Shown: one piece after another, positions 1 through 64,000 of the stretch
How the letters are laid out: every line of letters starts with the position of its first letter
How positions within the stretch are numbered: position 1 is the first letter of the stretch
NCBI GenBank assembly: GCA_016699365.1
Contig: CP064973.1
Span: 575,161 to 639,160 of the forward strand
Length of the DNA stretch: 64,000 bases
Source: Candidatus Nomurabacteria bacterium
Lineage (GTDB): Bacteria; Patescibacteriota; Minisyncoccia; Phycocordibacterales; UBA9973
Reading direction: 5' to 3'
Translations under genes and position numbers: made by a program
The notes under the pieces: generated by a model
What the model was told of the DNA's origin: nothing
The model's input: only the letters and a program-made list of their open reading frames with translations
Database searches by the model: none

Positions 1-191
1 CAAATATAATATGGGATGTAAATACAGAGGAAATCATATCTTCTTTGGTTGGCAAGCGTAAAAAAGATTTTCAATCCATCATGTCTATAAATCCAAACAT
101 TCAAAGTGCTGAAGTGGTTATAAAACCATTTTGGGAGAGAAAATTTCCAACCAAGCCAGAGTCAATTGAGGTTTTGGTAAAGGAAAGTTAA
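1..191 (+). CDS. 3' end of an upstream CDS, product not recognised (...SAEVVIKPFWERKFPTKPESIEVLVKES*)
   Basis: Open frame runs from the window edge to TAA at 189-191; sits directly upstream of infA in the ribosomal cluster. Confidence 0.45.
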   Translation, partial: NIIWDVNTEEIISSLVGKRKKDFQSIMSINPNIQSAEVVIKPFWERKFPTKPESIEVLVKES

Positions 192-251
192 TTTATACTC
201 TTATAAATTTGACTAATACGTTTTCATTTGCTATTGTTATTTAGCTAACGC

Positions 252-464
252 ATGAGTGATAAAAAAGAAATTTCACGAATTGCTTCCGTCCAGGAAGCAT
301 TACCAAGTACTCTTTTTAGAGTTGCCTTTGAAGACGGTGAAGTTATTCTAGCTTACTTGTCAGGTAAAATGCGCATGCACCGTATAAAGGTTATGATCGG
401 CGACAGAGTAGAGGTTGTGATAGACCCATACGGTGGAAAAGGACGTATTGTCAAAAGACTTTAA
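252..464 (+). CDS. infA: translation initiation factor IF-1
   Basis: 70 aa; S1-like IF-1 signature ...LSGKMRMHRIKVMIGDRVEVVIDPYGGKGRIV; cluster context. Confidence 0.95.
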   Translation: MSDKKEISRIASVQEALPSTLFRVAFEDGEVILAYLSGKMRMHRIKVMIGDRVEVVIDPYGGKGRIVKRL

Positions 465-551
465 ATAGAGTATTATATACAAGCATTTTATCAAATAACC
501 CAAAAATGCTTGTAAACAAAGGGTTTTATACCCTTCATTTTCCATTATTTC

Positions 552-662
552 ATGAAAATCAGAGCAAGAGTAAAAAAGATGTGCGATAAATGCAAACTTG
601 TTAAGCGCAAGGGTCATCTTCGCGTTATCTGTGATAATCCAAAGCATAAACAAAAACAATAA
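552..662 (+). CDS. rpmJ: 50S ribosomal protein L36
   Basis: 36 aa, [36 protein letters not shown] (zinc ribbon C-x2-C...C-x4-H); below the 60-aa ORF cutoff; between infA and rpsM as expected. Confidence 0.9.
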
Positions 663-668
663 AATCAA

Positions 669-1049
669 ATGAGAATACTAGGTATAACAATTCCAAACGA
701 AAAGCGCATTGAGATAGGTCTTACATCCCTTTATGGTATTGGACTAACTAGATCAAGAAAGGTTCTTGATGAAGTTAAGGTCCCTTACAACAAAAAGGCA
801 AGTGAACTTACTCCTGAAGAAGAAAATCAAATCCGTAAGCTTATCGAAGACTACAAGATCGAAGGAAATCTAAAGCGTGAAATTGCATCAAACATCAAAC
901 GCTTAAAAGATATCAAGGCTTACCGAGGAGTTCGCCACATGCGCAAACTTCCAGTACGGGGACAGAGAACAAAAACAAACTCTAGAACTGTTCGAGGAAA
1001 CGTTCGAAAGACAATGGCAAGTGGACGCCGAAAACTTGAAAAGACTTAA
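669..1049 (+). CDS. rpsM: 30S ribosomal protein S13
   Basis: MRILGITIPNEKRIEIGLTSLYGIG... S13 N-terminus and a basic C-terminus. Confidence 0.95.
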   Translation: MRILGITIPNEKRIEIGLTSLYGIGLTRSRKVLDEVKVPYNKKASELTPEEENQIRKLIEDYKIEGNLKREIASNIKRLKDIKAYRGVRHMRKLPVRGQRTKTNSRTVRGNVRKTMASGRRKLEKT

Positions 1050-1087
1050 GATTTAGATTTTATTTAACTTCCTAATTTATAAAAACC

Positions 1088-1528
1088 GTGGGTAAAAAGA
1101 AAATTACAACAAAAGAGGGTACAGAAGTAGAAGCTGAAGTAAAGGCTCCTGTTTCTGCTTCACCAAAAACTCCAAAGAAGAAGATCACTGCTGCGACAAT
1201 GCACGTAGACGCTACTTTCAACAATACAAAGATAGTAATATCTGACAAAGCTGGTAATACACTTTTCTGGTCTTCAGCAGGAGCTATGGGATTCAAAGGT
1301 GCAAAGAAGGGAACTCCTTTCGCTGCTTCAAAAGTAGGTGAAATATTGGCTGACAAAGCTGGTGCACTAGGTATAAAAGAATTTGATGTAATTATCAGAG
1401 GTGTTGGTTCAGGTCGTGAGAGTGCTATTCGTACATTCATGGCAAGAGGATTTGATCTTACAGGTATTCGCGATATGACTCCTGTCCCACACAATGGTCC
1501 AAAACCAAAAAAACCACGAAGAGTTTAA
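1088..1528 (+). CDS. rpsK: 30S ribosomal protein S11
   Basis: GTG start; S11 core ...FKGAKKGTPFAA...GIKEFDVIIRGVGSGRESAIR... Confidence 0.93.
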   Translation: MGKKKITTKEGTEVEAEVKAPVSASPKTPKKKITAATMHVDATFNNTKIVISDKAGNTLFWSSAGAMGFKGAKKGTPFAASKVGEILADKAGALGIKEFDVIIRGVGSGRESAIRTFMARGFDLTGIRDMTPVPHNGPKPKKPRRV

Positions 1529-1557
1529 TTTTTAATAGTATTTAAAACGATTGAGTT

Positions 1558-2160
1558 ATGATTACAGGTCCAAAATATAAAATGTGTCGAAGATTGGGTT
1601 CAGGTGTTTTTGAAAAATGCCAAACTCAAAAATACACTCTCTCTGAGGGTCGTAAATCTACATCTGGAAAAAGACCAAAACAACTTTCTGGATATGGAGA
1701 ACAACTTCTAGAAAAGCAACGCATTCGCTTCAGTTATGGAGTTAGTGAAAAGCAATTTAAAAACTACGTTAAATACGCTAGTTCTATTAAGGGTGCAAAC
1801 GCATCAGAAAAGCTATACGAATCTCTAGAAGCTCGTCTCGACAACATAACTTACAGACTTGGACTTGCTCATACACGAAATCTTTCACGACAGATGGTTT
1901 CCCATGGCCACATACTGGTAAACGGCAAACGCACAACAGTGCCTTCATTTAAAGTTAAGATTGGTGATGTTATTACAATACGCGAAGGGTCGAAAAAAAG
2001 CGTTTTGTTCGCAGAATTAGAGAAGAAGCAAAAAACTTATTCTATGCCAAACTGGTTGTCTTTTGACACAGCTCGCATGGAAGGCAAGGTTATCGGTGTT
2101 CCAAAAAATGCAGATGCGTTCCTCAATTTTAATGCAGTGCTTGAGTTTTATAGTCGTTAA
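1558..2160 (+). CDS. rpsD: 30S ribosomal protein S4
   Basis: S4 N-terminus KYKMCRRLG..., S4 RNA-binding domain. Confidence 0.95.
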   Translation: MITGPKYKMCRRLGSGVFEKCQTQKYTLSEGRKSTSGKRPKQLSGYGEQLLEKQRIRFSYGVSEKQFKNYVKYASSIKGANASEKLYESLEARLDNITYRLGLAHTRNLSRQMVSHGHILVNGKRTTVPSFKVKIGDVITIREGSKKSVLFAELEKKQKTYSMPNWLSFDTARMEGKVIGVPKNADAFLNFNAVLEFYSR

Positions 2161-2193
2161 TCGTTATTAGTTAAACTAATCGAGATAATATAT

Positions 2194-3177
2194 ATGTTAG
2201 ATCATTCAATTATGTTACCTTCAAAGCCTCGTGTTGTTTCAGAAGATGCAACTAAAGGTGTTTATGAAATCGACAATCTATATCCAGGCTACGGACACAC
2301 ACTCGGCAACTCTCTACGCCGCATAATCCTTTCTTCTCTACCAGGTGCAGCACTTACATCAATATCTATTGATGGTATTTCACATGAGTTTTCTACAATC
2401 GAAGGAGTAAAAGAGGATGTTATTATGATAATCCTTGCTCTTAAAAAAGTTCGTTTTAAAGTTAGTAGTGATGAACCTCAACAAGTAACACTAAAGGTTA
2501 AAGGACCAAAGGTTGTTACTGCTGGAGACATAGTATGTCCTGGACAAGTTGAAGTTATAAATACTGATGAATACATAACAGAAATCACAGGCAAAGGTAA
2601 AGAACTTTCAATAACTATGAACATCGAAACTGGTCTTGGTTTCGTGCAAAAAGATATGCACCAAAAGTCAAAGACAGATATCGGTACAATCGCTCTAGAT
2701 GCACTATTTTCACCAATCCGCCGCGTAGCTTATGAAGTTGAAAACATGCGCGTGGGTGACAAAACAAACCACAATCGTCTACGTATGATCATAGAGACTG
2801 ATGGTAGTGTTGATCCTCGTGAAGCTCTAAAGAGATCTATCGAAATCATGATCACTCAGCTCAAAGCTATTTTTGATTTCAAATTCGACGATGAAGCAAA
2901 GCCTGCTATCAAAGAGGAGTCTGCTGATGCATCTGTAGAAGAATCTGAAGGAGAAAAAGATTCAGGAGAAGATATGTCAGACATCCTAAAAACTCGTATT
3001 GATACTCTAGAGCTTTCTACTCGAACACTAAACGCTCTAAATTCTGCAAACATCCGAACAGTTGGAGGTATTGCTCGCAAGAAAAAAGAGGATTTACTCG
3101 AGCTTGAAGGTATCGGAGAGAAGGGTATTCAGGAAATCCGTCGTATGTTATCAAATTTTGGCATTACCCTAAAATAA
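2194..3177 (+). CDS. rpoA: DNA-directed RNA polymerase alpha subunit
   Basis: 327 aa; alpha NTD (GNSLRRIILSSLPGAA) and a C-terminal HhH domain; standard position after rpsD. Confidence 0.95.
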   Translation: MLDHSIMLPSKPRVVSEDATKGVYEIDNLYPGYGHTLGNSLRRIILSSLPGAALTSISIDGISHEFSTIEGVKEDVIMIILALKKVRFKVSSDEPQQVTLKVKGPKVVTAGDIVCPGQVEVINTDEYITEITGKGKELSITMNIETGLGFVQKDMHQKSKTDIGTIALDALFSPIRRVAYEVENMRVGDKTNHNRLRMIIETDGSVDPREALKRSIEIMITQLKAIFDFKFDDEAKPAIKEESADASVEESEGEKDSGEDMSDILKTRIDTLELSTRTLNALNSANIRTVGGIARKKKEDLLELEGIGEKGIQEIRRMLSNFGITLK

Positions 3178-3211
3178 TCCCATTCGCTAATTACTAATCA
3201 CTTTTACTACT

Positions 3212-3565
3212 ATGAGACACGCAAACAACGTAAGAAAATTTGGCAGAACAGCAAACGCAAGAAGAGCACTTCTAAAGAGTCTTGCTCTTTCGCTTATCAA
3301 ACACGAGCAAATCACAACAACTGAGGCAAAGGCAAAAGAATTGCGTCCTTATATCGAAAAGCTAATTACTCGTGCACAAAAAGGTGATCTAGCTACACGC
3401 CGTGCAATCGTTGCTCGTCTTATGAATAGAAAAACTGAGACAAAAAAGCTTTTTGATGAGATCGCTCCAAAGTATGCAAAGAGAAAAGGTGGATACACAC
3501 GTGTGTTGAAACTTCCTCAGAGAAAAGGCGATGCAAGTAAAATGGCTATTATTGAATTTGTATAA
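3212..3565 (+). CDS. rplQ: 50S ribosomal protein L17
   Basis: MRHANNVRKFGRTANARRALLKSL... L17 signature. Confidence 0.95.
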   Translation: MRHANNVRKFGRTANARRALLKSLALSLIKHEQITTTEAKAKELRPYIEKLITRAQKGDLATRRAIVARLMNRKTETKKLFDEIAPKYAKRKGGYTRVLKLPQRKGDASKMAIIEFV

Positions 3566-3600
3566 TATATAAAAATACGGTAGTATATCGAAACACAACT

Positions 3601-3945
3601 ATGGAATACACACTTGATGCAAAAGGAATAACAGTAGGAAGAACTGCAACAAAAGCAGCGACTATTTTGATGGGCAAAAACAAGCCAGGAAGCAAGAAAA
3701 ACGTTATAGCAGAAAACAAGGTTACAATCATAAATGCTTCACAGGCAAAGATAAGTGCAAAGAAAGCTCGCGAAACAGTACTTGAGCGTTACACTGGATA
3801 TCCTAGTGGTCTTATACTACAAAATATTGATGAGGTTGTTTCAAAGAAGGGGCATTCAGAACTTTTCAAACTTGCAGTTTACGGAATGCTTCCAGGTAAC
3901 AAACTTCGCGATAAGATTATGAAAAATCTAGTAATCACAGAATAA
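3601..3945 (+). CDS. rplM: 50S ribosomal protein L13
   Basis: 114 aa short L13 (…KISAKKARETVLERYTGYPSG…LAVYGMLPGNKLR); immediately followed by rpsI. Confidence 0.85.
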   Translation: MEYTLDAKGITVGRTATKAATILMGKNKPGSKKNVIAENKVTIINASQAKISAKKARETVLERYTGYPSGLILQNIDEVVSKKGHSELFKLAVYGMLPGNKLRDKIMKNLVITE

Positions 3946-3946
3946 T

Positions 3947-4357
3947 ATGTCAGAAAAAACTACAACAAAAAGATATATTGAAACAATCGGACGTCGAAAG
4001 ACAGCAAGTGCTCGCGTAAGACTTACTCCAAGTTCAAAGCTTTCAATAGAAGTAAATGGAAAAGAGCATTCAGCATATTTCCCTACAGACTCACACAGAG
4101 CAATAGTTATCGATCCTTTTGTAAAAGGCAAGATTGATTCAAAGTTTACAATCACAGCTCTCGTAACTGGAGGAGGAATCCACGCTCAAGCTGAAGCAAT
4201 CCGTCACGGTATCGCTCGTGCGATCGTAGAGCTCGATGAAAATGAACACACAAATATCAAAAAACTTGGTTTCCTAAAACGTGATCCTAGAGCAAAAGAG
4301 CGCCGCAAGTTCGGTCTCAAGAAAGCTCGTAAGGCTCCACAATGGAGTAAACGTTAA
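3947..4357 (+). CDS. rpsI: 30S ribosomal protein S9
   Basis: S9 C-terminus ...GGGIHAQAEAIRHGIARAI...RDPRAKERRKFGLKKARKAPQWSKR. Confidence 0.95.
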   Translation: MSEKTTTKRYIETIGRRKTASARVRLTPSSKLSIEVNGKEHSAYFPTDSHRAIVIDPFVKGKIDSKFTITALVTGGGIHAQAEAIRHGIARAIVELDENEHTNIKKLGFLKRDPRAKERRKFGLKKARKAPQWSKR

Positions 4358-4364
4358 AACAAAG

Positions 4365-4390
4365 AAGTCCCGAAAGGGATTTTTTTGTTT
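4365..4390 (+). terminator. rho-independent terminator after rpsI
   Basis: Hairpin AAGTCCC-GAAA-GGGATTT followed by TTTTTTGTTT. Confidence 0.6.
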
Positions 4391-4435
4391 GACAAAATCC
4401 TATTTTACGGTATTATTTAAAAAAATGTACACACA

Positions 4436-4888
4436 ATGAATAAAAAATTGAAAAACCAATTACGCCACAAAGCCGGGATATATTCTCTTTTTTCCAGAGG
4501 TAATATTTTCACAGCTATACTATTGGCGCTATGTATGAGTTTTGTATATGGGATTTTTACCTATGGTACGGTGGAAGATTATCCACTAAATCTTCTGGTG
4601 CCACTAATAGTCGCCCTTTTTATATCTATTGTTTTTGTATACCTACTTGGTAGGGTTACATATTCAGATATAGAATCGGCGTCTGATTCTATGCAGGTTA
4701 AAATAGGTGAAAAACTCCTCCTCATAGAGGTAGAGATCAAAGAGCTTAGCGATAAGATCGCAAAGAACCCAGCTCCAGCACGTTTTCTTGATGAACGTGA
4801 GGCAGACCTCTACGACCTACAAAAGGAGAAGGAAAAGCTCCTTGCGACGCTTGGGGAGCTTCAGAAAGTTCCATTCGAATTCAATTAA
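4436..4888 (+). CDS. hypothetical membrane protein with a C-terminal coiled coil
   Basis: 150 aa; two hydrophobic helices then a charged heptad-like region; no recognised family. Confidence 0.5.
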   Translation: MNKKLKNQLRHKAGIYSLFSRGNIFTAILLALCMSFVYGIFTYGTVEDYPLNLLVPLIVALFISIVFVYLLGRVTYSDIESASDSMQVKIGEKLLLIEVEIKELSDKIAKNPAPARFLDEREADLYDLQKEKEKLLATLGELQKVPFEFN

Positions 4889-4894
4889 AAAATA

Positions 4895-4924
4895 AACCCT
4901 CAGTACGAGGGTTTTAATTTTGCC
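4895..4924 (+). terminator. rho-independent terminator
   Basis: AACCCTC-AGTAC-GAGGGTT then TTAATTTT. Confidence 0.6.
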
Positions 4925-4948
4925 AATTTTTCAAATCCAAGTATAATC

Positions 4949-5557
4949 GTGTATATGAAAGACGAAGAAGACAAAAAAATAGATGAGACTGTGGTGGAGG
5001 ATGCTGACACAGAAACTGACGAGGATGTAGTGGAATTTGTTTTCAATGATGATGGAGAAGAAGATATAAAAGCCACTTTAAAAAAGCTTAGAAAAGACTT
5101 AAAAGAAGCTCAAAAAGAAAAGACAGAGTATCTTACAAACTGGCAGAGAGAGCGCGCAGATTTTACAAACTACAAAAAAGATGAACAAGAAAGACGTGAG
5201 AGTACACTCGCTTATGCTCGGGAGAATTTTGCCGAAGAACTTCTACCAGTACTAGACGCATACGATATGGCTTTTTCAAACCGTGAGGCATGGGAGAAGG
5301 TAGATAAAAACTGGCGTATAGGTGTGGAATATATCCACGCACAGCTTTTGAAAGTTCTTGCTGACAACGGTGTGAATCCTATAAAGGTTTCTGTGGGGGA
5401 CAAAGTTGACCCAAAACTTCATGAGGCAGTTGAAAATATTTCTACCGATGATGAAGCACAAGACCACTCTATAGCCGAAGTTACTCAGTCCGGATACATA
5501 ATAGGCGAGCGAGTACTCAGAGCAGCGAGAGTAAAAGTGTTTGAATTCAAAAAATAA
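4949..5557 (+). CDS. grpE: nucleotide exchange factor GrpE
   Basis: Acidic N-terminus, then NWQRERADFTNYKK...LLPVLDAYDMA... GrpE core. Confidence 0.9.
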   Translation: MYMKDEEDKKIDETVVEDADTETDEDVVEFVFNDDGEEDIKATLKKLRKDLKEAQKEKTEYLTNWQRERADFTNYKKDEQERRESTLAYARENFAEELLPVLDAYDMAFSNREAWEKVDKNWRIGVEYIHAQLLKVLADNGVNPIKVSVGDKVDPKLHEAVENISTDDEAQDHSIAEVTQSGYIIGERVLRAARVKVFEFKK

Positions 5558-5592
5558 ATAAAAAAAACGAGCATTGCTCGTTTTTTTTATTT
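5556..5592. terminator. bidirectional terminator between grpE (+) and the regulator gene (-)
   Basis: A-run, hairpin ACGAGCA-TTG-CTCGT, T-run (AAAAAAAACGAGCATTGCTCGTTTTTTTT). Confidence 0.6.
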
Positions 5593-6124
5593 ATTTCCCA
5601 AATATTCCAAACAAAACTTTTCCAGTCTCTGAATCTATTGTATCAGTCGTAAAAATCATGATCTCTGTCGTAAGGCCGAGATCTTTTTTTATATTTTCAA
5701 ACAAATGCTCAAGGGGGTAGGGAGATATCCAAGCACTATTTTTTAGACATACAAAACCTGCTTTCTTTAGCAGATAGCGCAAACTATCGCGTTCATTTTT
5801 TCTAGACTCAGGTAGATCCAGAAGTATAATTCTCCACTTACCATCCCATTTTGGGTCTAGGATTGCGCTGTCACTTTCTAGCTTTAGACTATTGGCCTTC
5901 TTTTTTCCTTCATTTGTTAGACGTGTGTATTTAGTTCTGTCTGAAGACAGATTCTCCACCAGACCTGCCTCTTTTAGGCCCTTCAGAGAGCGATTTATAG
6001 CGTATACAGGCACTTTTGTGGCAGGGCGAGGGGAAACACGCTCACTGAGCTCAGATAGCGAAATAACTGGCTTTTCAGACAGTATTTTGAGTATTTTCCT
6101 TGAGAAATCTGGCTTTTTTTGCAT
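5591..6124 (-). CDS. PaaX-like winged-helix transcriptional regulator
   Basis: 177 aa; N-terminal wHTH, and a C-terminal ...WDGKWRIILLDLPESRKNERDSLRYLLKKAGFVCLKNSAWISP motif typical of the PaaX C-terminal domain; divergent from dnaK. Confidence 0.55.
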   Translation of the reverse strand: MQKKPDFSRKILKILSEKPVISLSELSERVSPRPATKVPVYAINRSLKGLKEAGLVENLSSDRTKYTRLTNEGKKKANSLKLESDSAILDPKWDGKWRIILLDLPESRKNERDSLRYLLKKAGFVCLKNSAWISPYPLEHLFENIKKDLGLTTEIMIFTTDTIDSETGKVLFGIFGK

Positions 6125-6162
6125 ATCTAGATATTAACATACTTTTCACGAACGCAAAATAC

Positions 6163-6190
6163 TTGTCAAAAAGTTATCCACATGTATAAT
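6163..6190 (+). promoter_or_regulatory. sigma70-type promoter for dnaK
   Basis: TTGTCA (6163-6168), 16-nt spacer, TATAAT (6185-6190), about 40 nt upstream of the dnaK start codon. Confidence 0.5.
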
Positions 6191-6232
6191 AGGTCTATAG
6201 TTATTAAATTATCAGTAATGCTAATAAAAAAT

Positions 6233-8128
6233 ATGTCAAAAATCATTGGAATAGACTTGGGAACTACAAACAGTGCTGTATCTATCATCGAAGGTGGACA
6301 GCCAAAAATAATCGAAAACATTGAAGGTAATCGTACGACACCTTCTATTGTTGCTATGGCAAAGAACGGCGATCGTCTCGTCGGACTTTTAGCAAAGCGT
6401 CAGTCTGTTACAAATCCAGAAAATACAATTTACGGCATCAAGCGCTTCATGGGTCACAGATTTGATGATGCAGAAATTCAGAAAGACAGAGGTGTTGCTC
6501 CATACAAAATTGAAAAAGGCGAGAACGATGGAGTTGTTGTAAAAATGTCTGACAAGACTTATCGTCCAGAAGAAATTTCTTCTATGATACTTGCAAAGAT
6601 CAAAGCTGATGTAGAAGCAAAGCTCGGAGAAAAAGTTACAGAAGCGGTTATCACAGTACCAGCGTATTTCAACGACTCACAACGCAAAGCAACAGTAGAC
6701 GCCGGAGCTATCGCAGGCTTGGATGTAAAGCGTATTATCAACGAACCGACAGCAGCAGCTCTTGCATACGGATTCAATACTAAAAAAGATGAAAAGATTG
6801 TTGTGTACGACTTCGGAGGAGGAACTTTCGATGTGTCTGTACTAGAAGTTGGAAACGATGTTATCGAAGTAAAGTCTACTGACGGAGACTCTCACATGGG
6901 TGGAGAAGATATTGATCAGAAAATCATCAAATGGATCGCCGAAGAATTCAAAAAAGAATCCGGTGTAGATATAACAAAAGATGTTCTTGCTCTTCAGCGT
7001 TTGAAGGAAGCTGCTGAGAAGGCAAAGCATGAACTTTCTACTACAACAGAAACTGAAATCAATATTCCATTTATTACTTCTACGGCTTCAGGACCTCAAC
7101 ACTTACTGATCAAGATGAGTCGCGCGCAACTAGAAAGTTTGGCCGATGAATTCGTGTCTCGTTCTATCGAGATCACAAAACGTGCAATCGAAGCTTCACC
7201 ATTTAAAATTGGTGATATAAACGAAATCATAATGGTTGGAGGTCAGACTCGTATGCCAAAGATTATTGAAGAGGTAAAGAAACTTTTTGGTAAAGAGCCA
7301 AATCGTTCTATCAACCCAGACGAAGTTGTAGCTCTCGGAGCTGCAGTGCAAGGTGGAGTTTTGAAAGGTGATGTACGAGATGTGCTACTTCTAGATGTTA
7401 TCCCACTATCACTTGGAATTGAGACTTTGGGAGGTATCGCAACAAAGCTTGTTGAACGAAATACAACTATTCCGACATCTAAGTCACAGATATTCTCGAC
7501 CGCAGCCGACAATCAAACATCTGTAGAAATTCATATTTCTCAGGGTGAACGTCAAATGGCTTCCGACAACAAATCTCTAGGAAGATTTATCTTGGACGGA
7601 ATCCCGCCTGCACCTCGAGGTATGCCTCAGGTTGAAGTTACTTTTGATGTTGATGCAAACGGAATCCTTTCTGTAACTGCAAAAGACAAGACTTCTGGCA
7701 AGACTCAGTCTATCCGCATCGAAGCATCAAGTGGTCTTACAGACGAAGAGGTCAAGAAAATGCAAAAAGACGCAGAACTTCATGCAGAAGAAGATAAAAA
7801 GAAAAAAGACGCAGTTGATATAAAAAATACTACAGAGATGATTCTCTACACTGCTGAAAAAGCTCTCAAAGATAGCGAAGGTAAAGTATCTGATGAAATA
7901 AAGAACGGAGTTCAATCAAAGATCGATGCACTCAAGGCTGTAAAGGATGGAGACGACATGGAACAAATCAAAAAAGCTACAGAAGAACTTTCAAGCGAAA
8001 TGAGTAAAATCGGTGAGGCTATGCAAAAGGCAAATGCTGAAGCTACTCCAAACACGGAGGCAGAATCTGAGCCAAAAACAGAGGAACCGATTCGTGATGC
8101 AGAGACAGGTGAGAGTGAAGTAAAATAA
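6233..8128 (+). CDS. dnaK: molecular chaperone DnaK (Hsp70)
   Basis: Start taken at [16 protein letters not shown], not the upstream in-frame ATG at 6182; Hsp70 motifs [16 protein letters not shown], acidic C-terminal tail. Confidence 0.97.
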
Positions 8129-8145
8129 TTATCAATCAAATATTA

Positions 8146-8174
8146 AAAATCCGCACAATCTGCGGATTTTTAAT
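8146..8174 (+). terminator. rho-independent terminator after dnaK
   Basis: ATCCGCA-CAATC-TGCGGAT followed by TTTTAAT. Confidence 0.6.
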
Positions 8175-8190
8175 ATGCTAAAATAAAAAT

Positions 8191-8745
8191 ATGTCTAAAA
8201 AAGAAGCAATATACGCAGGAGGATGTTTTTGGTGTACAGAGCAAGATTTGCGCAAAGTGAACGGTGTTATAGATATCATGCCTGGCTATACAGGTGGTAG
8301 TGAAAACGATGCAAACTACGATGATGTAGCCACACACAAAACTTCTCATCGTGAAGCGGTAAAAGTAGAGTACGATGATACGAAAACATCTTTCAAAAAG
8401 ATCACACAGTTTTTTCTAGACCATATCGATCCGACAGATGCTGGTGGGCAGTTTTTTGACCGAGGAGAAAATTATAAAACTGCTATTTATTTTTCAAACG
8501 GAGATGAAGAGGGTATTGCTAAGTCACTTTTGGTAGAGCTTGGAGAAAGTGGAATCTATGACAAGCCGATTGCAGTTGGAATATTACCAACCCTGCCTTT
8601 TTATGTAGCCGAATCTGAACATCAAAATTATGCGGAAAAGAATCCGGTACGTTATAGTATATACAAGCAAGGTTCAGGCCGAGAAGATTTTGTAAACAAT
8701 GTTTGTGCGATTAGAGATGAGAAAAAGATAAATTGGAAAGATTAA
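8191..8745 (+). CDS. msrA: peptide methionine sulfoxide reductase MsrA
   Basis: GCFWC active-site motif near the N-terminus (AGGCFWCTE); 184 aa. Confidence 0.88.
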   Translation: MSKKEAIYAGGCFWCTEQDLRKVNGVIDIMPGYTGGSENDANYDDVATHKTSHREAVKVEYDDTKTSFKKITQFFLDHIDPTDAGGQFFDRGENYKTAIYFSNGDEEGIAKSLLVELGESGIYDKPIAVGILPTLPFYVAESEHQNYAEKNPVRYSIYKQGSGREDFVNNVCAIRDEKKINWKD

Positions 8746-8748
8746 AAA

Positions 8749-9258
8749 ATGAAACCAAAAAAAGTATTAGTAAATGACAAAATGCAAAAAGGGTATAGTT
8801 ATATCCTAACTGAACCTATGGGCAAAAATTTTGCAAAAGATTTCAAGCCACAGCTTTCGCCCAAGCAGATGCTCGCGCTAGGAGTTTTTGGAGGTGTGTA
8901 TATGCGTGATTGCACAAGAGAGTTTCCAAGTGATTGGTTTACGCGCGCCAAATTTGCAAAGGGTAAGCGTGATGCAAAAATAAATTATTTTAAAGTGAAT
9001 GCCTCTCAGCCTCTGTCTGTTTGGAGAAAGAAAGGTTGGATATACAAAGAGGATCCACGCGGATGGTTCCAGTGGTATTGCAGATATTATATGGGACGAA
9101 GAATTCCGTCCGAAGATGCTATTCAGATAAAACGTTACCGTGCTATTCGTCGGCACGTCGGTCAGATTGTTGCCAATTGTAGGCCAGGGGATATAAACTG
9201 CCGACCTCGTCAGCGCCAAGCCCTGCTCCACTGGGCGTATGATTCTAGGAAAATCTAA
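8749..9258 (+). CDS. conserved hypothetical protein
   Basis: 169 aa; Trp/Tyr/Arg-rich motif GWFQWYCRYYMGRR; family not recognised. Confidence 0.5.
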   Translation: MKPKKVLVNDKMQKGYSYILTEPMGKNFAKDFKPQLSPKQMLALGVFGGVYMRDCTREFPSDWFTRAKFAKGKRDAKINYFKVNASQPLSVWRKKGWIYKEDPRGWFQWYCRYYMGRRIPSEDAIQIKRYRAIRRHVGQIVANCRPGDINCRPRQRQALLHWAYDSRKI

Positions 9259-9308
9259 CTTTTACAAATTCTAAAAAATATGGTATAAAGTGCTAAATTT
9301 GTAAGAAT

Positions 9309-9965
9309 ATGGCATTTTATAAAAGAAAATATTTACCATCTCAGGCAGATATTGATCAGCTTGAAAGGGATCTAGAAGGACCCGATTTTAATTGTGTAAA
9401 GCTCTCTAATACTGATATTCGCAATTCACTAGCGAAGTACGAGAAAAAAGCACCTCGAAAAACCGAAGGTATTGAACGCGGGTTTGTGTTTATTCCAAAA
9501 GATCCGGACAATGATTATCGTGTAATCATCTGGGGTACTGCCAAGGAAGATGGCGGAGTGAAGCAATCCGATTATGGTTGGGTGCTAGTTTTAAAAGGAG
9601 ACAAGCCAGTTTACTTTGCCAAACGCATGGAGCGGACAAAAAATTATATTATCAATATCAAGCGCAGAGCTTGGGTCACAATATACAAAGTTCGCAATCG
9701 TCCGCACTGCCCACATCCGGGCTGTGAGCGTTTTATGGAGATTTCGAAAACTTCTGTAATTGGTGCTGTGGTATGGAAATGTGAAAACAAAGCAGTTCAC
9801 ACTCGTCCATATTTTCGCAATTGGGATTATGGTTTGCCGAAAAAAGCCAAATCTTTTGTCGATGAAAATCGTAAATCTCGCAGGAGATACTATAAGAAAT
9901 TGAAGAAGGAAAACAAGGTTGTAGAACCCGCCCAATTCAAAAGAAAAAAGCGAAAGCTAAAATAA
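9309..9965 (+). CDS. hypothetical protein with a Cys/His cluster and a lysine-rich C-terminal tail
   Basis: 218 aa; HCPHPGCERF...WKCENKAVH putative zinc site; KKLKKENK...KRKKRKLK tail. Confidence 0.5.
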   Translation: MAFYKRKYLPSQADIDQLERDLEGPDFNCVKLSNTDIRNSLAKYEKKAPRKTEGIERGFVFIPKDPDNDYRVIIWGTAKEDGGVKQSDYGWVLVLKGDKPVYFAKRMERTKNYIINIKRRAWVTIYKVRNRPHCPHPGCERFMEISKTSVIGAVVWKCENKAVHTRPYFRNWDYGLPKKAKSFVDENRKSRRRYYKKLKKENKVVEPAQFKRKKRKLK

Positions 9966-9977
9966 CAAAATCCACTT

Positions 9978-10013
9978 AATCCCCAAAAATTAGTTTGGGG
10001 ATTTTATTATTTT
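9978..10013 (+). terminator. rho-independent terminator
   Basis: AATCCCC-AAAAATTAGTTT-GGGGATT followed by TTATTATTTT. Confidence 0.6.
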
Positions 10014-10036
10014 CAAGTGTTATACTATCTCCACAA

Positions 10037-11697
10037 ATGACTCAACGCGAAGCCCTAAACATACTAAAAACTGGTGCGAGTGTATTTCTAACTGGCGAAC
10101 CCGGCGCTGGTAAGTCTTATGTTATTCGTGAATACGTAGATTATCTCCATGAGCACGGTATTGAGCCAGCTATTACAGCTTCGACCGGTATTGCTGCGAC
10201 ACATATACACGGGCAGACTATTCACTCATGGAGTGGTATTGGAATAAAAGATTTTTTGTCTCCATATGACTTGGAGGCATTGTCAGAAAAAGAATATCTA
10301 GTAAAACGCTTGAAGAACACAACTACACTTATAATCGATGAGATTTCTATGCTTTCTAGTTCTACTCTAGATTGTGTAGACAAAGTTTGTCGTAAACTTC
10401 GAGATACAGACGAACCTTTTGGTGGAGTTCAGGTTGTACTCGTAGGAGATTTTTTCCAACTTCCACCGATTTCAAACGCAAATAGTTTAAAAGATTTTGC
10501 TTATAATTCTAAGGCATGGACTGCTCTTGCTCCTGTAGTTTGTTATTTATCCGAACAACATCGCCAAGAAGATCCAGAGTTGCTGTCATTACTATCAGCA
10601 ATCCGCAGAAACGAAGTCGAAGAAATGCATTTTGAATATATACAGTCTCGTATAAACACAGGTGAACAAATTTCAGAATCTATAACTCGTCTTTTACAAA
10701 AAATGTTTCTGTTGATGCATTGAATTCACAATCTCTAGGCAAGCTTACTGGTATGGATCACAAGTACAACATGGATTCAAAAGGCAAAGCTTCTATGGTC
10801 GAAGCTCTAAAAAAAGGATGTTTATCTCCGGAGGTTTTAGTACTAAAAAAAGATAGTGTGGTTATGTTCACAAAGAACAATCCACAAGCTGGTTTTGCAA
10901 ACGGAACACTAGGCAAGGTTGTAGATTTCGATAGCTTGTCTCACTACCCAATAGTTCTAACTCGCAGTGGTAGACGGATCACTGTCGAACCTGCTGAATG
11001 GTTAATCGAAGAAGACGGTAAAGTGCGCGCGCGTATATCTCAGCTTCCACTCAGACTCGCTTGGGCGATCACTGTTCACAAGTCACAAGGTATGTCACTC
11101 GACGCAGCAGTGATGGACTTGCGTGATGTATTTGAATACGGCCAAGGCTACGTTGCGCTTTCTCGTGTGCGAACACTCGCTGGGATATATTTACACGGTA
11201 TAAACCAGAAATCTCTCCAGGTTCATCCAGGGGTTCTAGAGACAGATGAATCTTTTCGCAACAAGTCCACAGACGCTGCATATTATTTTGAGTCACTTGA
11301 TAGCTCTGCTATAAAAATCATGCATGATAACTTTATCAAAGCTTGTGGTGGTAGTGTTGAAAAGTTAGCAGCCGACAAGATGTCTAAAAAAACCAAAGAT
11401 AAAACTGAAGAGAAAACTCTAGCGTTACTAGAAGAGGGTTGCTCTATTGAAGATATAAAAGAGCGAAGAGGTTTTACTGAAGGTACAATCATCGACCATA
11501 TCGCCAACCTTGTAAAAAATGGAAAATTTGAAAAAGATCGAGTCCGAGAACTTTGTTCAAAAGATTTGCTTGATTGCCTACCTTCTATATTCAAGGCTTT
11601 CAAGACAGAAGGTTTTGAAAAGCTCGCACCCGTGCATGCATATCTAAAAGGTACATATACATACGACGAACTCAAGCTTGCGAGGATTCTATACTAG
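10037..11697 (+). CDS. PIF1/RecD-family 5'-3' DNA helicase with a C-terminal HTH domain, interrupted by an apparent -1 frameshift
   Basis: N-terminal part (GEPGAGKSY, IIDEISM, VGDFFQLPP, EQHRQ) ends at a TGA at 10721-10723. The C-terminal part (AITVHKSQGMSLD, YVALSRVR) continues in the -1 frame. One extra T in the T4 run at 10692-10695 restores ...SITRLFTKNVSVDALNSQ... Start taken at ATG 10037 (the track used a TTG at 9995 inside the upstream terminator). Confidence 0.7.
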
Positions 11698-12395
11698 TGA
11701 AATCCTTCTACAAACAAATCATAATCGATTGGATTTAAACTTTTTATTTTAGCTACAAGTTCGTTGCAAGCCGATTCTTGGCCGCATATGTATATATCTG
11801 AATTATTGAAATCATATTTGCCTATATGATCTTGAATATAGCCTTTTGTGCAATTTGAATTTTCTTCAGGTCTTGAAACTGTAAAGTTGAATTCTATTTT
11901 GTTATTTTGGTGAGTTAGATTTTCGAAATAGTCTTTATACAAGACTTCGTTTTCAAATTTACTTCCAGTAAATATAGTGAGTTTTTCCAGATCGAGCATA
12001 TCTTTGAAATATTCTACAAGTCCCTTTGTCACACCAGCACCAATACCAAATCCAAATAAATATACTTTTTTCCGATTCATTTTATCTACAGTGTTTAGTC
12101 CTAGTGGTCCCATTATTTCGAGTTCTTCTCCAGTCATATCCTTGGTCCAAAAGAGGGTAGACATCTTACCATTTGGAGTAAGTCGCATGGCTATTTTTAT
12201 TATGTCTTTTTCTTCTGGACTAGAAGCTATCGAGTACGCTCTGCGAATTTTCTGGCCATCGATATTTATAAACAGATTTACAAAAGCTCCAGCCGAGAAA
12301 TCTAGGGGTTCACTGAGCTTTATCTCAACTTCTTTTGCAGTCTTCGATAAGTCGACAATTTTATTTATTTTTCCTTTTATTATTTTTATTTTCAT
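11694..12395 (-). CDS. FAD/NAD(P)-binding oxidoreductase (ferredoxin-NADP reductase-like module)
   Basis: 233 aa; RAYSIAS (RxYS FAD-binding motif), GPLG, Gly-rich LFGFGIGAGV NAD(P) site; its ATG overlaps the stop of the upstream membrane gene (ATGA at 12392-12395). Confidence 0.75.
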   Translation of the reverse strand: MKIKIIKGKINKIVDLSKTAKEVEIKLSEPLDFSAGAFVNLFINIDGQKIRRAYSIASSPEEKDIIKIAMRLTPNGKMSTLFWTKDMTGEELEIMGPLGLNTVDKMNRKKVYLFGFGIGAGVTKGLVEYFKDMLDLEKLTIFTGSKFENEVLYKDYFENLTHQNNKIEFNFTVSRPEENSNCTKGYIQDHIGKYDFNNSDIYICGQESACNELVAKIKSLNPIDYDLFVEGFH

Positions 12396-13012
12396 ATAGT
12401 TTTTACTATTAGCGCTTTTCGCTCTCGATTTTTAAAGTAGGCCAGTGCAGTAAATATCGTTACGAGGATCATCGATACTGCTAGGTCTATGTGTCCATAA
12501 GTTAGAAATACATATAGCGAACTCGAGTAGAAGTATACATAAGAGAGCTTCTGAATTCTTTTCCAATTATCACCGAGTAACCTTTTAGAAAGACTATTTG
12601 ATGTTATGAGCAAGATTATAGCGGTTATATCTCCCATATGAGCAAGTACAGCATAATTCACCATTGACCAATATTCTAGCGTAAAAAAGCTGTTTAGGTA
12701 TCCGCCTGGGTCCATGATTATTTTAGCAAATATAAACGATACGATTATAGATGCAGACAGAACACCCGCCCCTTTTCGCAGTATCACAAGTGGTCTGATC
12801 CATTTATTTTCCATAAATATATCTGCCATTGGTCTCACAATCATCACGAAAAATAGAGCTACGTGTGAGATGTTGTATATATTTGTGATGTCGGTTGCGT
12901 TGAATGTATTTGGCGAAAACACCAAGACAAGTGGCAAGATCATCATCGCCAGTATAGATATCCCGAGTAATATTTCCTGTGTGTATTTTATTGTAGTTAA
13001 GTATTTTTTCAT
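12392..13012 (-). CDS. ferric-reductase-like transmembrane protein (MsrQ/YedZ-type heme-binding domain)
   Basis: 206 aa, about six TM helices with conserved His in the TM segments; 4-nt overlaps with both neighbours suggest translational coupling. Confidence 0.6.
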   Translation of the reverse strand: MKKYLTTIKYTQEILLGISILAMMILPLVLVFSPNTFNATDITNIYNISHVALFFVMIVRPMADIFMENKWIRPLVILRKGAGVLSASIIVSFIFAKIIMDPGGYLNSFFTLEYWSMVNYAVLAHMGDITAIILLITSNSLSKRLLGDNWKRIQKLSYVYFYSSSLYVFLTYGHIDLAVSMILVTIFTALAYFKNRERKALIVKTI

Positions 13013-13917
13013 ATATTTTTATTTACAACCCCAGATTCTGTTATGGTTATATATTTTATTTTTGATTCTGCAAATAGTACGTTCACATCTTTTATAGGTA
13101 AGCTCAAGAACACTTTTGCGAACGCTTCTGCGCTAGATCCACTTTCGTGTATTATGCTTGCTGAGATTGTTCCACTGTCAGTATTGCCGGTTCCAGACTT
13201 GTTTAGTATGTGATTTATTTTATTGCCAGATCTATCCCAAACCCTTTTGTATGTTCCACTTGTGGCTAGGCTTTGGTTGAATATTTCTACGGGTTCATTT
13301 TTATCTGGATTGACTGGATTGTAGATACTGAAGATAAATTTTCTATTGTGTTCGTCTAGACCTCGTGTGCATATATCTCCGCCTAGATTTACAATCACTC
13401 CACTTACACTTTCATTTTCAATTATATTTTGGGCTATTTTTTCGGCGAGATATCCCTTCAAGACTCCTCCGAAATCCAATTTTTGGCAATCAGCTAGAGT
13501 GATTTTATTATTCTCTATATCGATTTTTACACTATCAAAATCAATGTCATAACATAGATCTATCGGGGTGTCTTGTGGTGTAAGCTCTGTATATGTTTTG
13601 TCATACCCGAAACGCTCAATCTGTACGAGCGGATTAAATATTCCTTTCGTTTTTTTATAAAGCATAAATGCTTCACTTATAACTTCCATAAACTCTCTAG
13701 AAACATTCATCTCTTTTTTTTCATTCAGCTTTGATAGTTCACTGTCAGGTAGGAATCTAGAGAATTTTTTTTCATATTCTTTTATTGTGTTTAGCGCCTG
13801 CACTCCAAGTACACCTGCTTTTACCTCATCATTAGATATGATTGATATAAAGCACTCTGTGCCCATCGCTTTCATCTTAAATTCATATTCTTTATTCATA
13901 ATGCAACTATAAAACAA
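13009..13917 (-). CDS. apbE: FAD:protein FMN transferase ApbE
   Basis: KAMGTE, DFGGVLKGY, LVNLGGD and TSGTYKR motifs; the true start may be an internal Met (MKAMGT...). Confidence 0.85.
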   Translation of the reverse strand: MFYSCIMNKEYEFKMKAMGTECFISIISNDEVKAGVLGVQALNTIKEYEKKFSRFLPDSELSKLNEKKEMNVSREFMEVISEAFMLYKKTKGIFNPLVQIERFGYDKTYTELTPQDTPIDLCYDIDFDSVKIDIENNKITLADCQKLDFGGVLKGYLAEKIAQNIIENESVSGVIVNLGGDICTRGLDEHNRKFIFSIYNPVNPDKNEPVEIFNQSLATSGTYKRVWDRSGNKINHILNKSGTGNTDSGTISASIIHESGSSAEAFAKVFLSLPIKDVNVLFAESKIKYITITESGVVNKNI

Positions 13918-13956
13918 AGAGATGAATAATAAATGAACGGGGTGTAGAATATAGAT

Positions 13957-14625
13957 ATGAGAATACTTTTAGTCGAAGACAACGAAAAATTGGCCAAATA
14001 TACCAAGCAAATGCTCTACGAGGAGGGGTATTCTGTAGATGTGATTTCTGATGGTATTGCCGGTGAACGTATGGCAAGATCCGGTTCGCATGATCTCTTA
14101 ATCCTCGATATTATGCTTCCGTCCAAGGATGGCATAGCAGTTTGCAAAAGTCTCCGCGAGAGTGATGTAAATTTGCCCATAATCATGATCACAGCAAGGG
14201 GAGAGGTAGATGACAGGGTCTTAGGTCTCGATAGTGGTGCCGATGACTATCTAGTGAAGCCGTTTGAGATGAAAGAGCTTTTAGCCAGAATTCGCGCACT
14301 ACTCCGTAGGCCAGAATCAAAGATTAGTGAGACTCTCTCTATTCAAGATATAACCCTGGATAGTACAAAGCATCAGGTTTTCAAAAAAGGTGTTCTGATC
14401 CCTCTAACACTAAAAGAATATTCGATTCTCGAATATCTTATGCGCAATGTCGATACAGTAGTTTCGCGTGAGCAACTTCTCGAACATTGTTGGGATTTTG
14501 CATATAGTGCATTTAGTAACATAACAGATGTTTATATAAAAAGATTGCGTGAAAAATTTAAAGATACAGATGAAAAATATATTAAAACAATTCGAGGTGT
14601 CGGGTATGTCTTCAACTCCAAGTAA
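13957..14625 (+). CDS. OmpR-family two-component response regulator
   Basis: Receiver domain (LLILDIMLPSKDG, phospho-acceptor Asp) plus a winged-helix output domain. Confidence 0.9.
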   Translation: MRILLVEDNEKLAKYTKQMLYEEGYSVDVISDGIAGERMARSGSHDLLILDIMLPSKDGIAVCKSLRESDVNLPIIMITARGEVDDRVLGLDSGADDYLVKPFEMKELLARIRALLRRPESKISETLSIQDITLDSTKHQVFKKGVLIPLTLKEYSILEYLMRNVDTVVSREQLLEHCWDFAYSAFSNITDVYIKRLREKFKDTDEKYIKTIRGVGYVFNSK

Positions 14626-15610
14626 TTTTAAAAAAGCCGTATTGAAACTGACTGTGTATTACACGTTGGGTGTTTTTGCTGTGATCCTAGTCTTTAACTT
14701 GATAGTTTATAGTCTTTTTTCTAATACTTTATATAAACAGTACGAAGAAGAGCGCGAGAATTCTTCTTATGAACACGAAGATGATTTTGAAGAGGGGGTT
14801 GAATCCAGAGTGGAAACAACCCAAGGCAACCTACTGGGTATATTTGTAGTTTCAGATGCAATCATACTTCTTTTGACAGTGTTGATTTCATATTTATTAT
14901 CCAAACGCACACTTGCACCTCTGGAGATTGCATATAAAAAACAAGCACGCTTTGTTGCAGATGCAGCGCACGAACTTCGCACACCGCTTGCTGTTATGCG
15001 TGCCGGTGGAGAGGTTATATTGCGGAGCGACAGAAAAGTCTCTGAATATCAAAAATATATACAGGAGAATCTTGGCGAAGTAGAGAGACTGACAAATATT
15101 TCAAATGACCTTTTGATTTTGGCTCGTAGTGACAATCAAAACAAGAAACTTCTTGCAAAGATTAGCCTTTCAGATAATTTGAATGCCGTTATAAATATCA
15201 TGGAGGTATATGCAAAAAGTAAAAACATAACGCTAAATTCAAAGATTGATGGAGATATCTTTATAAATGGCAAAAAAGACGACATCACAAGACTGGTTAT
15301 GAACTTGGTCAAAAATGCTATTGATTACAATAAGATTGGTGGCTCTGTAGATATAGGGCTCAATAAAAGTCACAATACTGCACACATAATCGTCAAAGAT
15401 AATGGAATAGGAATCAAAAAAGAAGCACTACCTTATATATTTGATCGTTTTTACAAGGCTGATAGCGCAAGATCAGAAGATTCTAATTCTGGGTCTGGGC
15501 TAGGGCTCGCTATAGCAAGAGATATAGTACTCTCTCACGGTGGTGAGATAAGAGTAGAAAGTATTTTCGGAGAAGGGACTACATTCTCCATAGATTTGCC
15601 TTGTGTATAA
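14606..15610 (+). CDS. sensor histidine kinase
   Basis: Start at MSSTPSNFKK, overlapping the regulator gene by 20 nt; two TM helices, H-box HELRTPL, N-box and G2-box GSGLGLAI. Confidence 0.85.
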   Translation: MSSTPSNFKKAVLKLTVYYTLGVFAVILVFNLIVYSLFSNTLYKQYEEERENSSYEHEDDFEEGVESRVETTQGNLLGIFVVSDAIILLLTVLISYLLSKRTLAPLEIAYKKQARFVADAAHELRTPLAVMRAGGEVILRSDRKVSEYQKYIQENLGEVERLTNISNDLLILARSDNQNKKLLAKISLSDNLNAVINIMEVYAKSKNITLNSKIDGDIFINGKKDDITRLVMNLVKNAIDYNKIGGSVDIGLNKSHNTAHIIVKDNGIGIKKEALPYIFDRFYKADSARSEDSNSGSGLGLAIARDIVLSHGGEIRVESIFGEGTTFSIDLPCV

Positions 15611-15686
15611 AAGGCATCCTCGTTCATTTTCTATTCATAATCTTTTTGTAGAGTATAAGCATTAGTAATAATTAACTAATAAATAT

Positions 15687-15857
15687 ATGGCACAATATGT
15701 ATGTTTAGATTGCGGATGGATTTACTCTGAGGTAGACGGTGATCCATCTCGCGGAATAGCTCCAGGTACAAAATGGGAAGAGCTCCCAGATGATTTCAAA
15801 TGCGCAGATTGCAGTGTACGAAAAAGCGATACACACATGTGGCAGAAAATTGATTAA
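15687..15857 (+). CDS. rubredoxin
   Basis: 56 aa, MAQYVCLDCGWIYSEVDGDPSRGIAPGTKWEELPDDFKCADCSVRK... with the two CxxC pairs and GTKWEELPDD core; below the ORF cutoff. Confidence 0.85.
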   Translation: MAQYVCLDCGWIYSEVDGDPSRGIAPGTKWEELPDDFKCADCSVRKSDTHMWQKID

Positions 15858-15864
15858 AAAATAT

Positions 15865-16242
15865 ATGAAAAAAGATTTTAGAAATGTATTTATAACAACT
15901 TGCATGATAACCTGGACTTTGTTTTGGGGAGGTCTGTCATATCACAGGTATGTACTGGTGCAAGCTGAAGCACAGCATATAGCACAAGTTGCCGAAGACA
16001 ATAGAATTGTCTTACTTGCAATACAACAAGAAAATATCCGTAAACAACAACTTGCCGCTGAGCAAAAAAGACTAGCGGCTGCGCAAGTTATCGCCAAGGC
16101 ACAGACGGTTTCTGCCATACCTACACAAGTTTATATTCCTCCACAACCTCAAGTTGCCCAGGTGTCACAGCCAGTGTACACACCACCAACTCCAGTCCAA
16201 GTCGTAGTAACCAAACCTTCACGTCAGTCACGTGCAAGTTAA
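15865..16242 (+). CDS. hypothetical membrane-anchored protein (coiled coil and Pro/Gln-rich tail)
   Basis: Start at MKKDFRNV, downstream of the rubredoxin stop; one TM helix, then QQENIRKQQLAAEQKRLAAAQ and PPQPQVAQVSQP. Confidence 0.45.
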   Translation: MKKDFRNVFITTCMITWTLFWGGLSYHRYVLVQAEAQHIAQVAEDNRIVLLAIQQENIRKQQLAAEQKRLAAAQVIAKAQTVSAIPTQVYIPPQPQVAQVSQPVYTPPTPVQVVVTKPSRQSRAS

Positions 16243-16263
16243 TTAATCTAATAAATAATAATT

Positions 16264-16620
16264 ATGAAAAAATACCTAATACCCACATTCGCATTTCTCT
16301 TGTTCTCAGGCTTTGTCGCATATGCGACAGTGAAAACACAATCAGTGCTTGATACAGTCGAGCCAGAGCAGGAGATTGCTCAAGTCGAGAAAGCTTTTGA
16401 TGTTTCAGACACACTAGCTATCTCCGATGTATTTGAAGATCCAAAGCCGATTGCAGAAAACATTCCAGTTGTATCTGTTGTCACGCAGGCTCCAGCACAA
16501 AGTACAGAAACTATCAGTGATCCTGTACCAACAGAGTATGTGTATAGCTATGAAGATGGACATGATCAAGATGAGGATTATGGCGGAGATGACGAAGAAG
16601 ACGAAGGCGATGATGATTAA
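16264..16620 (+). CDS. hypothetical secreted/anchored protein with a poly-acidic C-terminus
   Basis: Signal/anchor MKKYLIPTFAFLLFSGFVAYA; C-terminus EDGHDQDEDYGGDDEEDEGDDD. Confidence 0.5.
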   Translation: MKKYLIPTFAFLLFSGFVAYATVKTQSVLDTVEPEQEIAQVEKAFDVSDTLAISDVFEDPKPIAENIPVVSVVTQAPAQSTETISDPVPTEYVYSYEDGHDQDEDYGGDDEEDEGDDD

Positions 16621-16646
16621 AAATCTTCATTTGCTATAATATTCGC

Positions 16647-17309
16647 ATGAATAAACAAACACAAAACATTATTGCGATTTTAGGTATTATTGTTTTTGGA
16701 TTTTTAGCTTTTACATACACAGAAGACAGATCTGATGTTGGAGGTCGTGTTATGGCGCCAGTGGATTTGGTTTTGGGAGTTGGTGACAGTGGTGAGGCAC
16801 TAGGACTTAGTGTTACTTTCAATGCACTTGTAAATGATTATCGTTGCCCAGTAGATGTACAGTGTATCGAAGGCGGGGCAGTAAATACAAACATAACCCT
16901 AAAAGACAGCGAAGGAGAAGTTACTGCAAACTATTCATCTGACGGAGTTCCTTATTCTTTCAACGGTTATGAAATTTCAATAGTCGGAGTATCTCCTGAT
17001 ATTTATTCAGAAAAGTTTATCGATCCAACTAGTTATGTAGTTACATTCAATATAAAAAGTGCTGCAACTGGTGCTGTAGACAATCCAGATTACAGTGGAG
17101 CAGCTGGCGGGACTGTTCCTGCAGGCGAGAATCCTTGTAGTGCAGTAGGTGGAACATGGGACGAAATGAACAGTGAGTGTCTCGAAGTAGACGCAAACAT
17201 GTGTCAGGAAATTGGTGGAATGTTCAATGAGTGTGCAAGTGCTTGTCGAAACAACCCAGCGGCCGAAGTATGTACTATGCAGTGTGTACAGGTCTGCGAA
17301 TTCAAATAA
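16647..17309 (+). CDS. hypothetical secreted cysteine-rich protein
   Basis: N-terminal TM anchor; C-terminal region with 10 Cys (CSAVGG...CLEV...CQEIGG...CASACRNN...CTMQCVQVC). Confidence 0.5.
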   Translation: MNKQTQNIIAILGIIVFGFLAFTYTEDRSDVGGRVMAPVDLVLGVGDSGEALGLSVTFNALVNDYRCPVDVQCIEGGAVNTNITLKDSEGEVTANYSSDGVPYSFNGYEISIVGVSPDIYSEKFIDPTSYVVTFNIKSAATGAVDNPDYSGAAGGTVPAGENPCSAVGGTWDEMNSECLEVDANMCQEIGGMFNECASACRNNPAAEVCTMQCVQVCEFK

Positions 17310-17315
17310 TCTTTA

Positions 17316-17755
17316 TGGAATTCATATCTACATTTATAACCCTCGCGGGGTTTGTCATCGGACTTGGAGCTGTGACTGTTATTGACTTGCATGGATTTCT
17401 TGGACGTAAATCTCCGTACTGGACAGAAGCAACTATTCGTACCCACAAAGTTACCAAGCCACTTATTTGGATCGGTATACTTCTCGTAGCAATCGGAACT
17501 TTCATATCTGGTGTAAACGAACTTATTTCATCTCTAGATTTTGCTTTTAGACTTGGAATTATATTTCTCATGATTTTAAATGGAAGCTTCTTGTCTTTTG
17601 TAATTTCTCCGGAGCTTTTGAAGAGAGAAAAAGATGGGAGAGCTAGTGAGATACTACCAAGTACAATGCAGAACAAAATTGTTGTTAGTTTTTTTGTATC
17701 TTTTATTCTCTGGTGGGGACTGTTGGCGTATGTTGTAAATAGCCTAATAAAATAA
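17316..17755 (+). CDS. hypothetical integral membrane protein
   Basis: Start at MEFISTF; four predicted TM helices. Confidence 0.5.
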
Positions 17756-17756
17756 A

Positions 17757-18158
17757 ATGCCCCAGAAACCAGCTGTTAAAAAAACTAAAAAAGTTACTGC
17801 AAAGCGTCTCGATGAAACTCTGTGGGAATATTGCAAAGAAGAAGCGATCACAAAGATGGGGAAGTTTTCTGCTCGTGCGATGCAATATGCTGTCTCCTTG
17901 TATAAGAAAAGAGGTGGACGATATGAAGGTAAGAAGTCGAAGGATAATTCTCTGGTGAAATGGACAAAAGAAGATTGGGGGTATGTTGCAGAACCCAAAA
18001 GGTCTAGATATCTACCCAAAAAGGCACGAGAGCATATGACTGTCGGAGAGAAGATTGCGACCGATAGAGCCAAGAATGCAGGAACAAAGGCTGGTTCGCA
18101 GTGGGTGAAGCAACCAAAAAAGATTGCCAAGAAAACTGCGAAGTATAGAATAAAATAA
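17757..18158 (+). CDS. hypothetical basic protein
   Basis: 133 aa, Lys-rich; conserved-looking stretch RGGRYEGKKSKDNSLVKWTKEDWGY. Confidence 0.5.
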   Translation: MPQKPAVKKTKKVTAKRLDETLWEYCKEEAITKMGKFSARAMQYAVSLYKKRGGRYEGKKSKDNSLVKWTKEDWGYVAEPKRSRYLPKKAREHMTVGEKIATDRAKNAGTKAGSQWVKQPKKIAKKTAKYRIK

Positions 18159-18217
18159 TTCGTTTTAAAAAAGGTTTTGTTATAATAAAAGTATTAGAAA
18201 ATTAATAAAAATTTCAC

Positions 18218-18370
18218 ATGTCTAAATCAAAAAAACTTTTGGCATTTGCAGCGTTCATATCTTTTGCGTTTGCTATCTACTTGTGGTTCATGGCGGATAG
18301 AGAATCTGCATTGTTTGTCGGACTCTGGGTTCCATCTATCCTATCTTTGTCCAACTTTTTCCGAAACTAA
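18218..18370 (+). CDS. small hydrophobic peptide (50 aa), followed by a second 28-aa hydrophobic ORF at 18371-18457
   Basis: MSKSKKLLAFAAFISFAFAIYLWF... single TM helix; the second ORF MSELVIFVVGFIVSAVVLSALVYEYKKS starts at the next base; both sit before a strong terminator. Confidence 0.3.
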   Translation: MSKSKKLLAFAAFISFAFAIYLWFMADRESALFVGLWVPSILSLSNFFRN

Positions 18371-18471
18371 ATGTCTGAGCTTGTGATATTTGTAGTCGGA
18401 TTCATAGTGTCGGCAGTTGTCCTATCTGCCTTAGTTTACGAATACAAGAAATCCTAATTAATAAAATAAAA

Positions 18472-18500
18472 AGCCCTCCTATCCTGGAGGGCTTTTGTTT
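18472..18500. terminator. bidirectional rho-independent terminator
   Basis: AGCCCTCC-TATCCT-GGAGGGCT followed by TTTGTTT; the convergent minus-strand gene ends at 18499. Confidence 0.65.
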
Positions 18501-19017
18501 AATTTATATTTTCAATAATTATCTTGTGATTATCAAAGAAAATTGTATTTTTCTCGTACCACAACACACTTGGACAAGGTGATTTATTTACTTTTGATCT
18601 ATATCCTGCGATCAGGTCTCTGCTTGTAACAACCTGATATCCATTTTCTATTGCGCTTTTTGCGGTTTCGTAAACACAAAAGCCTGCATTTACTCCCATG
18701 ATTAGAATATTTTTAGTCTTGTGCGCTACGAGAATCTTATTCAATTCCGTCTTATAAAAAGCGTCATCGTATTTTTTATTTAGACAATACACACGAGCTT
18801 CTGGATTACCCTTCACAGCTTCCTGTATTTTTGGGGCTGTATTTCCATACCCTATGTATTCAAATATAACTATAGGAACTTTATTTGATATACAAAACTT
18901 TAAAACGGATACTTGAGGGGGGATTAGCTTGAGTTTGTTTGGTTTTTTGAATAGAAAATCTTTTTGCATATCTATCAACACAACACATATGTTGGCTAGA
19001 TTAATTTTTTTACCCAT
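18499..19017 (-). CDS. isochorismatase-family cysteine hydrolase (nicotinamidase-like)
   Basis: VLIDMQKDF N-terminal motif and GVNAGFCV catalytic Cys region. Confidence 0.8.
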   Translation of the reverse strand: MGKKINLANICVVLIDMQKDFLFKKPNKLKLIPPQVSVLKFCISNKVPIVIFEYIGYGNTAPKIQEAVKGNPEARVYCLNKKYDDAFYKTELNKILVAHKTKNILIMGVNAGFCVYETAKSAIENGYQVVTSRDLIAGYRSKVNKSPCPSVLWYEKNTIFFDNHKIIIENIN

Positions 19018-19090
19018 TGGTACTTATTTCTAGGAACTCTATTACAGCTTTTATACGTTGTCAAATATATATTTTTTGGTGATTATTTAG

Positions 19091-19119
19091 TTGACTTATA
19101 TGCTTTTATGTGATATAAT
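19091..19119 (+). promoter_or_regulatory. consensus sigma70 promoter
   Basis: TTGACT (19091-19096), 17-nt spacer, TATAAT (19114-19119), about 40 nt upstream of the 19158 ATG. Confidence 0.5.
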
Positions 19120-19157
19120 ACTAGGCATAAGTTCACTAAAACTAAATAAAAACGAAT

Positions 19158-19994
19158 ATGAATATAATTGTCGTGTTTGGCGGAGCTGACTTCGAAGAAG
19201 CAGCTGCAAGGTTGATTGCAAAAAAACATGGACTCGTACTTGCCACCGCGACGGTGGATGGAGTTCCTTGTCATGCAGGCAACGCATACAAAGCAAACGG
19301 CTTTGTAGTAGACGAAGGCAAGGAGAGCAACGAAGACATAGTTATAGTTTTCGAATGCTCAGAAAAGGTTGCAGGAAATCGCGAGATCATAATGGTCTGT
19401 GACCATCACAACCCTGGCGATCCCGGCTTCGGGTTTCCTCCGGAAAATTTCTGGAGAGGTAGTTCTATCGGCCAATTGTGCAAATATCTTAACGAAGAAC
19501 CTACAGAGGAACTTCTTATGGTAGCTGCCTCTGATCACTGTTTTCCTGCTGCATATGCAGGAAAATGTCCGGGGATTAATCCGGAGGAGTTTGCGAAATT
19601 TCGAATCTCGCAGAAAGTTGCATTTTATGCAACAGATGTTCGTAATGCGCATAAATCAACTCCGTCGGAGCTGGAAGAAATTATCCAGATGACAATGCAG
19701 AAAATTTCTAAGGCTCCTATTATCGAACCTGGACTGGTTGATATGCGAGGACAGGGCTTCGTTGAAGAACTGCCTGAGTCGGCAGTGAGATTGGGACTGG
19801 CCTACATCTCGGAGATACAAGACCGTGATAGGAATCAGGTTCCTACAGGTAACATGAAAATTGTTATCGGCGGATGTACTGATCCTGAGATGGTCGTTTC
19901 CTTCATGGAATGGGCAAATGCTCTTCCTAACAAGGTCGGTAACGCATACGGAGATCCTATCCGTGGCTTTGCCGGAATTGTTGTGAAGCCTTAA
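19158..19994 (+). CDS. hypothetical protein of unknown function, compositionally atypical (high GC)
   Basis: 278 aa; GC clearly above its neighbours by eye, about 47% against a high-30s background; motif MVCDHHNPGDPGFGFP; flanked by a perfect promoter and a strong terminator. Confidence 0.6.
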   Translation: MNIIVVFGGADFEEAAARLIAKKHGLVLATATVDGVPCHAGNAYKANGFVVDEGKESNEDIVIVFECSEKVAGNREIIMVCDHHNPGDPGFGFPPENFWRGSSIGQLCKYLNEEPTEELLMVAASDHCFPAAYAGKCPGINPEEFAKFRISQKVAFYATDVRNAHKSTPSELEEIIQMTMQKISKAPIIEPGLVDMRGQGFVEELPESAVRLGLAYISEIQDRDRNQVPTGNMKIVIGGCTDPEMVVSFMEWANALPNKVGNAYGDPIRGFAGIVVKP

Positions 19995-20002
19995 ATTTTT
20001 TC

Positions 20003-20031
20003 AAAACCCTCCGATTGCGGAGGGTTTTTAA
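20003..20031 (+). terminator. rho-independent terminator
   Basis: AAACCCTCCG-ATT-GCGGAGGGTTT followed by TTAAT. Confidence 0.6.
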
Positions 20032-20057
20032 TATGCTTGTGTAGACAAATTATCTCC

Positions 20058-20345
20058 CAAAGAAAAAAGGCTGTTCCGTAGAACAGCCTTCTAAAACTCC
20101 TATTTATAAGTCTCCGGATGGTGCCGGCAGATTTCTGCGAAATCTTCTCCAATTCCGCATACTTGGGACACCCGATACGTATCCCGCAACCTCAAGCAAG
20201 TGAGGACTTGCTTGATTTAGACTATTTCTCCGTTCGCTCGCCACTACTGGGAGATAAAGAGCTTTTTGTAAAGATAACACATAAATCTGGATAGTCAAAC
20301 AACCCTACCGCCTCGTATCCTCGAGGCGGTTTCTCCACCCAAAAT
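20058..20345 (-). ncRNA. 23S rRNA domain-I-like fragment with its own intrinsic terminator (rRNA-derived ncRNA or pseudogene)
   Basis: The minus strand reads ...UCUCCCAGUAGUGGCGAGCGAACGGAGA..., near-identical to the universal 23S segment CCCAGUAGCGGCGAGCGAACGGGGA. Flanking stretches resemble the adjacent 23S helices but other universal cores are diverged or missing. It ends in the hairpin AGGCUGUUC-UACG-GAACAGCCU plus UUUUUU, at 20058-20090 on the minus strand. Confidence 0.5.
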
Positions 20346-20389
20346 ACCATTGTTTTGAGAGGGGATTTGTGGGATGATAAATAAATATA

Positions 20390-23373
20390 ATGGATAAATA
20401 CATACAAAGCATATCTAAAAAATACTTAGATACTCAAACAAGTGAAATGGGATATCGTACGGATTTTGAAAATTTTCTCGAAACTATTTTTTCAAAAGAG
20501 CAAAAATACCATATTCATCATGATGCAAAAGCTGTGGGTGGAAATAAGCCTGATTTCGTTGTACTTAAAAACCAAATACCAGTTTTGTATATTGAAAATA
20601 AAGATATTGGTATTGATTTAGATAAAATAGAGAAGTCTAATCAGATGGATAGATATTTTGGATATGATAACCTTATTTTGACTGACCAAATAGAATTTAG
20701 ATTTTATCGAAACGGAGAAAAATATGATGAATCAATTAAAATCGCAACATACGATAAATCAAATAGAACGATTAATCCTATCCCAGAAAATTTTACACTT
20801 CTAGAAAAAACTATTATAGATTTCACTCTTTCTCACAAAGAACCAATTAAACGAGGGAAGCGTCTTGCTCAAATTATGGGTGGAAAAGCTCAACGCATTC
20901 GTGACAATGTTTGTGACATGCTTACTTCTAATAATGAAAAATATGCAGAACTTTTAAATATAAAAAAAGTAGTTACTGAAAATCTTGTTTCGAATTTAAA
21001 AGATGAAGACTTTGCTGATATGTACGCGCAAACCCTTGTATATGGACTTTTTGCGGCTCGGTATAATGATAAGACAAATGATACTTTTTCTCGTGCTGAA
21101 GCTCGAGATTTGGTTCCAAAAACAAACCCATTCCTACATTCTTTTTTTGATCACATCGCAGGAGCGTCTTTTCCTGATAGATTGCGGTTTATTGTAGACG
21201 AACTTTGCGAAGTTTTTTCTCATGCAGATATTCAAAAAATTCTTCATGATTTTTATGGAAAAGAAAAAGATAATAAAGATCCAATAATTCATTTTTATGA
21301 AGATTTCTTGAAAGAATATGATTCAAAAAAGAAGATGGAAATGGGAGTTTTTTATACTCCTCGTCAAGTTGTGAAGTTTATTGTGCGTTCTGTTGATGAA
21401 ATTTTGAAAAAAGAATTTGGTCTTGCTAAAGGTCTTGCTGACGCAGAGAAAATTAAAATAAATAAAAAAGAAATCTATCAAGCTCAAAAAAGAACAAAGG
21501 CTGAAGAAAAGAAAGATGGTTCAATAATAGAAGTTCAAAAAGAATATCACAAGGTACAGGTTTTGGATATAGCGACAGGAACAGGAACATTTTTAAACGA
21601 AGTTATTGAACATATTCACAAGAGCTTTATAGGTCAAGAAGGGCGTTGGGAGAGTTATGTTAAAGAAAACCTTTTACCTCGCCTTCACGGTTTTGAGCTT
21701 ATGATGGCTTCATACACAATTGCGCATTTAAAGCTTGGGATGACTTTATTTGATTCTGGGGTTACTAATTTAAACCAACGTTTGGGTGTTTATTTGACAA
21801 ATACACTCGATGAGCCAAAAGACTATTCAAATCAAGGTTCACTTTTTGGATTTATGGATGCTATTGCTGAAGAGTCAAAAAGTGCTTCAAGGGTAAAATC
21901 TGAATATCCAATAATGTGTGTAGTAGGAAATCCGCCGTATTCCATTAGTTCTAGCAACAAGGGTGAATATATTACTGACTTAATTAATGTATATAAAACA
22001 AAACTAAAAGAAAAAAATATACAACCAATTTCAGATGATTATATTAAATTTATTAGATTTGCTGAAAACCTAATAGAAAAAAATAACTCCGGAGTTGTTG
22101 CAATGATTACAAATAATTCTTTTATTGACGGGATTATTCATAGGCAAATGAGAAAACATTTACTCGAGACTTTTAATACCATTTACATACTTAATTTAAG
22201 TCCTAGGAATCATAAAGAAGATCAAAATGTTTTTGATATCAAACAAGGTGTTTCAATAAATATTTTTGTTAAAAACTCGAAAAAAGACAAAGTTTTAGGA
22301 GATGTTTTTTATGCAGAGATAGCTGCGAAAAGAGAAGAGAAGTTTCGGGTATTGGATGATAATAATATAAAGTATGAAAAGTTAGACTATTCAGATCCAT
22401 ATTATTTTTTTGTTCCAAAGGATTTCTCAAATATTAAGGAATACAGCAAAGGATTTATTTTATCGGACATTTTTATGCATCAAAATGCTGGATGTGCTAC
22501 TGGTAAAGATGATCTATTGGTAAATTTTAACAAAAAGATTTAACCGATAAATTAAACAATAAAAATATTATATTTGATGAATCTGATATCGTTGAATATA
22601 ATTATAGGATATTTGATAGAAGATACTTTGTGTATGATAATAAACTTATACAAAGGTTACGGGAAAAAATAATGAAGCATTTTAAAAATGATAATATTGG
22701 ATTAATTTCAACAAAAATATTATCAAGTGACTCATACAAACACTCTTTCTTAACTAACCTTGTGGGAGATAGATGTCTTATATCAAATAAGGGTAAAGAG
22801 GCAAATTATTATTTTCCTTTATATCTTTACACAGATCAAAATGAAAAAATACCAAACTTGAATAAAGAAATTTGGAATAAGATAAATGAATTAGTGGGGG
22901 AAACTAAACCAGAAAATATTTTGGATTATATTTATGCTGTCTTACATTCGTCTACATATCGTAACGAGTATAAAGAATTCTTAAAAATTGATTTTCCTAG
23001 AATTCCATATCCAGAAAACAAAGAAGAATTTTGGAAACTTGTTCCACTTGGCACAAAACTGCGTGATTTGCATCTTATGACTGCTCCAGAATGCAATAAA
23101 CTTATTACTACTTACGGTATTAAAGGCAGTGATACTGTTGAAAAAATTATATATAAAAATGAAAAGGTGTATATAAACGAAACTCAATACTTCGGGGGTG
23201 TCCCAGAAGTTGCATGGAATTTCTATATAGGAGGTTATCAACCCGCTCAAAAATGGTTAAAAGACCGAAAAGGACGAACTCTTACTAATTCTGATATTGA
23301 GCATTATCAGAAAATTATTGTAGTTTTGGTGGAGACAGATAAGATTATGAAGAAAATAGATCAGTTATTATAG
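20390..23373 (+). CDS. MmeI-like Type IIL restriction-modification enzyme (PD-ExK nuclease, gamma-class N6-adenine methyltransferase, target-recognition C-terminus), interrupted by an apparent -1 frameshift
   Basis: N-terminal nuclease motif KPDFVV...IENKD; methyltransferase motifs GVFYTPRQVV, LDIATGTGTF (motif I), VVGNPPYS (motif IV); C-terminal GGYQPAQKWLKDRKGR. The ORFs 20390-22543 and 22630-23373 fuse into about 965 aa if the A5 run at 22532-22536 is A6 (...NFNKKDLTDKLNNKNIIFDESD...). Confidence 0.75.
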
Positions 23374-23376
23374 AAT

Positions 23377-23955
23377 ATGTCTATGAATACTAAAGACAGT
23401 AAAATTGTATATGTGTTCATTGACGCATCCAATCTATGGCAGTCACAAAAAGTGAAAGGTAGGATGTTTGATTTTGAGAAATTAAAAATATTCTTAAAAG
23501 AAAAATTTAATGCTAAGGAGCTCCAGATATTTTACTATACCGCTTATCCGAAAGAAGGGACACGAGAACAAAGTCAAGATGGAAAACATAAATTTTACAC
23601 ATATCTTAAAAAGGGACTTGGTTTTATTGTGCGTAAAAAGGAATTAAAAAGAATTGTTCAGCATAGTGATTTGGGTGATTCAATACAGGAAAAAGGAAAT
23701 ATGGATGTTGAAATGACCATTGATGCGATTCATCATTGTAAAAAGTACGACTCCGCGGTTCTTTTTACGGGAGATTCTGATTTTCTCGCTTTAGTTAATT
23801 ACTTGAGAAACGGTGATAAAAAAGTATATATTTTTTCTTCAAAAAACAATGTGTCTCAAGAATTAAGAACAGGGAGTGACGGTTATTTTGATGTTTTAAA
23901 TATTAGTCAGGATATTTGGGGTAGAGATCTTAAATATAAGGAAAATAAGACCTAA
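23377..23955 (+). CDS. NYN-domain (PIN-like) nuclease
   Basis: IVYVFIDASNLW... and LFTGDSDF acidic-residue motifs characteristic of the NYN/LabA family; 192 aa. Confidence 0.7.
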   Translation: MSMNTKDSKIVYVFIDASNLWQSQKVKGRMFDFEKLKIFLKEKFNAKELQIFYYTAYPKEGTREQSQDGKHKFYTYLKKGLGFIVRKKELKRIVQHSDLGDSIQEKGNMDVEMTIDAIHHCKKYDSAVLFTGDSDFLALVNYLRNGDKKVYIFSSKNNVSQELRTGSDGYFDVLNISQDIWGRDLKYKENKT

Positions 23956-24075
23956 AAAACAAAGTAGCCCTCCTTTCGGAGGGCTACCCTTGGATGTAAT
24001 ACCCTTAAAGTTTATGGTAAACCTTAAGACAAACTGAGTATATCAAATCTATTCAAAAAGTCAAAGTTTTCCACA

Positions 24076-24150
24076 CCTTTACAAGAATGCCACTCGTGGC
24101 ATTCTTGTAAAGGGCTAGTGCAAAATGGGCTATGCCCATTTTGCACTAGC
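24076..24150. repeat. two abutting perfect palindromic hairpins (17-bp stems)
   Basis: CCTTTACAAGAATGCCA-CTCG-TGGCATTCTTGTAAAGG at 24076-24113, then GCTAGTGCAAAATGGGC-TAT-GCCCATTTTGCACTAGC at 24114-24150; GC-rich, with no T-run on either side. Confidence 0.6.
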
Positions 24151-24160
24151 GGAGTTGAGA

Positions 24161-24185
24161 TTGTCAATATTGACAAAATAGTCAA
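24161..24185. promoter_or_regulatory. overlapping inverted repeats, operator-like
   Basis: Perfect 16-nt palindrome TTGTCAATATTGACAA at 24161-24176, overlapping TTGAC-N6-GTCAA at 24170-24185; lies about 100 nt upstream of the DUF1801 gene pair. Confidence 0.4.
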
Positions 24186-24284
24186 ATATCCACAAAATAA
24201 TTTTGAAAAATTAAACTTGAACGATCTGTTAGAAGCTTTAGAGATTATCATTAGATATATTATATCACAGAATAAAAAATAAAT

Positions 24285-24701
24285 ATGCAAAAAGTAATTC
24301 AGAAAATAAATATTGATACTCGTAAATATAACAAAGCACTACCATTACGTGACAAAAGAATTTGTAATGTTTTAGCTTTAATCATAATGGCCAATTTACC
24401 TAAAGCCGAGAACAAGATATGGCATGGGGCGCCGGTATGGTTTCTCGATGGCAATCCTATTGTTGGATACGACAAGTTGAAAGATTGTGTGAGACTGCTT
24501 TTCTGGAGCGGACAGGGGTTTGGTGAGAAAGATTTGCAAAAAAGTGGAAGTTTCAAGGCTTCTGAAATCAGATATACAGATGTATCAGAGATCAATGAAA
24601 AAGATCTCAAGCGCTGGCTCAAAAAGGCCAAGGAGATACAGTGGGACTATAAAAACATTGTGAAAAGAAAAGGAGTTTTGAAGAAACTGAAATTTAAATA
24701 A
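24285..24701 (+). CDS. DUF1801 (YdhG/YdeI-like) domain protein
   Basis: 138 aa; ...HGAPVWFLDGNPIVGY...KDCVRLLFW... matches the DUF1801 pattern as I recall it. Confidence 0.55.
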   Translation: MQKVIQKINIDTRKYNKALPLRDKRICNVLALIIMANLPKAENKIWHGAPVWFLDGNPIVGYDKLKDCVRLLFWSGQGFGEKDLQKSGSFKASEIRYTDVSEINEKDLKRWLKKAKEIQWDYKNIVKRKGVLKKLKFK

Positions 24702-24707
24702 TAATTT

Positions 24708-25067
24708 ATGAAATCATACAAAAATATAACTGAATATATAAAAGATATTCCAAAAGAGCACCGAGGCTATGTTAAAACCTTGCGGAAACTTGCAAAGAAG
24801 CTTGTGCCAAAAGGCGAGGAAGCTATCCGTTATGGTATGCCGACTATGCAGATCGATGGCAAGAATTTGCTCCACTACGCAGCCATGAAAGCCCACTTTG
24901 GGTTCTATCCTGCACCATCAGGGATCATCGCATTCAAAAGCGAGCTCGATAAAGCAGGTATAGAGTATTCCAAGGGTTGCATCAGATTCCCGTACAACAA
25001 ACCACTGCCAGTCTCGCTCATAACCAAGATTATTAAGTTCCGCTTGAAAGAAGAGAAAAGTAGATAA
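24708..25067 (+). CDS. DUF1801 (YdhG-like) domain protein, paralogue of the preceding gene
   Basis: 119 aa; ...YGMPTMQIDGKNLLHYAAMKAHFGFYP... Confidence 0.55.
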   Translation: MKSYKNITEYIKDIPKEHRGYVKTLRKLAKKLVPKGEEAIRYGMPTMQIDGKNLLHYAAMKAHFGFYPAPSGIIAFKSELDKAGIEYSKGCIRFPYNKPLPVSLITKIIKFRLKEEKSR

Positions 25068-25069
25068 CA

Positions 25070-25101
25070 AAACCCCGGCGAGGATACGCCGGGTTTTTGT
25101 T
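25070..25101 (+). terminator. rho-independent terminator
   Basis: CCCGGC-GAGGATAC-GCCGGG followed by TTTTTGTTTG. Confidence 0.65.
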
Positions 25102-25152
25102 TGCTTGATATCATTTTTAGGTATGCTAATATCACAAAAAACAAAAGTTCTT

Positions 25153-25527
25153 ATGGGAATGAACATATTTTCATTTTTGAAAAATAAAACACAAAAAGCT
25201 CCAAAAGAAGTCGTTTGTGTAAGATGTAGTAAAAATATATCACCGTACAAAAACTGCTGTATCTTGGGATATGACAACAGGAGTAGTTCTGGTGTCTCGT
25301 CAAAAGATATTGAAGTCATATGCTATATGTGCACAAGTCACTTAGGCTTTGAGCCAAATGCCGTATCTGGGATAGGTGGCGTCGTTCCGACGATCTTCTG
25401 GACAACAGAAGAGGTCAATAAAATCAGAGAATTAGGAGCAAGGATTCATTTAGAAAATAAAACGAGAAAAGAGAGAAAAAGACAAAACAGAAGAAAAAAT
25501 AAAATAAAAAGAAAACGCCGTGTATAG
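25153..25527 (+). CDS. hypothetical protein with Cys residues and a poly-basic C-terminus
   Basis: Start at MGMNIFSF (the track ATG at 25105 abuts the terminator); C-terminus KTRKERKRQNRRKNKIKRKRRV. Confidence 0.4.
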   Translation: MGMNIFSFLKNKTQKAPKEVVCVRCSKNISPYKNCCILGYDNRSSSGVSSKDIEVICYMCTSHLGFEPNAVSGIGGVVPTIFWTTEEVNKIRELGARIHLENKTRKERKRQNRRKNKIKRKRRV

Positions 25528-25562
25528 CGGTGTTTTATTTTTGTAAATGTTAAAATAGACAC

Positions 25563-25823
25563 ATGAAATACATAATCGACGTTCGCACAAAAGAAGAATT
25601 TGAAGAAGGAGCTGTCGCTGGAGCGATGAACTTTGACCTTGCAGATATGATGGAGGGTAAGATACCAGAATTACCGAAAGATGCAGAGATCGGACTGTAT
25701 TGCCGTAGTGGTGGTAGATCAGGCAGAGCAAAGGACATACTCGAGCAAGAGGGCTTCACCAATGTTACAAATCTCGGCGGGCTAGAGGATGCAAAAGAAT
25801 ACTTGAGTCAAACTTTGGTATAA
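25563..25823 (+). CDS. single-domain rhodanese (sulfurtransferase)
   Basis: 86 aa; active-site loop CRSGGRS. Confidence 0.8.
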   Translation: MKYIIDVRTKEEFEEGAVAGAMNFDLADMMEGKIPELPKDAEIGLYCRSGGRSGRAKDILEQEGFTNVTNLGGLEDAKEYLSQTLV

Positions 25824-25830
25824 TGCATAT

Positions 25831-26226
25831 ATGAAAAACTTCACATCGTATTCTGAGCTGTTGAAACCCTCTTGGGCACCGCCATCTTGGATATTTGGCC
25901 CTGTATGGACTTTTCTGTATGTATTGATCGCAATATCTTTTGGAAATGTGTTTTACAAGCTAGTAACCAAACAAATTCCTTTTATTGTGGCATTGCCTTT
26001 TATTTTGAACTTGGTTTTCAATTTTTCATTTACATATTTCCAATTTGGGCTCAAGAACAATACCCTCGCGGCGATAGACATATTGCTCGTGCTCGGAACG
26101 CTCGTATGGGCGATGGTTGCTATATTTCCGCACGCTCGCTGGATCACTTACATCCAGATCCCATATCTACTATGGGTTACTTTTGCAACAGTACTCCAGC
26201 TCACTATTACTTTTATAAACAGATAA
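25831..26226 (+). CDS. tspO: TspO/MBR family tryptophan-rich sensory protein
   Basis: PPSWIFGPVWTFLYVLIA signature; five TM helices; 131 aa. Confidence 0.85.
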   Translation: MKNFTSYSELLKPSWAPPSWIFGPVWTFLYVLIAISFGNVFYKLVTKQIPFIVALPFILNLVFNFSFTYFQFGLKNNTLAAIDILLVLGTLVWAMVAIFPHARWITYIQIPYLLWVTFATVLQLTITFINR

Positions 26227-26277
26227 ATATTACTCGAGTATTTTGAATAAAATAAAATAACCCTTTCGGGTTATTGG

Positions 26278-26913
26278 TTATTGAAATAGTTCTCTGATCA
26301 AATTAAAGAAACCTTTTTTCTTTTGTTCTGATCCTGATTTCTTTTCCTTTGGTTTGAATTTACGCTCTTTAATAATCGAGTCGTGTACAAACTCTATTTC
26401 TTCGTCTGACAAGTATCCGTATCTCAGTGCGAGTCCTGGAAAAAGATTGCTATGATTTCTCCTTGCTCTTACAAAGTTGGCCGAGAAGCCAAGTGCCATA
26501 GCCGTGACATCCACAGCTTTCTCTATGTGTTTTATATCTTTGTAATTGTGATAGTACAAATATATATGAGAGAGCTCGTGGCTTATAGTAGTTACGAATA
26601 CATCAAAGTCTAAAGTTATGGTATTGGATATCTCTATGATAAACACGTGATCAAGGAGCTTATTTTTTCCTTCAATAAATATTAAAGGTACGAGTACATG
26701 CGCCGGCTTGTTCAGGTCTTTTTTAGAGACAACCTTTATCTTGTGGGGGATTTGCATAACATTTTTGATCTCCTGTATTGCCCACGCATACTCCCTCTGT
26801 TTAAAGAAAATTTCGGCAGTTTTGAGACTTACGGGTTTCTTGGTTACGTTTTGTAAAGTATAAAGGTACTTCATGATTTCGTTCATGGAAAGAATATTTT
26901 TACTATTGTACAA
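26278..26913 (-). CDS. putative zinc metallopeptidase (HExxH)
   Basis: 211 aa; ISHELSHIYLYYHN contains HExxH; lysine-rich C-terminus. Confidence 0.45.
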   Translation of the reverse strand: MYNSKNILSMNEIMKYLYTLQNVTKKPVSLKTAEIFFKQREYAWAIQEIKNVMQIPHKIKVVSKKDLNKPAHVLVPLIFIEGKNKLLDHVFIIEISNTITLDFDVFVTTISHELSHIYLYYHNYKDIKHIEKAVDVTAMALGFSANFVRARRNHSNLFPGLALRYGYLSDEEIEFVHDSIIKERKFKPKEKKSGSEQKKKGFFNLIRELFQ

Positions 26914-26975
26914 TAAATTATAAATATAGTCAATTATTAATAATAAACGGTAAGTTTCCTTGAGCCATATTATTT

Positions 26976-27425
26976 ATGGGTGTAAAATATAGTTATATGA
27001 AAAACATTTTTACAAAAGTATTCTCTATTACTACTCTTCGTTTGTTGATGGGTTTTATTTTTCTTTGGGCTTTTTTAGACAAGACTTTCGGCCTAGGTTT
27101 TGCTACGACCGCTGACAAAGCTTGGATTTTAGGAGGAAGTCCGACAAGCGGATTCCTAACACATGCAGTTGTTGGTCCTTTCGCTACATTTTTCAATAGC
27201 CTAGCGGGAATTGCGCTAGTAGACTGGTTGTTCATGTTGGGACTTCTTTTTGTTGGAGTAACCCTTATCTTAAATAGATATGTTAAATGGGGAGCGCTTG
27301 CTGGTATAATGATGCTAATACTTATGTACTTAGCACTACTTTTCCCCGAGAACAATCCTTTTGTCGATGATCACATCGTATATGCTGTACTACTCGGGTA
27401 TATTGCAATTCATTCAAGAAAATAG
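26976..27425 (+). CDS. DoxX-family membrane protein
   Basis: RLLMGFIFLWAFLDK N-terminal DoxX motif; four TM helices. Confidence 0.7.
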   Translation: MGVKYSYMKNIFTKVFSITTLRLLMGFIFLWAFLDKTFGLGFATTADKAWILGGSPTSGFLTHAVVGPFATFFNSLAGIALVDWLFMLGLLFVGVTLILNRYVKWGALAGIMMLILMYLALLFPENNPFVDDHIVYAVLLGYIAIHSRK

Positions 27426-27501
27426 AAGTTCAACAAAAAACACATAAATAAAATTATGCGTTTTTTGTTGATTAGTTTTAAAATAAGGATATAGTGTTTT
27501 T

Positions 27502-27780
27502 ATGAAAAAGAATTTTACAATCAAAACAAAAGTTTGGCGCTGGCCGGGTGACGGAGGGTGGCACTTTGTTACTTTGGATAAAAAACTATCTCAAGATATA
27601 CGTAAAGTTTTTACAAAAGGATTCGTTAAAATCCGCGCAGAGATTGGCGACAGTGCTTGGGATACTTCGCTTTTTCCTCACAAAGAATCTGGATATTTAC
27701 TTTGCATAAATAAGAAAATCCGCTCCAAGGAGGGGATTTTCGAAGGAGACGATGTGAATATAAAAGTAAAAATACTCTAA
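27502..27780 (+). CDS. DUF1905 domain protein
   Basis: 92 aa; VWRWPGDGGWHFVTL is the hallmark of DUF1905 as I recall it. Confidence 0.65.
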   Translation: MKKNFTIKTKVWRWPGDGGWHFVTLDKKLSQDIRKVFTKGFVKIRAEIGDSAWDTSLFPHKESGYLLCINKKIRSKEGIFEGDDVNIKVKIL

Positions 27781-28034
27781 GCTTTTTTTAGAAATTCTGT
27801 TTTTAGAACAATACCTTTCATGCCGTCTACACTACACTCTATTTCGTTTGGTTCATCAGTTAGGCGAATACTTTTAACTTTTGTGCCTTTCTTTATGACA
27901 ATCGAACTACCTTTTAATTTTAAGTCTTTGATCAAGATTACAGAATCTCCGTGTGCGAGAGTGTTTCCGTTGCTGTCTTTTGTCTCAACCAAATCTTCTA
28001 TTTCATCTTCTTCTGTGTTGTTTGTGTTGTTCAT
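27777..28034 (-). CDS. PhnA-like protein (C-terminal PhnA/YjdC domain only)
   Basis: Start at MNNTNNTEED (the track ORF extends upstream without support); ...DSNGNTLAHGDSVILIKDLKLKGSSIVIKKGTKVKSIRLTD...GIVLKTEFLKK matches the PhnA C-terminal domain. Confidence 0.7.
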   Translation of the reverse strand: MNNTNNTEEDEIEDLVETKDSNGNTLAHGDSVILIKDLKLKGSSIVIKKGTKVKSIRLTDEPNEIECSVDGMKGIVLKTEFLKKA

Positions 28035-28083
28035 AACAATGATTGTATACCGGATTTTGTAAAAATGGTAGAATGCGATATCT

Positions 28084-28314
28084 ATGCAAGAACACCCAAA
28101 CAATCCATTGCAAGGCAAGACGCTTGAGTTCATACTCACGTTTTTAGTTGAGCAATATGGCTGGGAAGAGCTCGGCAGCCAGATCAATATCAATTGTTTT
28201 ATAAATGACCCAAGTATCAAGTCTAGTCTTACTTTTTTACGCAGAACTCCTTGGGCCAGAAAAAAGGTTGAGGATTTGTATATTTACACCGCGAAGAAAA
28301 TGAACATAAAGTAA
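28084..28314 (+). CDS. VF530-family (DUF2132) small protein
   Basis: ...[60 protein letters not shown] matches this family consensus. Confidence 0.65.
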
Positions 28315-28322
28315 ATCTGATT

Positions 28323-28829
28323 ATGCCTACTATTTTGGACTCAAGAGAGAAAAAGTTTTTTGCTATTAGAAAAACACGCAATGGAAAAGGTGTTTTTACA
28401 CGTATTGGTTTCGGAGAAGGAAAAAGATTGTTCGAAGTAAAAGGTAGATTTGTGACCTGCGATGAAGATGATGATATGGATGAAACAGAAAGGTCAAATG
28501 CATACCGATTCGACAGAGACCTTTTTATTAGCCCAAAAGACAGATTGGCTGATATGGTCAATCACTCGTGTACGCCAAACGCCAAAGTTGTTAAAGATAA
28601 CGACAAGCTCTATGTATATTCAATCAGTGAGATATTAAAATGGAGTGAGGTTTTTATTGACTATTCGACGATCATAGCCAAGGATGATATTTGGACGATG
28701 AAATGTAACTGTGGAAGTGATAAATGCAGAAAGATTGTAAAGAATTTTGCAAAATTATCCAAAAAAACCCAAGATATATACAAGAAAAACAAAATTGTTC
28801 CGGATTTCATTTTAAAAATAAGAGGGTAG
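28323..28829 (+). CDS. SET-domain protein (putative protein-lysine methyltransferase)
   Basis: NHSCTPN (the NHSCxPN SET signature), ...FIDY..., and a post-SET Cys cluster CNCGSDKC. Confidence 0.8.
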   Translation: MPTILDSREKKFFAIRKTRNGKGVFTRIGFGEGKRLFEVKGRFVTCDEDDDMDETERSNAYRFDRDLFISPKDRLADMVNHSCTPNAKVVKDNDKLYVYSISEILKWSEVFIDYSTIIAKDDIWTMKCNCGSDKCRKIVKNFAKLSKKTQDIYKKNKIVPDFILKIRG

Positions 28830-28870
28830 TATGCTGTACTATTTATCAAAATTAGTTTAATATTGGGGAT

Positions 28871-29008
28871 ATGGCAAAAAGAACAAGTCAGGATATCAAG
28901 CCTCAAAATCATCACCCTCGCAAGACAAAGAAGCGTCTTGCTGCAAAGAAGGCGATGCTTGCGGCTCGAAAGCCTAAGTTAAATCGAAAAAGCAAGAGAA
29001 GAAAGTAA
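28871..29008 (+). CDS. small Lys/Arg-rich peptide (45 aa), histone-H1-tail-like
   Basis: MAKRTSQDIKPQNHHPRKTKKRLAAKKAMLAARKPKLNRKSKRRK; followed by the terminator AACCG-GAG-CGGTT plus TTTTTGTTT; below the ORF cutoff. Confidence 0.4.
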   Translation: MAKRTSQDIKPQNHHPRKTKKRLAAKKAMLAARKPKLNRKSKRRK

Positions 29009-29069
29009 ATTCTCGCAAAAACCCTCATAACCGGAGCGGTTTTTTGTTTGATGGATTAGTAAAGCAAGA

Positions 29070-29486
29070 TTGTTGTATAATAAGGATATGAAAGGATACA
29101 AAGACAATATAGAAAAATTAACACAAGAAAACGAAGCTTTTCGCAAGGTTTTATATACAGGCAAGCACTCACAGCTTGTATTGATGAGTCTTTTACCAGG
29201 TGAAGAGATTGGTCTTGAAGTGCACACTGAAAACGATCAATTTTTTAGATTTGAAAAGGGGAATGGTAAAGTGCTGATTGATGGCAATACTTATGATGTG
29301 ACTGACGGTGATGCTGTTGTTGTTCCAAGTGGCGCAGAACACAATGTTATAAATACTTCTGATACTGAAAGTTTAAAGCTGTACACAATATATTCTCCAG
29401 CTCATCACAAAGACGGAATCATACGTGAGACAAAAGCTATCGCCATGGCCGAAGAAGCAGAATTTGATGGAGTAACTACTGAATAA
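29070..29486 (+). CDS. cupin-domain protein
   Basis: GxxxxxHxH-like cupin motif 1 (GLEVHTEND) and motif 2 (VVVPSGAEHNVINT). Confidence 0.7.
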   Translation: MLYNKDMKGYKDNIEKLTQENEAFRKVLYTGKHSQLVLMSLLPGEEIGLEVHTENDQFFRFEKGNGKVLIDGNTYDVTDGDAVVVPSGAEHNVINTSDTESLKLYTIYSPAHHKDGIIRETKAIAMAEEAEFDGVTTE

Positions 29487-29497
29487 TCTAGATAGAG

Positions 29498-30748
29498 ATG
29501 AAAAGTAGTGAAATATACGATTGTATAGTAGTTGGAGGTGGTGCAAGTGGCATGATGGCTGCTGGAGTTGCTGCAGAGAACGGCAAGAGGGTGTTGATAC
29601 TTGAGAAGAATCAATCTCTCGGAGAAAAACTCAAGATTACTGGAGGCGGTAGATGTAACATAACAAATGCCGAAGAAGATCTGCGTACACTCCTAAAATC
29701 ATATGACTCATCGGCGGATTTTTTATTTTCGCCATTTTCACAATTTAGCAACAAGGATACTTTTACTTTTTTTGAAAAACTGGGCCTACCTATAGTAGTC
29801 CAAGCCCGCAAACGTGCATTCCCCGAAAGCGAGAAGGCTTATGATGTGTATCAAACACTCAAAAAATATATTGATAGAGGCAAGGTAGAAGTCAGACTCG
29901 GTGAAGCAGTGTTAAAGATTGTGCGCGATGGTAGTGGTAAAAATATTGCTAGTGTAAAGACAAAAGATGGAATATACAAATCCAAATCTTTTATATTTGC
30001 TACAGGAGGAGTTTCGCATCCAGAAACTGGTTCTACTGGCGATGGTTTCAAGTGGCTTCGTGATCTCGGTCATGAAGTTGTAAATCCTACACCTACAATC
30101 GTACCACTTAAGGTTCCAGAGAAATGGGTACACGAACTCGCGGGGGTTTCTATGTCTTTTATGAAAATAATATTTTATCTGGACGGCAAGAAGCAATTTT
30201 CAAAAACTGGCAAAGTACTCTTCACACACTTTGGTTTATCTGGACCACTGATTTTAAATAGTTCAAAAAAAGTTTCCGATTTACTACACAGCGGTATTGT
30301 AACTGCAAAGATAGATGCATACCCAGATACAGAACTTGGTGATTTGGAAAAGAAAATAATTAAAGTCTTTGACGCAAACAAAAACAAAGCTCTTAAAAAT
30401 GTTTTCAAGGATATAGTTCCACCAGGTATGACAAAGGGACTGGAAATGTTGTTCAAGGATATAGATTTTGATACAAAGGTTCACTCTATAACAAAAGAAG
30501 AACGTAAATACATAGTCCAGACTCTCAAAGCCCTACCTGTAACAATATCTGGCCTAATGGGCTATGACAGAGCTGTGGTGGCCGATGGAGGGGTTGTGTT
30601 GACCGAGATAGACACCAAGACTATGCGCTCCAAGCTTTACAACAATCTATATCTAACAGGAGACTTACTCCACATAAACAGGCCTTCGGGTGGCTTTTCA
30701 CTACAGCTTTGTTGGACGACTGGATATGTCGCAGGTAAAAATGTATAA
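29498..30748 (+). CDS. BaiN/HI0933-family NAD(P)/FAD-dependent flavoprotein
   Basis: DCIVVGGGASGMMAA dinucleotide-binding motif, ...KITGGGRCN...; 416 aa. Confidence 0.85.
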   Translation: MKSSEIYDCIVVGGGASGMMAAGVAAENGKRVLILEKNQSLGEKLKITGGGRCNITNAEEDLRTLLKSYDSSADFLFSPFSQFSNKDTFTFFEKLGLPIVVQARKRAFPESEKAYDVYQTLKKYIDRGKVEVRLGEAVLKIVRDGSGKNIASVKTKDGIYKSKSFIFATGGVSHPETGSTGDGFKWLRDLGHEVVNPTPTIVPLKVPEKWVHELAGVSMSFMKIIFYLDGKKQFSKTGKVLFTHFGLSGPLILNSSKKVSDLLHSGIVTAKIDAYPDTELGDLEKKIIKVFDANKNKALKNVFKDIVPPGMTKGLEMLFKDIDFDTKVHSITKEERKYIVQTLKALPVTISGLMGYDRAVVADGGVVLTEIDTKTMRSKLYNNLYLTGDLLHINRPSGGFSLQLCWTTGYVAGKNV

Positions 30749-30753
30749 AGAAA

Positions 30754-30786
30754 AAGCCCTCGCATGCGCAAGGGCTTTTGTTTTTA
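30754..30786. terminator. bidirectional terminator
   Basis: AGCCCT-CGCATGCGCA-AGGGCT followed by TTTGTTTTT; the convergent desaturase gene ends at 30784. Confidence 0.5.
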
Positions 30787-31845
30787 GGCGACGCCTAGTT
30801 TGTACAATGTTTTGAAGTGTGACCGTATGGCGCCAAAAAAGGATATTTTGTTGTAGGTTATATTGTGTTTCTTGCAAACACTTTCTACTATTCCTGACAT
30901 CTTTGGATAATGCACGTGAGATATGTTTGGAAATAGATGATGAACTGTTTGAAAATTCAAACCTCCTACTAACCAAGATATGACTTTGGAATTTACCGCA
31001 AAGTCTGAAGTTTCTCTAACTTGGCTCTCTGCCCAAGATACTTCAATCTTACCCGTTTCTTTATCTACCATAGGAAATGTGCTCGTCTCTACAACATGCG
31101 CTAGTTGAAATACTATTGATATTACAAATCCGCAAGTTACACCGCACACGCTAAAGCCGATTAACATAGGAACAAATCCAATCAATATCCAAGGTAAGAT
31201 TAGAAAAATAAAAGCATAACTTATCTTACTAACCCAAAATAACACGTGATCGAGTTTGCTCATTTTTATACTATGACCGTGAACTTTTCCCGAAAAGTAT
31301 TTTCTGAAATCCATGATTGCGACCCAGGATATATAGAGCAAGCAATACAAGAGTGGCGCATAAAATGCCTGGAAGCGATGAAAGAATAATTTTTTATGCT
31401 CATCTTTTAGTGTCCGAATCAGTGGATAGAAACTTATATCCTCATCGGCAACTGTATTTACATAAGAGTGATGCAGGACAACATGTTTCTTCTTCCATAG
31501 TGGACTTGAAGCACCTAGTAACTCAAGAGATCGGACCATGATTTCATTGACCCATCTCTTTTTTGAATATGCTCCATGTGATGCGTCGTGCATGATGTTG
31601 AATCCAACTCCTGCAAATACGAGTCCCAGTAGTGCACAAAGGAAAAGAGCAGCACCAGTACTATCAGGTGTATAGAAAACTATACATACATAGAGAACTG
31701 GTATTAGGATCAAGAAAAAAATAGTTTTAATACGCAGATTCCAATTCCCGTATTTTGAAATATTGTTTTTCTCAAAATAAGCATTGATTTCGCGAAGCAA
31801 ATCATTTTTGAATGAATTGTCGGTGTTGTTGTATTTTATATTCAT
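30784..31845 (-). CDS. membrane fatty-acid desaturase
   Basis: Three His boxes HDASH, HVVLHH, HHLFPNISHVH; four TM helices. Confidence 0.85.
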   Translation of the reverse strand: MNIKYNNTDNSFKNDLLREINAYFEKNNISKYGNWNLRIKTIFFLILIPVLYVCIVFYTPDSTGAALFLCALLGLVFAGVGFNIMHDASHGAYSKKRWVNEIMVRSLELLGASSPLWKKKHVVLHHSYVNTVADEDISFYPLIRTLKDEHKKLFFHRFQAFYAPLLYCLLYISWVAIMDFRKYFSGKVHGHSIKMSKLDHVLFWVSKISYAFIFLILPWILIGFVPMLIGFSVCGVTCGFVISIVFQLAHVVETSTFPMVDKETGKIEVSWAESQVRETSDFAVNSKVISWLVGGLNFQTVHHLFPNISHVHYPKMSGIVESVCKKHNITYNKISFFGAIRSHFKTLYKLGVA

Positions 31846-31931
31846 ATTCGGTTGTTTTAGAACGTTTAGAATTAAGTATACATTCTAAATTAATATCAAC
31901 AAATTATTTCAAAAATGTAATAATACTAAGT

Positions 31932-32336
31932 ATGAAAACTAGTGAAAAGATTAAATCTTTACGCCTACCAATTGGGGGGTATGTTGTAATAGGAAGTGCT
32001 TTAATGGAGGAGCTTGGGATTAGAAAGGCTGTTGATATTGATATTTCAGTGACAGAAGAACTATTTAATTCACTTAGGTCTAGTAACGCATGGAGGGAGG
32101 AAACCAGATATGGAAAGATTTTTTTGAAAAAAGATAACGTAGAAATAAATTCAGAACTTTCGTGGCAAGAATATAAAACTACTACACTAGATGCTATACA
32201 ATCAGCCACTTTTATTGACGGTGTCCCTTATATGAACATAGAGGAACTTAAAAAATTTAAAAAAGCACTTGGGCGTAAAAAAGATTTTAAAGACATAGAG
32301 TTGCTTATTAGTTATCAGGCAAAGGAGAATAATTGA
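31932..32336 (+). CDS. minimal nucleotidyltransferase-fold protein
   Basis: Start at MKTSEK; GGYVVIGSALMEELGIRKAVDIDISV matches the GS-X(n)-DxD nucleotidyltransferase motif. Confidence 0.5.
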   Translation: MKTSEKIKSLRLPIGGYVVIGSALMEELGIRKAVDIDISVTEELFNSLRSSNAWREETRYGKIFLKKDNVEINSELSWQEYKTTTLDAIQSATFIDGVPYMNIEELKKFKKALGRKKDFKDIELLISYQAKENN

Positions 32337-32376
32337 GCGCTCTTTTTATACTTGAGACTATATAAGTAAAAAAATA

Positions 32377-32408
32377 AATCCCCGTAAAATACGGGGATTG
32401 TTTTTATA
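32377..32408. terminator. bidirectional terminator
   Basis: AATCCCCGTA-AAA-TACGGGGATT (10-bp stem) followed by GTTTTTAT. Confidence 0.65.
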
Positions 32409-32919
32409 TTTGCTTTAGAGCAAGCAACAATGCGCTCACCAAGGTTTCTTTTCGAGTTATTTTACCTTTAGAGAGTATTGAGTGCGGGTCCTGATGGTCT
32501 CCGCCAAGCTTTTCTGCAATAACTCTGCCTACGGTATTTTTCTCAAACCCACGGCTTTTTGCTTCACGAACATATTGTTCGGGAAAAACTATACCCGGAG
32601 AAGAAACTACTATCTCGCGATCTTCTGGTGTTAAGACCACAATCATAGCAAATTCGAGTGTAAGTGAATTGTGAGCAAGGCGGATAATTCCATTTTCAAT
32701 ACCAATTGCGATAGTATCATCCGCTTTTTCTTTGGCTAGCTGTGCTCTGTTCAAAGCGCCAGCATATATTTCAGTAAAACCTGCTGGCTGTTCGTTCTGG
32801 CCAGAAGGAACCTTGACTGCACTTAAGATCAGATCAAGACCAAGTGTTTTGCAAGCTTCCTCTACAGCGCTTCTTTTTAGAGTGCTGGTGGTACCGAGTG
32901 TTATCTTTATTCCATTCAT
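32404..32919 (-). CDS. inosine/xanthosine triphosphatase (YjjX/DUF84 family)
   Basis: ...GFTEIYAGALNRA... and ...GKITRKETLVSALLLAL align with the YjjX motifs GSEETRAGARNR / AGKLTRASVYHQAVILAL. Confidence 0.7.
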   Translation of the reverse strand: MNGIKITLGTTSTLKRSAVEEACKTLGLDLILSAVKVPSGQNEQPAGFTEIYAGALNRAQLAKEKADDTIAIGIENGIIRLAHNSLTLEFAMIVVLTPEDREIVVSSPGIVFPEQYVREAKSRGFEKNTVGRVIAEKLGGDHQDPHSILSKGKITRKETLVSALLLALKQI

Positions 32920-33096
32920 ATGTTTACAATTTCGTCCATACAGTAAAGTATTATTTGAATTTTGTCAAATAAAGAGTTATCCAGTTACATATATACAAAC
33001 CCATACTAAATATTGTATAATTGTATTTGCTAGAGAACTTAATAATTAATTTAGTAAGCCAGCACATTAAAAGGTGTGTTTCGGCCAAAGTAAAAT

Positions 33097-33357
33097 ATGC
33101 CAGCAAAAAAAGCAAATTCTGCATTTATGAAACCTATGAATGTTAGTGAGGAACTAGCAGCTGTAGTAGGAAAGGGTCCAATGCCTCGTTCTGAGGTTGT
33201 AAAAGCTCTATGGGTATACATCAAGAAGAATGATCTTCAAGACCCAAAGAATAAGAGAAATATAATTGCAGATGCAAATCTAAAGGCTGTGTTTGGAGGG
33301 AAGGAAGTAGTGAACATGTTCGAAATGACAAAGCTCGTTTCAAAACACCTTTCATAA
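33097..33357 (+). CDS. SWIB/MDM2-domain protein
   Basis: 86 aa; ...LWVYIKKNDLQDPKNKRNIIADANLKAVFG...FEMTKLVSKHL is the canonical SWIB pattern. Confidence 0.8.
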   Translation: MPAKKANSAFMKPMNVSEELAAVVGKGPMPRSEVVKALWVYIKKNDLQDPKNKRNIIADANLKAVFGGKEVVNMFEMTKLVSKHLS

Positions 33358-33439
33358 TCACAATCTGTCTGTGCGAAATAAAAATAATCTCTTCTGGGGA
33401 TTATTTTTATTTTATCTACATAAAAGTTATATTTAACAT

Positions 33440-34006
33440 ATGAAAGAAATTTTAGCGATCTTAGGAGGAGTGATTGCAGTAGTGGGAAATATTCCATACC
33501 TAATTGATGTGTTGAAGCACAGAATTCAACCGCATCCATATACGTGGCTTGTTTGGACAATTGTATCGGGGGTAATATTTTTTGGCCAGATTGCGGGTGG
33601 TGCAGGCGTCGGAGCTATTCCAACCGGGGCTGCCGAAATTTTTACATTAATTATATTTTTATTCTCATTAAGATATGGATTTAAAAATATCAAGAAAACA
33701 GACACATATTTTTTAATCGCTGCACTTTTAGGTTTAATTCCGTGGGTTTTAAGTAAAGACCCAACCATATCTGTGATTATTGTGGTTTGTATAGACTTGA
33801 TTGCGTTTATTCCTACGCTTAGAAAAACATGGGAAAAGCCCAGCACAGAAACCCCAGTTTTATACAGCATGAATGTAGTAAGGCACATACTGACACTGTT
33901 TTCATTGCAGGCTTACAATATAGCAACAATGCTACATTCAATTTTTATGATAATTTTGAACACAATAATGGCAGGAATCATAATTGGAGGTAAATATAAG
34001 AAATAG
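33440..34006 (+). CDS. hypothetical integral membrane protein
   Basis: 188 aa, six predicted TM helices. Confidence 0.5.
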   Translation: MKEILAILGGVIAVVGNIPYLIDVLKHRIQPHPYTWLVWTIVSGVIFFGQIAGGAGVGAIPTGAAEIFTLIIFLFSLRYGFKNIKKTDTYFLIAALLGLIPWVLSKDPTISVIIVVCIDLIAFIPTLRKTWEKPSTETPVLYSMNVVRHILTLFSLQAYNIATMLHSIFMIILNTIMAGIIIGGKYKK

Positions 34007-34028
34007 TAAATATGCTATTATATATAGT

Positions 34029-34649
34029 ATGAAGATTGAAAAGCTTGAACAATCAGGGTTTATTTTTGAAACGGAAAATGGTTTTAGATTAGCCTTGGAT
34101 ATAGGCAGATTTACACCAATCGAAAAACTTGAAGGTGTAGAAGTAGACGCCTTCCTAGTTTCCCATATTCACGGAGATCATTTTTCGATTGATCACATAA
34201 GAGCACTTGGTCCAAAGAAGGTTTATGTGAACAATGAGTGTGAGGAAGCGCTCGGGGAAGATGTTTTACCTTTTGAGATTGTTACTATAAAAGATGGGGA
34301 CAATCTGAAGATAGGTGATATAGATCTAAAAGTTTTTAATGTGGATCATGGCCCAAATGTTTCTGCTCCACTAGAAGAGAACTTTGGATTTTTATTGGAA
34401 GTCGATTCAAAAAAAATATATTTTGCTGGAGATATGTTTTATGAATCAGGTATAGATGTTTCGAATTTAGAAGTTGACCTAGCACTTATTCCAGTTGGAG
34501 GATTTTATACTTTTGGACCAGAAGAGGCTTCTGTATTTATAAGAAAATTTAGCAAAATCAACGAAGTGGTATCTATGCATTATGACAAAACTCCTGAGAC
34601 AAAAATTAAATTCCTAGAACTTGCTGAATCTGATTTTAAAATATCTTAA
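34029..34649 (+). CDS. MBL-fold metallo-hydrolase
   Basis: Start at MKIEKL; HIHGDH (HxHxDH) zinc-binding motif. Confidence 0.75.
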   Translation: MKIEKLEQSGFIFETENGFRLALDIGRFTPIEKLEGVEVDAFLVSHIHGDHFSIDHIRALGPKKVYVNNECEEALGEDVLPFEIVTIKDGDNLKIGDIDLKVFNVDHGPNVSAPLEENFGFLLEVDSKKIYFAGDMFYESGIDVSNLEVDLALIPVGGFYTFGPEEASVFIRKFSKINEVVSMHYDKTPETKIKFLELAESDFKIS

Positions 34650-34654
34650 GTAAA

Positions 34655-34909
34655 ATGAAAATTGTCGTAAAAGCCAAGACAGGTTCGAAGGTAGAAAAAG
34701 TAGAGCGTATAACCGAAGAGCCGTTGGATCTTCCGGGGTTGGTGCGGGAGAGTCCAATCTACAAAGTGCTTGTAAAAGATGTCCCTGTTGATGGAAAAGC
34801 TAATCGCGCAATCATAAAAGCACTGTCTAAATATTTTGATGTCCCTCAAGGCAGAGTAAACCTCATCAAAGGAGAATCTTCAAAAACTAAAATCTTTGAA
34901 ATAAATTGA
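34655..34909 (+). CDS. DUF167 (YggU/UPF0235) family protein
   Basis: 84 aa; ...VLVKDVPVDGKANRAIIKALSKYFDVPQGRVNLIKGESSKTK... Confidence 0.7.
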   Translation: MKIVVKAKTGSKVEKVERITEEPLDLPGLVRESPIYKVLVKDVPVDGKANRAIIKALSKYFDVPQGRVNLIKGESSKTKIFEIN

Positions 34910-34939
34910 TTTAAAAATTAGAATTAACAAAAAATAATT

Positions 34940-35656
34940 ATGAATAAAAATAAAAAAATAATTTTAGCTGTTTGCGTGATTGTTGTTGCTGGGATACTAG
35001 GATATTTACTAATCAATAGACCTGCAAAAAACCAAGAGCCCGTGACAGACTCAAATGGTGGGATACAGCTTTGTTTTTACCGAGAAAATATAACATCAAG
35101 TAAGCTAATAGATAAGACTTGGCTAACAATGTATCTGAAGGGTACAGAAGTTACAGGTGAGCTTCACAATATCCCTGCCGAAAAAGATAGTAAAAGAGGG
35201 CCTTTTATTGGAAGTGTCGGGGATGTAGACAAGATGGCAATGGCACGCACAGCGGATGTATGGTGGGAAACAACAGGTGAGGGTATGACAAACAAGGAGC
35301 AACTATCTATAATATTTGGCGAAGGTGTTGCTAGTGTCGGTTTTGGGGAAATGGTAGATAGAGGTGATGGGATTTATGTATACAAAGATATAAATACAGT
35401 GGACTACAGCCTAGAACTAAATGATGTGTCTTGTGAAGACTTGTTTGAGAAGATTGTTGTAGAAGATTATATACGCAAGAACATATCTACAATATCTACA
35501 AAAGCACCAGTTTTAGGAGGATCCTGGTATGTTGTTAGTGTAGATATAAGTACATCCAAAGATACAGCAACAGTTGTGTACGAAGATGGACATGTTCAAG
35601 AATCAGAAAAATTCAAATATACACAGGAGGGCAATACTGTGAATATTGTTTATTAA
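34940..35656 (+). CDS. hypothetical secreted/anchored protein
   Basis: N-terminal signal anchor MNKNKKIILAVCVIVVAGILGYLLI; no recognised domain. Confidence 0.5.
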   Translation: MNKNKKIILAVCVIVVAGILGYLLINRPAKNQEPVTDSNGGIQLCFYRENITSSKLIDKTWLTMYLKGTEVTGELHNIPAEKDSKRGPFIGSVGDVDKMAMARTADVWWETTGEGMTNKEQLSIIFGEGVASVGFGEMVDRGDGIYVYKDINTVDYSLELNDVSCEDLFEKIVVEDYIRKNISTISTKAPVLGGSWYVVSVDISTSKDTATVVYEDGHVQESEKFKYTQEGNTVNIVY

Positions 35657-35823
35657 AATAAGTGTTAATATATATATTGTATTTATAAATTTAATTTTTA
35701 GAACATGGCAAAAGGAAACGAATCAAGAAGAAAAGAAAAAAAGAAGCCAAAGAAAGACAAGAAATAATTTGGTAAAAAGAAAAACCACTCGTGAGAGCGG
35801 TTTTTCTTTTCTAATCGGAGGTA

Positions 35824-36024
35824 TTATGCGCGTGCAACGTTTACAGCGCTTTTGCCTTTTGGTCCGTCTTCAACTTCGAATGACACAGTGTCACCTTGTC
35901 TTAGATCTGAGAAATCAACACCTGAAAGAGAGTTTGCGTGAAAGAAAAGATCTTTATCGAAACCTTCTGCAGTGATGAATCCAAAATTTTTACCATCTAC
36001 GAGTGTTTTTATAGTACCAGTCAT
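35824..36024 (-). CDS. cspA: cold-shock protein (CspA family)
   Basis: Start at MTGTIKT; cold-shock RNP motifs KNFGFI and DLFFHAN; 67 aa; a long structured 5' UTR lies upstream at 36025-36170. Confidence 0.9.
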   Translation of the reverse strand: MTGTIKTLVDGKNFGFITAEGFDKDLFFHANSLSGVDFSDLRQGDTVSFEVEDGPKGKSAVNVARA

Positions 36025-36220
36025 GAAAATTTTGCTAGCTAATAAAATTACAAATGAAAGGTATGTTTGAGAAATCGACTTATTTCGAACCACAACTTCT
36101 TTTGTATGTCAAGTATACAGGATAAAGCCTGTTCTGTCAAGGGGAAAACTACTTTTTATATCTAAAAGGGCATTATATGGTATAATTCTATGCACATTAC
36201 AAGTAACAAAATCACATTTT

Positions 36221-36595
36221 ATGGACACTATATTTCTAATCGGACGCATCATATTTGGAGGATATTTTATATATAACGGAGTAAATCACGTTTTTCACTA
36301 CAAAAACCTTACTGGATACGCAAAGATGAAAGGCGTACCAGCAGCTAGTTTTAGTGTTGTTTTATCAGGAATTATAATGTTACTTGGAGGATTGTCTGTA
36401 CTACTAAACATTAGAATGATACTTGGTTTTTGGTTGATAGTACTATTTTTGGTACCTACAACTTTTATTATGCATGCTTTTTGGAAAGAGAAAGATCCTA
36501 GTGCAAAAATGAATGAGACAATCGCTTTTACTAAAAATATGGCACTTATAGGAGCGAGCTTGATTATGATTGCTTCAGTTTTCGTTTCTTTCTAG
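36221..36595 (+). CDS. DoxX-family membrane protein
   Basis: RIIFGGYFIYNGVNHV N-terminal DoxX motif; four TM helices. Confidence 0.7.
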   Translation: MDTIFLIGRIIFGGYFIYNGVNHVFHYKNLTGYAKMKGVPAASFSVVLSGIIMLLGGLSVLLNIRMILGFWLIVLFLVPTTFIMHAFWKEKDPSAKMNETIAFTKNMALIGASLIMIASVFVSF

Positions 36596-36630
36596 GTTTT
36601 ATATATAAAATCTGATATAAAATAAAAACT

Positions 36631-37707
36631 ATGTCTAAAAAAGATTACTATGAGGTGCTTGGCGTATCAAAGACCGCCACAAAAGATGAGATCAAAAAAG
36701 CTTTTCACAAGCTAGCTCATAAATACCATCCTGATAAAAACAGTGGGGATGATTCGAAGTTCAAAGAAGCCAACGAAGCTTACCAGACACTTTCTGATGA
36801 AACAAAAAGAGCTCAGTACGACCAATTTGGTCAGAGTTTTCCAGGTGGCGGAGCAGGAGCTGGTGGATTTGGAGGTTTTGATTTCAATGGGGGTTTCCAA
36901 GGAGCCCAGGGTTTTGATATGGGAGATCTAAACGAAATATTCTCAGAATTCTTTGGAGGAGGAATGGGGCACGGTAGACAATCCAGAAGAGGTAGAGATA
37001 TCTCCACAGAACTAAGTATATCTTTTTATGAATCTGTTTTTGGAGTAAATCGTAAAATACTAATTACAAAAGTTTCTTCATGTAATACTTGTGAAGGTAG
37101 TGGTGCAAAAAAGGGTACTAGTACTGAAACTTGTAAGACTTGTAATGGAAATGGTCAGATCAGAGAAATGAAAAGATCTTTCTTGGGAACTATTAGTACA
37201 AATAGAGTATGTGATGATTGTGGAGGTAGTGGAAAAGTGCCAAAAGAAAAATGCGCAGATTGCCGTGGTGCTGGTGTGCGACGCCGTGAGGAAGAGGTTT
37301 CTATAAAGATTCCTAGTGGTATCCAGAACGGAGAGATGATACGCATGACAGGTATGGGAGAAGCTATATCTCATGGAGCAACAGGAGACTTATATATAAA
37401 AATAAACGTAACACCACATGCGACCTTTACTCGAGAAGGGTCAAATCTAAACATGAGTCTGAGTATAAAGCTTACTGACGCCTTACTCGGAGCTGATTAT
37501 AAAATTGAAACTTTAGACGGAGAGGTGACACTTAAAATACCCGAAGGGATTACTCATGGAGAGATTTTACGCATAAAAGAAAAAGGTGTACCAAAATCTC
37601 AAGGTAAAAGAGGGGATTTGCACATAAAAATTCTAATCAAATTCCCAAACAAATTAAATAAAAAAACACGTGAAAAAATAGAGGAATTAAGACAAGAGGG
37701 GTTATAA
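36631..37707 (+). CDS. dnaJ: molecular chaperone DnaJ
   Basis: J-domain with HPD (KYHPDKN), a Gly-rich linker, four CxxCxGxG zinc-finger repeats, C-terminal domain. Confidence 0.95.
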   Translation: MSKKDYYEVLGVSKTATKDEIKKAFHKLAHKYHPDKNSGDDSKFKEANEAYQTLSDETKRAQYDQFGQSFPGGGAGAGGFGGFDFNGGFQGAQGFDMGDLNEIFSEFFGGGMGHGRQSRRGRDISTELSISFYESVFGVNRKILITKVSSCNTCEGSGAKKGTSTETCKTCNGNGQIREMKRSFLGTISTNRVCDDCGGSGKVPKEKCADCRGAGVRRREEEVSIKIPSGIQNGEMIRMTGMGEAISHGATGDLYIKINVTPHATFTREGSNLNMSLSIKLTDALLGADYKIETLDGEVTLKIPEGITHGEILRIKEKGVPKSQGKRGDLHIKILIKFPNKLNKKTREKIEELRQEGL

Positions 37708-37732
37708 AATTAATTAATTAATAAATAAAAAT

Positions 37733-38668
37733 ATGCAAACTTGGTTTATATTAGCCGCAATCGTAGCACCGCTATGTTTTGCTCTTGTAAATATATCTGA
37801 TTCATATCTTGTAAAGCACGTTGCTCCTATAAAAGCACTCTTCCTATTTTCTGGATTGTTTACTTTTGTGGTTGCAATAGTCTTTCTTGTAATTAGTCTG
37901 TCTACTGGAATAGAGATAATACTACCAACATCTACGATCTTAATTCTTCTAGTATCTGGATTTCTGGAGTTTGTGTGGCTATGGTTTTATCTCAAAGCCC
38001 TAGACAATGAAGACGTTCCAGTATCATCAATCATTCCATTCTTTCAGCTAATAGGAGTTTTCATATACATACTAGGAATAATATTTCTGGACGAAAGACT
38101 TGCATTAGACAACCTGTTCTACGCTTTCTTGGTACTTCTAGGTGGAGCCTTGCTAACAATAGACTTCAAGGAGTTTAAATTTAGAGCTCGTGAGGCAGGG
38201 CTTATGAGTATAGCAGCTCTCATAATTGCACTCGGTTCTGTGTTCTTCAAGACTCAGGCGATGGATGACCTATCTCTTTTCCCGAGTGCAATGTTTTGGA
38301 TGAGCTTGGGTATGGCGATAACAGCTCTGGTTTGCTATATAGTTCTACCTAGTTTTAGAAAAGAACTCCATGATACTATGCGAGAAAATCGAAAGAGTAA
38401 AACTACAATCGCACTCAATATTTCAAATGAAGTATTTAATGCTATTGGTCTTGTGGCAGTAATGTACGCAAGCTTGAAAATTCAAATTGCACAAGTGTAT
38501 GCTGTAGGATCTTTACAATTTCTATACGTATTTTTAATTGGAGTGATTGGAACATTGTTGTTGCCAAAAATTTTCAATGAAAACTTATCGAAAGCAAGTC
38601 TTATACCAAAAATAATTGCAATTGTACTTATGATTGTCGGAGGCGCAATGCTTGAGATGCGAAACTAA
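37733..38668 (+). CDS. DMT-superfamily (EamA-like) transporter
   Basis: 311 aa, ten TM helices in two five-helix repeats. Confidence 0.55.
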   Translation: MQTWFILAAIVAPLCFALVNISDSYLVKHVAPIKALFLFSGLFTFVVAIVFLVISLSTGIEIILPTSTILILLVSGFLEFVWLWFYLKALDNEDVPVSSIIPFFQLIGVFIYILGIIFLDERLALDNLFYAFLVLLGGALLTIDFKEFKFRAREAGLMSIAALIIALGSVFFKTQAMDDLSLFPSAMFWMSLGMAITALVCYIVLPSFRKELHDTMRENRKSKTTIALNISNEVFNAIGLVAVMYASLKIQIAQVYAVGSLQFLYVFLIGVIGTLLLPKIFNENLSKASLIPKIIAIVLMIVGGAMLEMRN

Positions 38669-38675
38669 AACATAA

Positions 38676-38702
38676 AAAACCGCTCGTATGAGCGGTTTTT
38701 AC
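38676..38702. terminator. bidirectional terminator
   Basis: AACCGCTC-GTAT-GAGCGGTT followed by TTTACT; the convergent ATP-grasp gene ends at 38702. Confidence 0.65.
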
Positions 38703-40000
38703 TATAGATAACCCCAGTCACGAAGCCTCTTTTCATCTCGGTCCATAAAACGTCTACCAACGTCATTTCTATAAATCATCTTAGGAATGATAACTTTGTC
38801 TATGCGATTGTAGGTATCTTCTATGGCTAGAGGTAAGGTTTCTCCCATACCGGTGACGTAAAGCACATAACCACGATTGTCTGATATATAAAATTGATTC
38901 ACGTTGTCTACATCTCTAGAAATTTCTTCAAAATGAATATGCTCAGGATCTTCACCTGTTAGATTGTGGAAAAATACATTCATCCCATAAAACTCACTTG
39001 AAGGTTCTTTTTTTGTATAAGGAAAAGGTGGAACAGCAATTAGTACGACCAATCCATAGCCTTTCTTGTATTTTAAATCATATTTTTCACCTCGAGCCAC
39101 TGCGTATAAAAATTCTCCCCAAGGCGATACATGTATTTCATCGTGCAGGTGAATAATAGGTGATCCAAACCTAGGAGTAGCTTCAAGTGGCCACGCACCT
39201 TCTTCGTCTACAATACAGTTAATTTCAAAATCTCCTCTAAAATCAATCTCTCTCAGATAGGGAGCTAGGGGATTTAAAACTTCCTTGAATAGCTTGTTGT
39301 TTTCATCTTCGCTGTACCAAGCCAAGGTACCCATCTCACTGGTTGTTGGGCCAATATCTCCTGGGAAGAATTTTTTATGTTCTATATTGAATTCTATTGG
39401 TCCAACCCAATCAGTGCCATTGAAATATCTACCAACTCCAATCTCAATCCCGTTTATTTTTTCTTGTAGAGTTATCCTTTCTTTGTTTATTTTTGGATTG
39501 GTAAGATAATTTTTCAACACACTTAAAACATCTCTTCCGTCTTCAAAGAAACCCACGTAGTTTATACTTTTAGAAGCGTGGCCGTTTTGTTTAACAACCC
39601 AAGCTTTTGGATTTTTCTCGACATACTCAATAGCGTCATACATTGCTTCAAAATCTTTTGTCTCCTTTGTTTTAAGTCCGTATTTACTAAATATAATTTG
39701 AGCATATTCACGATCGGTCTCAAGCCTATCTCCTTCAACAGATCCACCAAAAACTGTATAGCCTTGTTTTCTAAGTTTTGATTGCTCTTTGCCCCAACCA
39801 ACATCATCAAATACAATAAGTCCATTTTTCCCAACCCAAGGAAGCTCTGCTTTCCAGTTTGTTGTTTTGGGAACTATAAAGTCTAAGTTTCCGCGACGAG
39901 CGCGCTCATGAACATACAACTTTACCTCATGACCTTCATCTACAAGTCGACGGGCCAAGTTTCCAGCTATAAGGTCATTTGATATAAATAAAATTCTCAT
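38702..40000 (-). CDS. ATP-grasp protein, phosphoribosylamine-glycine ligase (PurD)-like
   Basis: Start at MRILFISN; PurD-like N domain and an ATP-grasp core (...AWVVKQNGHASKSINYV...); no other purine-biosynthesis genes nearby. Confidence 0.55.
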   Translation of the reverse strand: MRILFISNDLIAGNLARRLVDEGHEVKLYVHERARRGNLDFIVPKTTNWKAELPWVGKNGLIVFDDVGWGKEQSKLRKQGYTVFGGSVEGDRLETDREYAQIIFSKYGLKTKETKDFEAMYDAIEYVEKNPKAWVVKQNGHASKSINYVGFFEDGRDVLSVLKNYLTNPKINKERITLQEKINGIEIGVGRYFNGTDWVGPIEFNIEHKKFFPGDIGPTTSEMGTLAWYSEDENNKLFKEVLNPLAPYLREIDFRGDFEINCIVDEEGAWPLEATPRFGSPIIHLHDEIHVSPWGEFLYAVARGEKYDLKYKKGYGLVVLIAVPPFPYTKKEPSSEFYGMNVFFHNLTGEDPEHIHFEEISRDVDNVNQFYISDNRGYVLYVTGMGETLPLAIEDTYNRIDKVIIPKMIYRNDVGRRFMDRDEKRLRDWGYL

Positions 40001-40150
40001 GATATAATATCGATTATACACTTGTATGGATAAAACGACAAAATATTTTATATTGCTCTTATTTATACTCATGGGTATATCAGTCGGATATACTTTTTAT
40101 AGTTCAGTAGTTAGAGAAAATTTTTCTATTATTGTAACGGAGGAATAAAT

Positions 40151-41818
40151 ATGAACGAAGTACTACTTTGCCCAGACGCAATACCAAACGTACTAGGAAT
40201 GTTTGATTTTTCAATAGCACCTAGACTACTGTTTTATTCTTATATCCCTATTGTTTTTATAAGTCTCATAATGGGATTTTTAATATTCTTTAAAGATAAA
40301 TTTTCCCTTAGAGGATCTTTGTTTTTAACTCTTACAATATCTTTCGCTTTTTGGGTGCTAAGCATCTTGTTCCAATGGACTGCAGCTGGAGCTGGATTGG
40401 TACACTTTTCATGGCAGATATTGGCATTGTTTGAGGTTCTAGTATATATATCTTCATTTTATTTCGTATATGTATATGTATACAAAAAAGATTTAGGTCC
40501 TTTCTTGAAAATATTTTTCTTTTTGTTCTTGATAGTAGTTTCCTTGCTTTTACCTTCCGAATATATGATGCGAGAATTTGATCTAATAAACTGCCAATCA
40601 GTACTTGGTCTGTTTTGGGGTGCGATTTATGTTTTTGAATTTGCACTTCTGCCAATAATTTTATTCTTGGGTATAAGTAAAAGTCACAAGATCCCAGACC
40701 CTATAGAACGTAAACAATCTATGATAATTACGATTGGAAACGTTCTGTTTCTAGCTATATTTGCACTATCAAACATAGTGGGGGAAATAACTCAACAATA
40801 TGAGTTCAATCTTTTTGGTCCTATTGGAATGGTTTTGTTTTTAGGATTAGTTACATATTCAATGGTTCGCTATAAAGCATTTAATATGCGATTGATTGGA
40901 GTGCAGGTACTAGTGTTAGCACTAGTCGCTCTAGTATTCTCTCTATTGTTTATAAATAGCCTAGATGTTATCCATGTAATCATAGTTATAACCCTAGGAT
41001 TGTTATCTATTGTGGGATATTTCTTGATTCGAGGTGTTATGCGTGAAATAAGACAAAAAGAAAGACTTACAGTGCTATCAAATAGTCTTTCTGAAGCAAA
41101 TGAGAAGTTAAAAGATTTGGATAAACTGAAAACTGAGTTTCTATCACTTGCATCGCATCAACTTAGAAGCCCACTAACAGCTATTACTGGGTACACTTCT
41201 ATGCTCCTAGATGGATCTTTCGGAGAAGTTCAACCTAAACAAAAAGAAGCTATTGATCGCGTCTTTGAATCAAGTAGGCACCTAACAAAGGTTGTTGAAG
41301 ATTTGTTAAACGTTTCAAAAATCGAACAAGGTGGAATGAAATATGAGATGAAGCCTTTTGATTTCACCGAAGCCGTTAGTACACTTTCTGCTGATTTATC
41401 TGTGACGGCCGAGAAAAAAGGATTGAAGCTTAAATTCAGTACTGATAGTAGTAATAATTACTTTGTAAACGGAGATATGGAGAAAATCTGCCAAGTTATA
41501 ATAAACCTAATAGACAATTCAATTAAATACACAGAAACTGGTGGTTCAATAGATGTATCCGTAACATATTCTCCTCTTGATCGAGTCCTGCTTTCTATAA
41601 AAGACACTGGTATGGGAATCGAACCGAGTATTGCAAAAACTTTGTTTCAGAAATTTAGTCGTGGAGAAGGCGGTAAGGTAAATACTGGTGGATCAGGGCT
41701 GGGACTTTACTTGGCAAAAGAAATTATTGATGCACACAAAGGCAAGATTTGGCTTGAATCAAAAGGAAAAGGAAAGGGAACAGAGTTTTATGTTGAGCTT
41801 TCCGCGCTAGATAGATAA
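40151..41818 (+). CDS. multi-pass membrane sensor histidine kinase (orphan)
   Basis: Seven or eight N-terminal TM helices; H-box LASHQLRSPLTAI; N-box NLIDNSIKYT; G2 GGSGLGLYLAKEII. Confidence 0.85.
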   Translation: MNEVLLCPDAIPNVLGMFDFSIAPRLLFYSYIPIVFISLIMGFLIFFKDKFSLRGSLFLTLTISFAFWVLSILFQWTAAGAGLVHFSWQILALFEVLVYISSFYFVYVYVYKKDLGPFLKIFFFLFLIVVSLLLPSEYMMREFDLINCQSVLGLFWGAIYVFEFALLPIILFLGISKSHKIPDPIERKQSMIITIGNVLFLAIFALSNIVGEITQQYEFNLFGPIGMVLFLGLVTYSMVRYKAFNMRLIGVQVLVLALVALVFSLLFINSLDVIHVIIVITLGLLSIVGYFLIRGVMREIRQKERLTVLSNSLSEANEKLKDLDKLKTEFLSLASHQLRSPLTAITGYTSMLLDGSFGEVQPKQKEAIDRVFESSRHLTKVVEDLLNVSKIEQGGMKYEMKPFDFTEAVSTLSADLSVTAEKKGLKLKFSTDSSNNYFVNGDMEKICQVIINLIDNSIKYTETGGSIDVSVTYSPLDRVLLSIKDTGMGIEPSIAKTLFQKFSRGEGGKVNTGGSGLGLYLAKEIIDAHKGKIWLESKGKGKGTEFYVELSALDR

Positions 41819-41827
41819 GTAATTAAA

Positions 41828-41862
41828 AAATCCAGAACATTCAATATGTTCTGGATTTTTTA
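41828..41862. terminator. bidirectional terminator
   Basis: ATCCAGAACA-TTCAATA-TGTTCTGGAT (10-bp stem) followed by TTTTTAATT; cysS (-) ends at 41860. Confidence 0.65.
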
Positions 41863-43266
41863 ATTGTTCTTTCGAATCATCTGATCACCGTTGGGTAGGT
41901 CTTTTACTTCATAACCCAATTTCTCTATATCCTGACGCAGAGAATCTGACAAGACCCAATCTTTATCCTCACGAGCAAGATGTCTTTTAGAAGCAAGGTC
42001 TTCAACTTCTTTTGGTAGTTGTTGATTTTTATTTTTGCGAGATGTTTCTATAAGATCAAGGCCAAGCACTTTGTCGAATTCGGCAACAGTAGCCAGCTTT
42101 ACAGAGTCTTCAATAGAATCATCTTTCAATAAATCCCAAAGTAGAGCAAGTGCTCTTGAAACTTCAAGATCGTTGTCTATGAAGTCATTGAAAGATTTTA
42201 AATAGTTTGAATCAGCACTCCCAGATTCTTCTCCTAGATTCTCTATGTGAACAAGAAGTCTATTGTATGCATTTTGTGATGCCTCTAGAGCTTCCCAAGT
42301 AAAATTTAGAGATGAACGATAGTGACTAGAGAAATAAAAATATCTTAGAGCCATAGGTGAGAATCTTTTTTCCACTATGTCATGTAGAGAATACGCATTG
42401 CCGAGACTTTTTCCCATCTTACCTCCATCAACTTGTAAAAATGCACCATGCATCCAGCATTTTACAAAAGGGGATTTGTCAGTTGCTCCTTCGGATTGAG
42501 CTATTTCATTTGGATGATGAGTACTCTTCAGGTCTTCTCCTCCTACGTGTATATCAAATTGCTCACCTAGGTATTTCATACTCATAGCAGAGCACTCTAT
42601 GTGCCAACCAGGGAAGCCAGTACCCCAAGGAGACTCCCATTCCATGTCACGTTTTTCATCCTTTGGACTAAATTTCCATAGAGCAAAATCGCGAGGATTC
42701 TTTTTCTGTTGATTGAATTCCACGCGAGCACCCGCTTTAATTTTATCTAAGTTTGAAAGCTCTCCATATTTATAACCCTTGGCTTCAAAAGCGATAGTGT
42801 CAAAATATACACCGTCGTCTATGTTGTAAGTTAGCCCTTTTTCTTCTAATTTTTTTATCAAGTCTATTTGTTCAGAAATATGTTCTGTTGCTCGCGCAAA
42901 AGTATTTGGTGGAAGTAAATTTAAATCTTTATAAGAAGATAGAAAATCATCTATGTAAAATTGAGCTATCTCAAAAGCTCCTTTTCCTTCACGTTTTTTA
43001 GCCTTCTCCATTCTGTCTTCGCCCGTGTCCGCGTCTCCCAGGTTATCTCCAGTTAAGTGACCTACGTCTGTTAGATTCATAACGTAATTGACCTCTAAGC
43101 CATTGTATTTCAGGGCGCGATAGACAATATCACCCAAAATATAAGTCCTCCAGTTACCTATAGTTACATAGTCATATACTGTAGGACCGCATGTATAAAG
43201 CCCCACGATTTGGCTAGCGGGCTTGAATTCATCGATCTCTTTAGTAAGTGAATTATATAGTCTCAT
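41860..43266 (-). CDS. cysS: cysteine--tRNA ligase
   Basis: Start at [16 protein letters not shown]; class I synthetase motifs (...[13 protein letters not shown]..., KMGKS). Confidence 0.93.
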
Positions 43267-43348
43267 TGAGTCGATTATAGCCTGATTATGTAATCTGACC
43301 AAATACTATTGACTTTTTTGGCTCTTTAGCATAATATGGTCTTGTTAT

Positions 43349-43708
43349 ATGGCAACGAAAAAAGCAACAAAAAAATCAGTGTCAAAGAGCGAAGAATTCG
43401 CTGTTATTTCTACTGGTGGAAAACAATACAAAGTAAGTGCTGGGGATGTCCTAGTAATCGAAAAACTACCTGGTACATACAGTGCAGGGGATGAAATAGT
43501 ATTCGACAAGGTATTACTTGTAGATAACGGTAAAGATACAACTATCGGAACTCCTCACATATCTGGAGCGAAAGTCACAGCAAGTTTTATTGAAAACGGA
43601 CGACATCAGAAAGTCATAGTGATGAAATACAAACCAAAGAGTCGCTACAAGAAAACAAACGGCCACAGACAAGAATTCACAAAAGTTAAAATCACAGTTA
43701 TAAAATAA
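43349..43708 (+). CDS. rplU: 50S ribosomal protein L21
   Basis: ...FAVISTGGKQYKVSAGDVLVIEKL... L21 signature after a Lys-rich N-terminal extension. Confidence 0.9.
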   Translation: MATKKATKKSVSKSEEFAVISTGGKQYKVSAGDVLVIEKLPGTYSAGDEIVFDKVLLVDNGKDTTIGTPHISGAKVTASFIENGRHQKVIVMKYKPKSRYKKTNGHRQEFTKVKITVIK

Positions 43709-43744
43709 AAATATCCCGCAATTGCGGGATATTTTTATTTTATA
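43708..43744. terminator. bidirectional terminator
   Basis: ATATCCCGC-AATT-GCGGGATAT followed by TTTTATTTT. Confidence 0.65.
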
Positions 43745-43751
43745 ATCAATC

Positions 43752-44363
43752 CTAATGTCTGTTACCCAAAGCACTCTTCAGAGTCTCACTGTCCGCATAT
43801 TCTGGCTCACTTCCAGTAGACAGTCCACGACCAAGTGAAGTTATTTTAATATTATTTTCATCAGTAAGATCTTTTAAAGTATTTCGAATATAAGAATCTG
43901 TATGCTCACCATCTGGAGTAGCCGGAAATGCCAATATAATCTCTTTTAAACCTTCTGAAGTCCTATCCTTTATAATCTTTATCAATTCACGCTCTCTGAT
44001 ATGACTTTGTACATTTTTTTCAACCGGTGGAACAAGACTACCCAGAATAAAGTATTTACCTTTATGAGCATGTGTACGTTTGAAGCTTTCACAATCAGAA
44101 TCTTTTTCAACAACAAGCAGGGAAGTAGTATCCAAAGTTTTTTTTCTGCAAATATCACAAAAATCTTCTTCGTTTCTAGCGAAATGAATAAAACAAGATG
44201 GACAGGTGGATATATTGGAATTTAGATTTGAAAGTTCTTTTATAAGTTCTTTTTTGTATTCGTCTGGAGCATTCAGTAGAAAGTACACGAAACGCCTTGC
44301 TTGGCGAACACCAATACCAGGGAATCTTTTAAAAATATTTGCGAGATTGTCTATTGGATCCAT
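43752..44363 (-). CDS. recR: recombination protein RecR
   Basis: HhH N-terminus (FKRFPGIGVRQARR), C4 zinc finger (CPSC...CDIC), Toprim domain. Confidence 0.93.
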   Translation of the reverse strand: MDPIDNLANIFKRFPGIGVRQARRFVYFLLNAPDEYKKELIKELSNLNSNISTCPSCFIHFARNEEDFCDICRKKTLDTTSLLVVEKDSDCESFKRTHAHKGKYFILGSLVPPVEKNVQSHIRERELIKIIKDRTSEGLKEIILAFPATPDGEHTDSYIRNTLKDLTDENNIKITSLGRGLSTGSEPEYADSETLKSALGNRH

Positions 44364-44379
44364 GTTTGTTGATTATATC

Positions 44380-45798
44380 TTAAAACATATCAGCATCATC
44401 TGCTTGTCTTGGTTTTTGTGGTGGCTTGAATCCTCCAAGGTCTCCTTTTTCAATCGGTAAGTAAGAACCAGTCTTATCATCGAAATACAAATCTACTTTA
44501 CCAGTAGGACCATTTCTGTGTTTTTCTATCAATATTTCTGCTAAGTTTGTTCTCTCAGATTGATCTTTGTACTTATCTTCTCGGTGAATAAACATAACCA
44601 CGTCAGCATCTTGCTCGATAGAACCTGAGTCACGAAGGTCAGATAGTCTAGGCTTGCCTCCACGAGACTCAACCGCACGAGAAAGCTGTGATAGGGCAAG
44701 TACTGGCACATCCAAATCACGAGCCAAACCTTTTAGAGATCGTGATATTTCGGTAACTTGGTTAACCATAGAATCATAGTTTTTTGAAGTTGTCATAAGC
44801 TGTAGGTAGTCGATTATGATCAAACCTAAACCATGCTCACTCTTCAATCTTCTAGCTGTAGCACGCATTCTCATTATTGAGTTTCCAGCTTGATCATCGA
44901 TATATATAGGAGCCTTAGAAAGCTTGTCTAGAGCATCTCGCAAGTTTGAAAATTCTGAGTCCGCAGATAGTTTTCCAGTTCGAAGATTCCAAGCATCTAC
45001 TCTGGATTCAGAAGCGAGCATTCTGTCTACCAACTGTTGAGCACTCATCTCAAGAGAGAAGATTCCAACTGGTATGTTTTCTCTTGTTGCAGCCATACGA
45101 GCAATATCAAGCGCAAGCGCAGTTTTACCCATAGAAGGTCGAGCCGCCAAGATAATCAAGTCAGAATTTTGCAATCCGGAAAGCATAGTATCAAGATCTT
45201 TAAATCCTGTAGGAACTCCACGAAGACCACCTTTTGTTTCGTGTAATTTTTCAATACGTTCCCAAGCTGTAGAGAGCGTTTGTCTAATACTTACAAATTT
45301 TTGACCCTTTGGACTAGATGTAATACTGAAAATTCTTTTTTCAGCAGTGTCCATAATATCTTCAATCGTGTCATCTGATTCACTAAAACCTAAATCTGAA
45401 ACATAATCAGCTGCATCTATTAATTCACGTAGTATATATTTTTTTGAAACTATAGATGCATAGTGCATCGCATTTGTAGCAGAAGGAACAGAAGCCACCA
45501 GCTCAGACAGGTAACTTGCACCTCCGATATTGTCCAACTCTTTTCTCTCAGATAGTAAGTTTGTTACTGAGACAAGGTCTATAGGTTGGTTTTTTGAAGC
45601 AAGATCAAGCATAGCTTGAAATATAAGCTTATGTCTTGTGCTATAAAAGGCATCTGAAGCCAATGTCTCGGCAATATCAATAATCGCTCCAGGTCTAACC
45701 ATAAGAGACCCTAGAACAGCCTTTTCACTCTCCATACTTTGTGGAGGAACGCGGATTTTGTTGTCTTGCATCTTTGCCATTGGGCTTGATTGTACCAC
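44380..45798 (-). CDS. dnaB: replicative DNA helicase DnaB
   Basis: DnaB N domain, Walker A ARPSMGKTALAL, RecA-like C domain; 472 aa. Confidence 0.95.
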   Translation of the reverse strand: MVQSSPMAKMQDNKIRVPPQSMESEKAVLGSLMVRPGAIIDIAETLASDAFYSTRHKLIFQAMLDLASKNQPIDLVSVTNLLSERKELDNIGGASYLSELVASVPSATNAMHYASIVSKKYILRELIDAADYVSDLGFSESDDTIEDIMDTAEKRIFSITSSPKGQKFVSIRQTLSTAWERIEKLHETKGGLRGVPTGFKDLDTMLSGLQNSDLIILAARPSMGKTALALDIARMAATRENIPVGIFSLEMSAQQLVDRMLASESRVDAWNLRTGKLSADSEFSNLRDALDKLSKAPIYIDDQAGNSIMRMRATARRLKSEHGLGLIIIDYLQLMTTSKNYDSMVNQVTEISRSLKGLARDLDVPVLALSQLSRAVESRGGKPRLSDLRDSGSIEQDADVVMFIHREDKYKDQSERTNLAEILIEKHRNGPTGKVDLYFDDKTGSYLPIEKGDLGGFKPPQKPRQADDADMF

Positions 45799-45898
45799 AT
45801 GAATCTTTTTGCAAAATATAAAAAGTGCATTAAGTGGTTGGTATCATGTGGATTGAGCAATACTTCATTAAAAATGATATTTTTGCTAGAATTACCTT

Positions 45899-46906
45899 AT
45901 GCAAAAACCAGAATCAATTGTCTTAACAGGAGATAGACCAACAGGCAGACTTCACTTGGGTCACCTAGTTGGATCACTACAAAAAAGAATAGAATTAGCA
46001 GAGAACGCGAAGCATTCTTTTTACATGATTGCTGATATTCAAGCACTTACCGACAATGCCGACAACCCAGATAAAGTTCGAAACAATGTACTCGAAGTTG
46101 CTCTAGACAATCTTGCGTGTGGACTAAAACCAGAAAAAACAATCATGTATATTCAATCTGAAATTCCTGAGATTGCTGAGTTAACAGTTTTGTTTATGAA
46201 CCTAGTTACAGTAGCAAGACTAAAGCGAAATCCTACAGTAAAAGCAGAGATGCAGCAAAAAGGTTATGGTGAAGATGTACCCGCTGGTTTCTTGGCTTAT
46301 CCGATATCCCAGGCTGCAGATATTTTAGTCATGAAGTCAAACTTAATCCCAGTTGGAGAAGACCAATATCCGGTTATCGAACAAGCAAACGAAATAGTCG
46401 ATACATTCAATCGATTGTATGGAAAAGTTTTTGACCGGATAGAACATGTTAGTGGAGGCACTGCGCGACTAGTCGGCACAGATGGAAACGCAAAGATGTC
46501 TAAATCTCTTGGTAATTGTATTTTCTTAGCAGATAGTGATGAAGCTATAGAAGAAAAGGTTATGAGTATGTACACAGACCCGAGTCATATTCGCGTGGAA
46601 GATCCAGGAAAAGTAGAAGGCAATGTTGTTTTCACATATCTAGATATTTTTGATCCAAACAAAGACGAGGTAGCTGAACTAAAGAAACAATATGAAAAGG
46701 GAGGACTTGGAGACGTAGTACTTAAAAAAAGACTTGCAGAAGTATTGAAAGAAATAATTTCTCCAATTCGCGAAAGACGTGAACAGCTTGCAAAGAATCC
46801 AAAGATGATTATGGATTTACTCGAAGAGGGAACTAAAGAAGCTCGCAAGGTCGCAGCTGAAACTATGCGCGAAGTACGAAGTGCGCTTAAAATTGATTAT
46901 TTCTAA
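45899..46906 (+). CDS. trpS: tryptophan--tRNA ligase
   Basis: TGDRPTGRLHLGHLVG (HIGH-like) and KMSKSLGN motifs; 335 aa. Confidence 0.93.
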   Translation: MQKPESIVLTGDRPTGRLHLGHLVGSLQKRIELAENAKHSFYMIADIQALTDNADNPDKVRNNVLEVALDNLACGLKPEKTIMYIQSEIPEIAELTVLFMNLVTVARLKRNPTVKAEMQQKGYGEDVPAGFLAYPISQAADILVMKSNLIPVGEDQYPVIEQANEIVDTFNRLYGKVFDRIEHVSGGTARLVGTDGNAKMSKSLGNCIFLADSDEAIEEKVMSMYTDPSHIRVEDPGKVEGNVVFTYLDIFDPNKDEVAELKKQYEKGGLGDVVLKKRLAEVLKEIISPIRERREQLAKNPKMIMDLLEEGTKEARKVAAETMREVRSALKIDYF

Positions 46907-46964
46907 GGTTGACTTTACATAAAAAACCTGATATAATATAGACAAATAAAAGATATTTTACAAT

Positions 46965-48778
46965 ATGAATATAAAAGAAAATAAAGAAAAAAAGTTGGCA
47001 TTGAAAGATTATGCACACGGAATCAAACTCATCTGGCAGCAAATTACTGTGAACCACAAAAGGGAAGTGCGTACATTGGTAATTCTGTCTTTTTTTATTG
47101 CCATACTAGACGGTATTGTTCCACTTATCTCAGGACATTTTTTTGATGCGATAACAAATATATCTACTGATATTGGGAGTGTCTGGTTTGCGCTAATTCT
47201 ACTATTAGTCGTAACTGCATTCTCAGCTATAGGTCAAAAAATTAAAGTAACAAAGAGTGATTGGGTGAATTATAAAATAATCACGACTTATCATTCTGAT
47301 GTTGCCGCAAAGTTTGTAAAACTTCCTGTGTCATACCTAAAGAATCACCCAATGTCTGAAATGGTTCAAAAGACCATGACAGCGGGTAATAACCTGCAGT
47401 CAATGTTTAGTGATGTGATTATGGAACTTTTACCAGCATTCTTGGGGATCATCGTTGCGTTTGTTACAGTTTTACGATAAACACAAATATGTCTCTAGTG
47501 CTTTTGGCTGGAGTTTTAACATATGTGCTGATTGTTCTAAGAACAGTTGGAGACGGTGCAAAATTCCAAAGAGAAAATCAAAAGCAATGGGTGCATGCAT
47601 GGAGGGCAAGGTCCGATGGGTTGAACAATATTGCGACAGTAAAACAATTTGCCGCAGAAGAGTACGAAACTGAAAAGAATCGACAAAACTACACAGTTAA
47701 AGTACTAGGTGCCCAAAGAAGACTTTGGGAGTTGTGGAGTAAAATTAATATATCTCAAAAAATAATAGTCTTAGCAACTCAAGCAGTTATATTAATCTTG
47801 TCTATAAAAATGCTTCAAGTGAACTCACTAACACCAGGTCAGGTTATTGCATTCAATGCATACGTAGGCATGGTATTTAATCCATTCTTGCGACTTGGAA
47901 ATATGTGGCGCACTATTCAGAATTCAATTATAAATGTTTCTGATGCTCATGAAATACTTTCTATTGAACCAGAAAATTATAACGAACCCGGTGCAGTAAA
48001 AAAGCAGATTAACGGAGATGTAGAATTCAAGAGCGTTGCATTCTTTCATGATGAGCGCAAGCTTGTGCTCGATGACCTATCGTTCTCTGCACCATCGGGA
48101 TCTGTAATTGCGTTCGTAGGTAAAACTGGCTCTGGTAAGACATCGCTTACAGAATTGATATATCGATTCCATGACCCAAAGACTGGCGAGATACTCGTGG
48201 ATGGAATTCCAATAGACAAATATGATCTCACAAGCTTGCGGTCACAGATTGGAATTGTCCCACAGGAACCAGTACTTTTTGACACTACAATCCGCGAGAA
48301 CATAATGTATCCTCGCAAAGATGTAAATCAAAAAGTATTGAACGACGCAGCGAAAAAAGCTGACCTGCTTGAGTTTATAAAAGACCAACCTGATGGATGG
48401 GAGACAATCGTTGGAGACAGAGGGGTAAAGCTTTCTGGCGGACAGAAACAGAGAATCGCGATTGCACGAGCACTTGTGGCCAATCCAAAAATTCTAATCT
48501 TGGATGAATCAACTTCAGCGCTCGATGCAGAGACTCAGAGAACAATTGAAAATTCCCTCAAAGAACTAATGAAAGGTAAAACTACCTTCATAGTTGCTCA
48601 TAGACTTAGTGCTGTGCGCAATGCAGATAAAATCTGTGTATTGCACAAAGGTAAAATTGTCGAAGAGGGAACTCACGACGAACTGATACAGATTGCAAAT
48701 GGACGTTACAAAAAGCTCTATGACCTGCAGTTCAAGGAAGAGGAAATCCTCATTGCTGAGCATGAGCTTGAAGATTAA
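46965..48778 (+). CDS. MsbA-like ABC exporter (fused permease and ATPase), interrupted by an apparent -1 frameshift
   Basis: TM helices 1-3 lie in ORF 46965-47480; TM4-6 plus the NBD (Walker A GKTGSGKTS, LSGGQKQR, Walker B ILILDE) lie in ORF 47489-48778. One extra T in the T4 run at 47470-47473 restores ...FVTVFTINTNMSLVLL... Confidence 0.8.
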
Positions 48779-48861
48779 AGTCCTTTAGATTTCGTTTCGA
48801 AAAGGATGGCCAGAACTCGAATTCGTAAGTACGGCACGGGTATGCCCGTTATAGCTTAGTG

Positions 48862-48896
48862 AAACCGTAAGATCTAATCTTGCGGTTTTTTATATT
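48862..48896 (+). terminator. rho-independent terminator
   Basis: ACCGTAAGAT-CTAA-TCTTGCGGT followed by TTTTTTATATTT. Confidence 0.65.
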
Positions 48897-48928
48897 TGAT
48901 GTTATAAATATTTCAAATATTGTAACGT

Positions 48929-49426
48929 ATGAATAAGTCAAAAACTGAAATCGCTAAAAAAGTTGAACTAATTAAATCAATCGATTTCACTCAATTAAAA
49001 GAAAAACTTATGGACCCCAATGAAGGCAAAGGCTGGTCCAAAGACGAGTGTAATGACCTAGAATTGCTCTATAAAGATTTTCTCGTCCTCATGCTGAAGT
49101 ATCCAGAAAAATCTATTGTGCCCACTACGATGATAGATGAATTCTGGCATGCGCACATCCTTGATACCAGAAAGTACCATGAGGACTGTAAATTGATTTA
49201 TGGAGAATATCTGCATCATTTTCCGTACTTTGGACTAAGAGGTGAGAGTGACAAAAAGGATCTTGAGGATTCGTTTACAGCAACCAAAAAACTGTGGGTT
49301 AGCGAGTTTGGATATGAAGTGGACAATCCATTCATTAAAGTAAGCATCTATACTCACAAGAAGGTTACTAACGCGAATAGTTGTAGAAATTGCGTTAGTA
49401 CATGTGCCGGCTCATGCACACGATAA
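48929..49426 (+). CDS. conserved hypothetical protein with a Cys-rich C-terminus
   Basis: 165 aa; motif FWHAHILDTRKYHEDC; C-terminus NANSCRNCVSTCAGSCTR. Confidence 0.5.
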   Translation: MNKSKTEIAKKVELIKSIDFTQLKEKLMDPNEGKGWSKDECNDLELLYKDFLVLMLKYPEKSIVPTTMIDEFWHAHILDTRKYHEDCKLIYGEYLHHFPYFGLRGESDKKDLEDSFTATKKLWVSEFGYEVDNPFIKVSIYTHKKVTNANSCRNCVSTCAGSCTR

Positions 49427-49444
49427 ATGAATTATATTTTTTAA

Positions 49445-49472
49445 AATACCCGCTTGCGGGTATTTATTTTTG
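49445..49472 (+). terminator. rho-independent terminator
   Basis: AATACCCG-CTTG-CGGGTATT followed by TATTTTT. Confidence 0.55.
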
Positions 49473-49484
49473 GTAGTAGTATAA

Positions 49485-49645
49485 AGATATCCACTGATCC
49501 GCTGACAACGGGGAGGAAAACCAAGATTACAAGGTCATCTCGCTCGAAACGAGACTGACGAAGTAGGGTGGCACCGCGTTTCAAACATGAATCGCCCCTG
49601 CGAATTTACAAACTAATGTAAGTTCGAAGAGGCGATTTTTGTTTC
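49485..49645 (+). promoter_or_regulatory. T-box riboswitch leader for aspS
   Basis: T-box core AGGGUGGCACCGCG at 49565-49578. The antiterminator fits: AGGG/CCCU and GCG/CGC helices around a UGGCACC bulge, where UGGC would pair the tRNA GCCA end. A mutually exclusive terminator AAUCGCC...GGCGAUUUUU lies at 49592-49645. Candidate specifier GAC followed by A at 49504-49507. Confidence 0.75.
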
Positions 49646-49664
49646 CTCTAGAGCTCAAAAACAT

Positions 49665-50959
49665 ATGGTAAAAGCTATACATGTTTCTGAATTGAAAAAT
49701 CATAGTGGTGAAGACGCAACCGTACAAGGTTTCGTTCATACACTTCGCGTGCAAAGTAAGATTATTTTCTTGATACTTCGTGATGTAACTGGAATCGCAC
49801 AAACAGTTGTAGAGATCAAAGATCCTGAAGTATTTGAAATTGCAAAAAATCTCTCTCATGAATCTGTTGTTAGAATATCCGGCTTAGTAAAAGACGTACC
49901 TCAGGCTCCAGGTGGATTTGAAATTGGAGTCTCATCTATCGAAGTACTCTCAGTTGCAAACCCTGAACTACCGATTCCAATTATTGAAAGGGAAATGAGG
50001 AAACAGAAGCTCCAACACGTTTTGACTATCGATGGATAGACCTACGTAAGCCAGAAAAAACAAAAATATTTAAAGTTTGGACTGAGCTCGAAAAAGGTTT
50101 CAGAAAATATTGGGATGAAAATGGGTATACCCAGCTCTACTCACCATCTTTTATGTCTACACCGTCTGAAACTGGAGCAGAAGTTTTCGAGGTAAATTAT
50201 TTTGACCGCAAGGCATACCTCGCACAATCTCCACAATTCTACAAACAAATGGGAATTGCATCTGGTTTTGAGCGCGTATTTATCGCAGGTCCAGTATTTA
50301 GAGCAGAAGAATCTTTCACAACTCGTCATATGACAGAGTTCACTGGCTGGGACTTCGAGATTGGTTTTATAGATTCACACCATGATGTTATGGACCAAGA
50401 AGAAGGAATGATTGTTTCTGGATTTGAAAATCTAAAAGCTAAATTCCCAGAGCTTGATATTACTGTTCCGAGTATACCTTTTCCAAGAATAAAAATGACT
50501 GAAGCAAAAGAAATCCTTTCCAAAGAAGGAATTGCAAGTTCTGAAGACCATGACCTATCACCAGAAGAAGAACGCGCAATATGTGAATATGTAAAAAAAG
50601 AACACAATCACGAATTCGTTTTCATAACTGATTACCACAAATCAAAATCTGCTTTCTACCACATGAGATTGGAAGAGGGATCTGACAGATCTCGTCGCGC
50701 AGACTTACTTTTCCGAGGTATCGAAATAACGACACTTGCACAACGTGAGCATCGTATAGACATACTTGAAGCTCAGGCAAAGGAGAAGGGAATGTCACTT
50801 GAAGCACTGTCTGACTATCTAAATTTCTTCCGCTACGGCTGTCCTCCACATGGAGGTGCTGGAATTGGCCCAGGACGTCTTATAATGAAGATCTTAGACC
50901 TTCCAAACGTCCGTGAGGCGACATATCTACCGAGAGACGTGAAGAGACTTAATCCGTAA
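49665..50959 (+). CDS. aspS: aspartate--tRNA ligase, archaeal/eukaryal type, interrupted by an apparent -1 frameshift
   Basis: OB-fold anticodon-binding domain in 49665-50039; the catalytic core in the -1 frame reads from ...TRFDYRWIDLRKPE... (motif 2 FRAE, motif 3 GGAGIGPGRL, C-terminus LPRDVKRLNP as in archaeal-type AspRS). One extra T in the T4 run at 50020-50023 joins them. Confidence 0.85.
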
Positions 50960-50993
50960 AAGATAAAAGCACCCATTGCGGGTGCTTTTTTAT

Positions 50994-51644
50994 TTAATTA
51001 CCATTTATTGATAAATCATACTGATTTAGTATTAGTTCGCGCATATCATGACAGACACGATTAATACTTCCACTTGGGATTTTTCCAAGTATACAACAAG
51101 GATGCATTTCCAAGGTATCTAAAACTGATTCGTACCAGAAATTCTTCATTCGATCATCTCCAAACTGGTGATTGTCTGCAATAAGTCCTACAGGTATAGA
51201 ATGCATGATTGCCCATGCAACTATCCCTAATCCTTGCGGGAAATTATCTGGATATCTAGGATCAAAATAATCGTATCGTCGTACATATAGATCTGTAATA
51301 ATTCCATCAATATCCTCAAGTGGTTTTGTTTCAGGCTCTTCTACTACAGAATCCACGAGCTTGGTTTTTATCGCAAGTGCGCTTGAGCTTTCATCTTGAG
51401 TATACAATTCATTTATTTCAAGTCTTTTTACTATTTTTTCTTCAGGAATTAGTCTATTGCGAAATGAAAGATGATTTAGATTTGCGCCCACCATTTTTTC
51501 AAATTCTTCAATCGATTTTGCAATCAAATTACCCTCATCAAGAAGAAAGAATTTTCGCATGTATATATCATCTTCACTTAATTTCAAAGAAGAACTTAAA
51601 CGAATTATTTTGAAGTTCGTACTTGTATTTGCTGACACTTTCAT
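50994..51644 (-). CDS. hypothetical protein
   Basis: 216 aa; conserved-looking GLGIVAWAIMHSIPVGLIADNHQFGDD; no family recognised. Confidence 0.5.
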   Translation of the reverse strand: MKVSANTSTNFKIIRLSSSLKLSEDDIYMRKFFLLDEGNLIAKSIEEFEKMVGANLNHLSFRNRLIPEEKIVKRLEINELYTQDESSSALAIKTKLVDSVVEEPETKPLEDIDGIITDLYVRRYDYFDPRYPDNFPQGLGIVAWAIMHSIPVGLIADNHQFGDDRMKNFWYESVLDTLEMHPCCILGKIPSGSINRVCHDMRELILNQYDLSINGN

Positions 51645-51735
51645 AGAATATTTTTTAAAACAATAACAAACAATCTTACTAATGTCAAATATAAAAAGCT
51701 TTTAATATCCATTTTTTTAGCTTACAATAGTTTTT

Positions 51736-52479
51736 ATGGAAGAAATTACTAAAGCTGGATACACTATAAAAACCGAAGCTTTTTCAGGTCCATTTGATCT
51801 ACTTCTAGAACTAATAGAGAACAAAAAACTCTTTGTAAATGAAATCTCGCTTGCTGAAATAACAGCTGATTATATTGAGCATGTGCGCAAAATGGAGTCT
51901 TTAGATCTAGGTCAGGCTACGCATTTTGCTGTGGTTGCAGCGACCCTTATCCTAATAAAATCAAAATCTCTATTACCAAATCTACCACTCACAAAAGAAG
52001 AAGAAACTTCAATCGATGACCTGGAACTTCGACTTAAACTTTACCAAGCTATAAAAGATATTGCTCCGTATATAAAAGAAAAATATGGAAAAGTTGTCCT
52101 ACTGCCACTACCAGACAGACCTATCGGAACAGCACTTTTTAGCCCAGATAAAAATCTAAAAAAAGAAAGTATAGAATCTGCAATATTAAATGTTCTAGGA
52201 TCTCTACCGGTAAAAGTCGATCTACCTGAGGTAACAGTAAAAACAATAGTAAGTATCGAAGAGATGATATCTTCACTTGAAGAGCGCATAACTAGCACTA
52301 TGACACTCTCTTTTAAGGAGTTTAGTCGTTCAGACAGTTCCGAGGTAAAGGAAGTTAAAATTCATACAATAGTATCATTCTTGGCACTGCTCGAACTTGT
52401 GCGAACAGGGATTATTGATGTTATGCAAACAAACGCGTATGATGATATGACAATTAGTAAACGAATAGAAAATATATGA
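51736..52479 (+). CDS. scpA: segregation and condensation protein A
   Basis: FSGPFDLLLELIENKKL ScpA N-terminal signature. Confidence 0.85.
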   Translation: MEEITKAGYTIKTEAFSGPFDLLLELIENKKLFVNEISLAEITADYIEHVRKMESLDLGQATHFAVVAATLILIKSKSLLPNLPLTKEEETSIDDLELRLKLYQAIKDIAPYIKEKYGKVVLLPLPDRPIGTALFSPDKNLKKESIESAILNVLGSLPVKVDLPEVTVKTIVSIEEMISSLEERITSTMTLSFKEFSRSDSSEVKEVKIHTIVSFLALLELVRTGIIDVMQTNAYDDMTISKRIENI

Positions 52480-53030
52480 ACATAGAACTTGATGCAAAAA
52501 TTGAAGCCCTGCTTTTCTCAAAAGCAGAACCAGTAAGCATAAAAGAGCTTGCTCGTACTTTCAACGAAAGTGAAGTTAGTATCGGTGAAGCATTGGAAAA
52601 ATTAAAACAAAAACTTTCTGACAGAGGAGTTAGATTAATTTCGCACGAGAACTTAGTAACACTATCTACTGCTCCAGAATGCGCTGTATTCTTAGATGAA
52701 ATTAGGAGAGAAGAATTATCAAGAGAACTTTCCAAGGCAAGCTTAGAAACACTATCTATAATCCTCTATACAGACAAACCAACGCGCGGAGATATAGATT
52801 ACATAAGAGGAGTGAACTCCAGTTTTATATTAAGAAACTTACTCGTTCGCGGAATAATAGAAAAAGATATTCATCCTGAAGATAGTCGCAAATTCATATA
52901 TAAACCGACTCTAGACCTATTAAGATTCTTGGGAATAACCAACGTATCAGATCTAGAAAATTTTTCAGAGACAAAAGAAAAATTAAATGCATTTAGGTCT
53001 GCAAAGCCCGAAGAAAACACCAAAGAATAG
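52476..53030 (+). CDS. scpB: segregation and condensation protein B
   Basis: IEALLFSKAEPVSIKELA ScpB winged-helix N domain; 4-nt overlap with scpA. Confidence 0.85.
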   Translation: MNIELDAKIEALLFSKAEPVSIKELARTFNESEVSIGEALEKLKQKLSDRGVRLISHENLVTLSTAPECAVFLDEIRREELSRELSKASLETLSIILYTDKPTRGDIDYIRGVNSSFILRNLLVRGIIEKDIHPEDSRKFIYKPTLDLLRFLGITNVSDLENFSETKEKLNAFRSAKPEENTKE

Positions 53031-53037
53031 ACTAACA

Positions 53038-53976
53038 ATGTATCCGAGTCGGCCAACAATTTTTTCTACACTGTTTTTAACATTCTGCCTTTTGGTAGTT
53101 TTTATATATCAAACAAAAATAAATGAAGCTCGAGAAACTGAAAGACAAATTTTAGAATCTCAATTGGAAAATTCTAAAAAAGAAATTTTCGAAAATCTAG
53201 AGCTGCAGGCGCAGGCATTTGTTATAAAAGATATTGATTCAGGTGAAATAATCTACGAATATGGGATGTACAGAAAAATGCCACTCGCTTCTCTAACAAA
53301 ACTTATGACCGCATATGTATCACAAAAATATGCTCCTAGTAGTTTCAAAGTAGAAATAAATGAACAAGATCTAAAAGCAGTTGGAGATGCGAAGCTGTAT
53401 CCTGGAGATACATGGAACTTAAATGATATTGTATCTTTTGCTATGGTAAATTCATCAAACGACGCAATAGAATCAATAGACAGAAATCTGTCAGCATATT
53501 TTGGTGGAAATAATAAATTTGTAGAAAAGATGAACGAAGAAGCTCTGCTTTTAGGTTTGTATAGTATGGAATTTTTTAATGCTACAGGCCTCGATGTAAA
53601 CCAAAATACAAATGGGGGATATGGTTCTGTAAATGATGTAGCTAGTCTAACGATGCATGTTTTCAATGAATACCCGCATGTCTTGAAAGATACTATTTCC
53701 TCTAGAGCAAAATTTATATCTCTTTCAAACAAAGAGTATGAATCTATAAATACAAATACTTATATAGATTCATTATCGCCAATAATCGCATCAAAAACAG
53801 GCTATACGAACATAACTGGGGGCAATCTTGTCATTATAAAAGAAATACAGGGCAAAAAATTTGTATTTGTTGTAATGGGTTCAACTTATGAGGGCAGGTT
53901 TATAGATATGTCTATCTTAGCTAGAGCTGTAGAAGAATACCTACCCATAAAAACAGCCTACGATTTTAAAATTTAG
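53038..53976 (+). CDS. D-alanyl-D-alanine carboxypeptidase (S11 penicillin-binding protein)
   Basis: Start at MYPSRPTIF (signal anchor); SxxK (ASLTK), SxN (SSND), KTG (SKTGYT) motifs. Confidence 0.8.
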   Translation: MYPSRPTIFSTLFLTFCLLVVFIYQTKINEARETERQILESQLENSKKEIFENLELQAQAFVIKDIDSGEIIYEYGMYRKMPLASLTKLMTAYVSQKYAPSSFKVEINEQDLKAVGDAKLYPGDTWNLNDIVSFAMVNSSNDAIESIDRNLSAYFGGNNKFVEKMNEEALLLGLYSMEFFNATGLDVNQNTNGGYGSVNDVASLTMHVFNEYPHVLKDTISSRAKFISLSNKEYESINTNTYIDSLSPIIASKTGYTNITGGNLVIIKEIQGKKFVFVVMGSTYEGRFIDMSILARAVEEYLPIKTAYDFKI

Positions 53977-54009
53977 CAAATAACTTATACAATTGTTATA
54001 CTTCTAAAT

Positions 54010-55068
54010 ATGATAATAAATATAATCAAAATATTTATACCGACCACGATAGCATTCTTTTTAGGTATTGGTATGACCCCTTTTCTAATGCGACTGTTTA
54101 TAAAAAACCGTCTCTGGAAAAGACATGCTCGAATAGATGAAACTATAAATGCCGATAAAATTTCGCCAACATTTACAGCCATACACAACACAAAAGAAGA
54201 GCTAGCTACACCAAGAGTCGGCGGTTCAATCATTTGGTTAGCGACACTAGGTACAGCATTGATAATATTCCTGATTTCTGTATTTATACCAAACGAAATA
54301 ACTGAAAAACTAAACTTCATAAGTAGAAATCAAACACTACTTTTATTGTTCGCAATGCTTATAGCCAGCCTTGTTGGATTAACAGATGATCTGCTTACAA
54401 TTTTTGCAAAACCAGGAACTTTTGCAAATGGATTTCCTAGAGGATACATGATTTCAATCGTCCTATCTATAGGGCTTATTGGCGGCTTGTGGTTTTACTA
54501 CAAACTTGGAATATCTAGCATGGCAATACCTGTATTTGGAATACTTCCGCTTGGTATGCTGTTCATACCAGTTTTTATGGCAGTAATATTTGCAGTTTTT
54601 TCAAGTGGTGTAATAGACGGAATAGATGGACTAGCAGGAGGCGTGATGGCTATTATATTTGGAGCATATTCAACAATTGCTCTTTTGCAGAATCAAATTG
54701 ATATAGCAGTATTTTGCGCTGTTGTGACTGGAGCAATATTATCTTTCTTGTGGTTCAATATTCCACCAGCAAGATTTTATATGGGAGAAACCGGCATGCT
54801 CGGACTTACTGTCACATTAACTATAGTAGCTTTCCTTACAGATACAGTTCTACTTCTACCAGTAGTTGCTTTTCCTCTTTTTGCTACAGCCCTATCTTCT
54901 GCAATACAAATATTTTCAAAAAAGTATTTCAATAAAAAAGTATTTAAAGTTGCACCTCTGCACCATCACTTTGAAGCACTAGGTTGGTCAAGGGCGAAAA
55001 TTACAATGCGGTATTGGGTTATATCTATAATATTTGCGATTATTGGAATAGTTCTATCTCTATTATAA
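54010..55068 (+). CDS. mraY: phospho-N-acetylmuramoyl-pentapeptide transferase
   Basis: Ten TM helices; conserved DDLLTIF and GIDGLAGG motifs. Confidence 0.93.
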   Translation: MIINIIKIFIPTTIAFFLGIGMTPFLMRLFIKNRLWKRHARIDETINADKISPTFTAIHNTKEELATPRVGGSIIWLATLGTALIIFLISVFIPNEITEKLNFISRNQTLLLLFAMLIASLVGLTDDLLTIFAKPGTFANGFPRGYMISIVLSIGLIGGLWFYYKLGISSMAIPVFGILPLGMLFIPVFMAVIFAVFSSGVIDGIDGLAGGVMAIIFGAYSTIALLQNQIDIAVFCAVVTGAILSFLWFNIPPARFYMGETGMLGLTVTLTIVAFLTDTVLLLPVVAFPLFATALSSAIQIFSKKYFNKKVFKVAPLHHHFEALGWSRAKITMRYWVISIIFAIIGIVLSLL

Positions 55069-55070
55069 AA

Positions 55071-56183
55071 ATGTCCAAGACCAGCAAGAATTCAATAGAC
55101 AAAGTCTTCCTTGGTATTGTGGTGGCGCTAGTTATCTTTGGACTAATATCATTTGTATCTGCATCTCTAGGAATACTCGCAAAAAATGAAGAAAAATTTT
55201 ATGGCGTCTTATTCAACCAATTAGTACTGGGGTTACTAGGTGGTTCAATAGCTCTATTAATCTGCATGAAATACAAATATGATTTTTGGAGGAATAATTC
55301 TTTTATAATATTTTTAGGATCTATTGTATTAACTCTATTAGTATTCGTACCAGGACTTGGTCTTAGTCACGGCGGAGCAAGACGCTGGATATCTATTTTT
55401 GGATTCTCACTTCAGCCAGTAGAATTTTTAAAAATTGGTTTTGTTATATATTTTGCTGCTTATTTGTCATGGATAAAAAGCAAGGTCTCAGATTACAAAT
55501 TTAGTATCTTACCACTAATACTAATGATCGGGGTTATTGCGTCTGTACTACTTGCTCAACCAGATACAAAAAGTCTGATGCTGATTATCGCAGTTGGAGC
55601 TTCTATGCTCTTCGTCTCCGGTATACCTATAAAATACATAGTTTTCTTGATTTCTATCGCTGCTGCCGGCCTCATAGCACTAGCAATGTTTACTCCTTAT
55701 CTGACAGAGCGTATAGAAACTTTTCTAGACCCAAGTAGTGATCCTAGTAATTCATCTTACCAACTCCAGCAATCACTTATCGCCATAGGGTCAGGTGGGG
55801 TTTTTGGAAGAGGTCTTGGGCAAAGTATCCAGAAGTTTAGCTACCTACCAGAACCACAAGGAGATTCCATATTCGCCGTGATTGGTGAAGAGTTCGGTTT
55901 TGTTGGCTCTGTCTTATTGTTAGTTTTATATGTGGCTTTTGTGATGAGGGGTTTACATCTTGCATACAGAGCACCCGATTCGTTCAGTAGACTTTTTATA
56001 GTTGGAATTGTTATACTTTTTGGAGCGCAATCCTTACTAAACATAGCGTCTATAGTTGGACTCTTTCCGCTAACCGGAGTTCCGCTTGTTTTTATTAGTC
56101 ACGGAGGAACATCTTTACTTATTTCATTGGCTGCGATTGGTATAATACTTAATATGTCAAAATACCAACGCAAAATTAATTAA
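55071..56183 (+). CDS. ftsW: SEDS-family peptidoglycan glycosyltransferase FtsW
   Basis: Start at MSKTSKNS, right after the mraY stop; FtsW/RodA topology and motifs; dcw-cluster context between mraY and murG. Confidence 0.88.
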   Translation: MSKTSKNSIDKVFLGIVVALVIFGLISFVSASLGILAKNEEKFYGVLFNQLVLGLLGGSIALLICMKYKYDFWRNNSFIIFLGSIVLTLLVFVPGLGLSHGGARRWISIFGFSLQPVEFLKIGFVIYFAAYLSWIKSKVSDYKFSILPLILMIGVIASVLLAQPDTKSLMLIIAVGASMLFVSGIPIKYIVFLISIAAAGLIALAMFTPYLTERIETFLDPSSDPSNSSYQLQQSLIAIGSGGVFGRGLGQSIQKFSYLPEPQGDSIFAVIGEEFGFVGSVLLLVLYVAFVMRGLHLAYRAPDSFSRLFIVGIVILFGAQSLLNIASIVGLFPLTGVPLVFISHGGTSLLISLAAIGIILNMSKYQRKIN

Positions 56184-56185
56184 TT

Positions 56186-57313
56186 ATGAGAATACTTTTT
56201 ACAGGAGGAGGAACCGGCGGGCATTTTTACCCAATCATTGCTATTGCTGAAGCATTGAACAAGATAGTCGACGAGGAAAAGATTTTAAAATCGGAACTTT
56301 ACTATATGTCTACCGAGCCATATGACAAGCAGGCACTTTTTGAAAATAATATAAAGTTTGTACAAGTAAACGCAGGTAAGCTTCGGATATACCCATCTAT
56401 AAAAAACATAACTGATATGTTTAAAACAGCGACTGGATGCATGGAAGCAATATTTAAAATATTTGCTCTATATCCTGATGTTGTATTTGGTAAAGGTGGC
56501 TTTGCGAGCTTCCCAGCACTTTTTGCAGCAAAGATTCTACGTATACCTGTAGTTATCCATGAATCAGACTCTGCCCCGGGTAGAGTAAACAAATGGGCAA
56601 GTAAATTTGCAAAAAGAATAGCAATATCTTTCCCAGAAGCAATAGACTCTTTCCCAAAAAATAAAACAGCTTGGACAGGACAGCCTGTGCGTAGAGATAT
56701 TGCACGAGGAGTAAAAGAAGGAGCTCATGAATACTTTGGGTTTGATCAAAACATTCCAGTGATCCTAATTTTAGGTGGATCTCAAGGTGCTCAAAAAATA
56801 AACAACGCTCTTATAGACGCACTTCCTGCTCTTCTTCCAAATTTCCAAATAATTCATCAAGTTGGTCCTAAAAATCTTGAAGACATAACACAAACCGCAA
56901 ACGTAATAATTGCAAACAATGAATTCAAAAAAAGATACAAACCTATTGGTTTTTTAAATCCATTGGGAATAAAAATGGCAGCTGGTGCTGCAAATATAGT
57001 AGTATCTCGTGCTGGTTCAACCATATTTGAAATAGCAGGCTGGGGAGTTCCAGCTATAATAATTCCTTTTGATAAATCAAACGGAGATCATTCACGTAAA
57101 AATGCGTATACATACGCAAGAAGTGGCGCAGGAGAGGTGATAGAGGAAACAAATCTTTCCCCAAACCTTCTAGTTGCAGAAATCGAAAAATTGGTAGGGG
57201 ATAGTGTGAAAATAGAAGCAATGAAAAAAGCCGCGCTTTCTTTTGCGCGACCAGATGCTGCAAATACTATTGCAAGAGAAATTATAAATATCGCACTCAA
57301 GCACGAACAATAA
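56186..57313 (+). CDS. murG: UDP-N-acetylglucosamine--N-acetylmuramyl-(pentapeptide) pyrophosphoryl-undecaprenol GlcNAc transferase
   Basis: MRILFTGGGTGGHFYPIIAIAEAL N-terminal Gly-rich motif; GT-B fold. Confidence 0.93.
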   Translation: MRILFTGGGTGGHFYPIIAIAEALNKIVDEEKILKSELYYMSTEPYDKQALFENNIKFVQVNAGKLRIYPSIKNITDMFKTATGCMEAIFKIFALYPDVVFGKGGFASFPALFAAKILRIPVVIHESDSAPGRVNKWASKFAKRIAISFPEAIDSFPKNKTAWTGQPVRRDIARGVKEGAHEYFGFDQNIPVILILGGSQGAQKINNALIDALPALLPNFQIIHQVGPKNLEDITQTANVIIANNEFKKRYKPIGFLNPLGIKMAAGAANIVVSRAGSTIFEIAGWGVPAIIIPFDKSNGDHSRKNAYTYARSGAGEVIEETNLSPNLLVAEIEKLVGDSVKIEAMKKAALSFARPDAANTIAREIINIALKHEQ

Positions 57314-57316
57314 AAA

Positions 57317-57445
57317 AAGCGCCGATCTAAAAAGAGATCGACGCAAACGAGGTCTGATCACACCCCTGGATACCTCCACTGTCAGCTCATTAGGCCACAG
57401 CAACCGGGAGGGTCGTTGCTATGCCTGTACTCTCTAATCCGTAAT
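57317..57445 (-). ncRNA. candidate small structured RNA of unknown class, antisense-oriented between murG and gltX
   Basis: GC-rich island. The minus strand ends with the intrinsic terminator GCGUCGAUCU-CUUUUU-AGAUCGGCGC plus UUUUUU at 57317-57350. Internal hairpin AGCAAC-CGGGAGGGUC-GUUGCU. No good match to SRP, tmRNA, RNase P or tRNA. Confidence 0.4.
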
Positions 57446-57516
57446 TAGGATATTAACATATTAATATTCTAAAGTCAAGTATCCTCAAAAAAGCCTTTAT
57501 TTGCTATACTTTTTCT

Positions 57517-58968
57517 ATGCCTGAATCAAAAAAAGTTGTAACTCGTTTTGCACCAAGCCCAACAGGCTATATGCATATAGGTGGTGTGCGCACTGCGCTT
57601 TTTGCGTGGGCATTTGCACGTAAAAATAAAGGAACTTTTATACTTAGAATAGAAGATACTGACAAAGCCCGTGAAGTAGAAGGTTCTATTGAACATATAA
57701 TAAAATCTTTAAAGTGGCTCGGTATTGAGTGGGATGAAGGAGTCGATATAGGCGGACCAAATGCACCATATCTTCAATCAAAAAGATTGGACTCTTATAA
57801 AAAATACGCAAACATTTTAATCGAAAAAGGTCTTGCTTACGCAGACCCATATACAGAAGCAGAAGTTGAAGAATTTAGAAAAAAATCCGAAGCAGATAAA
57901 AAACCTTTTTTGTTCAGAGATTACAGACCAGAAAATCCTCCAGCTTGGGATGGAACAAAACCTCTTCGGTTAAAAGTATCTGAAATAAAATCTTATAAAT
58001 GGAACGATCTAGTTCGAGGAGAACTTTCTGCTGGACCGGAAGCTTTAGATGACATAATTCTAATTAAAAGCGATGGATATCCTACTTACAATTTTGCACA
58101 TATAATCGACGATCTAGAAATGGGAGTAACACATATCATGAGAGCCGATGAATTCATATCTTCAACTCCAAAGTTTTTGTCTATATACGAAGCACTTGGT
58201 ATTGAAAGACCTGAATTTGCGACCCTTCCGCCTATTATGGCTCCTGATGGAAAAAAGAAGCTCGGCAAGCGCGACGGTGCAAAAGATATATTGGAATACA
58301 AAGACGAAGGATATTTACCCGAAGCCATGATAAATTTTTTGGCTTTTATTGGATGGAACCCAGGAGACGAAAGAGAAATTCTTAGCCCTTCTGAGTTTAT
58401 AGAATCTTTTGATATTACAAAGGTCCAAAAATCTGGAGGTGGTTTTAATACAGAGAAACTAAATTGGATAAATCGTGAACATATGAAAAGTCTTACAGAG
58501 TCTGAATTTTTAATTAAATTAGATGAACACATACCGCAAGATTTTAAAAACAAGATAGGGGATAAAATAAATAAACTAGTACCACTAATCAAAGAAAGGA
58601 TAGAGAAATTTTCTGATATAAAAAATATGATAGAGATAGGGGACTTAGATTATTTTTCTGATAGACCAAAATACGATGCGACTAAATTGATATTTAAATA
58701 TTCCACAAAAGAAGCTATTGTTGAAAATCTAAAACATGGATATGAATTGATAGATGGAATAAAAGATACTGAATTTACACAAGATTCTATAAAAGAAACT
58801 CTTATGAATAATCTAGATAAAGATAAGCGTGGTCCGACACTTCATCCTATTCGTATAGCACTATCCGGACTAGATAAATCACCAGATCCTTTTGTTATTT
58901 CATCTATATTGGGCAAATCAGAGACATTGGAAAGAATCAAAATTGCTATGGAACTCCTCGCGGGTTAA
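57517..58968 (+). CDS. gltX: glutamate--tRNA ligase
   Basis: VVTRFAPSPTGYMHIGGVRTALF (HIGH region) and KLGKRDGA (KMSKS-like) motifs. Confidence 0.93.
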   Translation: MPESKKVVTRFAPSPTGYMHIGGVRTALFAWAFARKNKGTFILRIEDTDKAREVEGSIEHIIKSLKWLGIEWDEGVDIGGPNAPYLQSKRLDSYKKYANILIEKGLAYADPYTEAEVEEFRKKSEADKKPFLFRDYRPENPPAWDGTKPLRLKVSEIKSYKWNDLVRGELSAGPEALDDIILIKSDGYPTYNFAHIIDDLEMGVTHIMRADEFISSTPKFLSIYEALGIERPEFATLPPIMAPDGKKKLGKRDGAKDILEYKDEGYLPEAMINFLAFIGWNPGDEREILSPSEFIESFDITKVQKSGGGFNTEKLNWINREHMKSLTESEFLIKLDEHIPQDFKNKIGDKINKLVPLIKERIEKFSDIKNMIEIGDLDYFSDRPKYDATKLIFKYSTKEAIVENLKHGYELIDGIKDTEFTQDSIKETLMNNLDKDKRGPTLHPIRIALSGLDKSPDPFVISSILGKSETLERIKIAMELLAG

Positions 58969-58979
58969 GATATAGTAAT

Positions 58980-60293
58980 ATGAGCTCAAAAAAAGATATA
59001 AAATCAATCCTTTTTGCGACAATTGTCTTGTCATTACTCGTACTTCACGTTAATAAAAACGTAGAAGCTGATGTAGCTACAGACCTATCAAATAAAATAC
59101 AATCTCATACTAGCGAAATAGACAAATTGGAAGCTGAGATCGCTCAGTATCAAACTCAATTAAATAATACAAGTAAAGATGCACTATCTTTAAAAGGATC
59201 CATCAATGAACTTGATATATCAAAGAAAAAATTACAAGCTGAAATATCTGTAACTGAAAACAAGATAAGTTCTACGGAACTCCGGATTCAAAGTCTAAAT
59301 TTGGATATAGGAGATAAATCAAAAACTATAGATGTAAACCAGCTTGCTATAGCTAGAAACATAGCCAAGATAAATGAACTAGACGCAAATCCTCTAATTG
59401 TATCAATGCTCTCAAACGACAGGATTGCTGATGTATGGAATGAAATAGAGTCTCTAAAACGAATACAGTCTGATGTATACAATCACACAAAAGATGTGAT
59501 CGCGGTACGCCACGGATTAGAGGGCGACCGAAACGAAGAATTAGAAGCAAAAAAAGAATTACTCGCGCTAAAAGATGAGCTGAATGGTCAGAAAAAAGTA
59601 CTGGATATAAATATAAAAGATAAAAACAAGCTACTAAGCGAAACAAAAAACTTAGAATCAAATTATAAAAAAATTCTAGCTGACAAGCTCGCACTTAAAG
59701 CAGCTTTCGAAAAAGAACTTCAGAGTTACGAGTCTCAACTAAAATACGTTCTTGATCCAAGTAGTATACCAGCAAGAGGCTCTCATTCACTTGGATGGCC
59801 ACTCACAAATGTATTCATAACTCAGATGTTCGGTAAAACTGTAGATTCAGTTAGACTGTATACATCTGGAACTCATAGTGGAACTGACTTCCGAGCTAGT
59901 ATCGGAACACCAGTATTAGCTATGGCAAGTGGCGTGGTTGTTGCTAGTGGAGATACGGACGCAACTTGTCGCGGTGCATCTTTTGGAAAATGGGTATTTA
60001 TAAAATACGACAATGGACTGGCTAGTACTTATGGACACTTGTCACTCGTCAGCGCCGCAAAAGGAGCTAGGGTCAGTCCTGGACAAATTGTGGCCTATAG
60101 TGGTAACACTGGGCATTCTACAGCTCCACACTTACATGTCAGTCTATACCCAGCAGACGCTGTGGATGTATCAGGTAAAGAAAGTATCGCATGTAAAGGA
60201 AAGATACTAGTGCAACCCCGAGCAGCAACAAATGCATATCTAAACCCTCTAGATTATATGCCAAGCTACACAAGCTCTATGATCAAAAGCTAA
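58980..60293 (+). CDS. M23-family peptidase with an N-terminal coiled coil (EnvC/LytM-like)
   Basis: Signal anchor, about 230 aa of coiled coil, then the M23 catalytic core HSGTDFRAS...GNTGHSTAPHLHVSLY. Confidence 0.85.
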   Translation: MSSKKDIKSILFATIVLSLLVLHVNKNVEADVATDLSNKIQSHTSEIDKLEAEIAQYQTQLNNTSKDALSLKGSINELDISKKKLQAEISVTENKISSTELRIQSLNLDIGDKSKTIDVNQLAIARNIAKINELDANPLIVSMLSNDRIADVWNEIESLKRIQSDVYNHTKDVIAVRHGLEGDRNEELEAKKELLALKDELNGQKKVLDINIKDKNKLLSETKNLESNYKKILADKLALKAAFEKELQSYESQLKYVLDPSSIPARGSHSLGWPLTNVFITQMFGKTVDSVRLYTSGTHSGTDFRASIGTPVLAMASGVVVASGDTDATCRGASFGKWVFIKYDNGLASTYGHLSLVSAAKGARVSPGQIVAYSGNTGHSTAPHLHVSLYPADAVDVSGKESIACKGKILVQPRAATNAYLNPLDYMPSYTSSMIKS

Positions 60294-60592
60294 TAAAAAC
60301 ACCCTATCCCACGGGATGTTTTTATTTTATGTATTACAACACATTTATAACTAGAGTCAAGTATAAATAGGGTAGCCAGATGATAAAAAATCAATGAATT
60401 GATTAAAGGTAGTATGTTCTATATAAATCCTAACACTAGGGTAGAGGATGGGCTTAAAAACGATTATATGACGTAATAGATATGCACGAAAGCATCCAAG
60501 ACAACCAGACAATAAACCAAGTAAACAAAGGGCTTATTTTCAAATATAACGTCGCAAAAGATATATTGTGCGACGTTAGTATTCTAAATTCC

Positions 60593-61501
60593 CTATGAGG
60601 AAACACAGGCATTAAATAGCACCACGCCCTCGTTGTATAAGGCTATATCTTCTTTTATTGCGACCACCTTGGAATTAAATTCTGATATAAGCGCGTTGTA
60701 CTCCTCTACTAGGTCATTGTACCCACTAGACCATTTATTTGTACTATTTATCTCATCCAATTTTTTATATATATCATTTTCCAAACTATCTATTACTGTC
60801 TGTTCGTCTTCAATCTTTAATTCAAGAGAGCTATCTATTTTTGGACAAGTATCAATAGAAGCACCGAAATGCTGCACCAGTATCCAAACATCTGATCCAT
60901 CATATCTTCCATAAACTATACCAATGCCTATGTCTGTATATTTACTGTTCATAATATTTTCACGGTGCGCTGGAGAATTCATCCATGCTAAAACAACTTC
61001 ATCTGCTGTTTTGAAATCACCTCTGGCTAAATTTTCTCCAACAACAATATATTCATAGCCAGAATCTTCGGCCAAATCAGCCACTCCAATACCATCTGGA
61101 GAATCATGTTCAAAGTATTGCCTATCTAACATATCTTGTGCTTTTTTTTGAGCTGAGGATTCCAATCTAGTATTTTGATTTAAAATTGAAAATCCTTCAG
61201 ATTGTCTATTCAAGTTAGTATGGTAGACAATATTTACCTGATTGATTTGGCTGGTGCTGTTATTTGTTTGTTTACTATCTACACCAGACTCATCTCTATC
61301 AAATACAAGCGGAGATGGTAAGAAAACTCTCAAGTCAAAATCTTCATTTGGAATAGAAAAAACCTGATCCCCTATTTTTTCTATATCTTTAGTTATTTCT
61401 GATTTGGAAAATAAAAAATTATTTTCTTTATTAAGAATTCCATAAACCGAAAACGATGCCAGAATAATACCTATGATAGATGTAATCCAGATTACTCGCA
61501 T
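60593..61501 (-). CDS. secreted CAP/SCP (PR-1-like, YkwD-type) domain protein
   Basis: N-terminal signal anchor; CAP-domain motifs (...HDSPDG..., GENLA, VLAWMNSPAHRENIM, YTDIGIGI); hairpin terminator downstream on the minus strand at 60551-60582. Confidence 0.75.
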   Translation of the reverse strand: MRVIWITSIIGIILASFSVYGILNKENNFLFSKSEITKDIEKIGDQVFSIPNEDFDLRVFLPSPLVFDRDESGVDSKQTNNSTSQINQVNIVYHTNLNRQSEGFSILNQNTRLESSAQKKAQDMLDRQYFEHDSPDGIGVADLAEDSGYEYIVVGENLARGDFKTADEVVLAWMNSPAHRENIMNSKYTDIGIGIVYGRYDGSDVWILVQHFGASIDTCPKIDSSLELKIEDEQTVIDSLENDIYKKLDEINSTNKWSSGYNDLVEEYNALISEFNSKVVAIKEDIALYNEGVVLFNACVSS

Positions 61502-61503
61502 CT

Positions 61504-63390
61504 TTATTGAACAGTTACGGACTTAGCTAGATTTCTAGGCTTATCTATATTGTTACCTAATTGTTTTGCAAAATAATATGCAAAAAGTTGCAACGGTAAA
61601 ACTTCTATAAGAGGATACATCACTGGGTTGTTTAGTTTTGGTATAACAATAATTTCATCTGCAAGTCTCATCACAGGACTCTTCGCACCCTCTTCATCTG
61701 TAATAACAAGCAATCTTCCACTTTTTGATTTTATTTGTTCGATTGAAATTGAACCGATAGAAAATAAATCGTCTTTAGGTAATATAACAACCGAAAGAGA
61801 CATATCATCTATCACAGCCATAGGCCCATGCTTCAGTTCTCCCAGAGGATAGCTACCAGCTTCCATATAAGTCAGTTCTTTGAATTTTAAAGCACCTTCA
61901 TATGCAATCGGCATGTGAATTCCCCTACCTAGAAATTGGATTTTTTCTATATCTCTAAAAACTTCTGCAATTCTTTCAATCTCTTGGTGATTTTCTAAAA
62001 CTTTTTTCATTATGTCAGGTATAGATTCAAGCTCTTTTATAAAAGATATACCTGAGCTTTCGCTCATACCATGAACCCTAGCTAGAGATAGACTAAACAA
62101 ATAAAGTGTTATTGCTTGAGCTGTAAAAGCTTTTGTAGAAGCGACACCGATTTCTGTTCCTGCTCGGGTGTATATACCAGCATCACTTTCATGCGCAATT
62201 GCACTTCCTACGACGTTTACTATTCCTAGTGTAGTAAAACCTTTTCTCTTCATCTCTTTTAAAGACTCTAATGTATCAGCAGTTTCACCTGATTGACTGA
62301 TACTCAAAAATACTGAATTGTCTGGACTAAAATTTTGTTTTCTATATCTAAACTCAGAAGCAATTTGTGCAGAAACATTTATTGGAGTCAGATTTTCAAT
62401 CAATTCTTTTCCAAGCATTCCTGCATTGTAAGCTGTACCACAACCCACGATATATAGATTGTCTATATTCCTTAGTTTTTCTTTATAATCAATAAGCCCA
62501 CCCAATACAGCCAATCCCTCTTCTGTATTTGTTCTACCTAGTATTGTTGAACGAGTTGTAGCAGGCTGCTCAAATATCTCTTTTTGCATAAAGGTATCAA
62601 AATCCCCTTTTGATAAATCTTCTAGCAATATTCCTTCGATTACTTGCTCAGCCTTATACAATCTAGATCTTGCTGGCTGTTTATATTTAAATATATTGTG
62701 AGACATGTTTTCTGCATCAAGTTTAGCCATCTCACCGTCTTCTAAAACCAAATATCGATCAGTGTATCTAAGTATTGCATTTGTACTAGAAGCAACCACA
62801 AACATTTCATTTGATATACCAATACTTATAGGACTACCATTTTTTAGAACAAACAAAGTCTTTGGATAATCTTTGAGTATAATCGCCAATCCAAAACTAC
62901 CTTCCAATAAAGAGGCCGATTCAACGATAGCATCTTCTAGACTGAGACCTTTTTTCATATTCTCTTCTATCAAGTGCGGGACTACTTCTGTATCAGTATC
63001 TGATTTAAAGTTATGTCCCTGTTTCTTTAAGTTTTCTTTTAGGGATTCGTAGTTAAGTATTGTACCGTTATGCACTACCGCAATATCTCCACCACAATCA
63101 AGATGAGGGTGAGCATTTGATATTGAAGGCTTACCATGAGTTGCCCATCTATTGTGACCTATTCCAACAGTAGTCAAAATCTTTTCTTCTCCTATATTTT
63201 TCTTGAAACGATCCAGGTCCATATACTGACTAGGTGCACCTAAGCATTTTTCTATCTTGATACTTGAGTTGTGAACTATAGCAATACCAGCACTATCATA
63301 TCCGCGATATTCCAAATCAATCAAAGACTGAACTAAGTTGTCTGAGAGTTCACTATTTTCTTTTTTTAGTATACCAATTATTCCACACAT
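61504..63390 (-). CDS. glmS: glutamine--fructose-6-phosphate aminotransferase
   Basis: MCGIIGI N-terminal nucleophile Cys; two SIS domains; 628 aa. Confidence 0.95.
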   Translation of the reverse strand: MCGIIGILKKENSELSDNLVQSLIDLEYRGYDSAGIAIVHNSSIKIEKCLGAPSQYMDLDRFKKNIGEEKILTTVGIGHNRWATHGKPSISNAHPHLDCGGDIAVVHNGTILNYESLKENLKKQGHNFKSDTDTEVVPHLIEENMKKGLSLEDAIVESASLLEGSFGLAIILKDYPKTLFVLKNGSPISIGISNEMFVVASSTNAILRYTDRYLVLEDGEMAKLDAENMSHNIFKYKQPARSRLYKAEQVIEGILLEDLSKGDFDTFMQKEIFEQPATTRSTILGRTNTEEGLAVLGGLIDYKEKLRNIDNLYIVGCGTAYNAGMLGKELIENLTPINVSAQIASEFRYRKQNFSPDNSVFLSISQSGETADTLESLKEMKRKGFTTLGIVNVVGSAIAHESDAGIYTRAGTEIGVASTKAFTAQAITLYLFSLSLARVHGMSESSGISFIKELESIPDIMKKVLENHQEIERIAEVFRDIEKIQFLGRGIHMPIAYEGALKFKELTYMEAGSYPLGELKHGPMAVIDDMSLSVVILPKDDLFSIGSISIEQIKSKSGRLLVITDEEGAKSPVMRLADEIIVIPKLNNPVMYPLIEVLPLQLFAYYFAKQLGNNIDKPRNLAKSVTVQ

Positions 63391-63405
63391 ATATTTATTT
63401 TTTAT

Positions 63406-63801
63406 TTAATAATTACAAGTTGAGGATTTTGTAAAACCAGCATTTTCAGCTTCAGATTCCGAATTAAACCAAATTTTATTTTCCTCTTTTATTCTAGAAG
63501 CCCCACTACAGGTAGGAAGATAATATTTTGTACCACTTCTAGAAGCGACATAGGCACCCCCTGTGGAGTAAGAAGACCCATATCCCCCACCCTTTTCGGA
63601 GCCACCAATTTCTTCATAACTGGAAACATTTCCTATAATAGATACTGTATCACTTTCTAGTGTTTTTGGGACCGACAACCTACCCAGACCAAAAGAAGTT
63701 AAACATGTCAATACCAAAATGACCGAAAATACCTCTTCTAGGCCAATTTTGTAACCCCCTAGATAACCCTTGATTTTTTTTGTATAATCACGTATACTCA
63801 T
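63406..63801 (-). CDS. membrane-anchored protein with a C-terminal Ada-like zinc-binding domain
   Basis: TM anchor, Gly/Ser-rich linker, then ...YYLPTCSGASRIKEENKIWFNSESEAENAGFTKSSTC, which resembles the Ada N-terminal zinc-ribbon pattern. Confidence 0.45.
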   Translation of the reverse strand: MSIRDYTKKIKGYLGGYKIGLEEVFSVILVLTCLTSFGLGRLSVPKTLESDTVSIIGNVSSYEEIGGSEKGGGYGSSYSTGGAYVASRSGTKYYLPTCSGASRIKEENKIWFNSESEAENAGFTKSSTCNY

Positions 63802-63842
63802 TAATACTTATATTATAATAGTTTTAGTAATCAAGCGAACAT

Positions 63843-64000
63843 ATGGCACATCGAAAAGCGGGCGGATCAGCTAAAAACCTAAAAGACTCAAATCCTAAGT
63901 ACCTTGGCACGAAGAAATACGACGGCCAGGCTGTTGGTGCTGGAAATATAATAATCAGACAGCGAGGATCTAAGATACTATCTGGAGCAGGAACAAAAAT
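63843..64000 (+). CDS. rpmA: 50S ribosomal protein L27 (5' part; continues past the window end)
   Basis: [44 protein letters not shown]... matches the L27 N-terminus. Confidence 0.85.

What the first reader, a model, noticed from the sequence alone, without database searches (positions are those of the whole stretch)
11694..15857. Split NOX-like flavocytochrome module (apbE, ferric-reductase membrane domain, FNR-like reductase) next to a two-component system and rubredoxin
Three minus-strand genes are joined by 4-nt overlaps (ATGA): a flavin transferase ApbE, a six-TM ferric-reductase-type heme domain, and a soluble FAD/NAD(P)-binding FNR-like protein. Together the last two rebuild the domain architecture of NADPH-oxidase/ferric-reductase enzymes as separate polypeptides, with a dedicated flavinylation enzyme. 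An OmpR/His-kinase pair and a rubredoxin lie immediately beside them. This could be a regulated membrane electron-transfer or oxidative-stress system, which is uncommon in a reduced genome.
Basis: partly seen in the sequence, partly recalled or inferred. Interest (0 to 1): 0.6.

Follow-up and report, generated by a model that had tools for sequence, protein, structure and literature searches.

The report
Heme-less MsrQ-like flavin–rubredoxin redox cassette
A gene cassette conserved in tiny symbiotic (CPR) bacteria encodes a membrane electron-transfer system related to NADPH oxidases and STEAP/MsrQ reductases; it keeps the family's flavin pocket but has lost the histidines that normally hold haem, and it comes with a rubredoxin, an NAD(P)H reductase and a cytoplasmic flavin-attaching enzyme.

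Summary
On a Candidatus Nomurabacteria contig, apbE, a 6-TM membrane gene and an FNR-like gene are joined by ATGA overlaps. An OmpR/histidine-kinase pair and a rubredoxin are transcribed divergently beside them.

- **Conservation:** 57 of 80 related genome loci keep ApbE+membrane+FNR. Of those, 53 also keep rubredoxin and 36 keep the two-component system. Nothing else is syntenic.
- **Haem ligands:** both canonical haem-ligand histidines are replaced (F93, Y167).
- **Flavin pocket:** all six residues of the MsrQ/STEAP flavin pocket are invariant (R79 K80 L134 S138 W150 Q154).
- **Remodelled pocket:** loss of the histidines co-varies with a buried R/H125–E/D128 pair.
- **ApbE:** it lacks a signal peptide in all 62 orthologs, so it is cytosolic, and its catalytic triad is intact. 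No cassette protein carries the [S/T]GA[S/T] flavinylation motif.
- **Fusions:** natural fusions (FRD–rubredoxin–FNR, Fd–FNR–FRD) make rubredoxin part of the chain.

Best reading: NAD(P)H → FNR → rubredoxin → membrane-bound flavin that ApbE loads. The terminal acceptor is unknown. This is a new variant of the known MsrQ-like/NOX-like systems. The "flavocytochrome" label is not supported.

The parts
11694..12395 (-). FNR-like NAD(P)H:flavin/iron-sulfur reductase (233 aa; FAD_binding_6 + NAD_binding_1; RxYS = R52-A-Y54-S55, GPLG 96-99)
   Evidence: Pfam. NCBIfam partial matches to MmoC, BenC, Fre and NqrF. PDB sequence hits to NqrF, MMO reductase and the SpNOX dehydrogenase domain (8qq5, E 9e-6 over the full length). 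Present in 57/80 loci. Fused to the membrane domain in relatives.
12392..13012 (-). Six-TM FRD-fold (STEAP/MsrQ/NOX-like) membrane protein. It lacks the canonical haem-ligand histidines and keeps the cytoplasmic-leaflet flavin pocket (R79 K80 L134 S138 W150 Q154). Lineage-specific H50 and H125, and D128.
13009..13899 (-). Cytosolic ApbE-family FAD:protein FMN transferase. The longest ORF starts at TTG 13917; orthologs start at the Met about 10 residues before the MGT motif, which here is ATG 13899.
   Evidence: PF02424, 149.9 bits. No room for a signal peptide here (an upstream stop, then the regulator gene 39 nt away on the other strand) and none in 62 orthologs. Catalytic triad S220/H236/E264 conserved.
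13900..13956 (.). Short divergent intergenic region between apbE and the response-regulator gene. It presumably holds both promoters and the regulator's binding site.
   Evidence: Coordinates. Weak inverted repeats only. The promoter scan was not above shuffles. The function is inferred.
13957..14625 (+). OmpR-family response regulator of the CopR/CusR/HprR-like clade
   Evidence: Pfam Response_reg + Trans_reg_C. Best NCBIfam models are cztR_silR_copR (243 bits, below cut-off), RppA and HprR. Present in 36/57 cassettes.
14570..15610 (+). Sensor histidine kinase with two TM helices and a short, variable, acidic outside loop. The longest ORF starts at GTG 14549; orthologs start at MKNILKQ, here 14570.
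   Evidence: HisKA + HATPase_c. RppB- and CopS-like, below cut-offs. N-terminal alignment.
15687..15857 (+). Rubredoxin (56 aa; C6, C9, C39, C42), an integral one-electron carrier of the module
   Evidence: PF00301, 67.6 bits. Present in 53/57 cassettes, including those without the two-component system. Fused between the FRD and FNR domains in P0213, P0227 and L092.
15865..16242 (+). Possible accessory gene: a small single-pass membrane protein with a Gln/Pro-rich tail, 8 nt downstream of rubredoxin
   Evidence: An ORF cluster in the same position (immediately after rubredoxin) in 27 loci. No Pfam hit. Its role is unknown and the similarity is low-complexity, so this is weak.

Best explanation
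This is a self-contained, regulated membrane redox cassette of Paceibacteria-type CPR bacteria. It is built on a divergent member of the ferric-reductase-domain (NOX/STEAP/MsrQ) superfamily.

**Proposed mechanism**
1. The soluble FNR-like protein oxidises NAD(P)H on its FAD.
2. Electrons pass one at a time through rubredoxin.
3. They reach a flavin held in the cytoplasmic-leaflet pocket of the six-TM protein. This is the pocket that binds FMN in E. coli MsrQ and FAD in STEAP.
4. The cytosolic ApbE uses FAD to load FMN onto that pocket, probably covalently, or onto a partner, at a non-canonical Ser/Thr.
5. The outer half of the protein normally holds a bis-His haem. Here it is rebuilt around a buried R/H125–E/D128 pair and extra tyrosines (Y160, Y167). 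From there electrons go to a still unknown membrane-embedded or outer-face acceptor.
6. A CopRS/HprRS-like two-component system, transcribed divergently exactly as hprRS is from msrPQ in E. coli, switches the operon on. The trigger would be an envelope, oxidant or metal signal.

**Status of each step**
- Shown: gene content, fold, residue conservation, loss of the haem ligands, cytosolic ApbE with an intact triad, co-conservation, and the domain fusions.
- Inferred: the order of electron flow, that the pocket binds flavin, that ApbE's target is the membrane protein, the acceptor, and the inducing signal.

For: **Flavin pocket.** The hhalign local alignment to E. coli MsrQ pairs L134/S138/W150/Q154 with L131/S135/W147/H151. 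R79-K80 aligns with the RR/RK motif, which sits 13 residues before the TM3 histidine in the haem-class relatives and in MsrQ. These are the residues that PMC12525009 assigns to the MsrQ/STEAP flavin site: R77A and R78A lose FMN, and STEAP has Lys and Gln at these positions. They are invariant in 76-78 of 78 family members.

**Haem ligands lost.** Position 93 is F/A/N and position 167 is Y. Among 52 'no-His' representatives, 125 is R/H in 49 and 128 is E/D in 49. Both positions are hydrophobic in all 53 haem-type representatives.

**Physical coupling.** Natural fusions include Fer4–FAD–NAD–FRD, FNR–FRD, FRD–rubredoxin–FNR, FRD–Fer4–FNR and FMN_red–FRD. The 4-nt overlaps are conserved.

**ApbE.** Sixty-two orthologs have no signal peptide. 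S220 and H236 are invariant and position 264 is E or D, matching the V. cholerae S241/H257/D285 triad (PMC12052999). ApbE is adjacent to 22 of 30 no-His members in metagenomes (most exceptions are truncated contigs), and it is also adjacent in distant CPR and DPANN members.

**Precedent.** E. coli MsrQ is fed by a separate NAD(P)H flavin reductase, and hprRS is divergent from msrPQ (PMC12525009).
Against: - No cassette protein or conserved neighbour has the [S/T]GA[S/T] motif, and none has an FMN_bind domain, so ApbE's substrate is not identified.
- Without haem ligands there is no obvious way to carry electrons across the outer leaflet, so a transmembrane role is unexplained.
- Eleven Moranbacteria-type loci have the membrane gene without ApbE, FNR or rubredoxin nearby. 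ApbE is therefore not obligatory in cis.
- ApbE also sits next to some haem-type relatives, one of them with a classical FMN_bind substrate (L085, L092). ApbE linkage is therefore not specific to the haem-less state.
- S86, the invariant Ser of the no-His class, also occurs in many haem-type members.
- Flavin binding is inferred from homologous residues only.
- I could not read the AF2 coordinates, so the geometry of H50, H125, D128 and Y167 is untested.
Confidence: 0.55

Rival explanations
1. Single-haem cytochrome with relocated ligands. In the Nomurabacteria/Kaiserbacteria subgroup, the lineage-specific H50 (TM2) and H125 (TM4) would ligate a scavenged b-haem in the outer leaflet. The protein would then still be a STEAP-like flavocytochrome that moves electrons across the membrane to O2, Fe(III) or Cu(II).
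For: H50 and H125 are invariant in the 25-sequence core alignment. By residue counting they lie at the same depth as the canonical ligands: 10-12 residues from the inner helix ends, as F93 and Y167 do. H50 never occurs without H125. The two-component system is of the heavy-metal CopRS/CusRS type. The closest folds are the STEAP metalloreductases.
Against: Sister groups with the complete ApbE–membrane–FNR–rubredoxin cassette have L50 and P125 (L046, L050-L059). Fusion proteins have W50 and R125. The conserved function therefore cannot need these histidines. TM2/TM4 ligation is unknown in this fold. The geometry was not testable here.
Confidence: 0.2
2. ApbE serves an unlinked, exported FMN_bind-domain protein, as in the published 'MsrQ-like' flavinylation systems. 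That protein would be the real extracytosolic electron acceptor of the membrane protein.
For: The code-25 CPR contig L092 encodes an FMN_bind protein with an SGAS motif, an FRD–rubredoxin–FNR fusion, and a signal-peptide-less ApbE side by side. Meheust et al. 2021 describe ApbE + FMN_bind + PF01794 clusters.
Against: There is no FMN_bind homolog or motif within about 4-6 kb of the cassette in any other of 160 loci, and none in the 64-kb window. ApbE is cytosolic in all orthologs. The membrane protein lacks the haems needed to reach an outside partner.
Confidence: 0.12
3. Membrane-tethered NAD(P)H:rubredoxin oxidoreductase for cytoplasmic O2/ROS detoxification. The real output would be reduced rubredoxin, passed on to rubrerythrin, superoxide reductase or a flavodiiron protein elsewhere in the genome. 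The membrane protein would be only an anchor or regulator.
For: Rubredoxin is retained in 53/57 cassettes. From general knowledge, rubredoxin's usual role in anaerobes is in oxidative-stress chains. The cassette is under a stress-type two-component system.
Against: The membrane protein's most conserved residues are the flavin-pocket residues, not a generic anchor surface. In FRD–rubredoxin–FNR fusions, rubredoxin is wired between the two redox domains. No rubrerythrin, SOR or FDP gene is syntenic.
Confidence: 0.1
4. One reading: a canonical split NADPH-oxidase/ferric-reductase flavocytochrome with paired TM histidines binding two haems. A variant would be an MsrPQ-type methionine-sulfoxide repair system.
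For: FRD fold, an FNR partner, an NCBIfam MsrQ hint, and an msrA-like gene 3 kb away.
Against: There is no histidine in TM3 or TM5. There is no PF01794 hit. The MsrQ model scores 18.8 against a cut-off of 130. No MsrP is present, and the msrA-like gene is not syntenic in any relative.
Confidence: 0.03

Closest known systems
E. coli MsrQ (YedZ) with its cytosolic flavin reductase Fre, the 'two-component NOX-like system'; msrPQ under HprRS
   Same: A six-TM FRD-fold protein with a cytoplasmic-leaflet flavin pocket made by the same residues (R77 R78 L131 S135 W147 H151 in MsrQ; R79 K80 L134 S138 W150 Q154 here). It has a separate FNR-family NAD(P)H reductase of about 233 aa. A CusR/HprR-type two-component system is transcribed divergently from the operon.
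   Different: There is no MsrP. The haem ligands H91 and H164 are replaced by F93 and Y167. Gln replaces H151. ApbE and rubredoxin are added. The MsrQ NCBIfam model is far below its cut-off (18.8 against 130 bits). The taxa are CPR/DPANN.
STEAP metalloreductases (STEAP1-4)
   Different: STEAPs keep the outer bis-His haem. They use a fused F420-type NADPH domain whose FAD is shared with the TM domain, and they are eukaryotic. Here there are no haem ligands, the FNR is separate, and rubredoxin and ApbE are present.
'MsrQ-like' flavinylation-associated systems (Meheust et al. 2021, eLife; Huang et al. 2024, mSystems)
   Same: The gene-cluster logic is ApbE + FRD-family membrane protein + NAD-binding domain. 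The relative L092 is such a system, with FMN_bind.
   Different: Those systems are defined by a PF01794 hit plus signal-peptide-bearing ApbE or FMN_bind, with two haem sites and an extracytosolic flavinylated subunit. Here PF01794 is not hit, ApbE is cytosolic, and there is no FMN_bind protein, no flavinylation motif and no haem ligands. Rubredoxin is added. CPR were reported as 'strikingly underrepresented' in that survey.
NADPH oxidases, including bacterial SpNOX and csNOX5
   Different: NOX proteins are single polypeptides with two bis-His haems and direct FAD-to-haem transfer. Here the polypeptides are split, there are no haem ligands, and a rubredoxin carrier is present.
Fd–FNR reductase components (NqrF, BenC, MmoC type) and cytosolic ApbE of Klebsiella fumarate reductase
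   Same: The FNR-like protein's best sequence matches are to these reductases. The logic NAD(P)H to FAD to a one-electron Fe carrier to a partner is the same. A signal-peptide-less cytosolic ApbE has a precedent (PMC12052999).
   Different: The iron carrier here is rubredoxin, or a 4Fe-4S ferredoxin in fused relatives, and the partner is an FRD membrane domain. The known cytosolic ApbE targets carry an FMN_bind domain and the canonical motif.

Membership tests
Ferric-reductase-domain (FRD) superfamily / Pfam PF01794 Ferric_reduct | Six-TM fold with the h2-h5 cofactor bundle | tested here: met
Ferric-reductase-domain (FRD) superfamily / Pfam PF01794 Ferric_reduct | Match to the PF01794 profile at its gathering score (28 bits) | tested here: not met
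   No Pfam hit at E<0.1. The link is only indirect: hhalign at 98% to P0235, which scores 32.2 bits on PF01794.
Ferric-reductase-domain (FRD) superfamily / Pfam PF01794 Ferric_reduct | Haem-ligating histidines in TM3 and TM5 (MsrQ H91/H164; two pairs in NOX) | tested here: not met
   The positions are F93 and Y167, and no His occurs in TM3 or TM5 in 78 family members.
Ferric-reductase-domain (FRD) superfamily / Pfam PF01794 Ferric_reduct | Cytoplasmic flavin/inner-cofactor pocket (loop-B RR/RK; TS at the end of TM4; W...H/Q in loop D/TM5) | tested here: met
   R79 K80 L134 S138 W150 Q154 are invariant. They were mapped to the MsrQ/STEAP flavin site described in PMC12525009. Cofactor binding itself was not tested.
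MsrQ (NCBIfam NF003831) / MsrPQ system | Equivalog score of at least 130 bits, an MsrP partner, and H91/H151/H164 | tested here: not met
   The score is 18.8 bits, E 9e-4. No MsrP is in the window neighbourhood or in 160 loci. The histidines are absent.
ApbE / Ftp FAD:protein FMN transferase (PF02424) | Profile match and the catalytic Ser-His-Asp triad (V. cholerae S241/H257/D285) | tested here: met
   149.9 bits against a cut-off of 25.6. S220 is present in 62/62, H236 in 62/62, and position 264 is E in 52 and D in 10. The triad is taken from PMC12052999.
ApbE / Ftp FAD:protein FMN transferase (PF02424) | Typical N-terminal lipoprotein or secretion signal (extracytosolic enzyme) | tested here: not met
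   All 62 orthologs start about 10 residues before the MGT motif. Here the ORF cannot extend further upstream.
ApbE substrates | [S/T]GA[S/T]-like flavinylation motif or an FMN_bind/NqrB/DUF2271/DUF3570 domain in a co-encoded protein | tested here: not met
   No motif was found in ApbE, the membrane protein, FNR, rubredoxin, the regulator or the kinase. None is conserved in neighbours across loci. There is no FMN_bind homolog except in L092.
'MsrQ-like' flavinylation system sensu Meheust et al. 2021 | A PF01794 gene in a cluster with a signal-peptide-bearing ApbE or an FMN-binding protein | tested here: not met
   See the rows above. The definition is quoted.
FNR-like oxidoreductases (PF00970 + PF00175) | Both domains above gathering score, plus the RxYS and GPxG motifs | tested here: met
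   49.1 and 32.1 bits against cut-offs of 21.1 and 22. R52-A-Y-S55 and G96-P-L-G99 are invariant in 58 orthologs.
Rubredoxin (PF00301) | Profile match and four Cys in two CxxC knuckles | tested here: met
   67.6 bits against 23. C6, C9, C39 and C42 are invariant in 58 orthologs.
OmpR/HisKA two-component system, CopRS/CusRS/HprRS clade | Receiver + winged-helix domains; HisKA + HATPase_c domains; subfamily equivalog scores | tested here: inconclusive
   The domains are present. The best subfamily models (cztR_silR_copR 243.5 against 279; cztS_silS_copS 203.6 against 292.6; RppA/B; HprR) are all below their cut-offs. The signal is unknown.

The most novel reading that the evidence does not exclude
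This would be a haem-independent branch of the NOX/STEAP/MsrQ superfamily. The outer haem has been replaced by a buried Arg/His–Glu/Asp–Tyr site. The inner flavin is fixed covalently by a cytosolic ApbE at a so far unknown, non-canonical Ser/Thr; S86, T137, S138 and S142 are the conserved cytoplasm-side candidates. That would give haem- and quinone-poor CPR bacteria and DPANN archaea a flavin/rubredoxin-only membrane electron conduit or membrane-phase reductase, with a new ApbE recognition mode.
Probability: 0.25. Interest if true: 0.8.

Novelty: new variant of a known kind. Interest (0 to 1): 0.6.

Why it matters
FRD proteins (NOX, STEAP, FRE, MsrQ) are defined as haem proteins, and ApbE flavinylation is regarded as an essentially extracytosolic device with a fixed sequence motif. 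This cassette breaks both expectations together. The FRD fold has an intact flavin pocket but no haem ligands, and it is coupled across at least 57 species-level genomes, and at least 22 more of 80 metagenome contigs scanned, to a cytosolic ApbE with no recognisable substrate.

The large flavinylation surveys would have missed it by design, because they required PF01794 and signal peptides. Those surveys reported CPR as nearly devoid of such systems.

It is one of very few conserved redox modules in Paceibacteria, which lack respiratory chains, so it is a concrete handle on how these episymbionts deal with oxidants, metals or membrane redox chemistry. The proteins are small and the predictions are testable: cofactor content, the ApbE target site, and rubredoxin-dependent reduction.

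Tried and rejected
- **Rfam scan of the window:** no RNA family at gathering score.
- **phmmer of the membrane protein against PDB sequences:** nothing, even at E ≤ 10.
- **hhalign of the family profile against the single E. coli MsrQ sequence:** only a 23-column local match, probability 1.3%. I used it only as residue registration, supported by motif spacing and by the 98% match to P0235.
- **Promoter/terminator scan of 11.4-16.5 kb:** 20 promoter-like sites against 18.5 expected, so uninformative. Only weak inverted repeats lie in the divergent intergenic region.
- **AFDB50 fold search:** the library was unavailable.
- **Metagenome scan with the 25-sequence haem-class alignment:** It was repeated with 8 sequences.
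- **Hypothesis that ApbE linkage is specific to the haem-less class, so FMN replaces haem:** weakened. ApbE is also adjacent to 2 of 7 haem-class members (L085, L092).
- **Hypothesis that S86 is the clade-specific flavinylation site:** weakened. Ser also occurs there in 15 of 53 haem-class representatives.
- **MsrPQ-type repair system:** rejected. There is no MsrP, and the msrA-like gene at 8191-8745 is not syntenic.
- **Kinase sensor loop:** no conserved Cys, His or Met, so no clue to the ligand.
- **Literature searches:** nothing describes this cassette in CPR.

Full report
**1. What is in the sequence**

The window comes from a Candidatus Nomurabacteria (Patescibacteria/CPR) contig. The membrane protein is 100% identical to NCBI IPJ63_03355, which lies on a 705-kb contig.

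On the minus strand lie three ORFs:
- 13009-13917, ApbE, PF02424 at 1.3e-43.
- 12392-13012, a 206-aa membrane protein.
- 11694-12395, 233 aa, FAD_binding_6 at 7e-13 plus NAD_binding_1 at 2e-7.

Both junctions are ATGA overlaps and can be read directly.

Divergently, only 39-57 nt away, lie three more genes:
- An OmpR-type regulator (13957-14625).
- A HisKA/HATPase_c kinase (14549/14570-15610).
- A 56-aa rubredoxin (15687-15857).

**2. The cassette is a conserved unit**

A scan of one genome per species with the family profile returned 80 loci. Almost all are Paceibacteria/Parcubacteria-type CPR, with a few Moranbacteria, Peregrinibacteria and DPANN archaea.
- 57 loci carry ApbE–membrane–FNR in the same order.
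- 53 of those carry rubredoxin, including loci that lack the two-component system.
- 36 carry the regulator plus kinase, placed between rubredoxin and apbE.
- The 4-nt overlaps recur in 36 and 26 of the 57.

No other window gene is syntenic. The only further recurrent neighbour is a small single-pass Gln/Pro-rich ORF after rubredoxin, seen in 27 loci.

A metagenome scan found another 22 ApbE-linked copies.

**3. The membrane protein has an FRD fold without the defining histidines**

Sequence evidence is thin:
- Pfam gives no hit at E<0.1.
- NCBIfam gives only a sub-threshold MsrQ match, 18.8 bits against 130.
- PDB sequences give nothing.

Structural evidence is clear:
- The AF2 model is confident, pLDDT 90.5.

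An exhaustive profile search of 1.84 billion representatives found only 235 clusters, so the family is small. The weaker hits lead into bona fide PF01794 proteins: P0235 scores 32.2 bits, and hhalign between the family and P0235 gives 98%, E 2e-13.

In those relatives and in E. coli MsrQ (sequence), the TM3 haem ligand lies 13 residues after the loop-B RR/RK. The TM5 ligand lies 13 residues after the loop-D H/Q. In the window protein those positions are F93 and Y167, and the inner-site residue is Q154.

Among the 150 best representatives:
- 53 are 'haem-type', with H93 and H167.
- 52 are 'no-His'.
- The no-His class has R/H at position 125 (49/52) and E/D at 128 (49/52) in TM4, at the haem depth, plus Y160 (51/52).
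- The haem class has hydrophobic residues at both 125 and 128 in all 53.

The haem pocket has therefore been remodelled, not merely degraded.

The two histidines invariant in the Nomurabacteria-type core, H50 and H125, are lineage-specific. Sister groups with the full cassette have L50 and P125.

**4. What is conserved is the flavin pocket**

PMC12525009 shows the following for E. coli MsrQ:
- R77 and R78 are essential for FMN binding.
- Together with L131, S135, W147 and H151, they form the pocket that superimposes on the FAD site of STEAP. STEAP has Lys for R78 and Gln for H151.

The local hhalign alignment and the motif spacing place R79, K80, L134, S138, W150 and Q154 of the window protein at exactly these positions, with the STEAP-like K and Q. 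All six are invariant or nearly so in 78 family members and in both classes of relatives.

By the positive-inside rule, and from fusions at either terminus, both termini and these loops are cytoplasmic.

**5. Partners**

*FNR-like protein.* It has RxYS and GPxG motifs. It resembles NqrF, MmoC, BenC, Fre and the SpNOX dehydrogenase domain.

*Domain fusions.* Natural fusions tie the components together:
- Fer4–FAD–NAD–FRD (P0136, P0137, L079).
- FNR–FRD (P0143, L078).
- FMN_red–FRD (P0182).
- FRD–Fer4–FNR (P0235).
- FRD–rubredoxin–FNR (P0213, P0227, L092).

Rubredoxin, or a ferredoxin, is thus an internal one-electron carrier of this subfamily, not a chance neighbour.

*ApbE.* It has no signal peptide in any of 62 orthologs, and here the ORF cannot extend upstream. 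The catalytic triad defined for V. cholerae ApbE (S241/H257/D285; PMC12052999) is kept as S220, H236 and E/D264. An invariant Phe sits where FAD-binding ApbEs have the isoalloxazine-stacking Tyr (PMC4767422). That last mapping rests partly on my reading of the alignment.

No cassette protein or conserved neighbour has the [S/T]GA[S/T] motif or an FMN_bind domain.

A code-25 CPR contig, L092, does encode FMN_bind (with SGAS), an FRD–rubredoxin–FNR fusion of the haem type, and ApbE. This shows the likely ancestral, canonical form.

**6. Mechanism**

The best-supported model runs NAD(P)H → FAD (FNR) → rubredoxin → flavin in the membrane protein's cytoplasmic pocket, with the cytosolic ApbE installing FMN.

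The outer half, rebuilt around R/H125–E/D128 and tyrosines, would hand electrons to an unknown membrane or outer-face acceptor, or bind a substrate. Expression would be controlled by a CopRS/HprRS-like two-component system. The layout is the same divergent one as E. coli hprRS next to msrPQ.

- Shown: composition, fold, residue patterns, cytosolic ApbE, fusions and synteny.
- Inferred: flavin occupancy, direction of flow, ApbE's target, the acceptor and the signal.

Weak points:
- There is no flavinylation motif.
- There is no obvious outer-leaflet redox centre.
- Eleven Moranbacteria-type loci have the membrane gene alone.
- ApbE linkage also occurs in some haem-type relatives.

**7. Comparison and novelty**

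Functionally the cassette resembles the MsrQ–Fre 'two-component NOX-like' system and the STEAPs. Genomically it resembles the 'MsrQ-like' flavinylation clusters of Meheust et al. 2021.

It fails the defining tests of each:
- No PF01794 hit.
- No haem ligands.
- No MsrP.
- No secreted ApbE or FMN_bind protein.
- No flavinylation motif.

That survey filtered on signal peptides and PF01794 and reported CPR as 'strikingly underrepresented'. This explains why the cassette has gone unnoticed. I found no paper describing it.

I rate it a new variant of a known kind: a haem-ligand-less, rubredoxin-coupled, cytosolic-ApbE-associated FRD system confined to CPR/DPANN. Interest is moderate to high (0.6). 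It would be higher if the haem-free, non-canonically flavinylated reading is confirmed.

Noticed in passing
window 15865-16242 (+): A small ORF starts 8 nt after the rubredoxin stop. It has one N-terminal TM helix and a Gln/Pro-rich tail. An ORF cluster in the same position occurs in 27 related loci. It has no Pfam hit, and the similarity may be driven by low complexity.
   Followed up: partly
L092 (metagenome contig Ga0066603_10004599), 1-2686: This contig reads through only with genetic code 25 (UGA = Gly). It encodes an FMN_bind fragment with an SGAS flavinylation motif, a 466-aa Ferric_reduct–Rubredoxin–FAD–NAD fusion with both haem histidines, and an ApbE without a signal peptide. It looks like the canonical, fused ancestor-like form of the cassette. 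P0213 and P0227 look like the same type mistranslated with W for G.
   Followed up: partly
L085 5048-8887: A haem-type (H93/H167) relative sits in an operon ApbE–membrane–106-aa membrane ORF–OmpR regulator–kinase, with no FNR or rubredoxin detected. ApbE and two-component-system linkage therefore also exist for haem-binding members.
   Followed up: partly
L061-L071 (Moranbacteria-type loci), around 4100-8700: The no-His membrane gene stands alone there, without ApbE, FNR or rubredoxin. It is flanked recurrently by a ~570-aa membrane protein, a GH1-like β-glucosidase and a RecG-like helicase.
   Followed up: no
P0182 (392 aa, representative search): An NADPH-dependent FMN reductase (PF03358) is fused N-terminally to the no-His membrane domain. 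This is a third kind of cytosolic electron-input module for this family.
   Followed up: partly
window 9995-10723 and 10720-11697 (+): A PIF1-like helicase is split into two ORFs with a 4-nt overlap. The first holds the PIF1/AAA_30 domains. The second holds the Pif1 2B, UvrD_C_2 and HTH_40 domains and starts with TTG. This is either a frameshift/pseudogene or a natural split. Its end meets the stop of the FNR-like gene.
   Followed up: partly
window 25831-26226 (+): A TspO/MBR family protein (PF03073, 100 bits), a tetrapyrrole-binding membrane protein. This is notable in a lineage generally thought unable to make haem. It lies 10 kb from the cassette and no link was tested.
   Followed up: partly
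window 20390-23955 (+): A low-GC patch (29-34% against ~37%) carries a 717-aa and a 247-aa ORF that read like a split N6-adenine DNA methyltransferase/type IIG restriction-modification enzyme (NPPY motif), followed by a 192-aa ORF. It may be a mobile defence island.
   Followed up: no
window 8191-8745 (+): An MsrA-like methionine sulfoxide reductase (GCFWC motif) lies 3 kb from the cassette. It is not syntenic with the cassette in any of the 80 genome loci, so it is probably unrelated.
   Followed up: partly
window 14549-14625; same in orthologous loci: The regulator and kinase ORFs overlap by about 56 nt (77 nt if the GTG start is used). An overlap of the same size recurs in orthologs, for example L001 at 4380-4435.
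   Followed up: no
L082 4347-6543: A stand-alone haem-type family member lies directly after a 553-aa CcdA/DsbD-like membrane protein. This may be a different redox partnership.
   Followed up: no

Follow-up and report, generated by a model that had tools for sequence, protein, structure and literature searches.

Residual homopolymer under-calling as the probable source of four split genes in a Nanopore-based patescibacterial genome

Four genes in the window, the whole 64-kb stretch of CP064973 analysed here, are interrupted by a shift to the -1 frame, equivalent to a deficit of one base: those of a PIF1-like helicase, a single-chain RM enzyme, an ABC exporter and an archaeal-type AspRS (aspS). 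These four breaks very probably represent residual homopolymer under-calling, and the genes would almost certainly be intact in the living organism. An initial annotation of the DNA had already described the four -1 shifts, which proved to be one base short in each case, and had favoured under-calling over pseudogenes or recoding; the provenance of the assembly, its relatives, the pattern of selection and the presence of one lesion in each broken gene all support that choice. It had also proposed that one added base restores each protein, and comparison of the pieces with the restored proteins agrees, with Pfam domains that run on across the break in all four genes and alignments that continue through the junctions. 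We infer that the deficits arose in base-calling, consensus or polishing and not in the cell.

CP064973 is a circular 705,143-bp MAG of Patescibacteria (Paceibacteria, UBA9973), designated EsbW_18-Q3-R4-48_MAXAC.200_cln. It was assembled by CANU and polished with Racon, with medaka (two rounds) and with a last Racon round on Illumina data (Singleton et al. 2021), at coverages of 20.25 (npcov) and 9.42 (ilmcov) (Singleton et al. 2021, Supplementary Data 3). It is thus built on Nanopore reads and only modestly polished with short reads, as an explanation by consensus error demands. Homopolymer indels are known to persist in Nanopore consensus sequences, where they give frameshifted and fragmented gene calls, and bins below 40x require Illumina polishing, as reported by the laboratory that generated this MAG (Sereika et al. 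2022, PMC9262707). The split genes resemble those of R9-era Nanopore assemblies (described, with IDEEL-type tests, by Sereika et al. 2022, PMC9262707) in their one-base homopolymer indels, in the adjacent ORF pairs and in the domains that continue from one ORF to the next; as in those cases (PMC9262707), this MAG, at 20x ONT and 9x Illumina, lies below 40x, and the genes that can be compared are intact in short-read assemblies from its taxon. The likeness is incomplete, since the worst Nanopore behaviour concerns longer runs and those affected here have 3-5 bases (4-5 in relatives). In the proposed sequence of events, a consensus built from ~20x Nanopore data (2018 chemistry) with only ~9x Illumina polishing would have dropped one base at a few short homopolymers. 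Two T5 runs would have become T4, one A4 run A3 and, most likely, one A6 run A5 or one GG pair G; a further A8 run, shortened to A7, is neutral. Each such loss within a functional gene would put it out of frame, and gene callers would then report two fragments.

The sites in the PIF1-like helicase, ABC exporter and aspS genes were localised by alignment to relatives with ~96-99% nucleotide identity, which comprise 10, 13 and 12 distinct assemblies, respectively; most are plainly short-read, as indicated by SPAdes NODE_*_cov and MEGAHIT k141 contig names or by their origin as Logan contigs of SRA runs. Every independent same-species assembly carries one extra base at these three sites. The PIF1-like helicase gene (10037..11697, + strand, as are all features described here) encodes P-loop/PIF1, 2B, UvrD_C and HTH_40 domains, identified by Pfam on the pieces and the restored protein. 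Its upstream frame meets a stop at 10721-10723, and the split separates the PIF1 domain from the 2B and HTH_40 domains. Comparison with relatives confirmed the T4 run at 10692..10695, proposed from the start as the lesion, as one T short: T5 is found in 10 of 10 relatives, with the junction ...TRLFTKNVSVDALN, and restoration gives a protein with 99% identity to P0121 (554 aa). A nearby A6 run at 10698-10703 was considered as the lesion and rejected, as relatives retain A6 and carry T5. The ABC exporter (ABC_membrane and ABC_tran by Pfam; 46965..48778, 604 aa once restored) is likewise split at a T4 run (47470..47473). The position first suggested for this break holds, with T5 in 19 loci representing the 13 distinct assemblies. 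Here the break falls inside a domain: the upstream piece matches ABC_membrane profile positions 5-136 and the downstream piece positions 143-274, and the match becomes an unbroken 5-274 after restoration.

The aspS gene (49665..50959) encodes an AspRS of 431 aa once restored, which GenBank annotates as a non-discriminating aspartate--tRNA(Asn) ligase; Pfam and its identity to P0001 support the assignment. Its upstream frame ends at a stop at 50037-50039, and the OB-fold is separated from the tRNA-synt_2 domain. In this gene the initial annotation had placed the lesion in the T4 run at 50020-50023, with the junction ...HVFDYRWIDLR. Alignment to relatives and to PDB entry 3NEL locates it instead in an A3 run at 49987..49989, which is A4 in all relatives: 18 of 18 aspS loci (12 assemblies) carry GAAAAGGG where the window has GAAAGGG. 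The T4 run is intact and lies inside the native downstream frame (TRFDYRWIDLR). With one A added, the actual junction reads ...PIIEKGNEETEAPTRFDYRWIDLR; the restored AspRS matches P0001 at 100% identity, and its alignments to 3NEL, 1B8A and 1N9W contain no gap.

The homopolymer context deserves separate consideration, as it had been offered as an argument for error. A nearby run is in itself weak evidence, with a probability of ~0.75-0.83 that a random interval of 52-67 nt in the window holds a run of at least 4. The argument gains force from the three located sites. In relatives, the runs at these sites have 4 or 5 bases (two T5 runs, here T4, and one A4 run, here A3); ~12-13% of the bases in the window fall in runs of such length, and the probability that all three sites lie inside them is ~0.002. 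Context and direction alone cannot tell error from mutation, as natural slippage likewise favours homopolymers and deletions. The runs of 3-5 bases are also shorter than those in which Nanopore consensus errors are most typical.

The state of the sequence around and beyond each break bears on another reading, in which most or all of the genes have undergone genuine, very recent frameshift mutation and are young pseudogenes of one strain. This strain differs from all of its relatives (~96-99% identity), so that strain-specific mutation is compatible with the comparison, and natural indels favour homopolymers too. Such a history would nevertheless require the loss of AspRS and of two genes with perfect or nearly perfect conservation in a streamlined 705-kb genome. 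AspRS is indispensable, and the PIF1-like helicase, the ABC exporter and the RM enzyme, unlike AspRS, could be dispensable; no second aspS copy was found within the 64-kb window. In the PIF1-like helicase, ABC exporter and aspS genes, purifying selection is strong to either side of the break, pN/pS downstream of it being 0-0.03, with a single lesion per gene. Relative to relatives, the downstream part of the PIF1-like helicase gene has accumulated 48 synonymous and 5 non-synonymous differences (pN/pS of 0.031, and 0.015 upstream of the break), that of the ABC exporter gene 2 synonymous and 0 non-synonymous, and that of aspS 11 synonymous and 0 non-synonymous. The restored ABC protein has no non-synonymous difference over its length and, like the restored AspRS, is 100% identical to those of relatives; neither relaxed selection nor further disabling lesions were found downstream of the breaks. 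Over the ~48.6 kb of the window for which relatives match at ≥90% identity, no coding frameshift indel was found beyond the three described, which also speaks against real mutation, as does an assembly technology known for exactly such artefacts. Taken with these observations, young pseudogenes at all or most of the sites are very unlikely, and under-calling stands as the preferred reading.

The remaining indels in the covered 48.6 kb consist of a compensated pair in trpS, another in an EamA gene, and others that are intergenic. A fifth one-base deficit lies in an A7 run over the murG TAA stop (57312..57318; A8 in relatives) and alters no protein. Several other ORF arrangements were considered as split genes and dismissed: the overlapping same-strand sets 13957/14549, 33440/33984, 52476/52987 and 11694/12392/13009 are complete separate genes by Pfam, and the pairs 16647/17231 and 34940/35646, which lack a Pfam match, correspond to same-length genes in relatives. 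Use of TGA as a sense codon was also ruled out, as it is the upstream frame, and not the TGA-containing frame, that is protein-like before each junction. A tRNA scan found no tRNA genes in the window.

The RM enzyme (20390..23373; N6_Mtase, MmeI_Mtase, Eco57I and Type_ISP_C by Pfam; 994 aa once restored) differs from the other three in that the relatives hold no close allele: the best match has 79% amino acid identity. The initial annotation had called it MmeI-like, a label for Type IIL enzymes in which a gamma-class N6-adenine MTase is flanked by an N-terminal nuclease region and a C-terminal target-recognition domain in one chain that lacks a helicase motor. The MmeI_Mtase profile scores 30.6 bits, with a cut-off of 27, and Pfam gave no ResIII or helicase match in the enzyme; among solved structures the closest chains are 7LO5 (1029 aa), LlaBIII and LlaGI, and MmeI is not among the PDB matches. 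The upstream frame stops at 22541-22543, and the split separates the MTase from the Type_ISP_C domains. Frame analysis defines a 13-nt stretch, CAAAAAGATTTAA (22531..22543), that necessarily contains the missing base and includes an A5 run at 22532-22536. The restored protein shows no gap through the junction when aligned with P0241 and P0245 or with the closest homologue. Because this homologue reads AAA AAG GGG at the junction, the missing base is that at codon position 3 of the second Lys, and may be either an A (A5 to A6) or a G (G to GG). The A5 run named by the initial annotation is hence a plausible site, with an expansion to A6, and a G to GG change within 22531-22543 also fits.

It is also for this gene that a biological break has most to recommend it. 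RM genes are often frameshifted, inactivated or phase-variable in nature. The break in this Type IIL/ISP-like enzyme alone might be real, through natural inactivation or an OFF state generated by A5/A6 slippage, with the other three as errors. The locus is a strain-variable, hypervariable defence island with different systems in each relative, the intact state has no same-allele relative to show it, and C AAA AAG, as read in the zero frame, comes close to A AAA AAG, the slip-prone motif of dnaX. As in the phase-variable Type I, III and IIG RM genes ('phasevarions'), the length of a homopolymer in the RM gene decides whether a full-length enzyme is made. Unlike in 'phasevarions', the tract is only A5/A6 and sits two-thirds into the gene, and three non-RM genes in the window share the lesion. 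Phase-variable RM tracts typically have 7-8 bases or more, and A5/A6 is well under the lengths typical of such genes, as the initial annotation had remarked in calling A5 short for phase variation. No long simple-sequence tract was found in the RM gene, in which the tract is A5 and the closest allele reads AAAAAG GGG. The break falls at codon 717 of 994, far from the 5' end, and the remainder of the ORF is free of lesions and retains an entire Type_ISP_C domain. The lesion matches in kind the three judged to be errors, and the deficit rate of the window, ~1 per 16 kb, predicts ~0.2 errors in a 3-kb gene. A real break confined to the RM gene is accordingly an improbable alternative. The broader proposition that at least one of the breaks is real carries similarly low odds; it would most plausibly take the form of an RM switch or recent inactivation, and in its extreme version of a slippage-based tolerance of frameshifted essential genes.

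Slippage during expression could in principle also rescue all four proteins, by programmed -1 ribosomal frameshifting or by transcriptional slippage at the runs. The same -1 shift is needed in 4 of 4 genes, as in programmed -1 frameshifting (dnaX) and in endosymbiont poly(A) slippage, and the RM site, C AAA AAG, is one base off the dnaX heptamer. Against this, the orthologous proteins are each read from one frame, so that the shift is unconserved, and the relatives carry no recoding signal because their genes are simply in frame. The zero frame lacks a canonical X XXY YYZ heptamer at the PIF1, ABC and aspS sites; in all, a canonical heptamer or a long poly(A/T) tract was found at 0 of 4 shift sites, the RM near-match in zero-frame codons coming closest. 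Transcriptional slippage is known from poly(A) tracts of at least 9, and the 3-5-base runs here are far below such lengths. Unlike in dnaX and the poly(A) slippage systems, there are no canonical heptamers and no long poly(A), the orthologues are in frame, and the shift would have to operate in four unrelated genes. Recoding is therefore the least credible of the explanations weighed here, and it can be set aside with near certainty in favour of consensus error.

The database records of the fragments are in line with consensus error. Exact matches of fragments from the window to GenBank proteins (QQR76520.1, QQR76554.1, QQR76555.1 and QQR76557.1) all trace to one 705,143-bp contig. QQR76520.1 is the N-terminal part of the RM enzyme; QQR76554.1 and QQR76555.1 are the halves of the ABC exporter; and AspRS is divided between QQR77025.1 and QQR76557.1, the latter carrying the label 'hypothetical protein'. 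When looked up, the truncated PIF1 and truncated RM products returned no record. The truncated products occur in the GenBank record only, with 0 in Logan or ENA assemblies, despite the existence of same-strain Illumina contigs. The latter, three Logan contigs of SRR11674038 (L030-L032) reached via strain-specific neighbour genes, are 99.9-100% identical to the window. None of them crosses any of the four sites; L031 begins at 49994 and so misses the aspS site by 5 nt. Sequence identity and an Illumina adapter suggest that SRR11674038 belongs to the study that produced the MAG, although the run is absent from the supplements of Singleton et al. 2021.

The split genes are thus most likely a well-known sequencing artefact with no biological significance. 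Their consequences lie in the use of the data. As a result nr contains truncated proteins from a 'complete' CPR genome, and if the window is typical, with 4-5 deficits per 64 kb, several dozen errors are possible in the 705-kb genome, so that CP064973 would gain from re-polishing. Such fragments can mislead metabolic reconstruction, for example through an apparent lack of AspRS, and may bias both the clustering of proteins and the counting of pseudogenes.

The window has a G+C content of ~36% and a high coding density. In four plus-strand genes, encoding a PIF1-like helicase (10037–11697), a restriction-modification (RM) enzyme (20390–23373), an ABC exporter (46965–48778) and an archaeal-type AspRS (aspS, 49665–50959), a protein-like frame meets a stop and the same protein resumes in the −1 frame, as the initial annotation had described. 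The shift is −1 in all four, so each gene has either lost one base or gained two. Pfam assigns every ORF pair to one gene: PIF1/AAA_30 is followed by Pif1_2B, UvrD_C_2 and HTH_40 in the helicase; N6_Mtase, Eco57I and MmeI_Mtase by Type_ISP_C (profile 66–341 of 342) in the RM enzyme; ABC_membrane 5–136 by ABC_membrane 143–274 and ABC_tran in the exporter; and an OB-fold anticodon-binding domain by tRNA-synt_2 (4–307 of 308) in AspRS. Upon restoration of one base, the exporter’s ABC_membrane becomes a single stretch (5–274) scoring 84.6 bits, versus 28.9 and 40.0 for the pieces. Elsewhere in the window, overlapping ORFs on the same strand yielded no further split gene; these pairs are complete, separate genes where Pfam could judge.

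From the sequence alone, the shift is confined to intervals of 58 nt (PIF1), 13 nt (RM), 67 nt (ABC) and 52 nt (aspS), each containing several short runs. A random 52–67-nt interval of the window holds a run of four or more with P ~0.75–0.83, so the homopolymer argument of the initial annotation needed outside evidence. The comparison set comprised 40 loci (NCBI MAGs, ENA assemblies and Logan contigs) encoding matched proteins and their neighbours, mostly plainly short-read assemblies judging by SPAdes and MEGAHIT contig names, and sharing ~96–99% identity with the window over the broken genes. The sites proposed for PIF1 (T4, 10692–10695) and ABC (T4, 47470–47473) proved exact: relatives carry T5 at 10692 (10 loci, 10 distinct assemblies) and at 47470 (19 loci, 13 distinct assemblies). 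Restored PIF1 reads ...TRLFTKNVSVDALN, and its intact homologue P0121 is 99% identical. The aspS loss, first placed at T4 50020–50023, lies ~33 nt away at 49987, where the window has A3 and relatives A4 (18 loci, 12 distinct assemblies). With the extra A in GAAAGGG, AspRS is 100% identical to the intact homologue P0001 over 431 aa; the native downstream frame, which includes T4 50020–50023, reads TRFDYRWIDLR and aligns gapless to TRLDNRFMDLR of Thermococcus AspRS (PDB 3NEL).

At the RM break, where the upstream frame stops at 22541–22543, the closest intact homologue (P0241) is only 79% identical. The restored protein aligns gapless through the junction to P0241 and a second homologue, P0245 (NFNKKDLTDKLNN vs NFTKKGLIENLRN). 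Homologue DNA reads AAA AAG GGG and the window AAA AA- GAT, which makes the missing base the last of a Lys codon. On this comparison the base may be an A (A6 to A5), making the proposed A5 at 22532–22536 plausible, or a G (GG to G). The initial observation is partly confirmed: the sequence does contain all four breaks, with two sites exact, one plausible and one misplaced. That the RM break alone is real appears unlikely: RM genes are often inactivated, no same-allele relative exists and the contents of this defence island differ between strains, but the lesion is the same in kind as the other three and, at ~1 deficit per 16 kb, an error within a 3-kb gene is unsurprising. Between the same flanking genes (window 20390–24000, compared with loci L011 14568–17423, L012 14552–18247 and L025 1–1064), relatives carry an EcoRI-like methylase with a GmrSD/HNH enzyme, a different Type_ISP_C-type RM enzyme (1039-aa gene call; cluster representative P0271, 64% identical to the window enzyme) with an NYN-domain gene, or a Type I HsdR.

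Neither context nor direction distinguishes error from mutation, because natural slippage shares the bias of sequencing error. Relatives align at ≥90% identity to ~48.6 kb of the window, and in this part the PIF1, ABC and aspS lesions are the only frameshifting coding indels; the remainder are compensated pairs, one in trpS and another in an EamA gene, and intergenic indels in both directions. Downstream of the breaks, PIF1 shows 48 synonymous and 5 non-synonymous differences (pN/pS 0.03), aspS 11 and 0 (pN/pS 0) and ABC 2 and 0 (pN/pS 0): the broken genes are under strong purifying selection up to the present. Genuine pseudogenisation of all four is very unlikely given this selection, a single lesion per gene, the lack of other frameshifting coding indels across the covered ~48.6 kb and an indispensable AspRS in a streamlined, 705-kb genome. 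Truncated products were not found in Logan or ENA assemblies, only in the GenBank record, despite same-strain Illumina contigs. Recoding by programmed frameshifting or by transcriptional slippage is effectively excluded, since orthologues are in frame, the break sites lack a canonical heptamer and the runs are just 3–5 bases long. A fifth one-base deficit follows the same pattern with no effect on any protein: the run at 57312–57318, which overlaps the TAA stop of murG, is A7 in the window and A8 in the relatives that cover it (5 loci, 4 distinct contigs). The four breaks are very probably consensus errors, as initially proposed, rather than pseudogenes.

CP064973 is the circular, 705,143-bp MAG EsbW_18-Q3-R4-48_MAXAC.200_cln (Patescibacteria; Paceibacteria; UBA9983_A; UBA9973), with coverage of 9.42x by Illumina and 20.25x by Nanopore (Singleton et al. 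2021, Supplementary Data 3, PMC8012365). PromethION reads were assembled with CANU and polished with Racon, two medaka rounds and a single Illumina Racon round (PMC8012365). The same laboratory reported that homopolymer indels persist in Nanopore consensus, causing frameshift errors and fragmented gene calls, and that bins <40x need Illumina polishing (PMC9262707). Two same-strain contigs from SRR11674038, L031 and L032, match the window at 100% identity over 2,143 and 1,564 nt, strain-specific genes included, and a third, L030, differs by two SNPs; none of the three spans a break site. The last 20 nt of L031 (logan:SRR11674038_4840597) are Illumina TruSeq adapter (GACGTGTGCTCTTCCGATCT on the reverse complement), identifying the run as Illumina. 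In L031, genomic sequence begins at 49994, with the aspS run 5 nt away, and gives way to the adapter; this hints at a local Illumina coverage gap that would explain failed polishing there. The L030 substitutions (31021 and 31051, 30 nt apart) lie in a desaturase gene, leave the protein unchanged and probably reflect population polymorphism or substitution errors.

Other segments of the window also differ from relatives. Absent from 10 of 10 relatives, where a 220-aa gene directly follows PIF1, is a 5-kb segment (11688–16628), a strain-specific insertion. Its minus strand carries an FAD/NAD-binding reductase, an unknown ORF and ApbE; these are followed by genes for a response regulator and a histidine kinase and by two small ORFs. 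Between aspS and scpA, a 729-bp segment (50966–51694) holds one 216-aa ORF (QQR76558.1) with no Pfam match; the gap is 2.2 kb in all relatives (L001 11303–13518), with two minus-strand genes of 308 aa, faintly matching M28 peptidase, and 326 aa. At 26230–26958, the relatives’ DM13-domain gene (L011 20164–20658) gives way to an unrelated 728-bp segment, in which a 211-aa ORF on the minus strand has no Pfam match.

The truncated products all lie on one contig of ‘Candidatus Nomurabacteria bacterium’. Exact GenBank matches are QQR76520.1 (717 aa) for truncated RM, QQR76554.1 and QQR76555.1 for the ABC halves and QQR76557.1, labelled ‘hypothetical protein IPJ63_03615’, for the N-terminal part of AspRS, of which the other part is QQR77025.1. 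As probable consensus errors, the four breaks are not a biological feature; the fragments annotated as independent proteins (window 20390–22543, 46965–48778 and 49665–50959) are artefact proteins in nr and in protein clusters.

What the first reader, a model, noticed from the sequence alone, without database searches (positions are those of the whole stretch)
19083..24200. Mixed-composition accessory island: high-GC orphan gene, 23S-like fragment, MmeI-like Type IIL RM enzyme, NYN nuclease, perfect palindromes
Between the isochorismatase gene and the DUF1801 pair, composition swings sharply. A 278-aa gene at about 47% GC has a perfect TTGACT-17-TATAAT promoter and a strong terminator. A transcribed 23S-like fragment and a very AT-rich 2.9-kb single-polypeptide RM gene follow. 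The RM gene shows a PD-ExK nuclease, NPPY methyltransferase and MmeI-like C-terminus; a NYN nuclease starts 3 nt after it. The block ends in GC-rich perfect palindromes. This combination suggests a horizontally acquired defence island. An MmeI-family enzyme paired with a NYN nuclease is not a combination I know to be described.
Basis: partly seen in the sequence, partly recalled or inferred. Interest (0 to 1): 0.7.

Follow-up and report, generated by a model that had tools for sequence, protein, structure and literature searches.

The report
Defence-gene swap slot in a tiny bacterium
This stretch is a recombination hot spot where related candidate-phyla bacteria keep different phage-defence genes. 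Here it holds a known kind of one-protein restriction-modification enzyme, followed by an RNA-cutting (NYN) gene that always travels with a small structured RNA absent from Rfam and the papers searched.

Summary
Most sub-observations are real, but the interpretation needs revision. The window comes from a Ca. Nomurabacteria genome.

**Locus.** Close relatives (backbone 92-98% identical) share the flanks and carry alternative defence cassettes in this slot. These are the same RM-NYN pair, a Type II RM, or an Nhi/AbiO-like helicase. It is therefore a defence hot spot, not one strain-specific island.

**RM gene.** It is DrdV-like Type IIL with a Type ISP-like target-recognition domain, and it is not MmeI-family. 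A 1-nt deletion in an A-run splits it. This is probably an assembly error, because a 99%-conserved helicase gene nearby is broken in the same way.

**278-aa gene.** It is not an orphan. It has about 100 homologues and a DHH phosphoesterase fold, and it replaced another ORF between a resident promoter and terminator.

**23S-like fragment.** It is real, lies on the minus strand, and has its own promoter-like and terminator-like sites. It is 95-97% conserved in close relatives.

**NYN.** About 20% of close NYN homologues lie beside RM genes of four types.

**Unexpected.** Nearly all close NYN loci examined carry a convergent ~75-nt sRNA with strong covariation. Its promoter often has a DnaA-box-like motif just upstream.

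The parts
18499..19017 (-). Isochorismatase-family gene on the left edge of the hypervariable zone
   Evidence: Pfam PF00857 at 69 bits. It is only 72% nt / 62% aa identical to relatives whose backbone is 92-98% identical.
19091..19119 (+). Resident sigma-70-like promoter (TTGACT-17-TATAAT, extended -10)
   Evidence: The -35 and the TGTGATAT part are homologous in L101, so the promoter belongs to the backbone and not to the incoming gene.
19158..19994 (+). 278-aa DHH-family phosphoesterase-like gene, swapped in for the 244-aa gene of all five close relatives
   Evidence: About 100 homologues exist in candidate-phyla bacteria, in varied contexts. DHH is invariant at residues 82-84. AF2 pLDDT is 95.9. 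The best Foldseek matches are NrN (9lqb; E 1.6e-7, TM 0.52-0.57), DhhP and RecJ. The swap junctions are shown.
20000..20031 (+). Terminator hairpin shared with relatives
   Evidence: In the relatives the hairpin lies inside the 3' end of the 244-aa gene.
20058..20298 (-). Candidate small RNA unit containing a degenerate 23S rRNA domain-I fragment (core 20106-20255). It has a promoter-like site at 20298-20271 and a terminator at 20092-20065.
   Evidence: Rfam RF02541 at 51.3 bits, model positions 235-470. Promoter and terminator scan. The element is 95-97% identical in L099-L103, against 80-88% at nearby 4-fold sites.
20350..20379 (+). Conserved junction motif (GTTGTTTTGWGAGGGGATTTGTGGGATGAT) immediately before the first gene of whichever cassette occupies the slot
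   Evidence: The motif is present before the ATG in the window, L100, L101, L105 and L107, although the cassettes differ.
20390..23373 (+). DrdV-like single-chain Type IIL/IIG RM gene, split by a 1-nt deletion in the A-run at 22532-22536
   Evidence: PADLOC REase_MTase_IIG scores 818 bits. Pfam gives N6_Mtase and Type_ISP_C at 250 bits. The best PDB match is DrdV 7lo5 at E 1.4e-33. The corrected junction aligns seamlessly with intact homologues.
23377..23955 (+). NYN (LabA-like, COG1432-type) predicted RNase
   Evidence: Pfam PF01936 at 84 bits. PDB 2qip matches with the acidic motifs aligned. The metagenome scan gave 246 related loci.
23954..24064 (-). Convergent ~75-nt structured sRNA (23954-24033) with its promoter (-10 ends at 24037, -35 at 24059-24064). 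It shares the hairpin 23961-23990 with the 3' end of the NYN gene.
   Evidence: The element is conserved downstream of NYN in nearly all 80 loci. Of 22 pairs, 11 are compensatory; 96.6% of cells pair against 89% in shuffles, with 0 of 500 shuffles as good. Pairing is 96.6% on the minus strand and 82.4% on the plus strand. The covariance model scores 94.6 bits. No Rfam family matches.
24067..24075 (.). DnaA-box-like 9-mer (TTTTCCACA, one mismatch) abutting the sRNA -35
   Evidence: 28 of 68 loci carry such a box with at most 1 mismatch, 14 of them exact. Shuffles give 0.41.
24076..24150 (.). Two adjacent perfect palindromes (18-nt and 17-nt arms) at the left edge of a window-specific insertion
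   Evidence: They are absent from L101, where the alignment ends at 24075. No related copies occur in any other locus.
24285..25067 (+). Two DUF1801 genes. The first (24285-24701) is window-specific. The second (24708-25067) is shared with L101 and L105.
   Evidence: Pfam hits. The second gene is 88% aa identical to L101. Homology with L100 resumes at 25065.

Best explanation
The region 18.5-25.1 kb is a recombination hot spot (a 'defence slot') in a Ca. Nomurabacteria/Paceibacteria chromosome. It is not a single acquired island.

**Shown**
- Conserved flanks bracket a cassette that differs between close relatives and begins right after a conserved 30-nt junction motif.
- In this genome the cassette has three parts: (i) a DrdV-like single-chain Type IIL RM gene; (ii) a NYN RNase gene 3 nt downstream, which carries its own convergent structured sRNA; (iii) DUF1801 genes.
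- Upstream, a separate ORF-for-ORF swap put a DHH-phosphoesterase-like gene between a resident promoter and terminator.
- Between the two swap zones sits a conserved non-coding element containing a degenerate 23S domain-I fragment.

**Inferred**
- By analogy with DrdV, the RM enzyme recognises an asymmetric site, methylates one adenine, and cuts at a fixed distance when several unmodified sites are brought together.
- Its target-recognition domain has been exchanged relative to the allele in relative L101.
- The frameshift is most likely a homopolymer assembly error, so the gene is probably intact in vivo.
- The NYN-sRNA pair is a self-contained mobile module. It is most likely an RNase held in check or directed by its convergent sRNA, and it repeatedly lodges in or beside RM operons as a second-line, abortive-infection-like layer. 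I put the defence role at about 0.45.
For: **Hot spot**
- The backbone is 92-98% nt identical to L100 and L101.
- The slot holds RM-NYN-DUF1801 in L101 and RM-232aa-NYN in L107-109. L100 has a Type II MTase and REase (379 and 458 bits). L105 and L106 have an Nhi/AbiO-like helicase.
- The junction motif is shown.

**RM identity**.

**Frameshift**
- The corrected frame aligns seamlessly with homologues. Correction raises Type_ISP_C from 222 to 251 bits.
- The PIF1 helicase gene, 99% identical to intact orthologues, is broken by a T5->T4 deletion at 10695.

**Mosaic RM**: residues 150-500 are 82-96% identical to L101, while residues 650-800 (TRD) are 18-30% identical.

**NYN next to RM**
- Adjacency occurs in 2 of 10 RM loci.
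- 16 of 80 NYN loci have an RM gene within two ORFs on the same strand. These cover DrdV-like, true MmeI, Type I (HsdS-NYN-HsdR, HsdM-NYN-x-HsdS) and Mrr-ResIII.

**sRNA**.
Against: - The NYN protein is 68-86% identical across many contexts, including next to rpoBC, dnaG, nrdD and tgt. That is more typical of a housekeeping gene than of a fast-evolving defence gene.
- The one tested NYN protein embedded in a defence system (HEC-09) gave no phage protection. The match of this NYN to HEC-09 is weak at 23.5 bits.
- No transcription, methylation or toxicity data exist.
- The frameshift is present in the deposited assembly, where NCBI annotates a 717-aa fragment. It could be real.
- No recombinase, tRNA or direct repeats mark the slot, so the exchange mechanism is unknown.
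Confidence: 0.7

Rival explanations
1. This is one horizontally acquired, strain-specific defence island spanning 19.1-24.2 kb.
For: Composition is extreme: the 278-aa gene is at z +2.8 and the RM at z -2.1/-2.4. The closest homologues of the 278-aa gene and of the RM sit in unrelated contexts.
Against: RM-NYN occupies the same position in L101 and L107-109. The 380-bp element in the middle is backbone. The promoter and terminator of the 278-aa gene are resident. The right border is 25064. The window holds no tRNA, and no direct repeats or integrase were found in the region examined.
Confidence: 0.08
2. The NYN-sRNA pair is a housekeeping RNA-processing or regulatory module of candidate-phyla bacteria. 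Its position next to RM genes only reflects that both sit in recombination-permissive places, with no functional coupling.
For: Protein conservation is very high across contexts, and neighbours include rpoBC, dnaG, nrdD, tgt and PPDK. A DnaA-box-like motif at the sRNA promoter suggests cell-cycle control. Bacterial NYN genes have been linked to tRNA/rRNA maturation by gene neighbourhood (PMC5499597).
Against: 20% of loci have an RM gene within two ORFs, always on the same strand, for four unrelated RM types. Several are embedded inside Type I operons. Spacing to the RM is tight, a 3-nt gap or an 8-nt overlap.
Confidence: 0.4
3. The RM gene is a genuine pseudogene, and the cassette is decaying.
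For: The frameshift is in the public assembly. RM genes are often inactivated or phase-varied at homopolymers (general knowledge).
Against: Both halves keep full-length similarity with no further stops or frameshifts. A second, highly conserved gene has the same type of homopolymer deletion. A run of five A is short for phase variation.
Confidence: 0.25
4. The 23S-like element is a neutral relic of an rRNA gene fragment. It looks conserved only because this segment was recently exchanged among the close relatives.
For: - The bit density is low (51 bits over 150 nt), with a 92-nt internal deletion.
- The core is absent from the more distant relatives L105-L109.
- Recombination junctions lie on both sides.
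- L008 has a different, also degenerate 23S fragment.
Against: - The element is 95-97% identical, where neighbouring 4-fold sites are 80-86%.
- The minus-strand promoter hexamers and the terminator are invariant.
- The few helix substitutions are A-U<->G-U.
- The deletion neatly caps a helix.
Confidence: 0.45

Closest known systems
[quoted passage not shown]
   Same: Both are about 1000 aa with an N-terminal PD-ExK nuclease, a helical connector, a gamma-class N6-adenine MTase (NPPY) and a C-terminal TRD of the Type ISP kind. phmmer gives E 1.4e-33. The architecture is as described in bioRxiv 10.1101/2021.01.06.425610.
   Different: Sequence matches are limited to the MTase and TRD segments. 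The ORF is interrupted in this assembly, and the recognition sequence is unknown.
MmeI family (Type IIL; Pfam MmeI_N/hel/Mtase/TRD/C)
   Same: Both are single-chain nuclease-MTase-TRD enzymes. There is a weak MmeI_Mtase hit of 30.6 bits.
   Different: MmeI_N, MmeI_hel, MmeI_TRD and MmeI_C give no hits, and MmeI is not among the PDB matches. True MmeI enzymes do occur next to NYN in other contigs such as L082.
Type ISP enzymes LlaGI / LlaBIII
   Same: The MTase and C-terminal specificity domains are shared: Type_ISP_C at 250 bits, 4xqk at E 1e-31 and 5ffj at E 1e-29.
   Different: This protein has no helicase or translocase domain and is about 600 aa shorter.
Genes embedded in DNA-modification defence systems ('guilt by embedding'; the NYN protein HEC-09; PrrC in Type Ic RM)
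   Same: A predicted RNase gene sits on the same strand inside or directly after RM genes.
   Different: [quoted passage not shown] Matelska et al. 2017 saw PIN-like genes only with Type I RM.
- Similarity to HEC-09 is weak.
- The NYN here has a dedicated convergent sRNA, which neither paper read here mentions.
Type I toxin-antitoxin loci with convergent 3'-overlapping antisense RNA (e.g. txpA/RatA, bsrG/SR4; my own knowledge) and Type III ToxIN
   Same: A protein gene and a small structured RNA form a tight two-gene unit. Transcription is convergent and shares a bidirectional terminator.
   Different: The protein is a 192-aa NYN RNase, not a small membrane peptide. The RNA is single-copy and downstream, not tandem repeats upstream. 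Toxicity is untested.
NrN / NrnA-type DHH-DHHA1 phosphoesterases
   Same: The 278-aa protein has the same fold (Foldseek E 1.6e-7, TM 0.52-0.57) and an invariant DHH motif.
   Different: Identity is 14%. No Pfam, NCBIfam or PADLOC hit was found. The substrate is unknown.

Membership tests
MmeI family (Type IIL) | MmeI_N nuclease, MmeI_hel spacer, MmeI_TRD and MmeI_C domains | tested here: not met
   None was found at E<=1 in the frame-corrected 994-aa protein, and the C-terminus is Type_ISP_C at 250 bits. A true MmeI from L082 hits all five domains in the same library.
MmeI family (Type IIL) | MmeI-type methyltransferase domain | tested here: inconclusive
   PF20473 scores 30.6 bits against a cut-off of 27. 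It lies under a stronger N6_Mtase hit of 53 bits.
DrdV-like single-chain Type IIL / IIG RM | One polypeptide with an N-terminal PD-(D/E)xK nuclease, an NPPY N6A-MTase and a C-terminal TRD, and no helicase | tested here: met
   PADLOC REase_MTase_IIG scores 818 bits. The motifs are located. DrdV matches at E 1.4e-33. No helicase domains are found.
DrdV-like single-chain Type IIL / IIG RM | Uninterrupted reading frame | tested here: not met
   The frame changes at 22532-22545. This is likely a homopolymer assembly error, but that is unproven.
DrdV-like single-chain Type IIL / IIG RM | One-strand adenine methylation and cleavage at a fixed distance | not testable with these tools
   This needs a methylome or biochemistry.
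NYN domain (PF01936, LabA-like / COG1432) | Domain match above the curated threshold, with conserved acidic motifs | tested here: met
   The domain scores 84.3 bits against a cut-off of 24.2. GNMDVEMTIDAI and TGDSDF align with 2qip.
NYN domain (PF01936, LabA-like / COG1432) | Ribonuclease activity | not testable with these tools
   No assay was possible.
HEC-09 (PADLOC defence candidate, NYN) | Full-length profile match | tested here: inconclusive
   The match is 23.5 bits over residues 105-173 only.
Bacterial 23S rRNA gene (RF02541) | Complete ~2.9-kb gene | tested here: not met
   Only model positions 235-470 are present, with a 92-nt internal deletion, at 51.3 bits. There is no other rRNA or tRNA in the 64 kb.
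DHH/DHHA1 phosphoesterases | DHH motif and a two-domain fold | tested here: met
   D82-H83-H84, D11, D88 and D126-H127 are invariant. The fold matches NrN, DhhP and RecJ. No Pfam DHH hit was found.
Integrative genomic island | Integrase or recombinase, tRNA target, flanking direct repeats | tested here: not met
   The window has no tRNA. No recombinase domain occurs in the genes of the region. The borders are a junction motif and gene ends.
Type I / Type III toxin-antitoxin (for NYN + sRNA) | Small hydrophobic toxin (Type I), or tandem RNA repeats upstream of the toxin (Type III) | tested here: not met
   The protein is a 192-aa NYN, and the RNA is single-copy, downstream and convergent.
Type I / Type III toxin-antitoxin (for NYN + sRNA) | Toxicity of the protein neutralised by the RNA | not testable with these tools
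   This needs expression experiments.

The most novel reading that the evidence does not exclude
The NYN RNase gene and its convergent ~75-nt structured sRNA form a previously undescribed two-component module of candidate-phyla bacteria. The sRNA promoter often carries a DnaA box. The module would be an RNA-restrained or RNA-directed RNase that repeatedly embeds in RM operons of four types and acts as a back-up, abortive-infection-like layer. In the same locus, a 23S domain-I-derived small RNA is kept at the border of the defence slot.
Probability: 0.35. Interest if true: 0.75.

Novelty: new variant of a known kind. Interest (0 to 1): 0.55.

Why it matters
Defence systems of candidate-phyla (Patescibacteria) bacteria are poorly charted. 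This locus shows a precise, reusable defence slot with at least four alternative contents and a conserved junction motif.

It also ties a very widespread NYN RNase of unknown function to a dedicated structured sRNA, and frequently to RM systems. That gives a directly testable hypothesis for both the protein family and a new RNA family.

For annotation, it is a caution. The 'broken' RM gene and the 'orphan' label are probably artefacts, of assembly and of library coverage respectively.

Tried and rejected
- **Rfam sensitivity.** Searches of the whole window and of 5.5 kb missed the 23S fragment. Only a 411-nt search found it.
- **nhmmer.** E. coli 23S and 16S as queries detected only L008 and not the window fragment.
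- **23S motif hit in L040/L041.** A conserved-motif screen across 883 kb of loci gave an extra hit there. Rfam showed it to be chance.
- **23S fragment travelling with the 278-aa gene.** Rejected, because it is absent from that gene's other loci.
- **23S fragment travelling with the RM cassette.** Rejected, because L100 keeps the fragment with a different cassette. The L008 fragment shares only a universal 16-mer.
- **sRNA target search.** Duplex prediction of the sRNA linker against NYN mRNA gave a recurrent site at about +325, but only 7-8 bp. That is explained by conservation of both sequences, so it is not used as evidence.
- **Phage origin.** Scans of viral contigs found one 2.2-kb contig sharing a 21-nt motif but no NYN gene, and none with the 23S-like element.
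- **Palindromes as a repeat family.** No related copies occur in the window or the loci.
- **Tetranucleotide profile.** It is not unusual across the RM region.
- **Exact-protein look-up of the 278-aa protein.** It found no contig.
Full report
**Source and layout.** The 278-aa protein is identical to a hypothetical protein of a Candidatus Nomurabacteria bacterium on a 705-kb contig. Window GC is 36.6%. From left to right the finding contains:
- an isochorismatase gene (18499-19017, minus strand);
- a near-consensus promoter (19091-19119);
- a 278-aa ORF (19158-19994) with a terminator hairpin (20000-20031);
- a 395-bp non-coding stretch;
- two ORFs that together make an RM gene (20390-22543 and 22630-23373);
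- a NYN gene (23377-23955);
- hairpins and palindromes (23964-24150);
- two DUF1801 genes (24285-25067).

**Observation check.** Composition really swings. Among 76 genes of the window, the 278-aa gene has the highest GC (46.2%, z +2.8). The RM pieces have the lowest (30.5% and 29.6%, z -2.1 and -2.4), and NYN is at z -1.9. The promoter and terminator are as described.

The 23S-like fragment is real but lies on the minus strand at 20106-20255. It matches Rfam LSU_rRNA_bacteria model positions 235-470 at 51.3 bits (gathering score 50, E 1.4e-14), and a 92-nt segment is replaced by 5 nt. Larger searches missed it. The window holds no other rRNA or tRNA.

The palindromes are perfect, with 18-nt and 17-nt arms. 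They are only 44-53% GC and are unique in the window.

**The locus is a defence slot, not one island.** Homologues of the isochorismatase led to close relatives. L100 (GCA_018061905.1) and L101 (GCA_017991335.1) match the window at 92-98% nt identity across the backbone. That backbone runs HSP70, PMSR, PIF1 helicase, the 220-aa and 146-aa genes, rhodanese, TspO and on to HI0933. Four-fold degenerate sites are 88% identical overall.

L101 has the same order as the window: isochorismatase, a 244-aa gene, the same non-coding element, an intact 1039-aa RM gene, NYN and DUF1801. L100 shares the flanks, but its slot holds a Type II methyltransferase and restriction enzyme (PADLOC 379 and 458 bits). 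More distant relatives add two further states:
- L105/L106 (backbone about 80%) carry a MazG-like gene and an Nhi/AbiO-like helicase.
- L107-109 (backbone about 72%) carry RM, a 232-aa gene and NYN, followed by rhodanese.

Against L100, the variable segment in the window is 20379-25064. In every lineage the first cassette gene starts 7-16 nt after a conserved motif, GTTGTTTTGWGAGGGGATTTGTGGGATGAT (window 20350-20379). No integrase, tRNA or direct repeats were found. Even so, the locus is clearly a site of repeated exchange.

**The RM gene.** Inserting one A in the A-run at 22532-22536 gives a 994-aa protein.
- It matches the PADLOC Type IIG model at 818 bits.
- It carries N6_Mtase and Type_ISP_C; correction raises Type_ISP_C from 222 to 251 bits.
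- It has PD...ENK, FYTP, DIATGTGTF and NPPY motifs.
- Its closest solved relatives are DrdV (7lo5, E 1.4e-33) and the Type ISP enzymes LlaBIII and LlaGI. MmeI is not hit, and four of the five MmeI Pfam domains are absent.

DrdV is described as a 1029-aa single-chain Type IIL enzyme whose MTase and TRD resemble those of Type ISP enzymes. 'Type IIL' is therefore right and 'MmeI-like' is wrong. The family is very large: more than 7800 hits, typically 980-1040 aa and intact.

The corrected junction aligns without disturbance to homologues. In the same window, a PIF1 helicase gene that is 99% identical to intact 554-aa orthologues is broken by a T5->T4 deletion at 10695. Two single-base homopolymer deletions in otherwise conserved genes point to assembly error, although a real pseudogene is not excluded.

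Compared with L101, the RM is mosaic. Residues 150-500 are 82-96% identical. The nuclease domain is 36-78% identical, and the TRD region (residues 650-800) only 18-30%. This fits a specificity-domain exchange. The nearest overall homologue (79%) is in an unrelated contig, L008.

**NYN and its partners.** Among ten loci found through the RM protein, NYN follows the RM directly in two, the window and L013. The others carry DUF5677, T5orf172-ResIII, zeta toxin, RhuM or SocA-Panacea genes.

From the NYN side, a metagenome scan gave 246 loci, and the 80 kept are 68-86% identical. Sixteen of the 80 have an RM gene within two ORFs, always on the same strand:
- DrdV-like: L020, L023;
- true MmeI with all five domains: L021, L040, L041, L082;
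- Type I as HsdS-NYN-HsdR: L048, L050, L052;
- Type I as HsdM-NYN-x-HsdS: L083, L088, L092;
- HSDR_N_2/N6_Mtase proteins: L026, L027, L058;
- Mrr-ResIII: L074.

The remaining loci sit next to housekeeping genes.

On prior reports, Matelska et al. (PMC5499597) saw PIN-like nucleases with Type I RM but not with specificity-subunit-less Type II systems. Payne et al. (bioRxiv 10.1101/2024.01.29.577857) list a NYN protein (HEC-09) embedded in Hma systems, without detected protection. The pairing is therefore a variant of a known theme and not unprecedented.

**An unreported sRNA tied to NYN.** The 110-120 nt after the NYN stop codon are conserved in nearly all 80 loci, whatever the context. On the minus strand, the alignment of 68 distinct sequences shows the following:
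- conserved -35 and -10 hexamers (TTGACT and TATACT; window 24064-24037), separated by spacers of variable sequence;
- a 10-bp hairpin;
- an almost invariant single-stranded GGGUAUUACAUCCAAG;
- a 12-bp terminator hairpin followed by a U-tract.

Eleven of 22 pairs show compensatory changes. In total 96.6% of cells pair, against 89.0% in shuffles (0 of 500 reach the observed value) and 39-66% when the partner is slid. G-U pairs favour the minus strand, at 96.6% against 82.4%.

No Rfam family matches. A covariance model hits only next to NYN, at 94.6 bits for window 23954-24033. A DnaA-box-like 9-mer abuts the -35 in 28 of 68 loci, 14 of them exact, where shuffles give 0.41. In the window it is TTTTCCACA at 24067-24075. 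More divergent NYN genes (L013, L107) keep the same architecture with a different RNA sequence.

The RNA and the NYN mRNA converge on one hairpin. This arrangement recalls 3'-overlapping Type I toxin-antitoxin loci (my own knowledge), but the protein is an RNase and toxicity is untested.

**The 23S-like element.** The whole stretch 19998-20378 is 95-97% identical in L099-L103. This includes L100, which has a different cassette. Four-fold sites in the neighbouring genes are only 80-86% identical.

A minus-strand promoter-like site (TTGACT-16-TATCTT, 20298-20271) and a terminator (20092-20065) are invariant. The few helix substitutions are A-U to G-U. The core is missing in L105-L109. L008 has a different degenerate 23S fragment upstream of its RM, sharing only a universal 16-mer.

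I cannot decide between a functional rRNA-derived small RNA and a young relic homogenised by recombination.

**The 278-aa gene.** It has about 100 homologues of the same length in Peribacteria, Andersenbacteria and others, in unrelated contexts. It carries an invariant DHH motif. A confident model (pLDDT 95.9) best matches the SAM-AMP phosphodiesterase NrN, DhhP and RecJ.

In all five close relatives a 244-aa gene sits there instead. Homology includes the -35, the extended -10 and the terminator, so only the ORF was exchanged.

**Palindromes.** They begin exactly where homology with L101 ends (24075/24076). They head a window-specific insertion that carries the first DUF1801 gene. Their role is unknown. 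They have no U-tract and no relatives elsewhere.

**Verdict.** This is a real and well-organised defence hot spot. It holds a known type of RM enzyme that is probably intact. The most interesting elements are the NYN-sRNA module and the conserved non-coding elements at the slot border.

Noticed in passing
window 23954-24064 (minus strand): A ~75-nt structured sRNA with its own promoter converges on the 3' end of the NYN gene. It is conserved in nearly all 80 NYN loci, shows strong covariation, and has no Rfam family.
   Followed up: yes
window 24067-24075; alignment A2: A DnaA-box-like 9-mer lies directly upstream of the sRNA -35 in 28 of 68 loci (14 exact; 0.41 expected). It is also present at the divergent NYN loci L013 and L107.
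   Followed up: partly
window 10695 (ORFs 9995-10723 and 10720-11697): The PIF1-type helicase gene is split by a T5->T4 deletion. It is 99% identical to intact 554-aa orthologues, which suggests homopolymer assembly errors in this record.
   Followed up: yes
window 20350-20379: A 30-nt junction motif is conserved (89-94%) immediately before the first gene of the slot in all relatives, even where the backbone identity is about 72%. It could be an expression signal or an exchange site.
   Followed up: partly
L008 8789-9200: Another degenerate 23S 5'-domain fragment (71-80 bits) has promoter-like and terminator sequences. It lies upstream of the closest homologue (79%) of the window's RM gene, and a tRNA gene lies at 7636-7707.
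   Followed up: partly
window 11694-16628, 17741-18466, 26228-26957: These segments are window-specific insertions relative to L100 and L101. They include ApbE, a histidine kinase, DUF5872, and a 211-aa paralogue (35% identity) of the 244-aa gene that the relatives carry beside the slot.
   Followed up: no
L013 1-4306: In a Saccharibacteria contig, the RM-NYN pair sits directly after a tRNA gene and before a SAM riboswitch and metK. This looks like a tRNA-adjacent insertion.
   Followed up: no
window 43698-43745 and 5552-5596: Other long perfect palindromes (24-nt and 22-nt arms) with A/T-rich flanks are likely bidirectional terminators.
   Followed up: no
L104 1370-1395 (viral contig IMGVR_UViG_3300037661_000012): This contig shares a 21-nt stretch (AGGGTATTACATCCAAGGGCA) with the sRNA's invariant linker. 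It has no NYN gene, and its meaning is unknown.
   Followed up: no
window 46909-46937: A second exact TTGACT-N17-TATAAT site occurs in the window.
   Followed up: no
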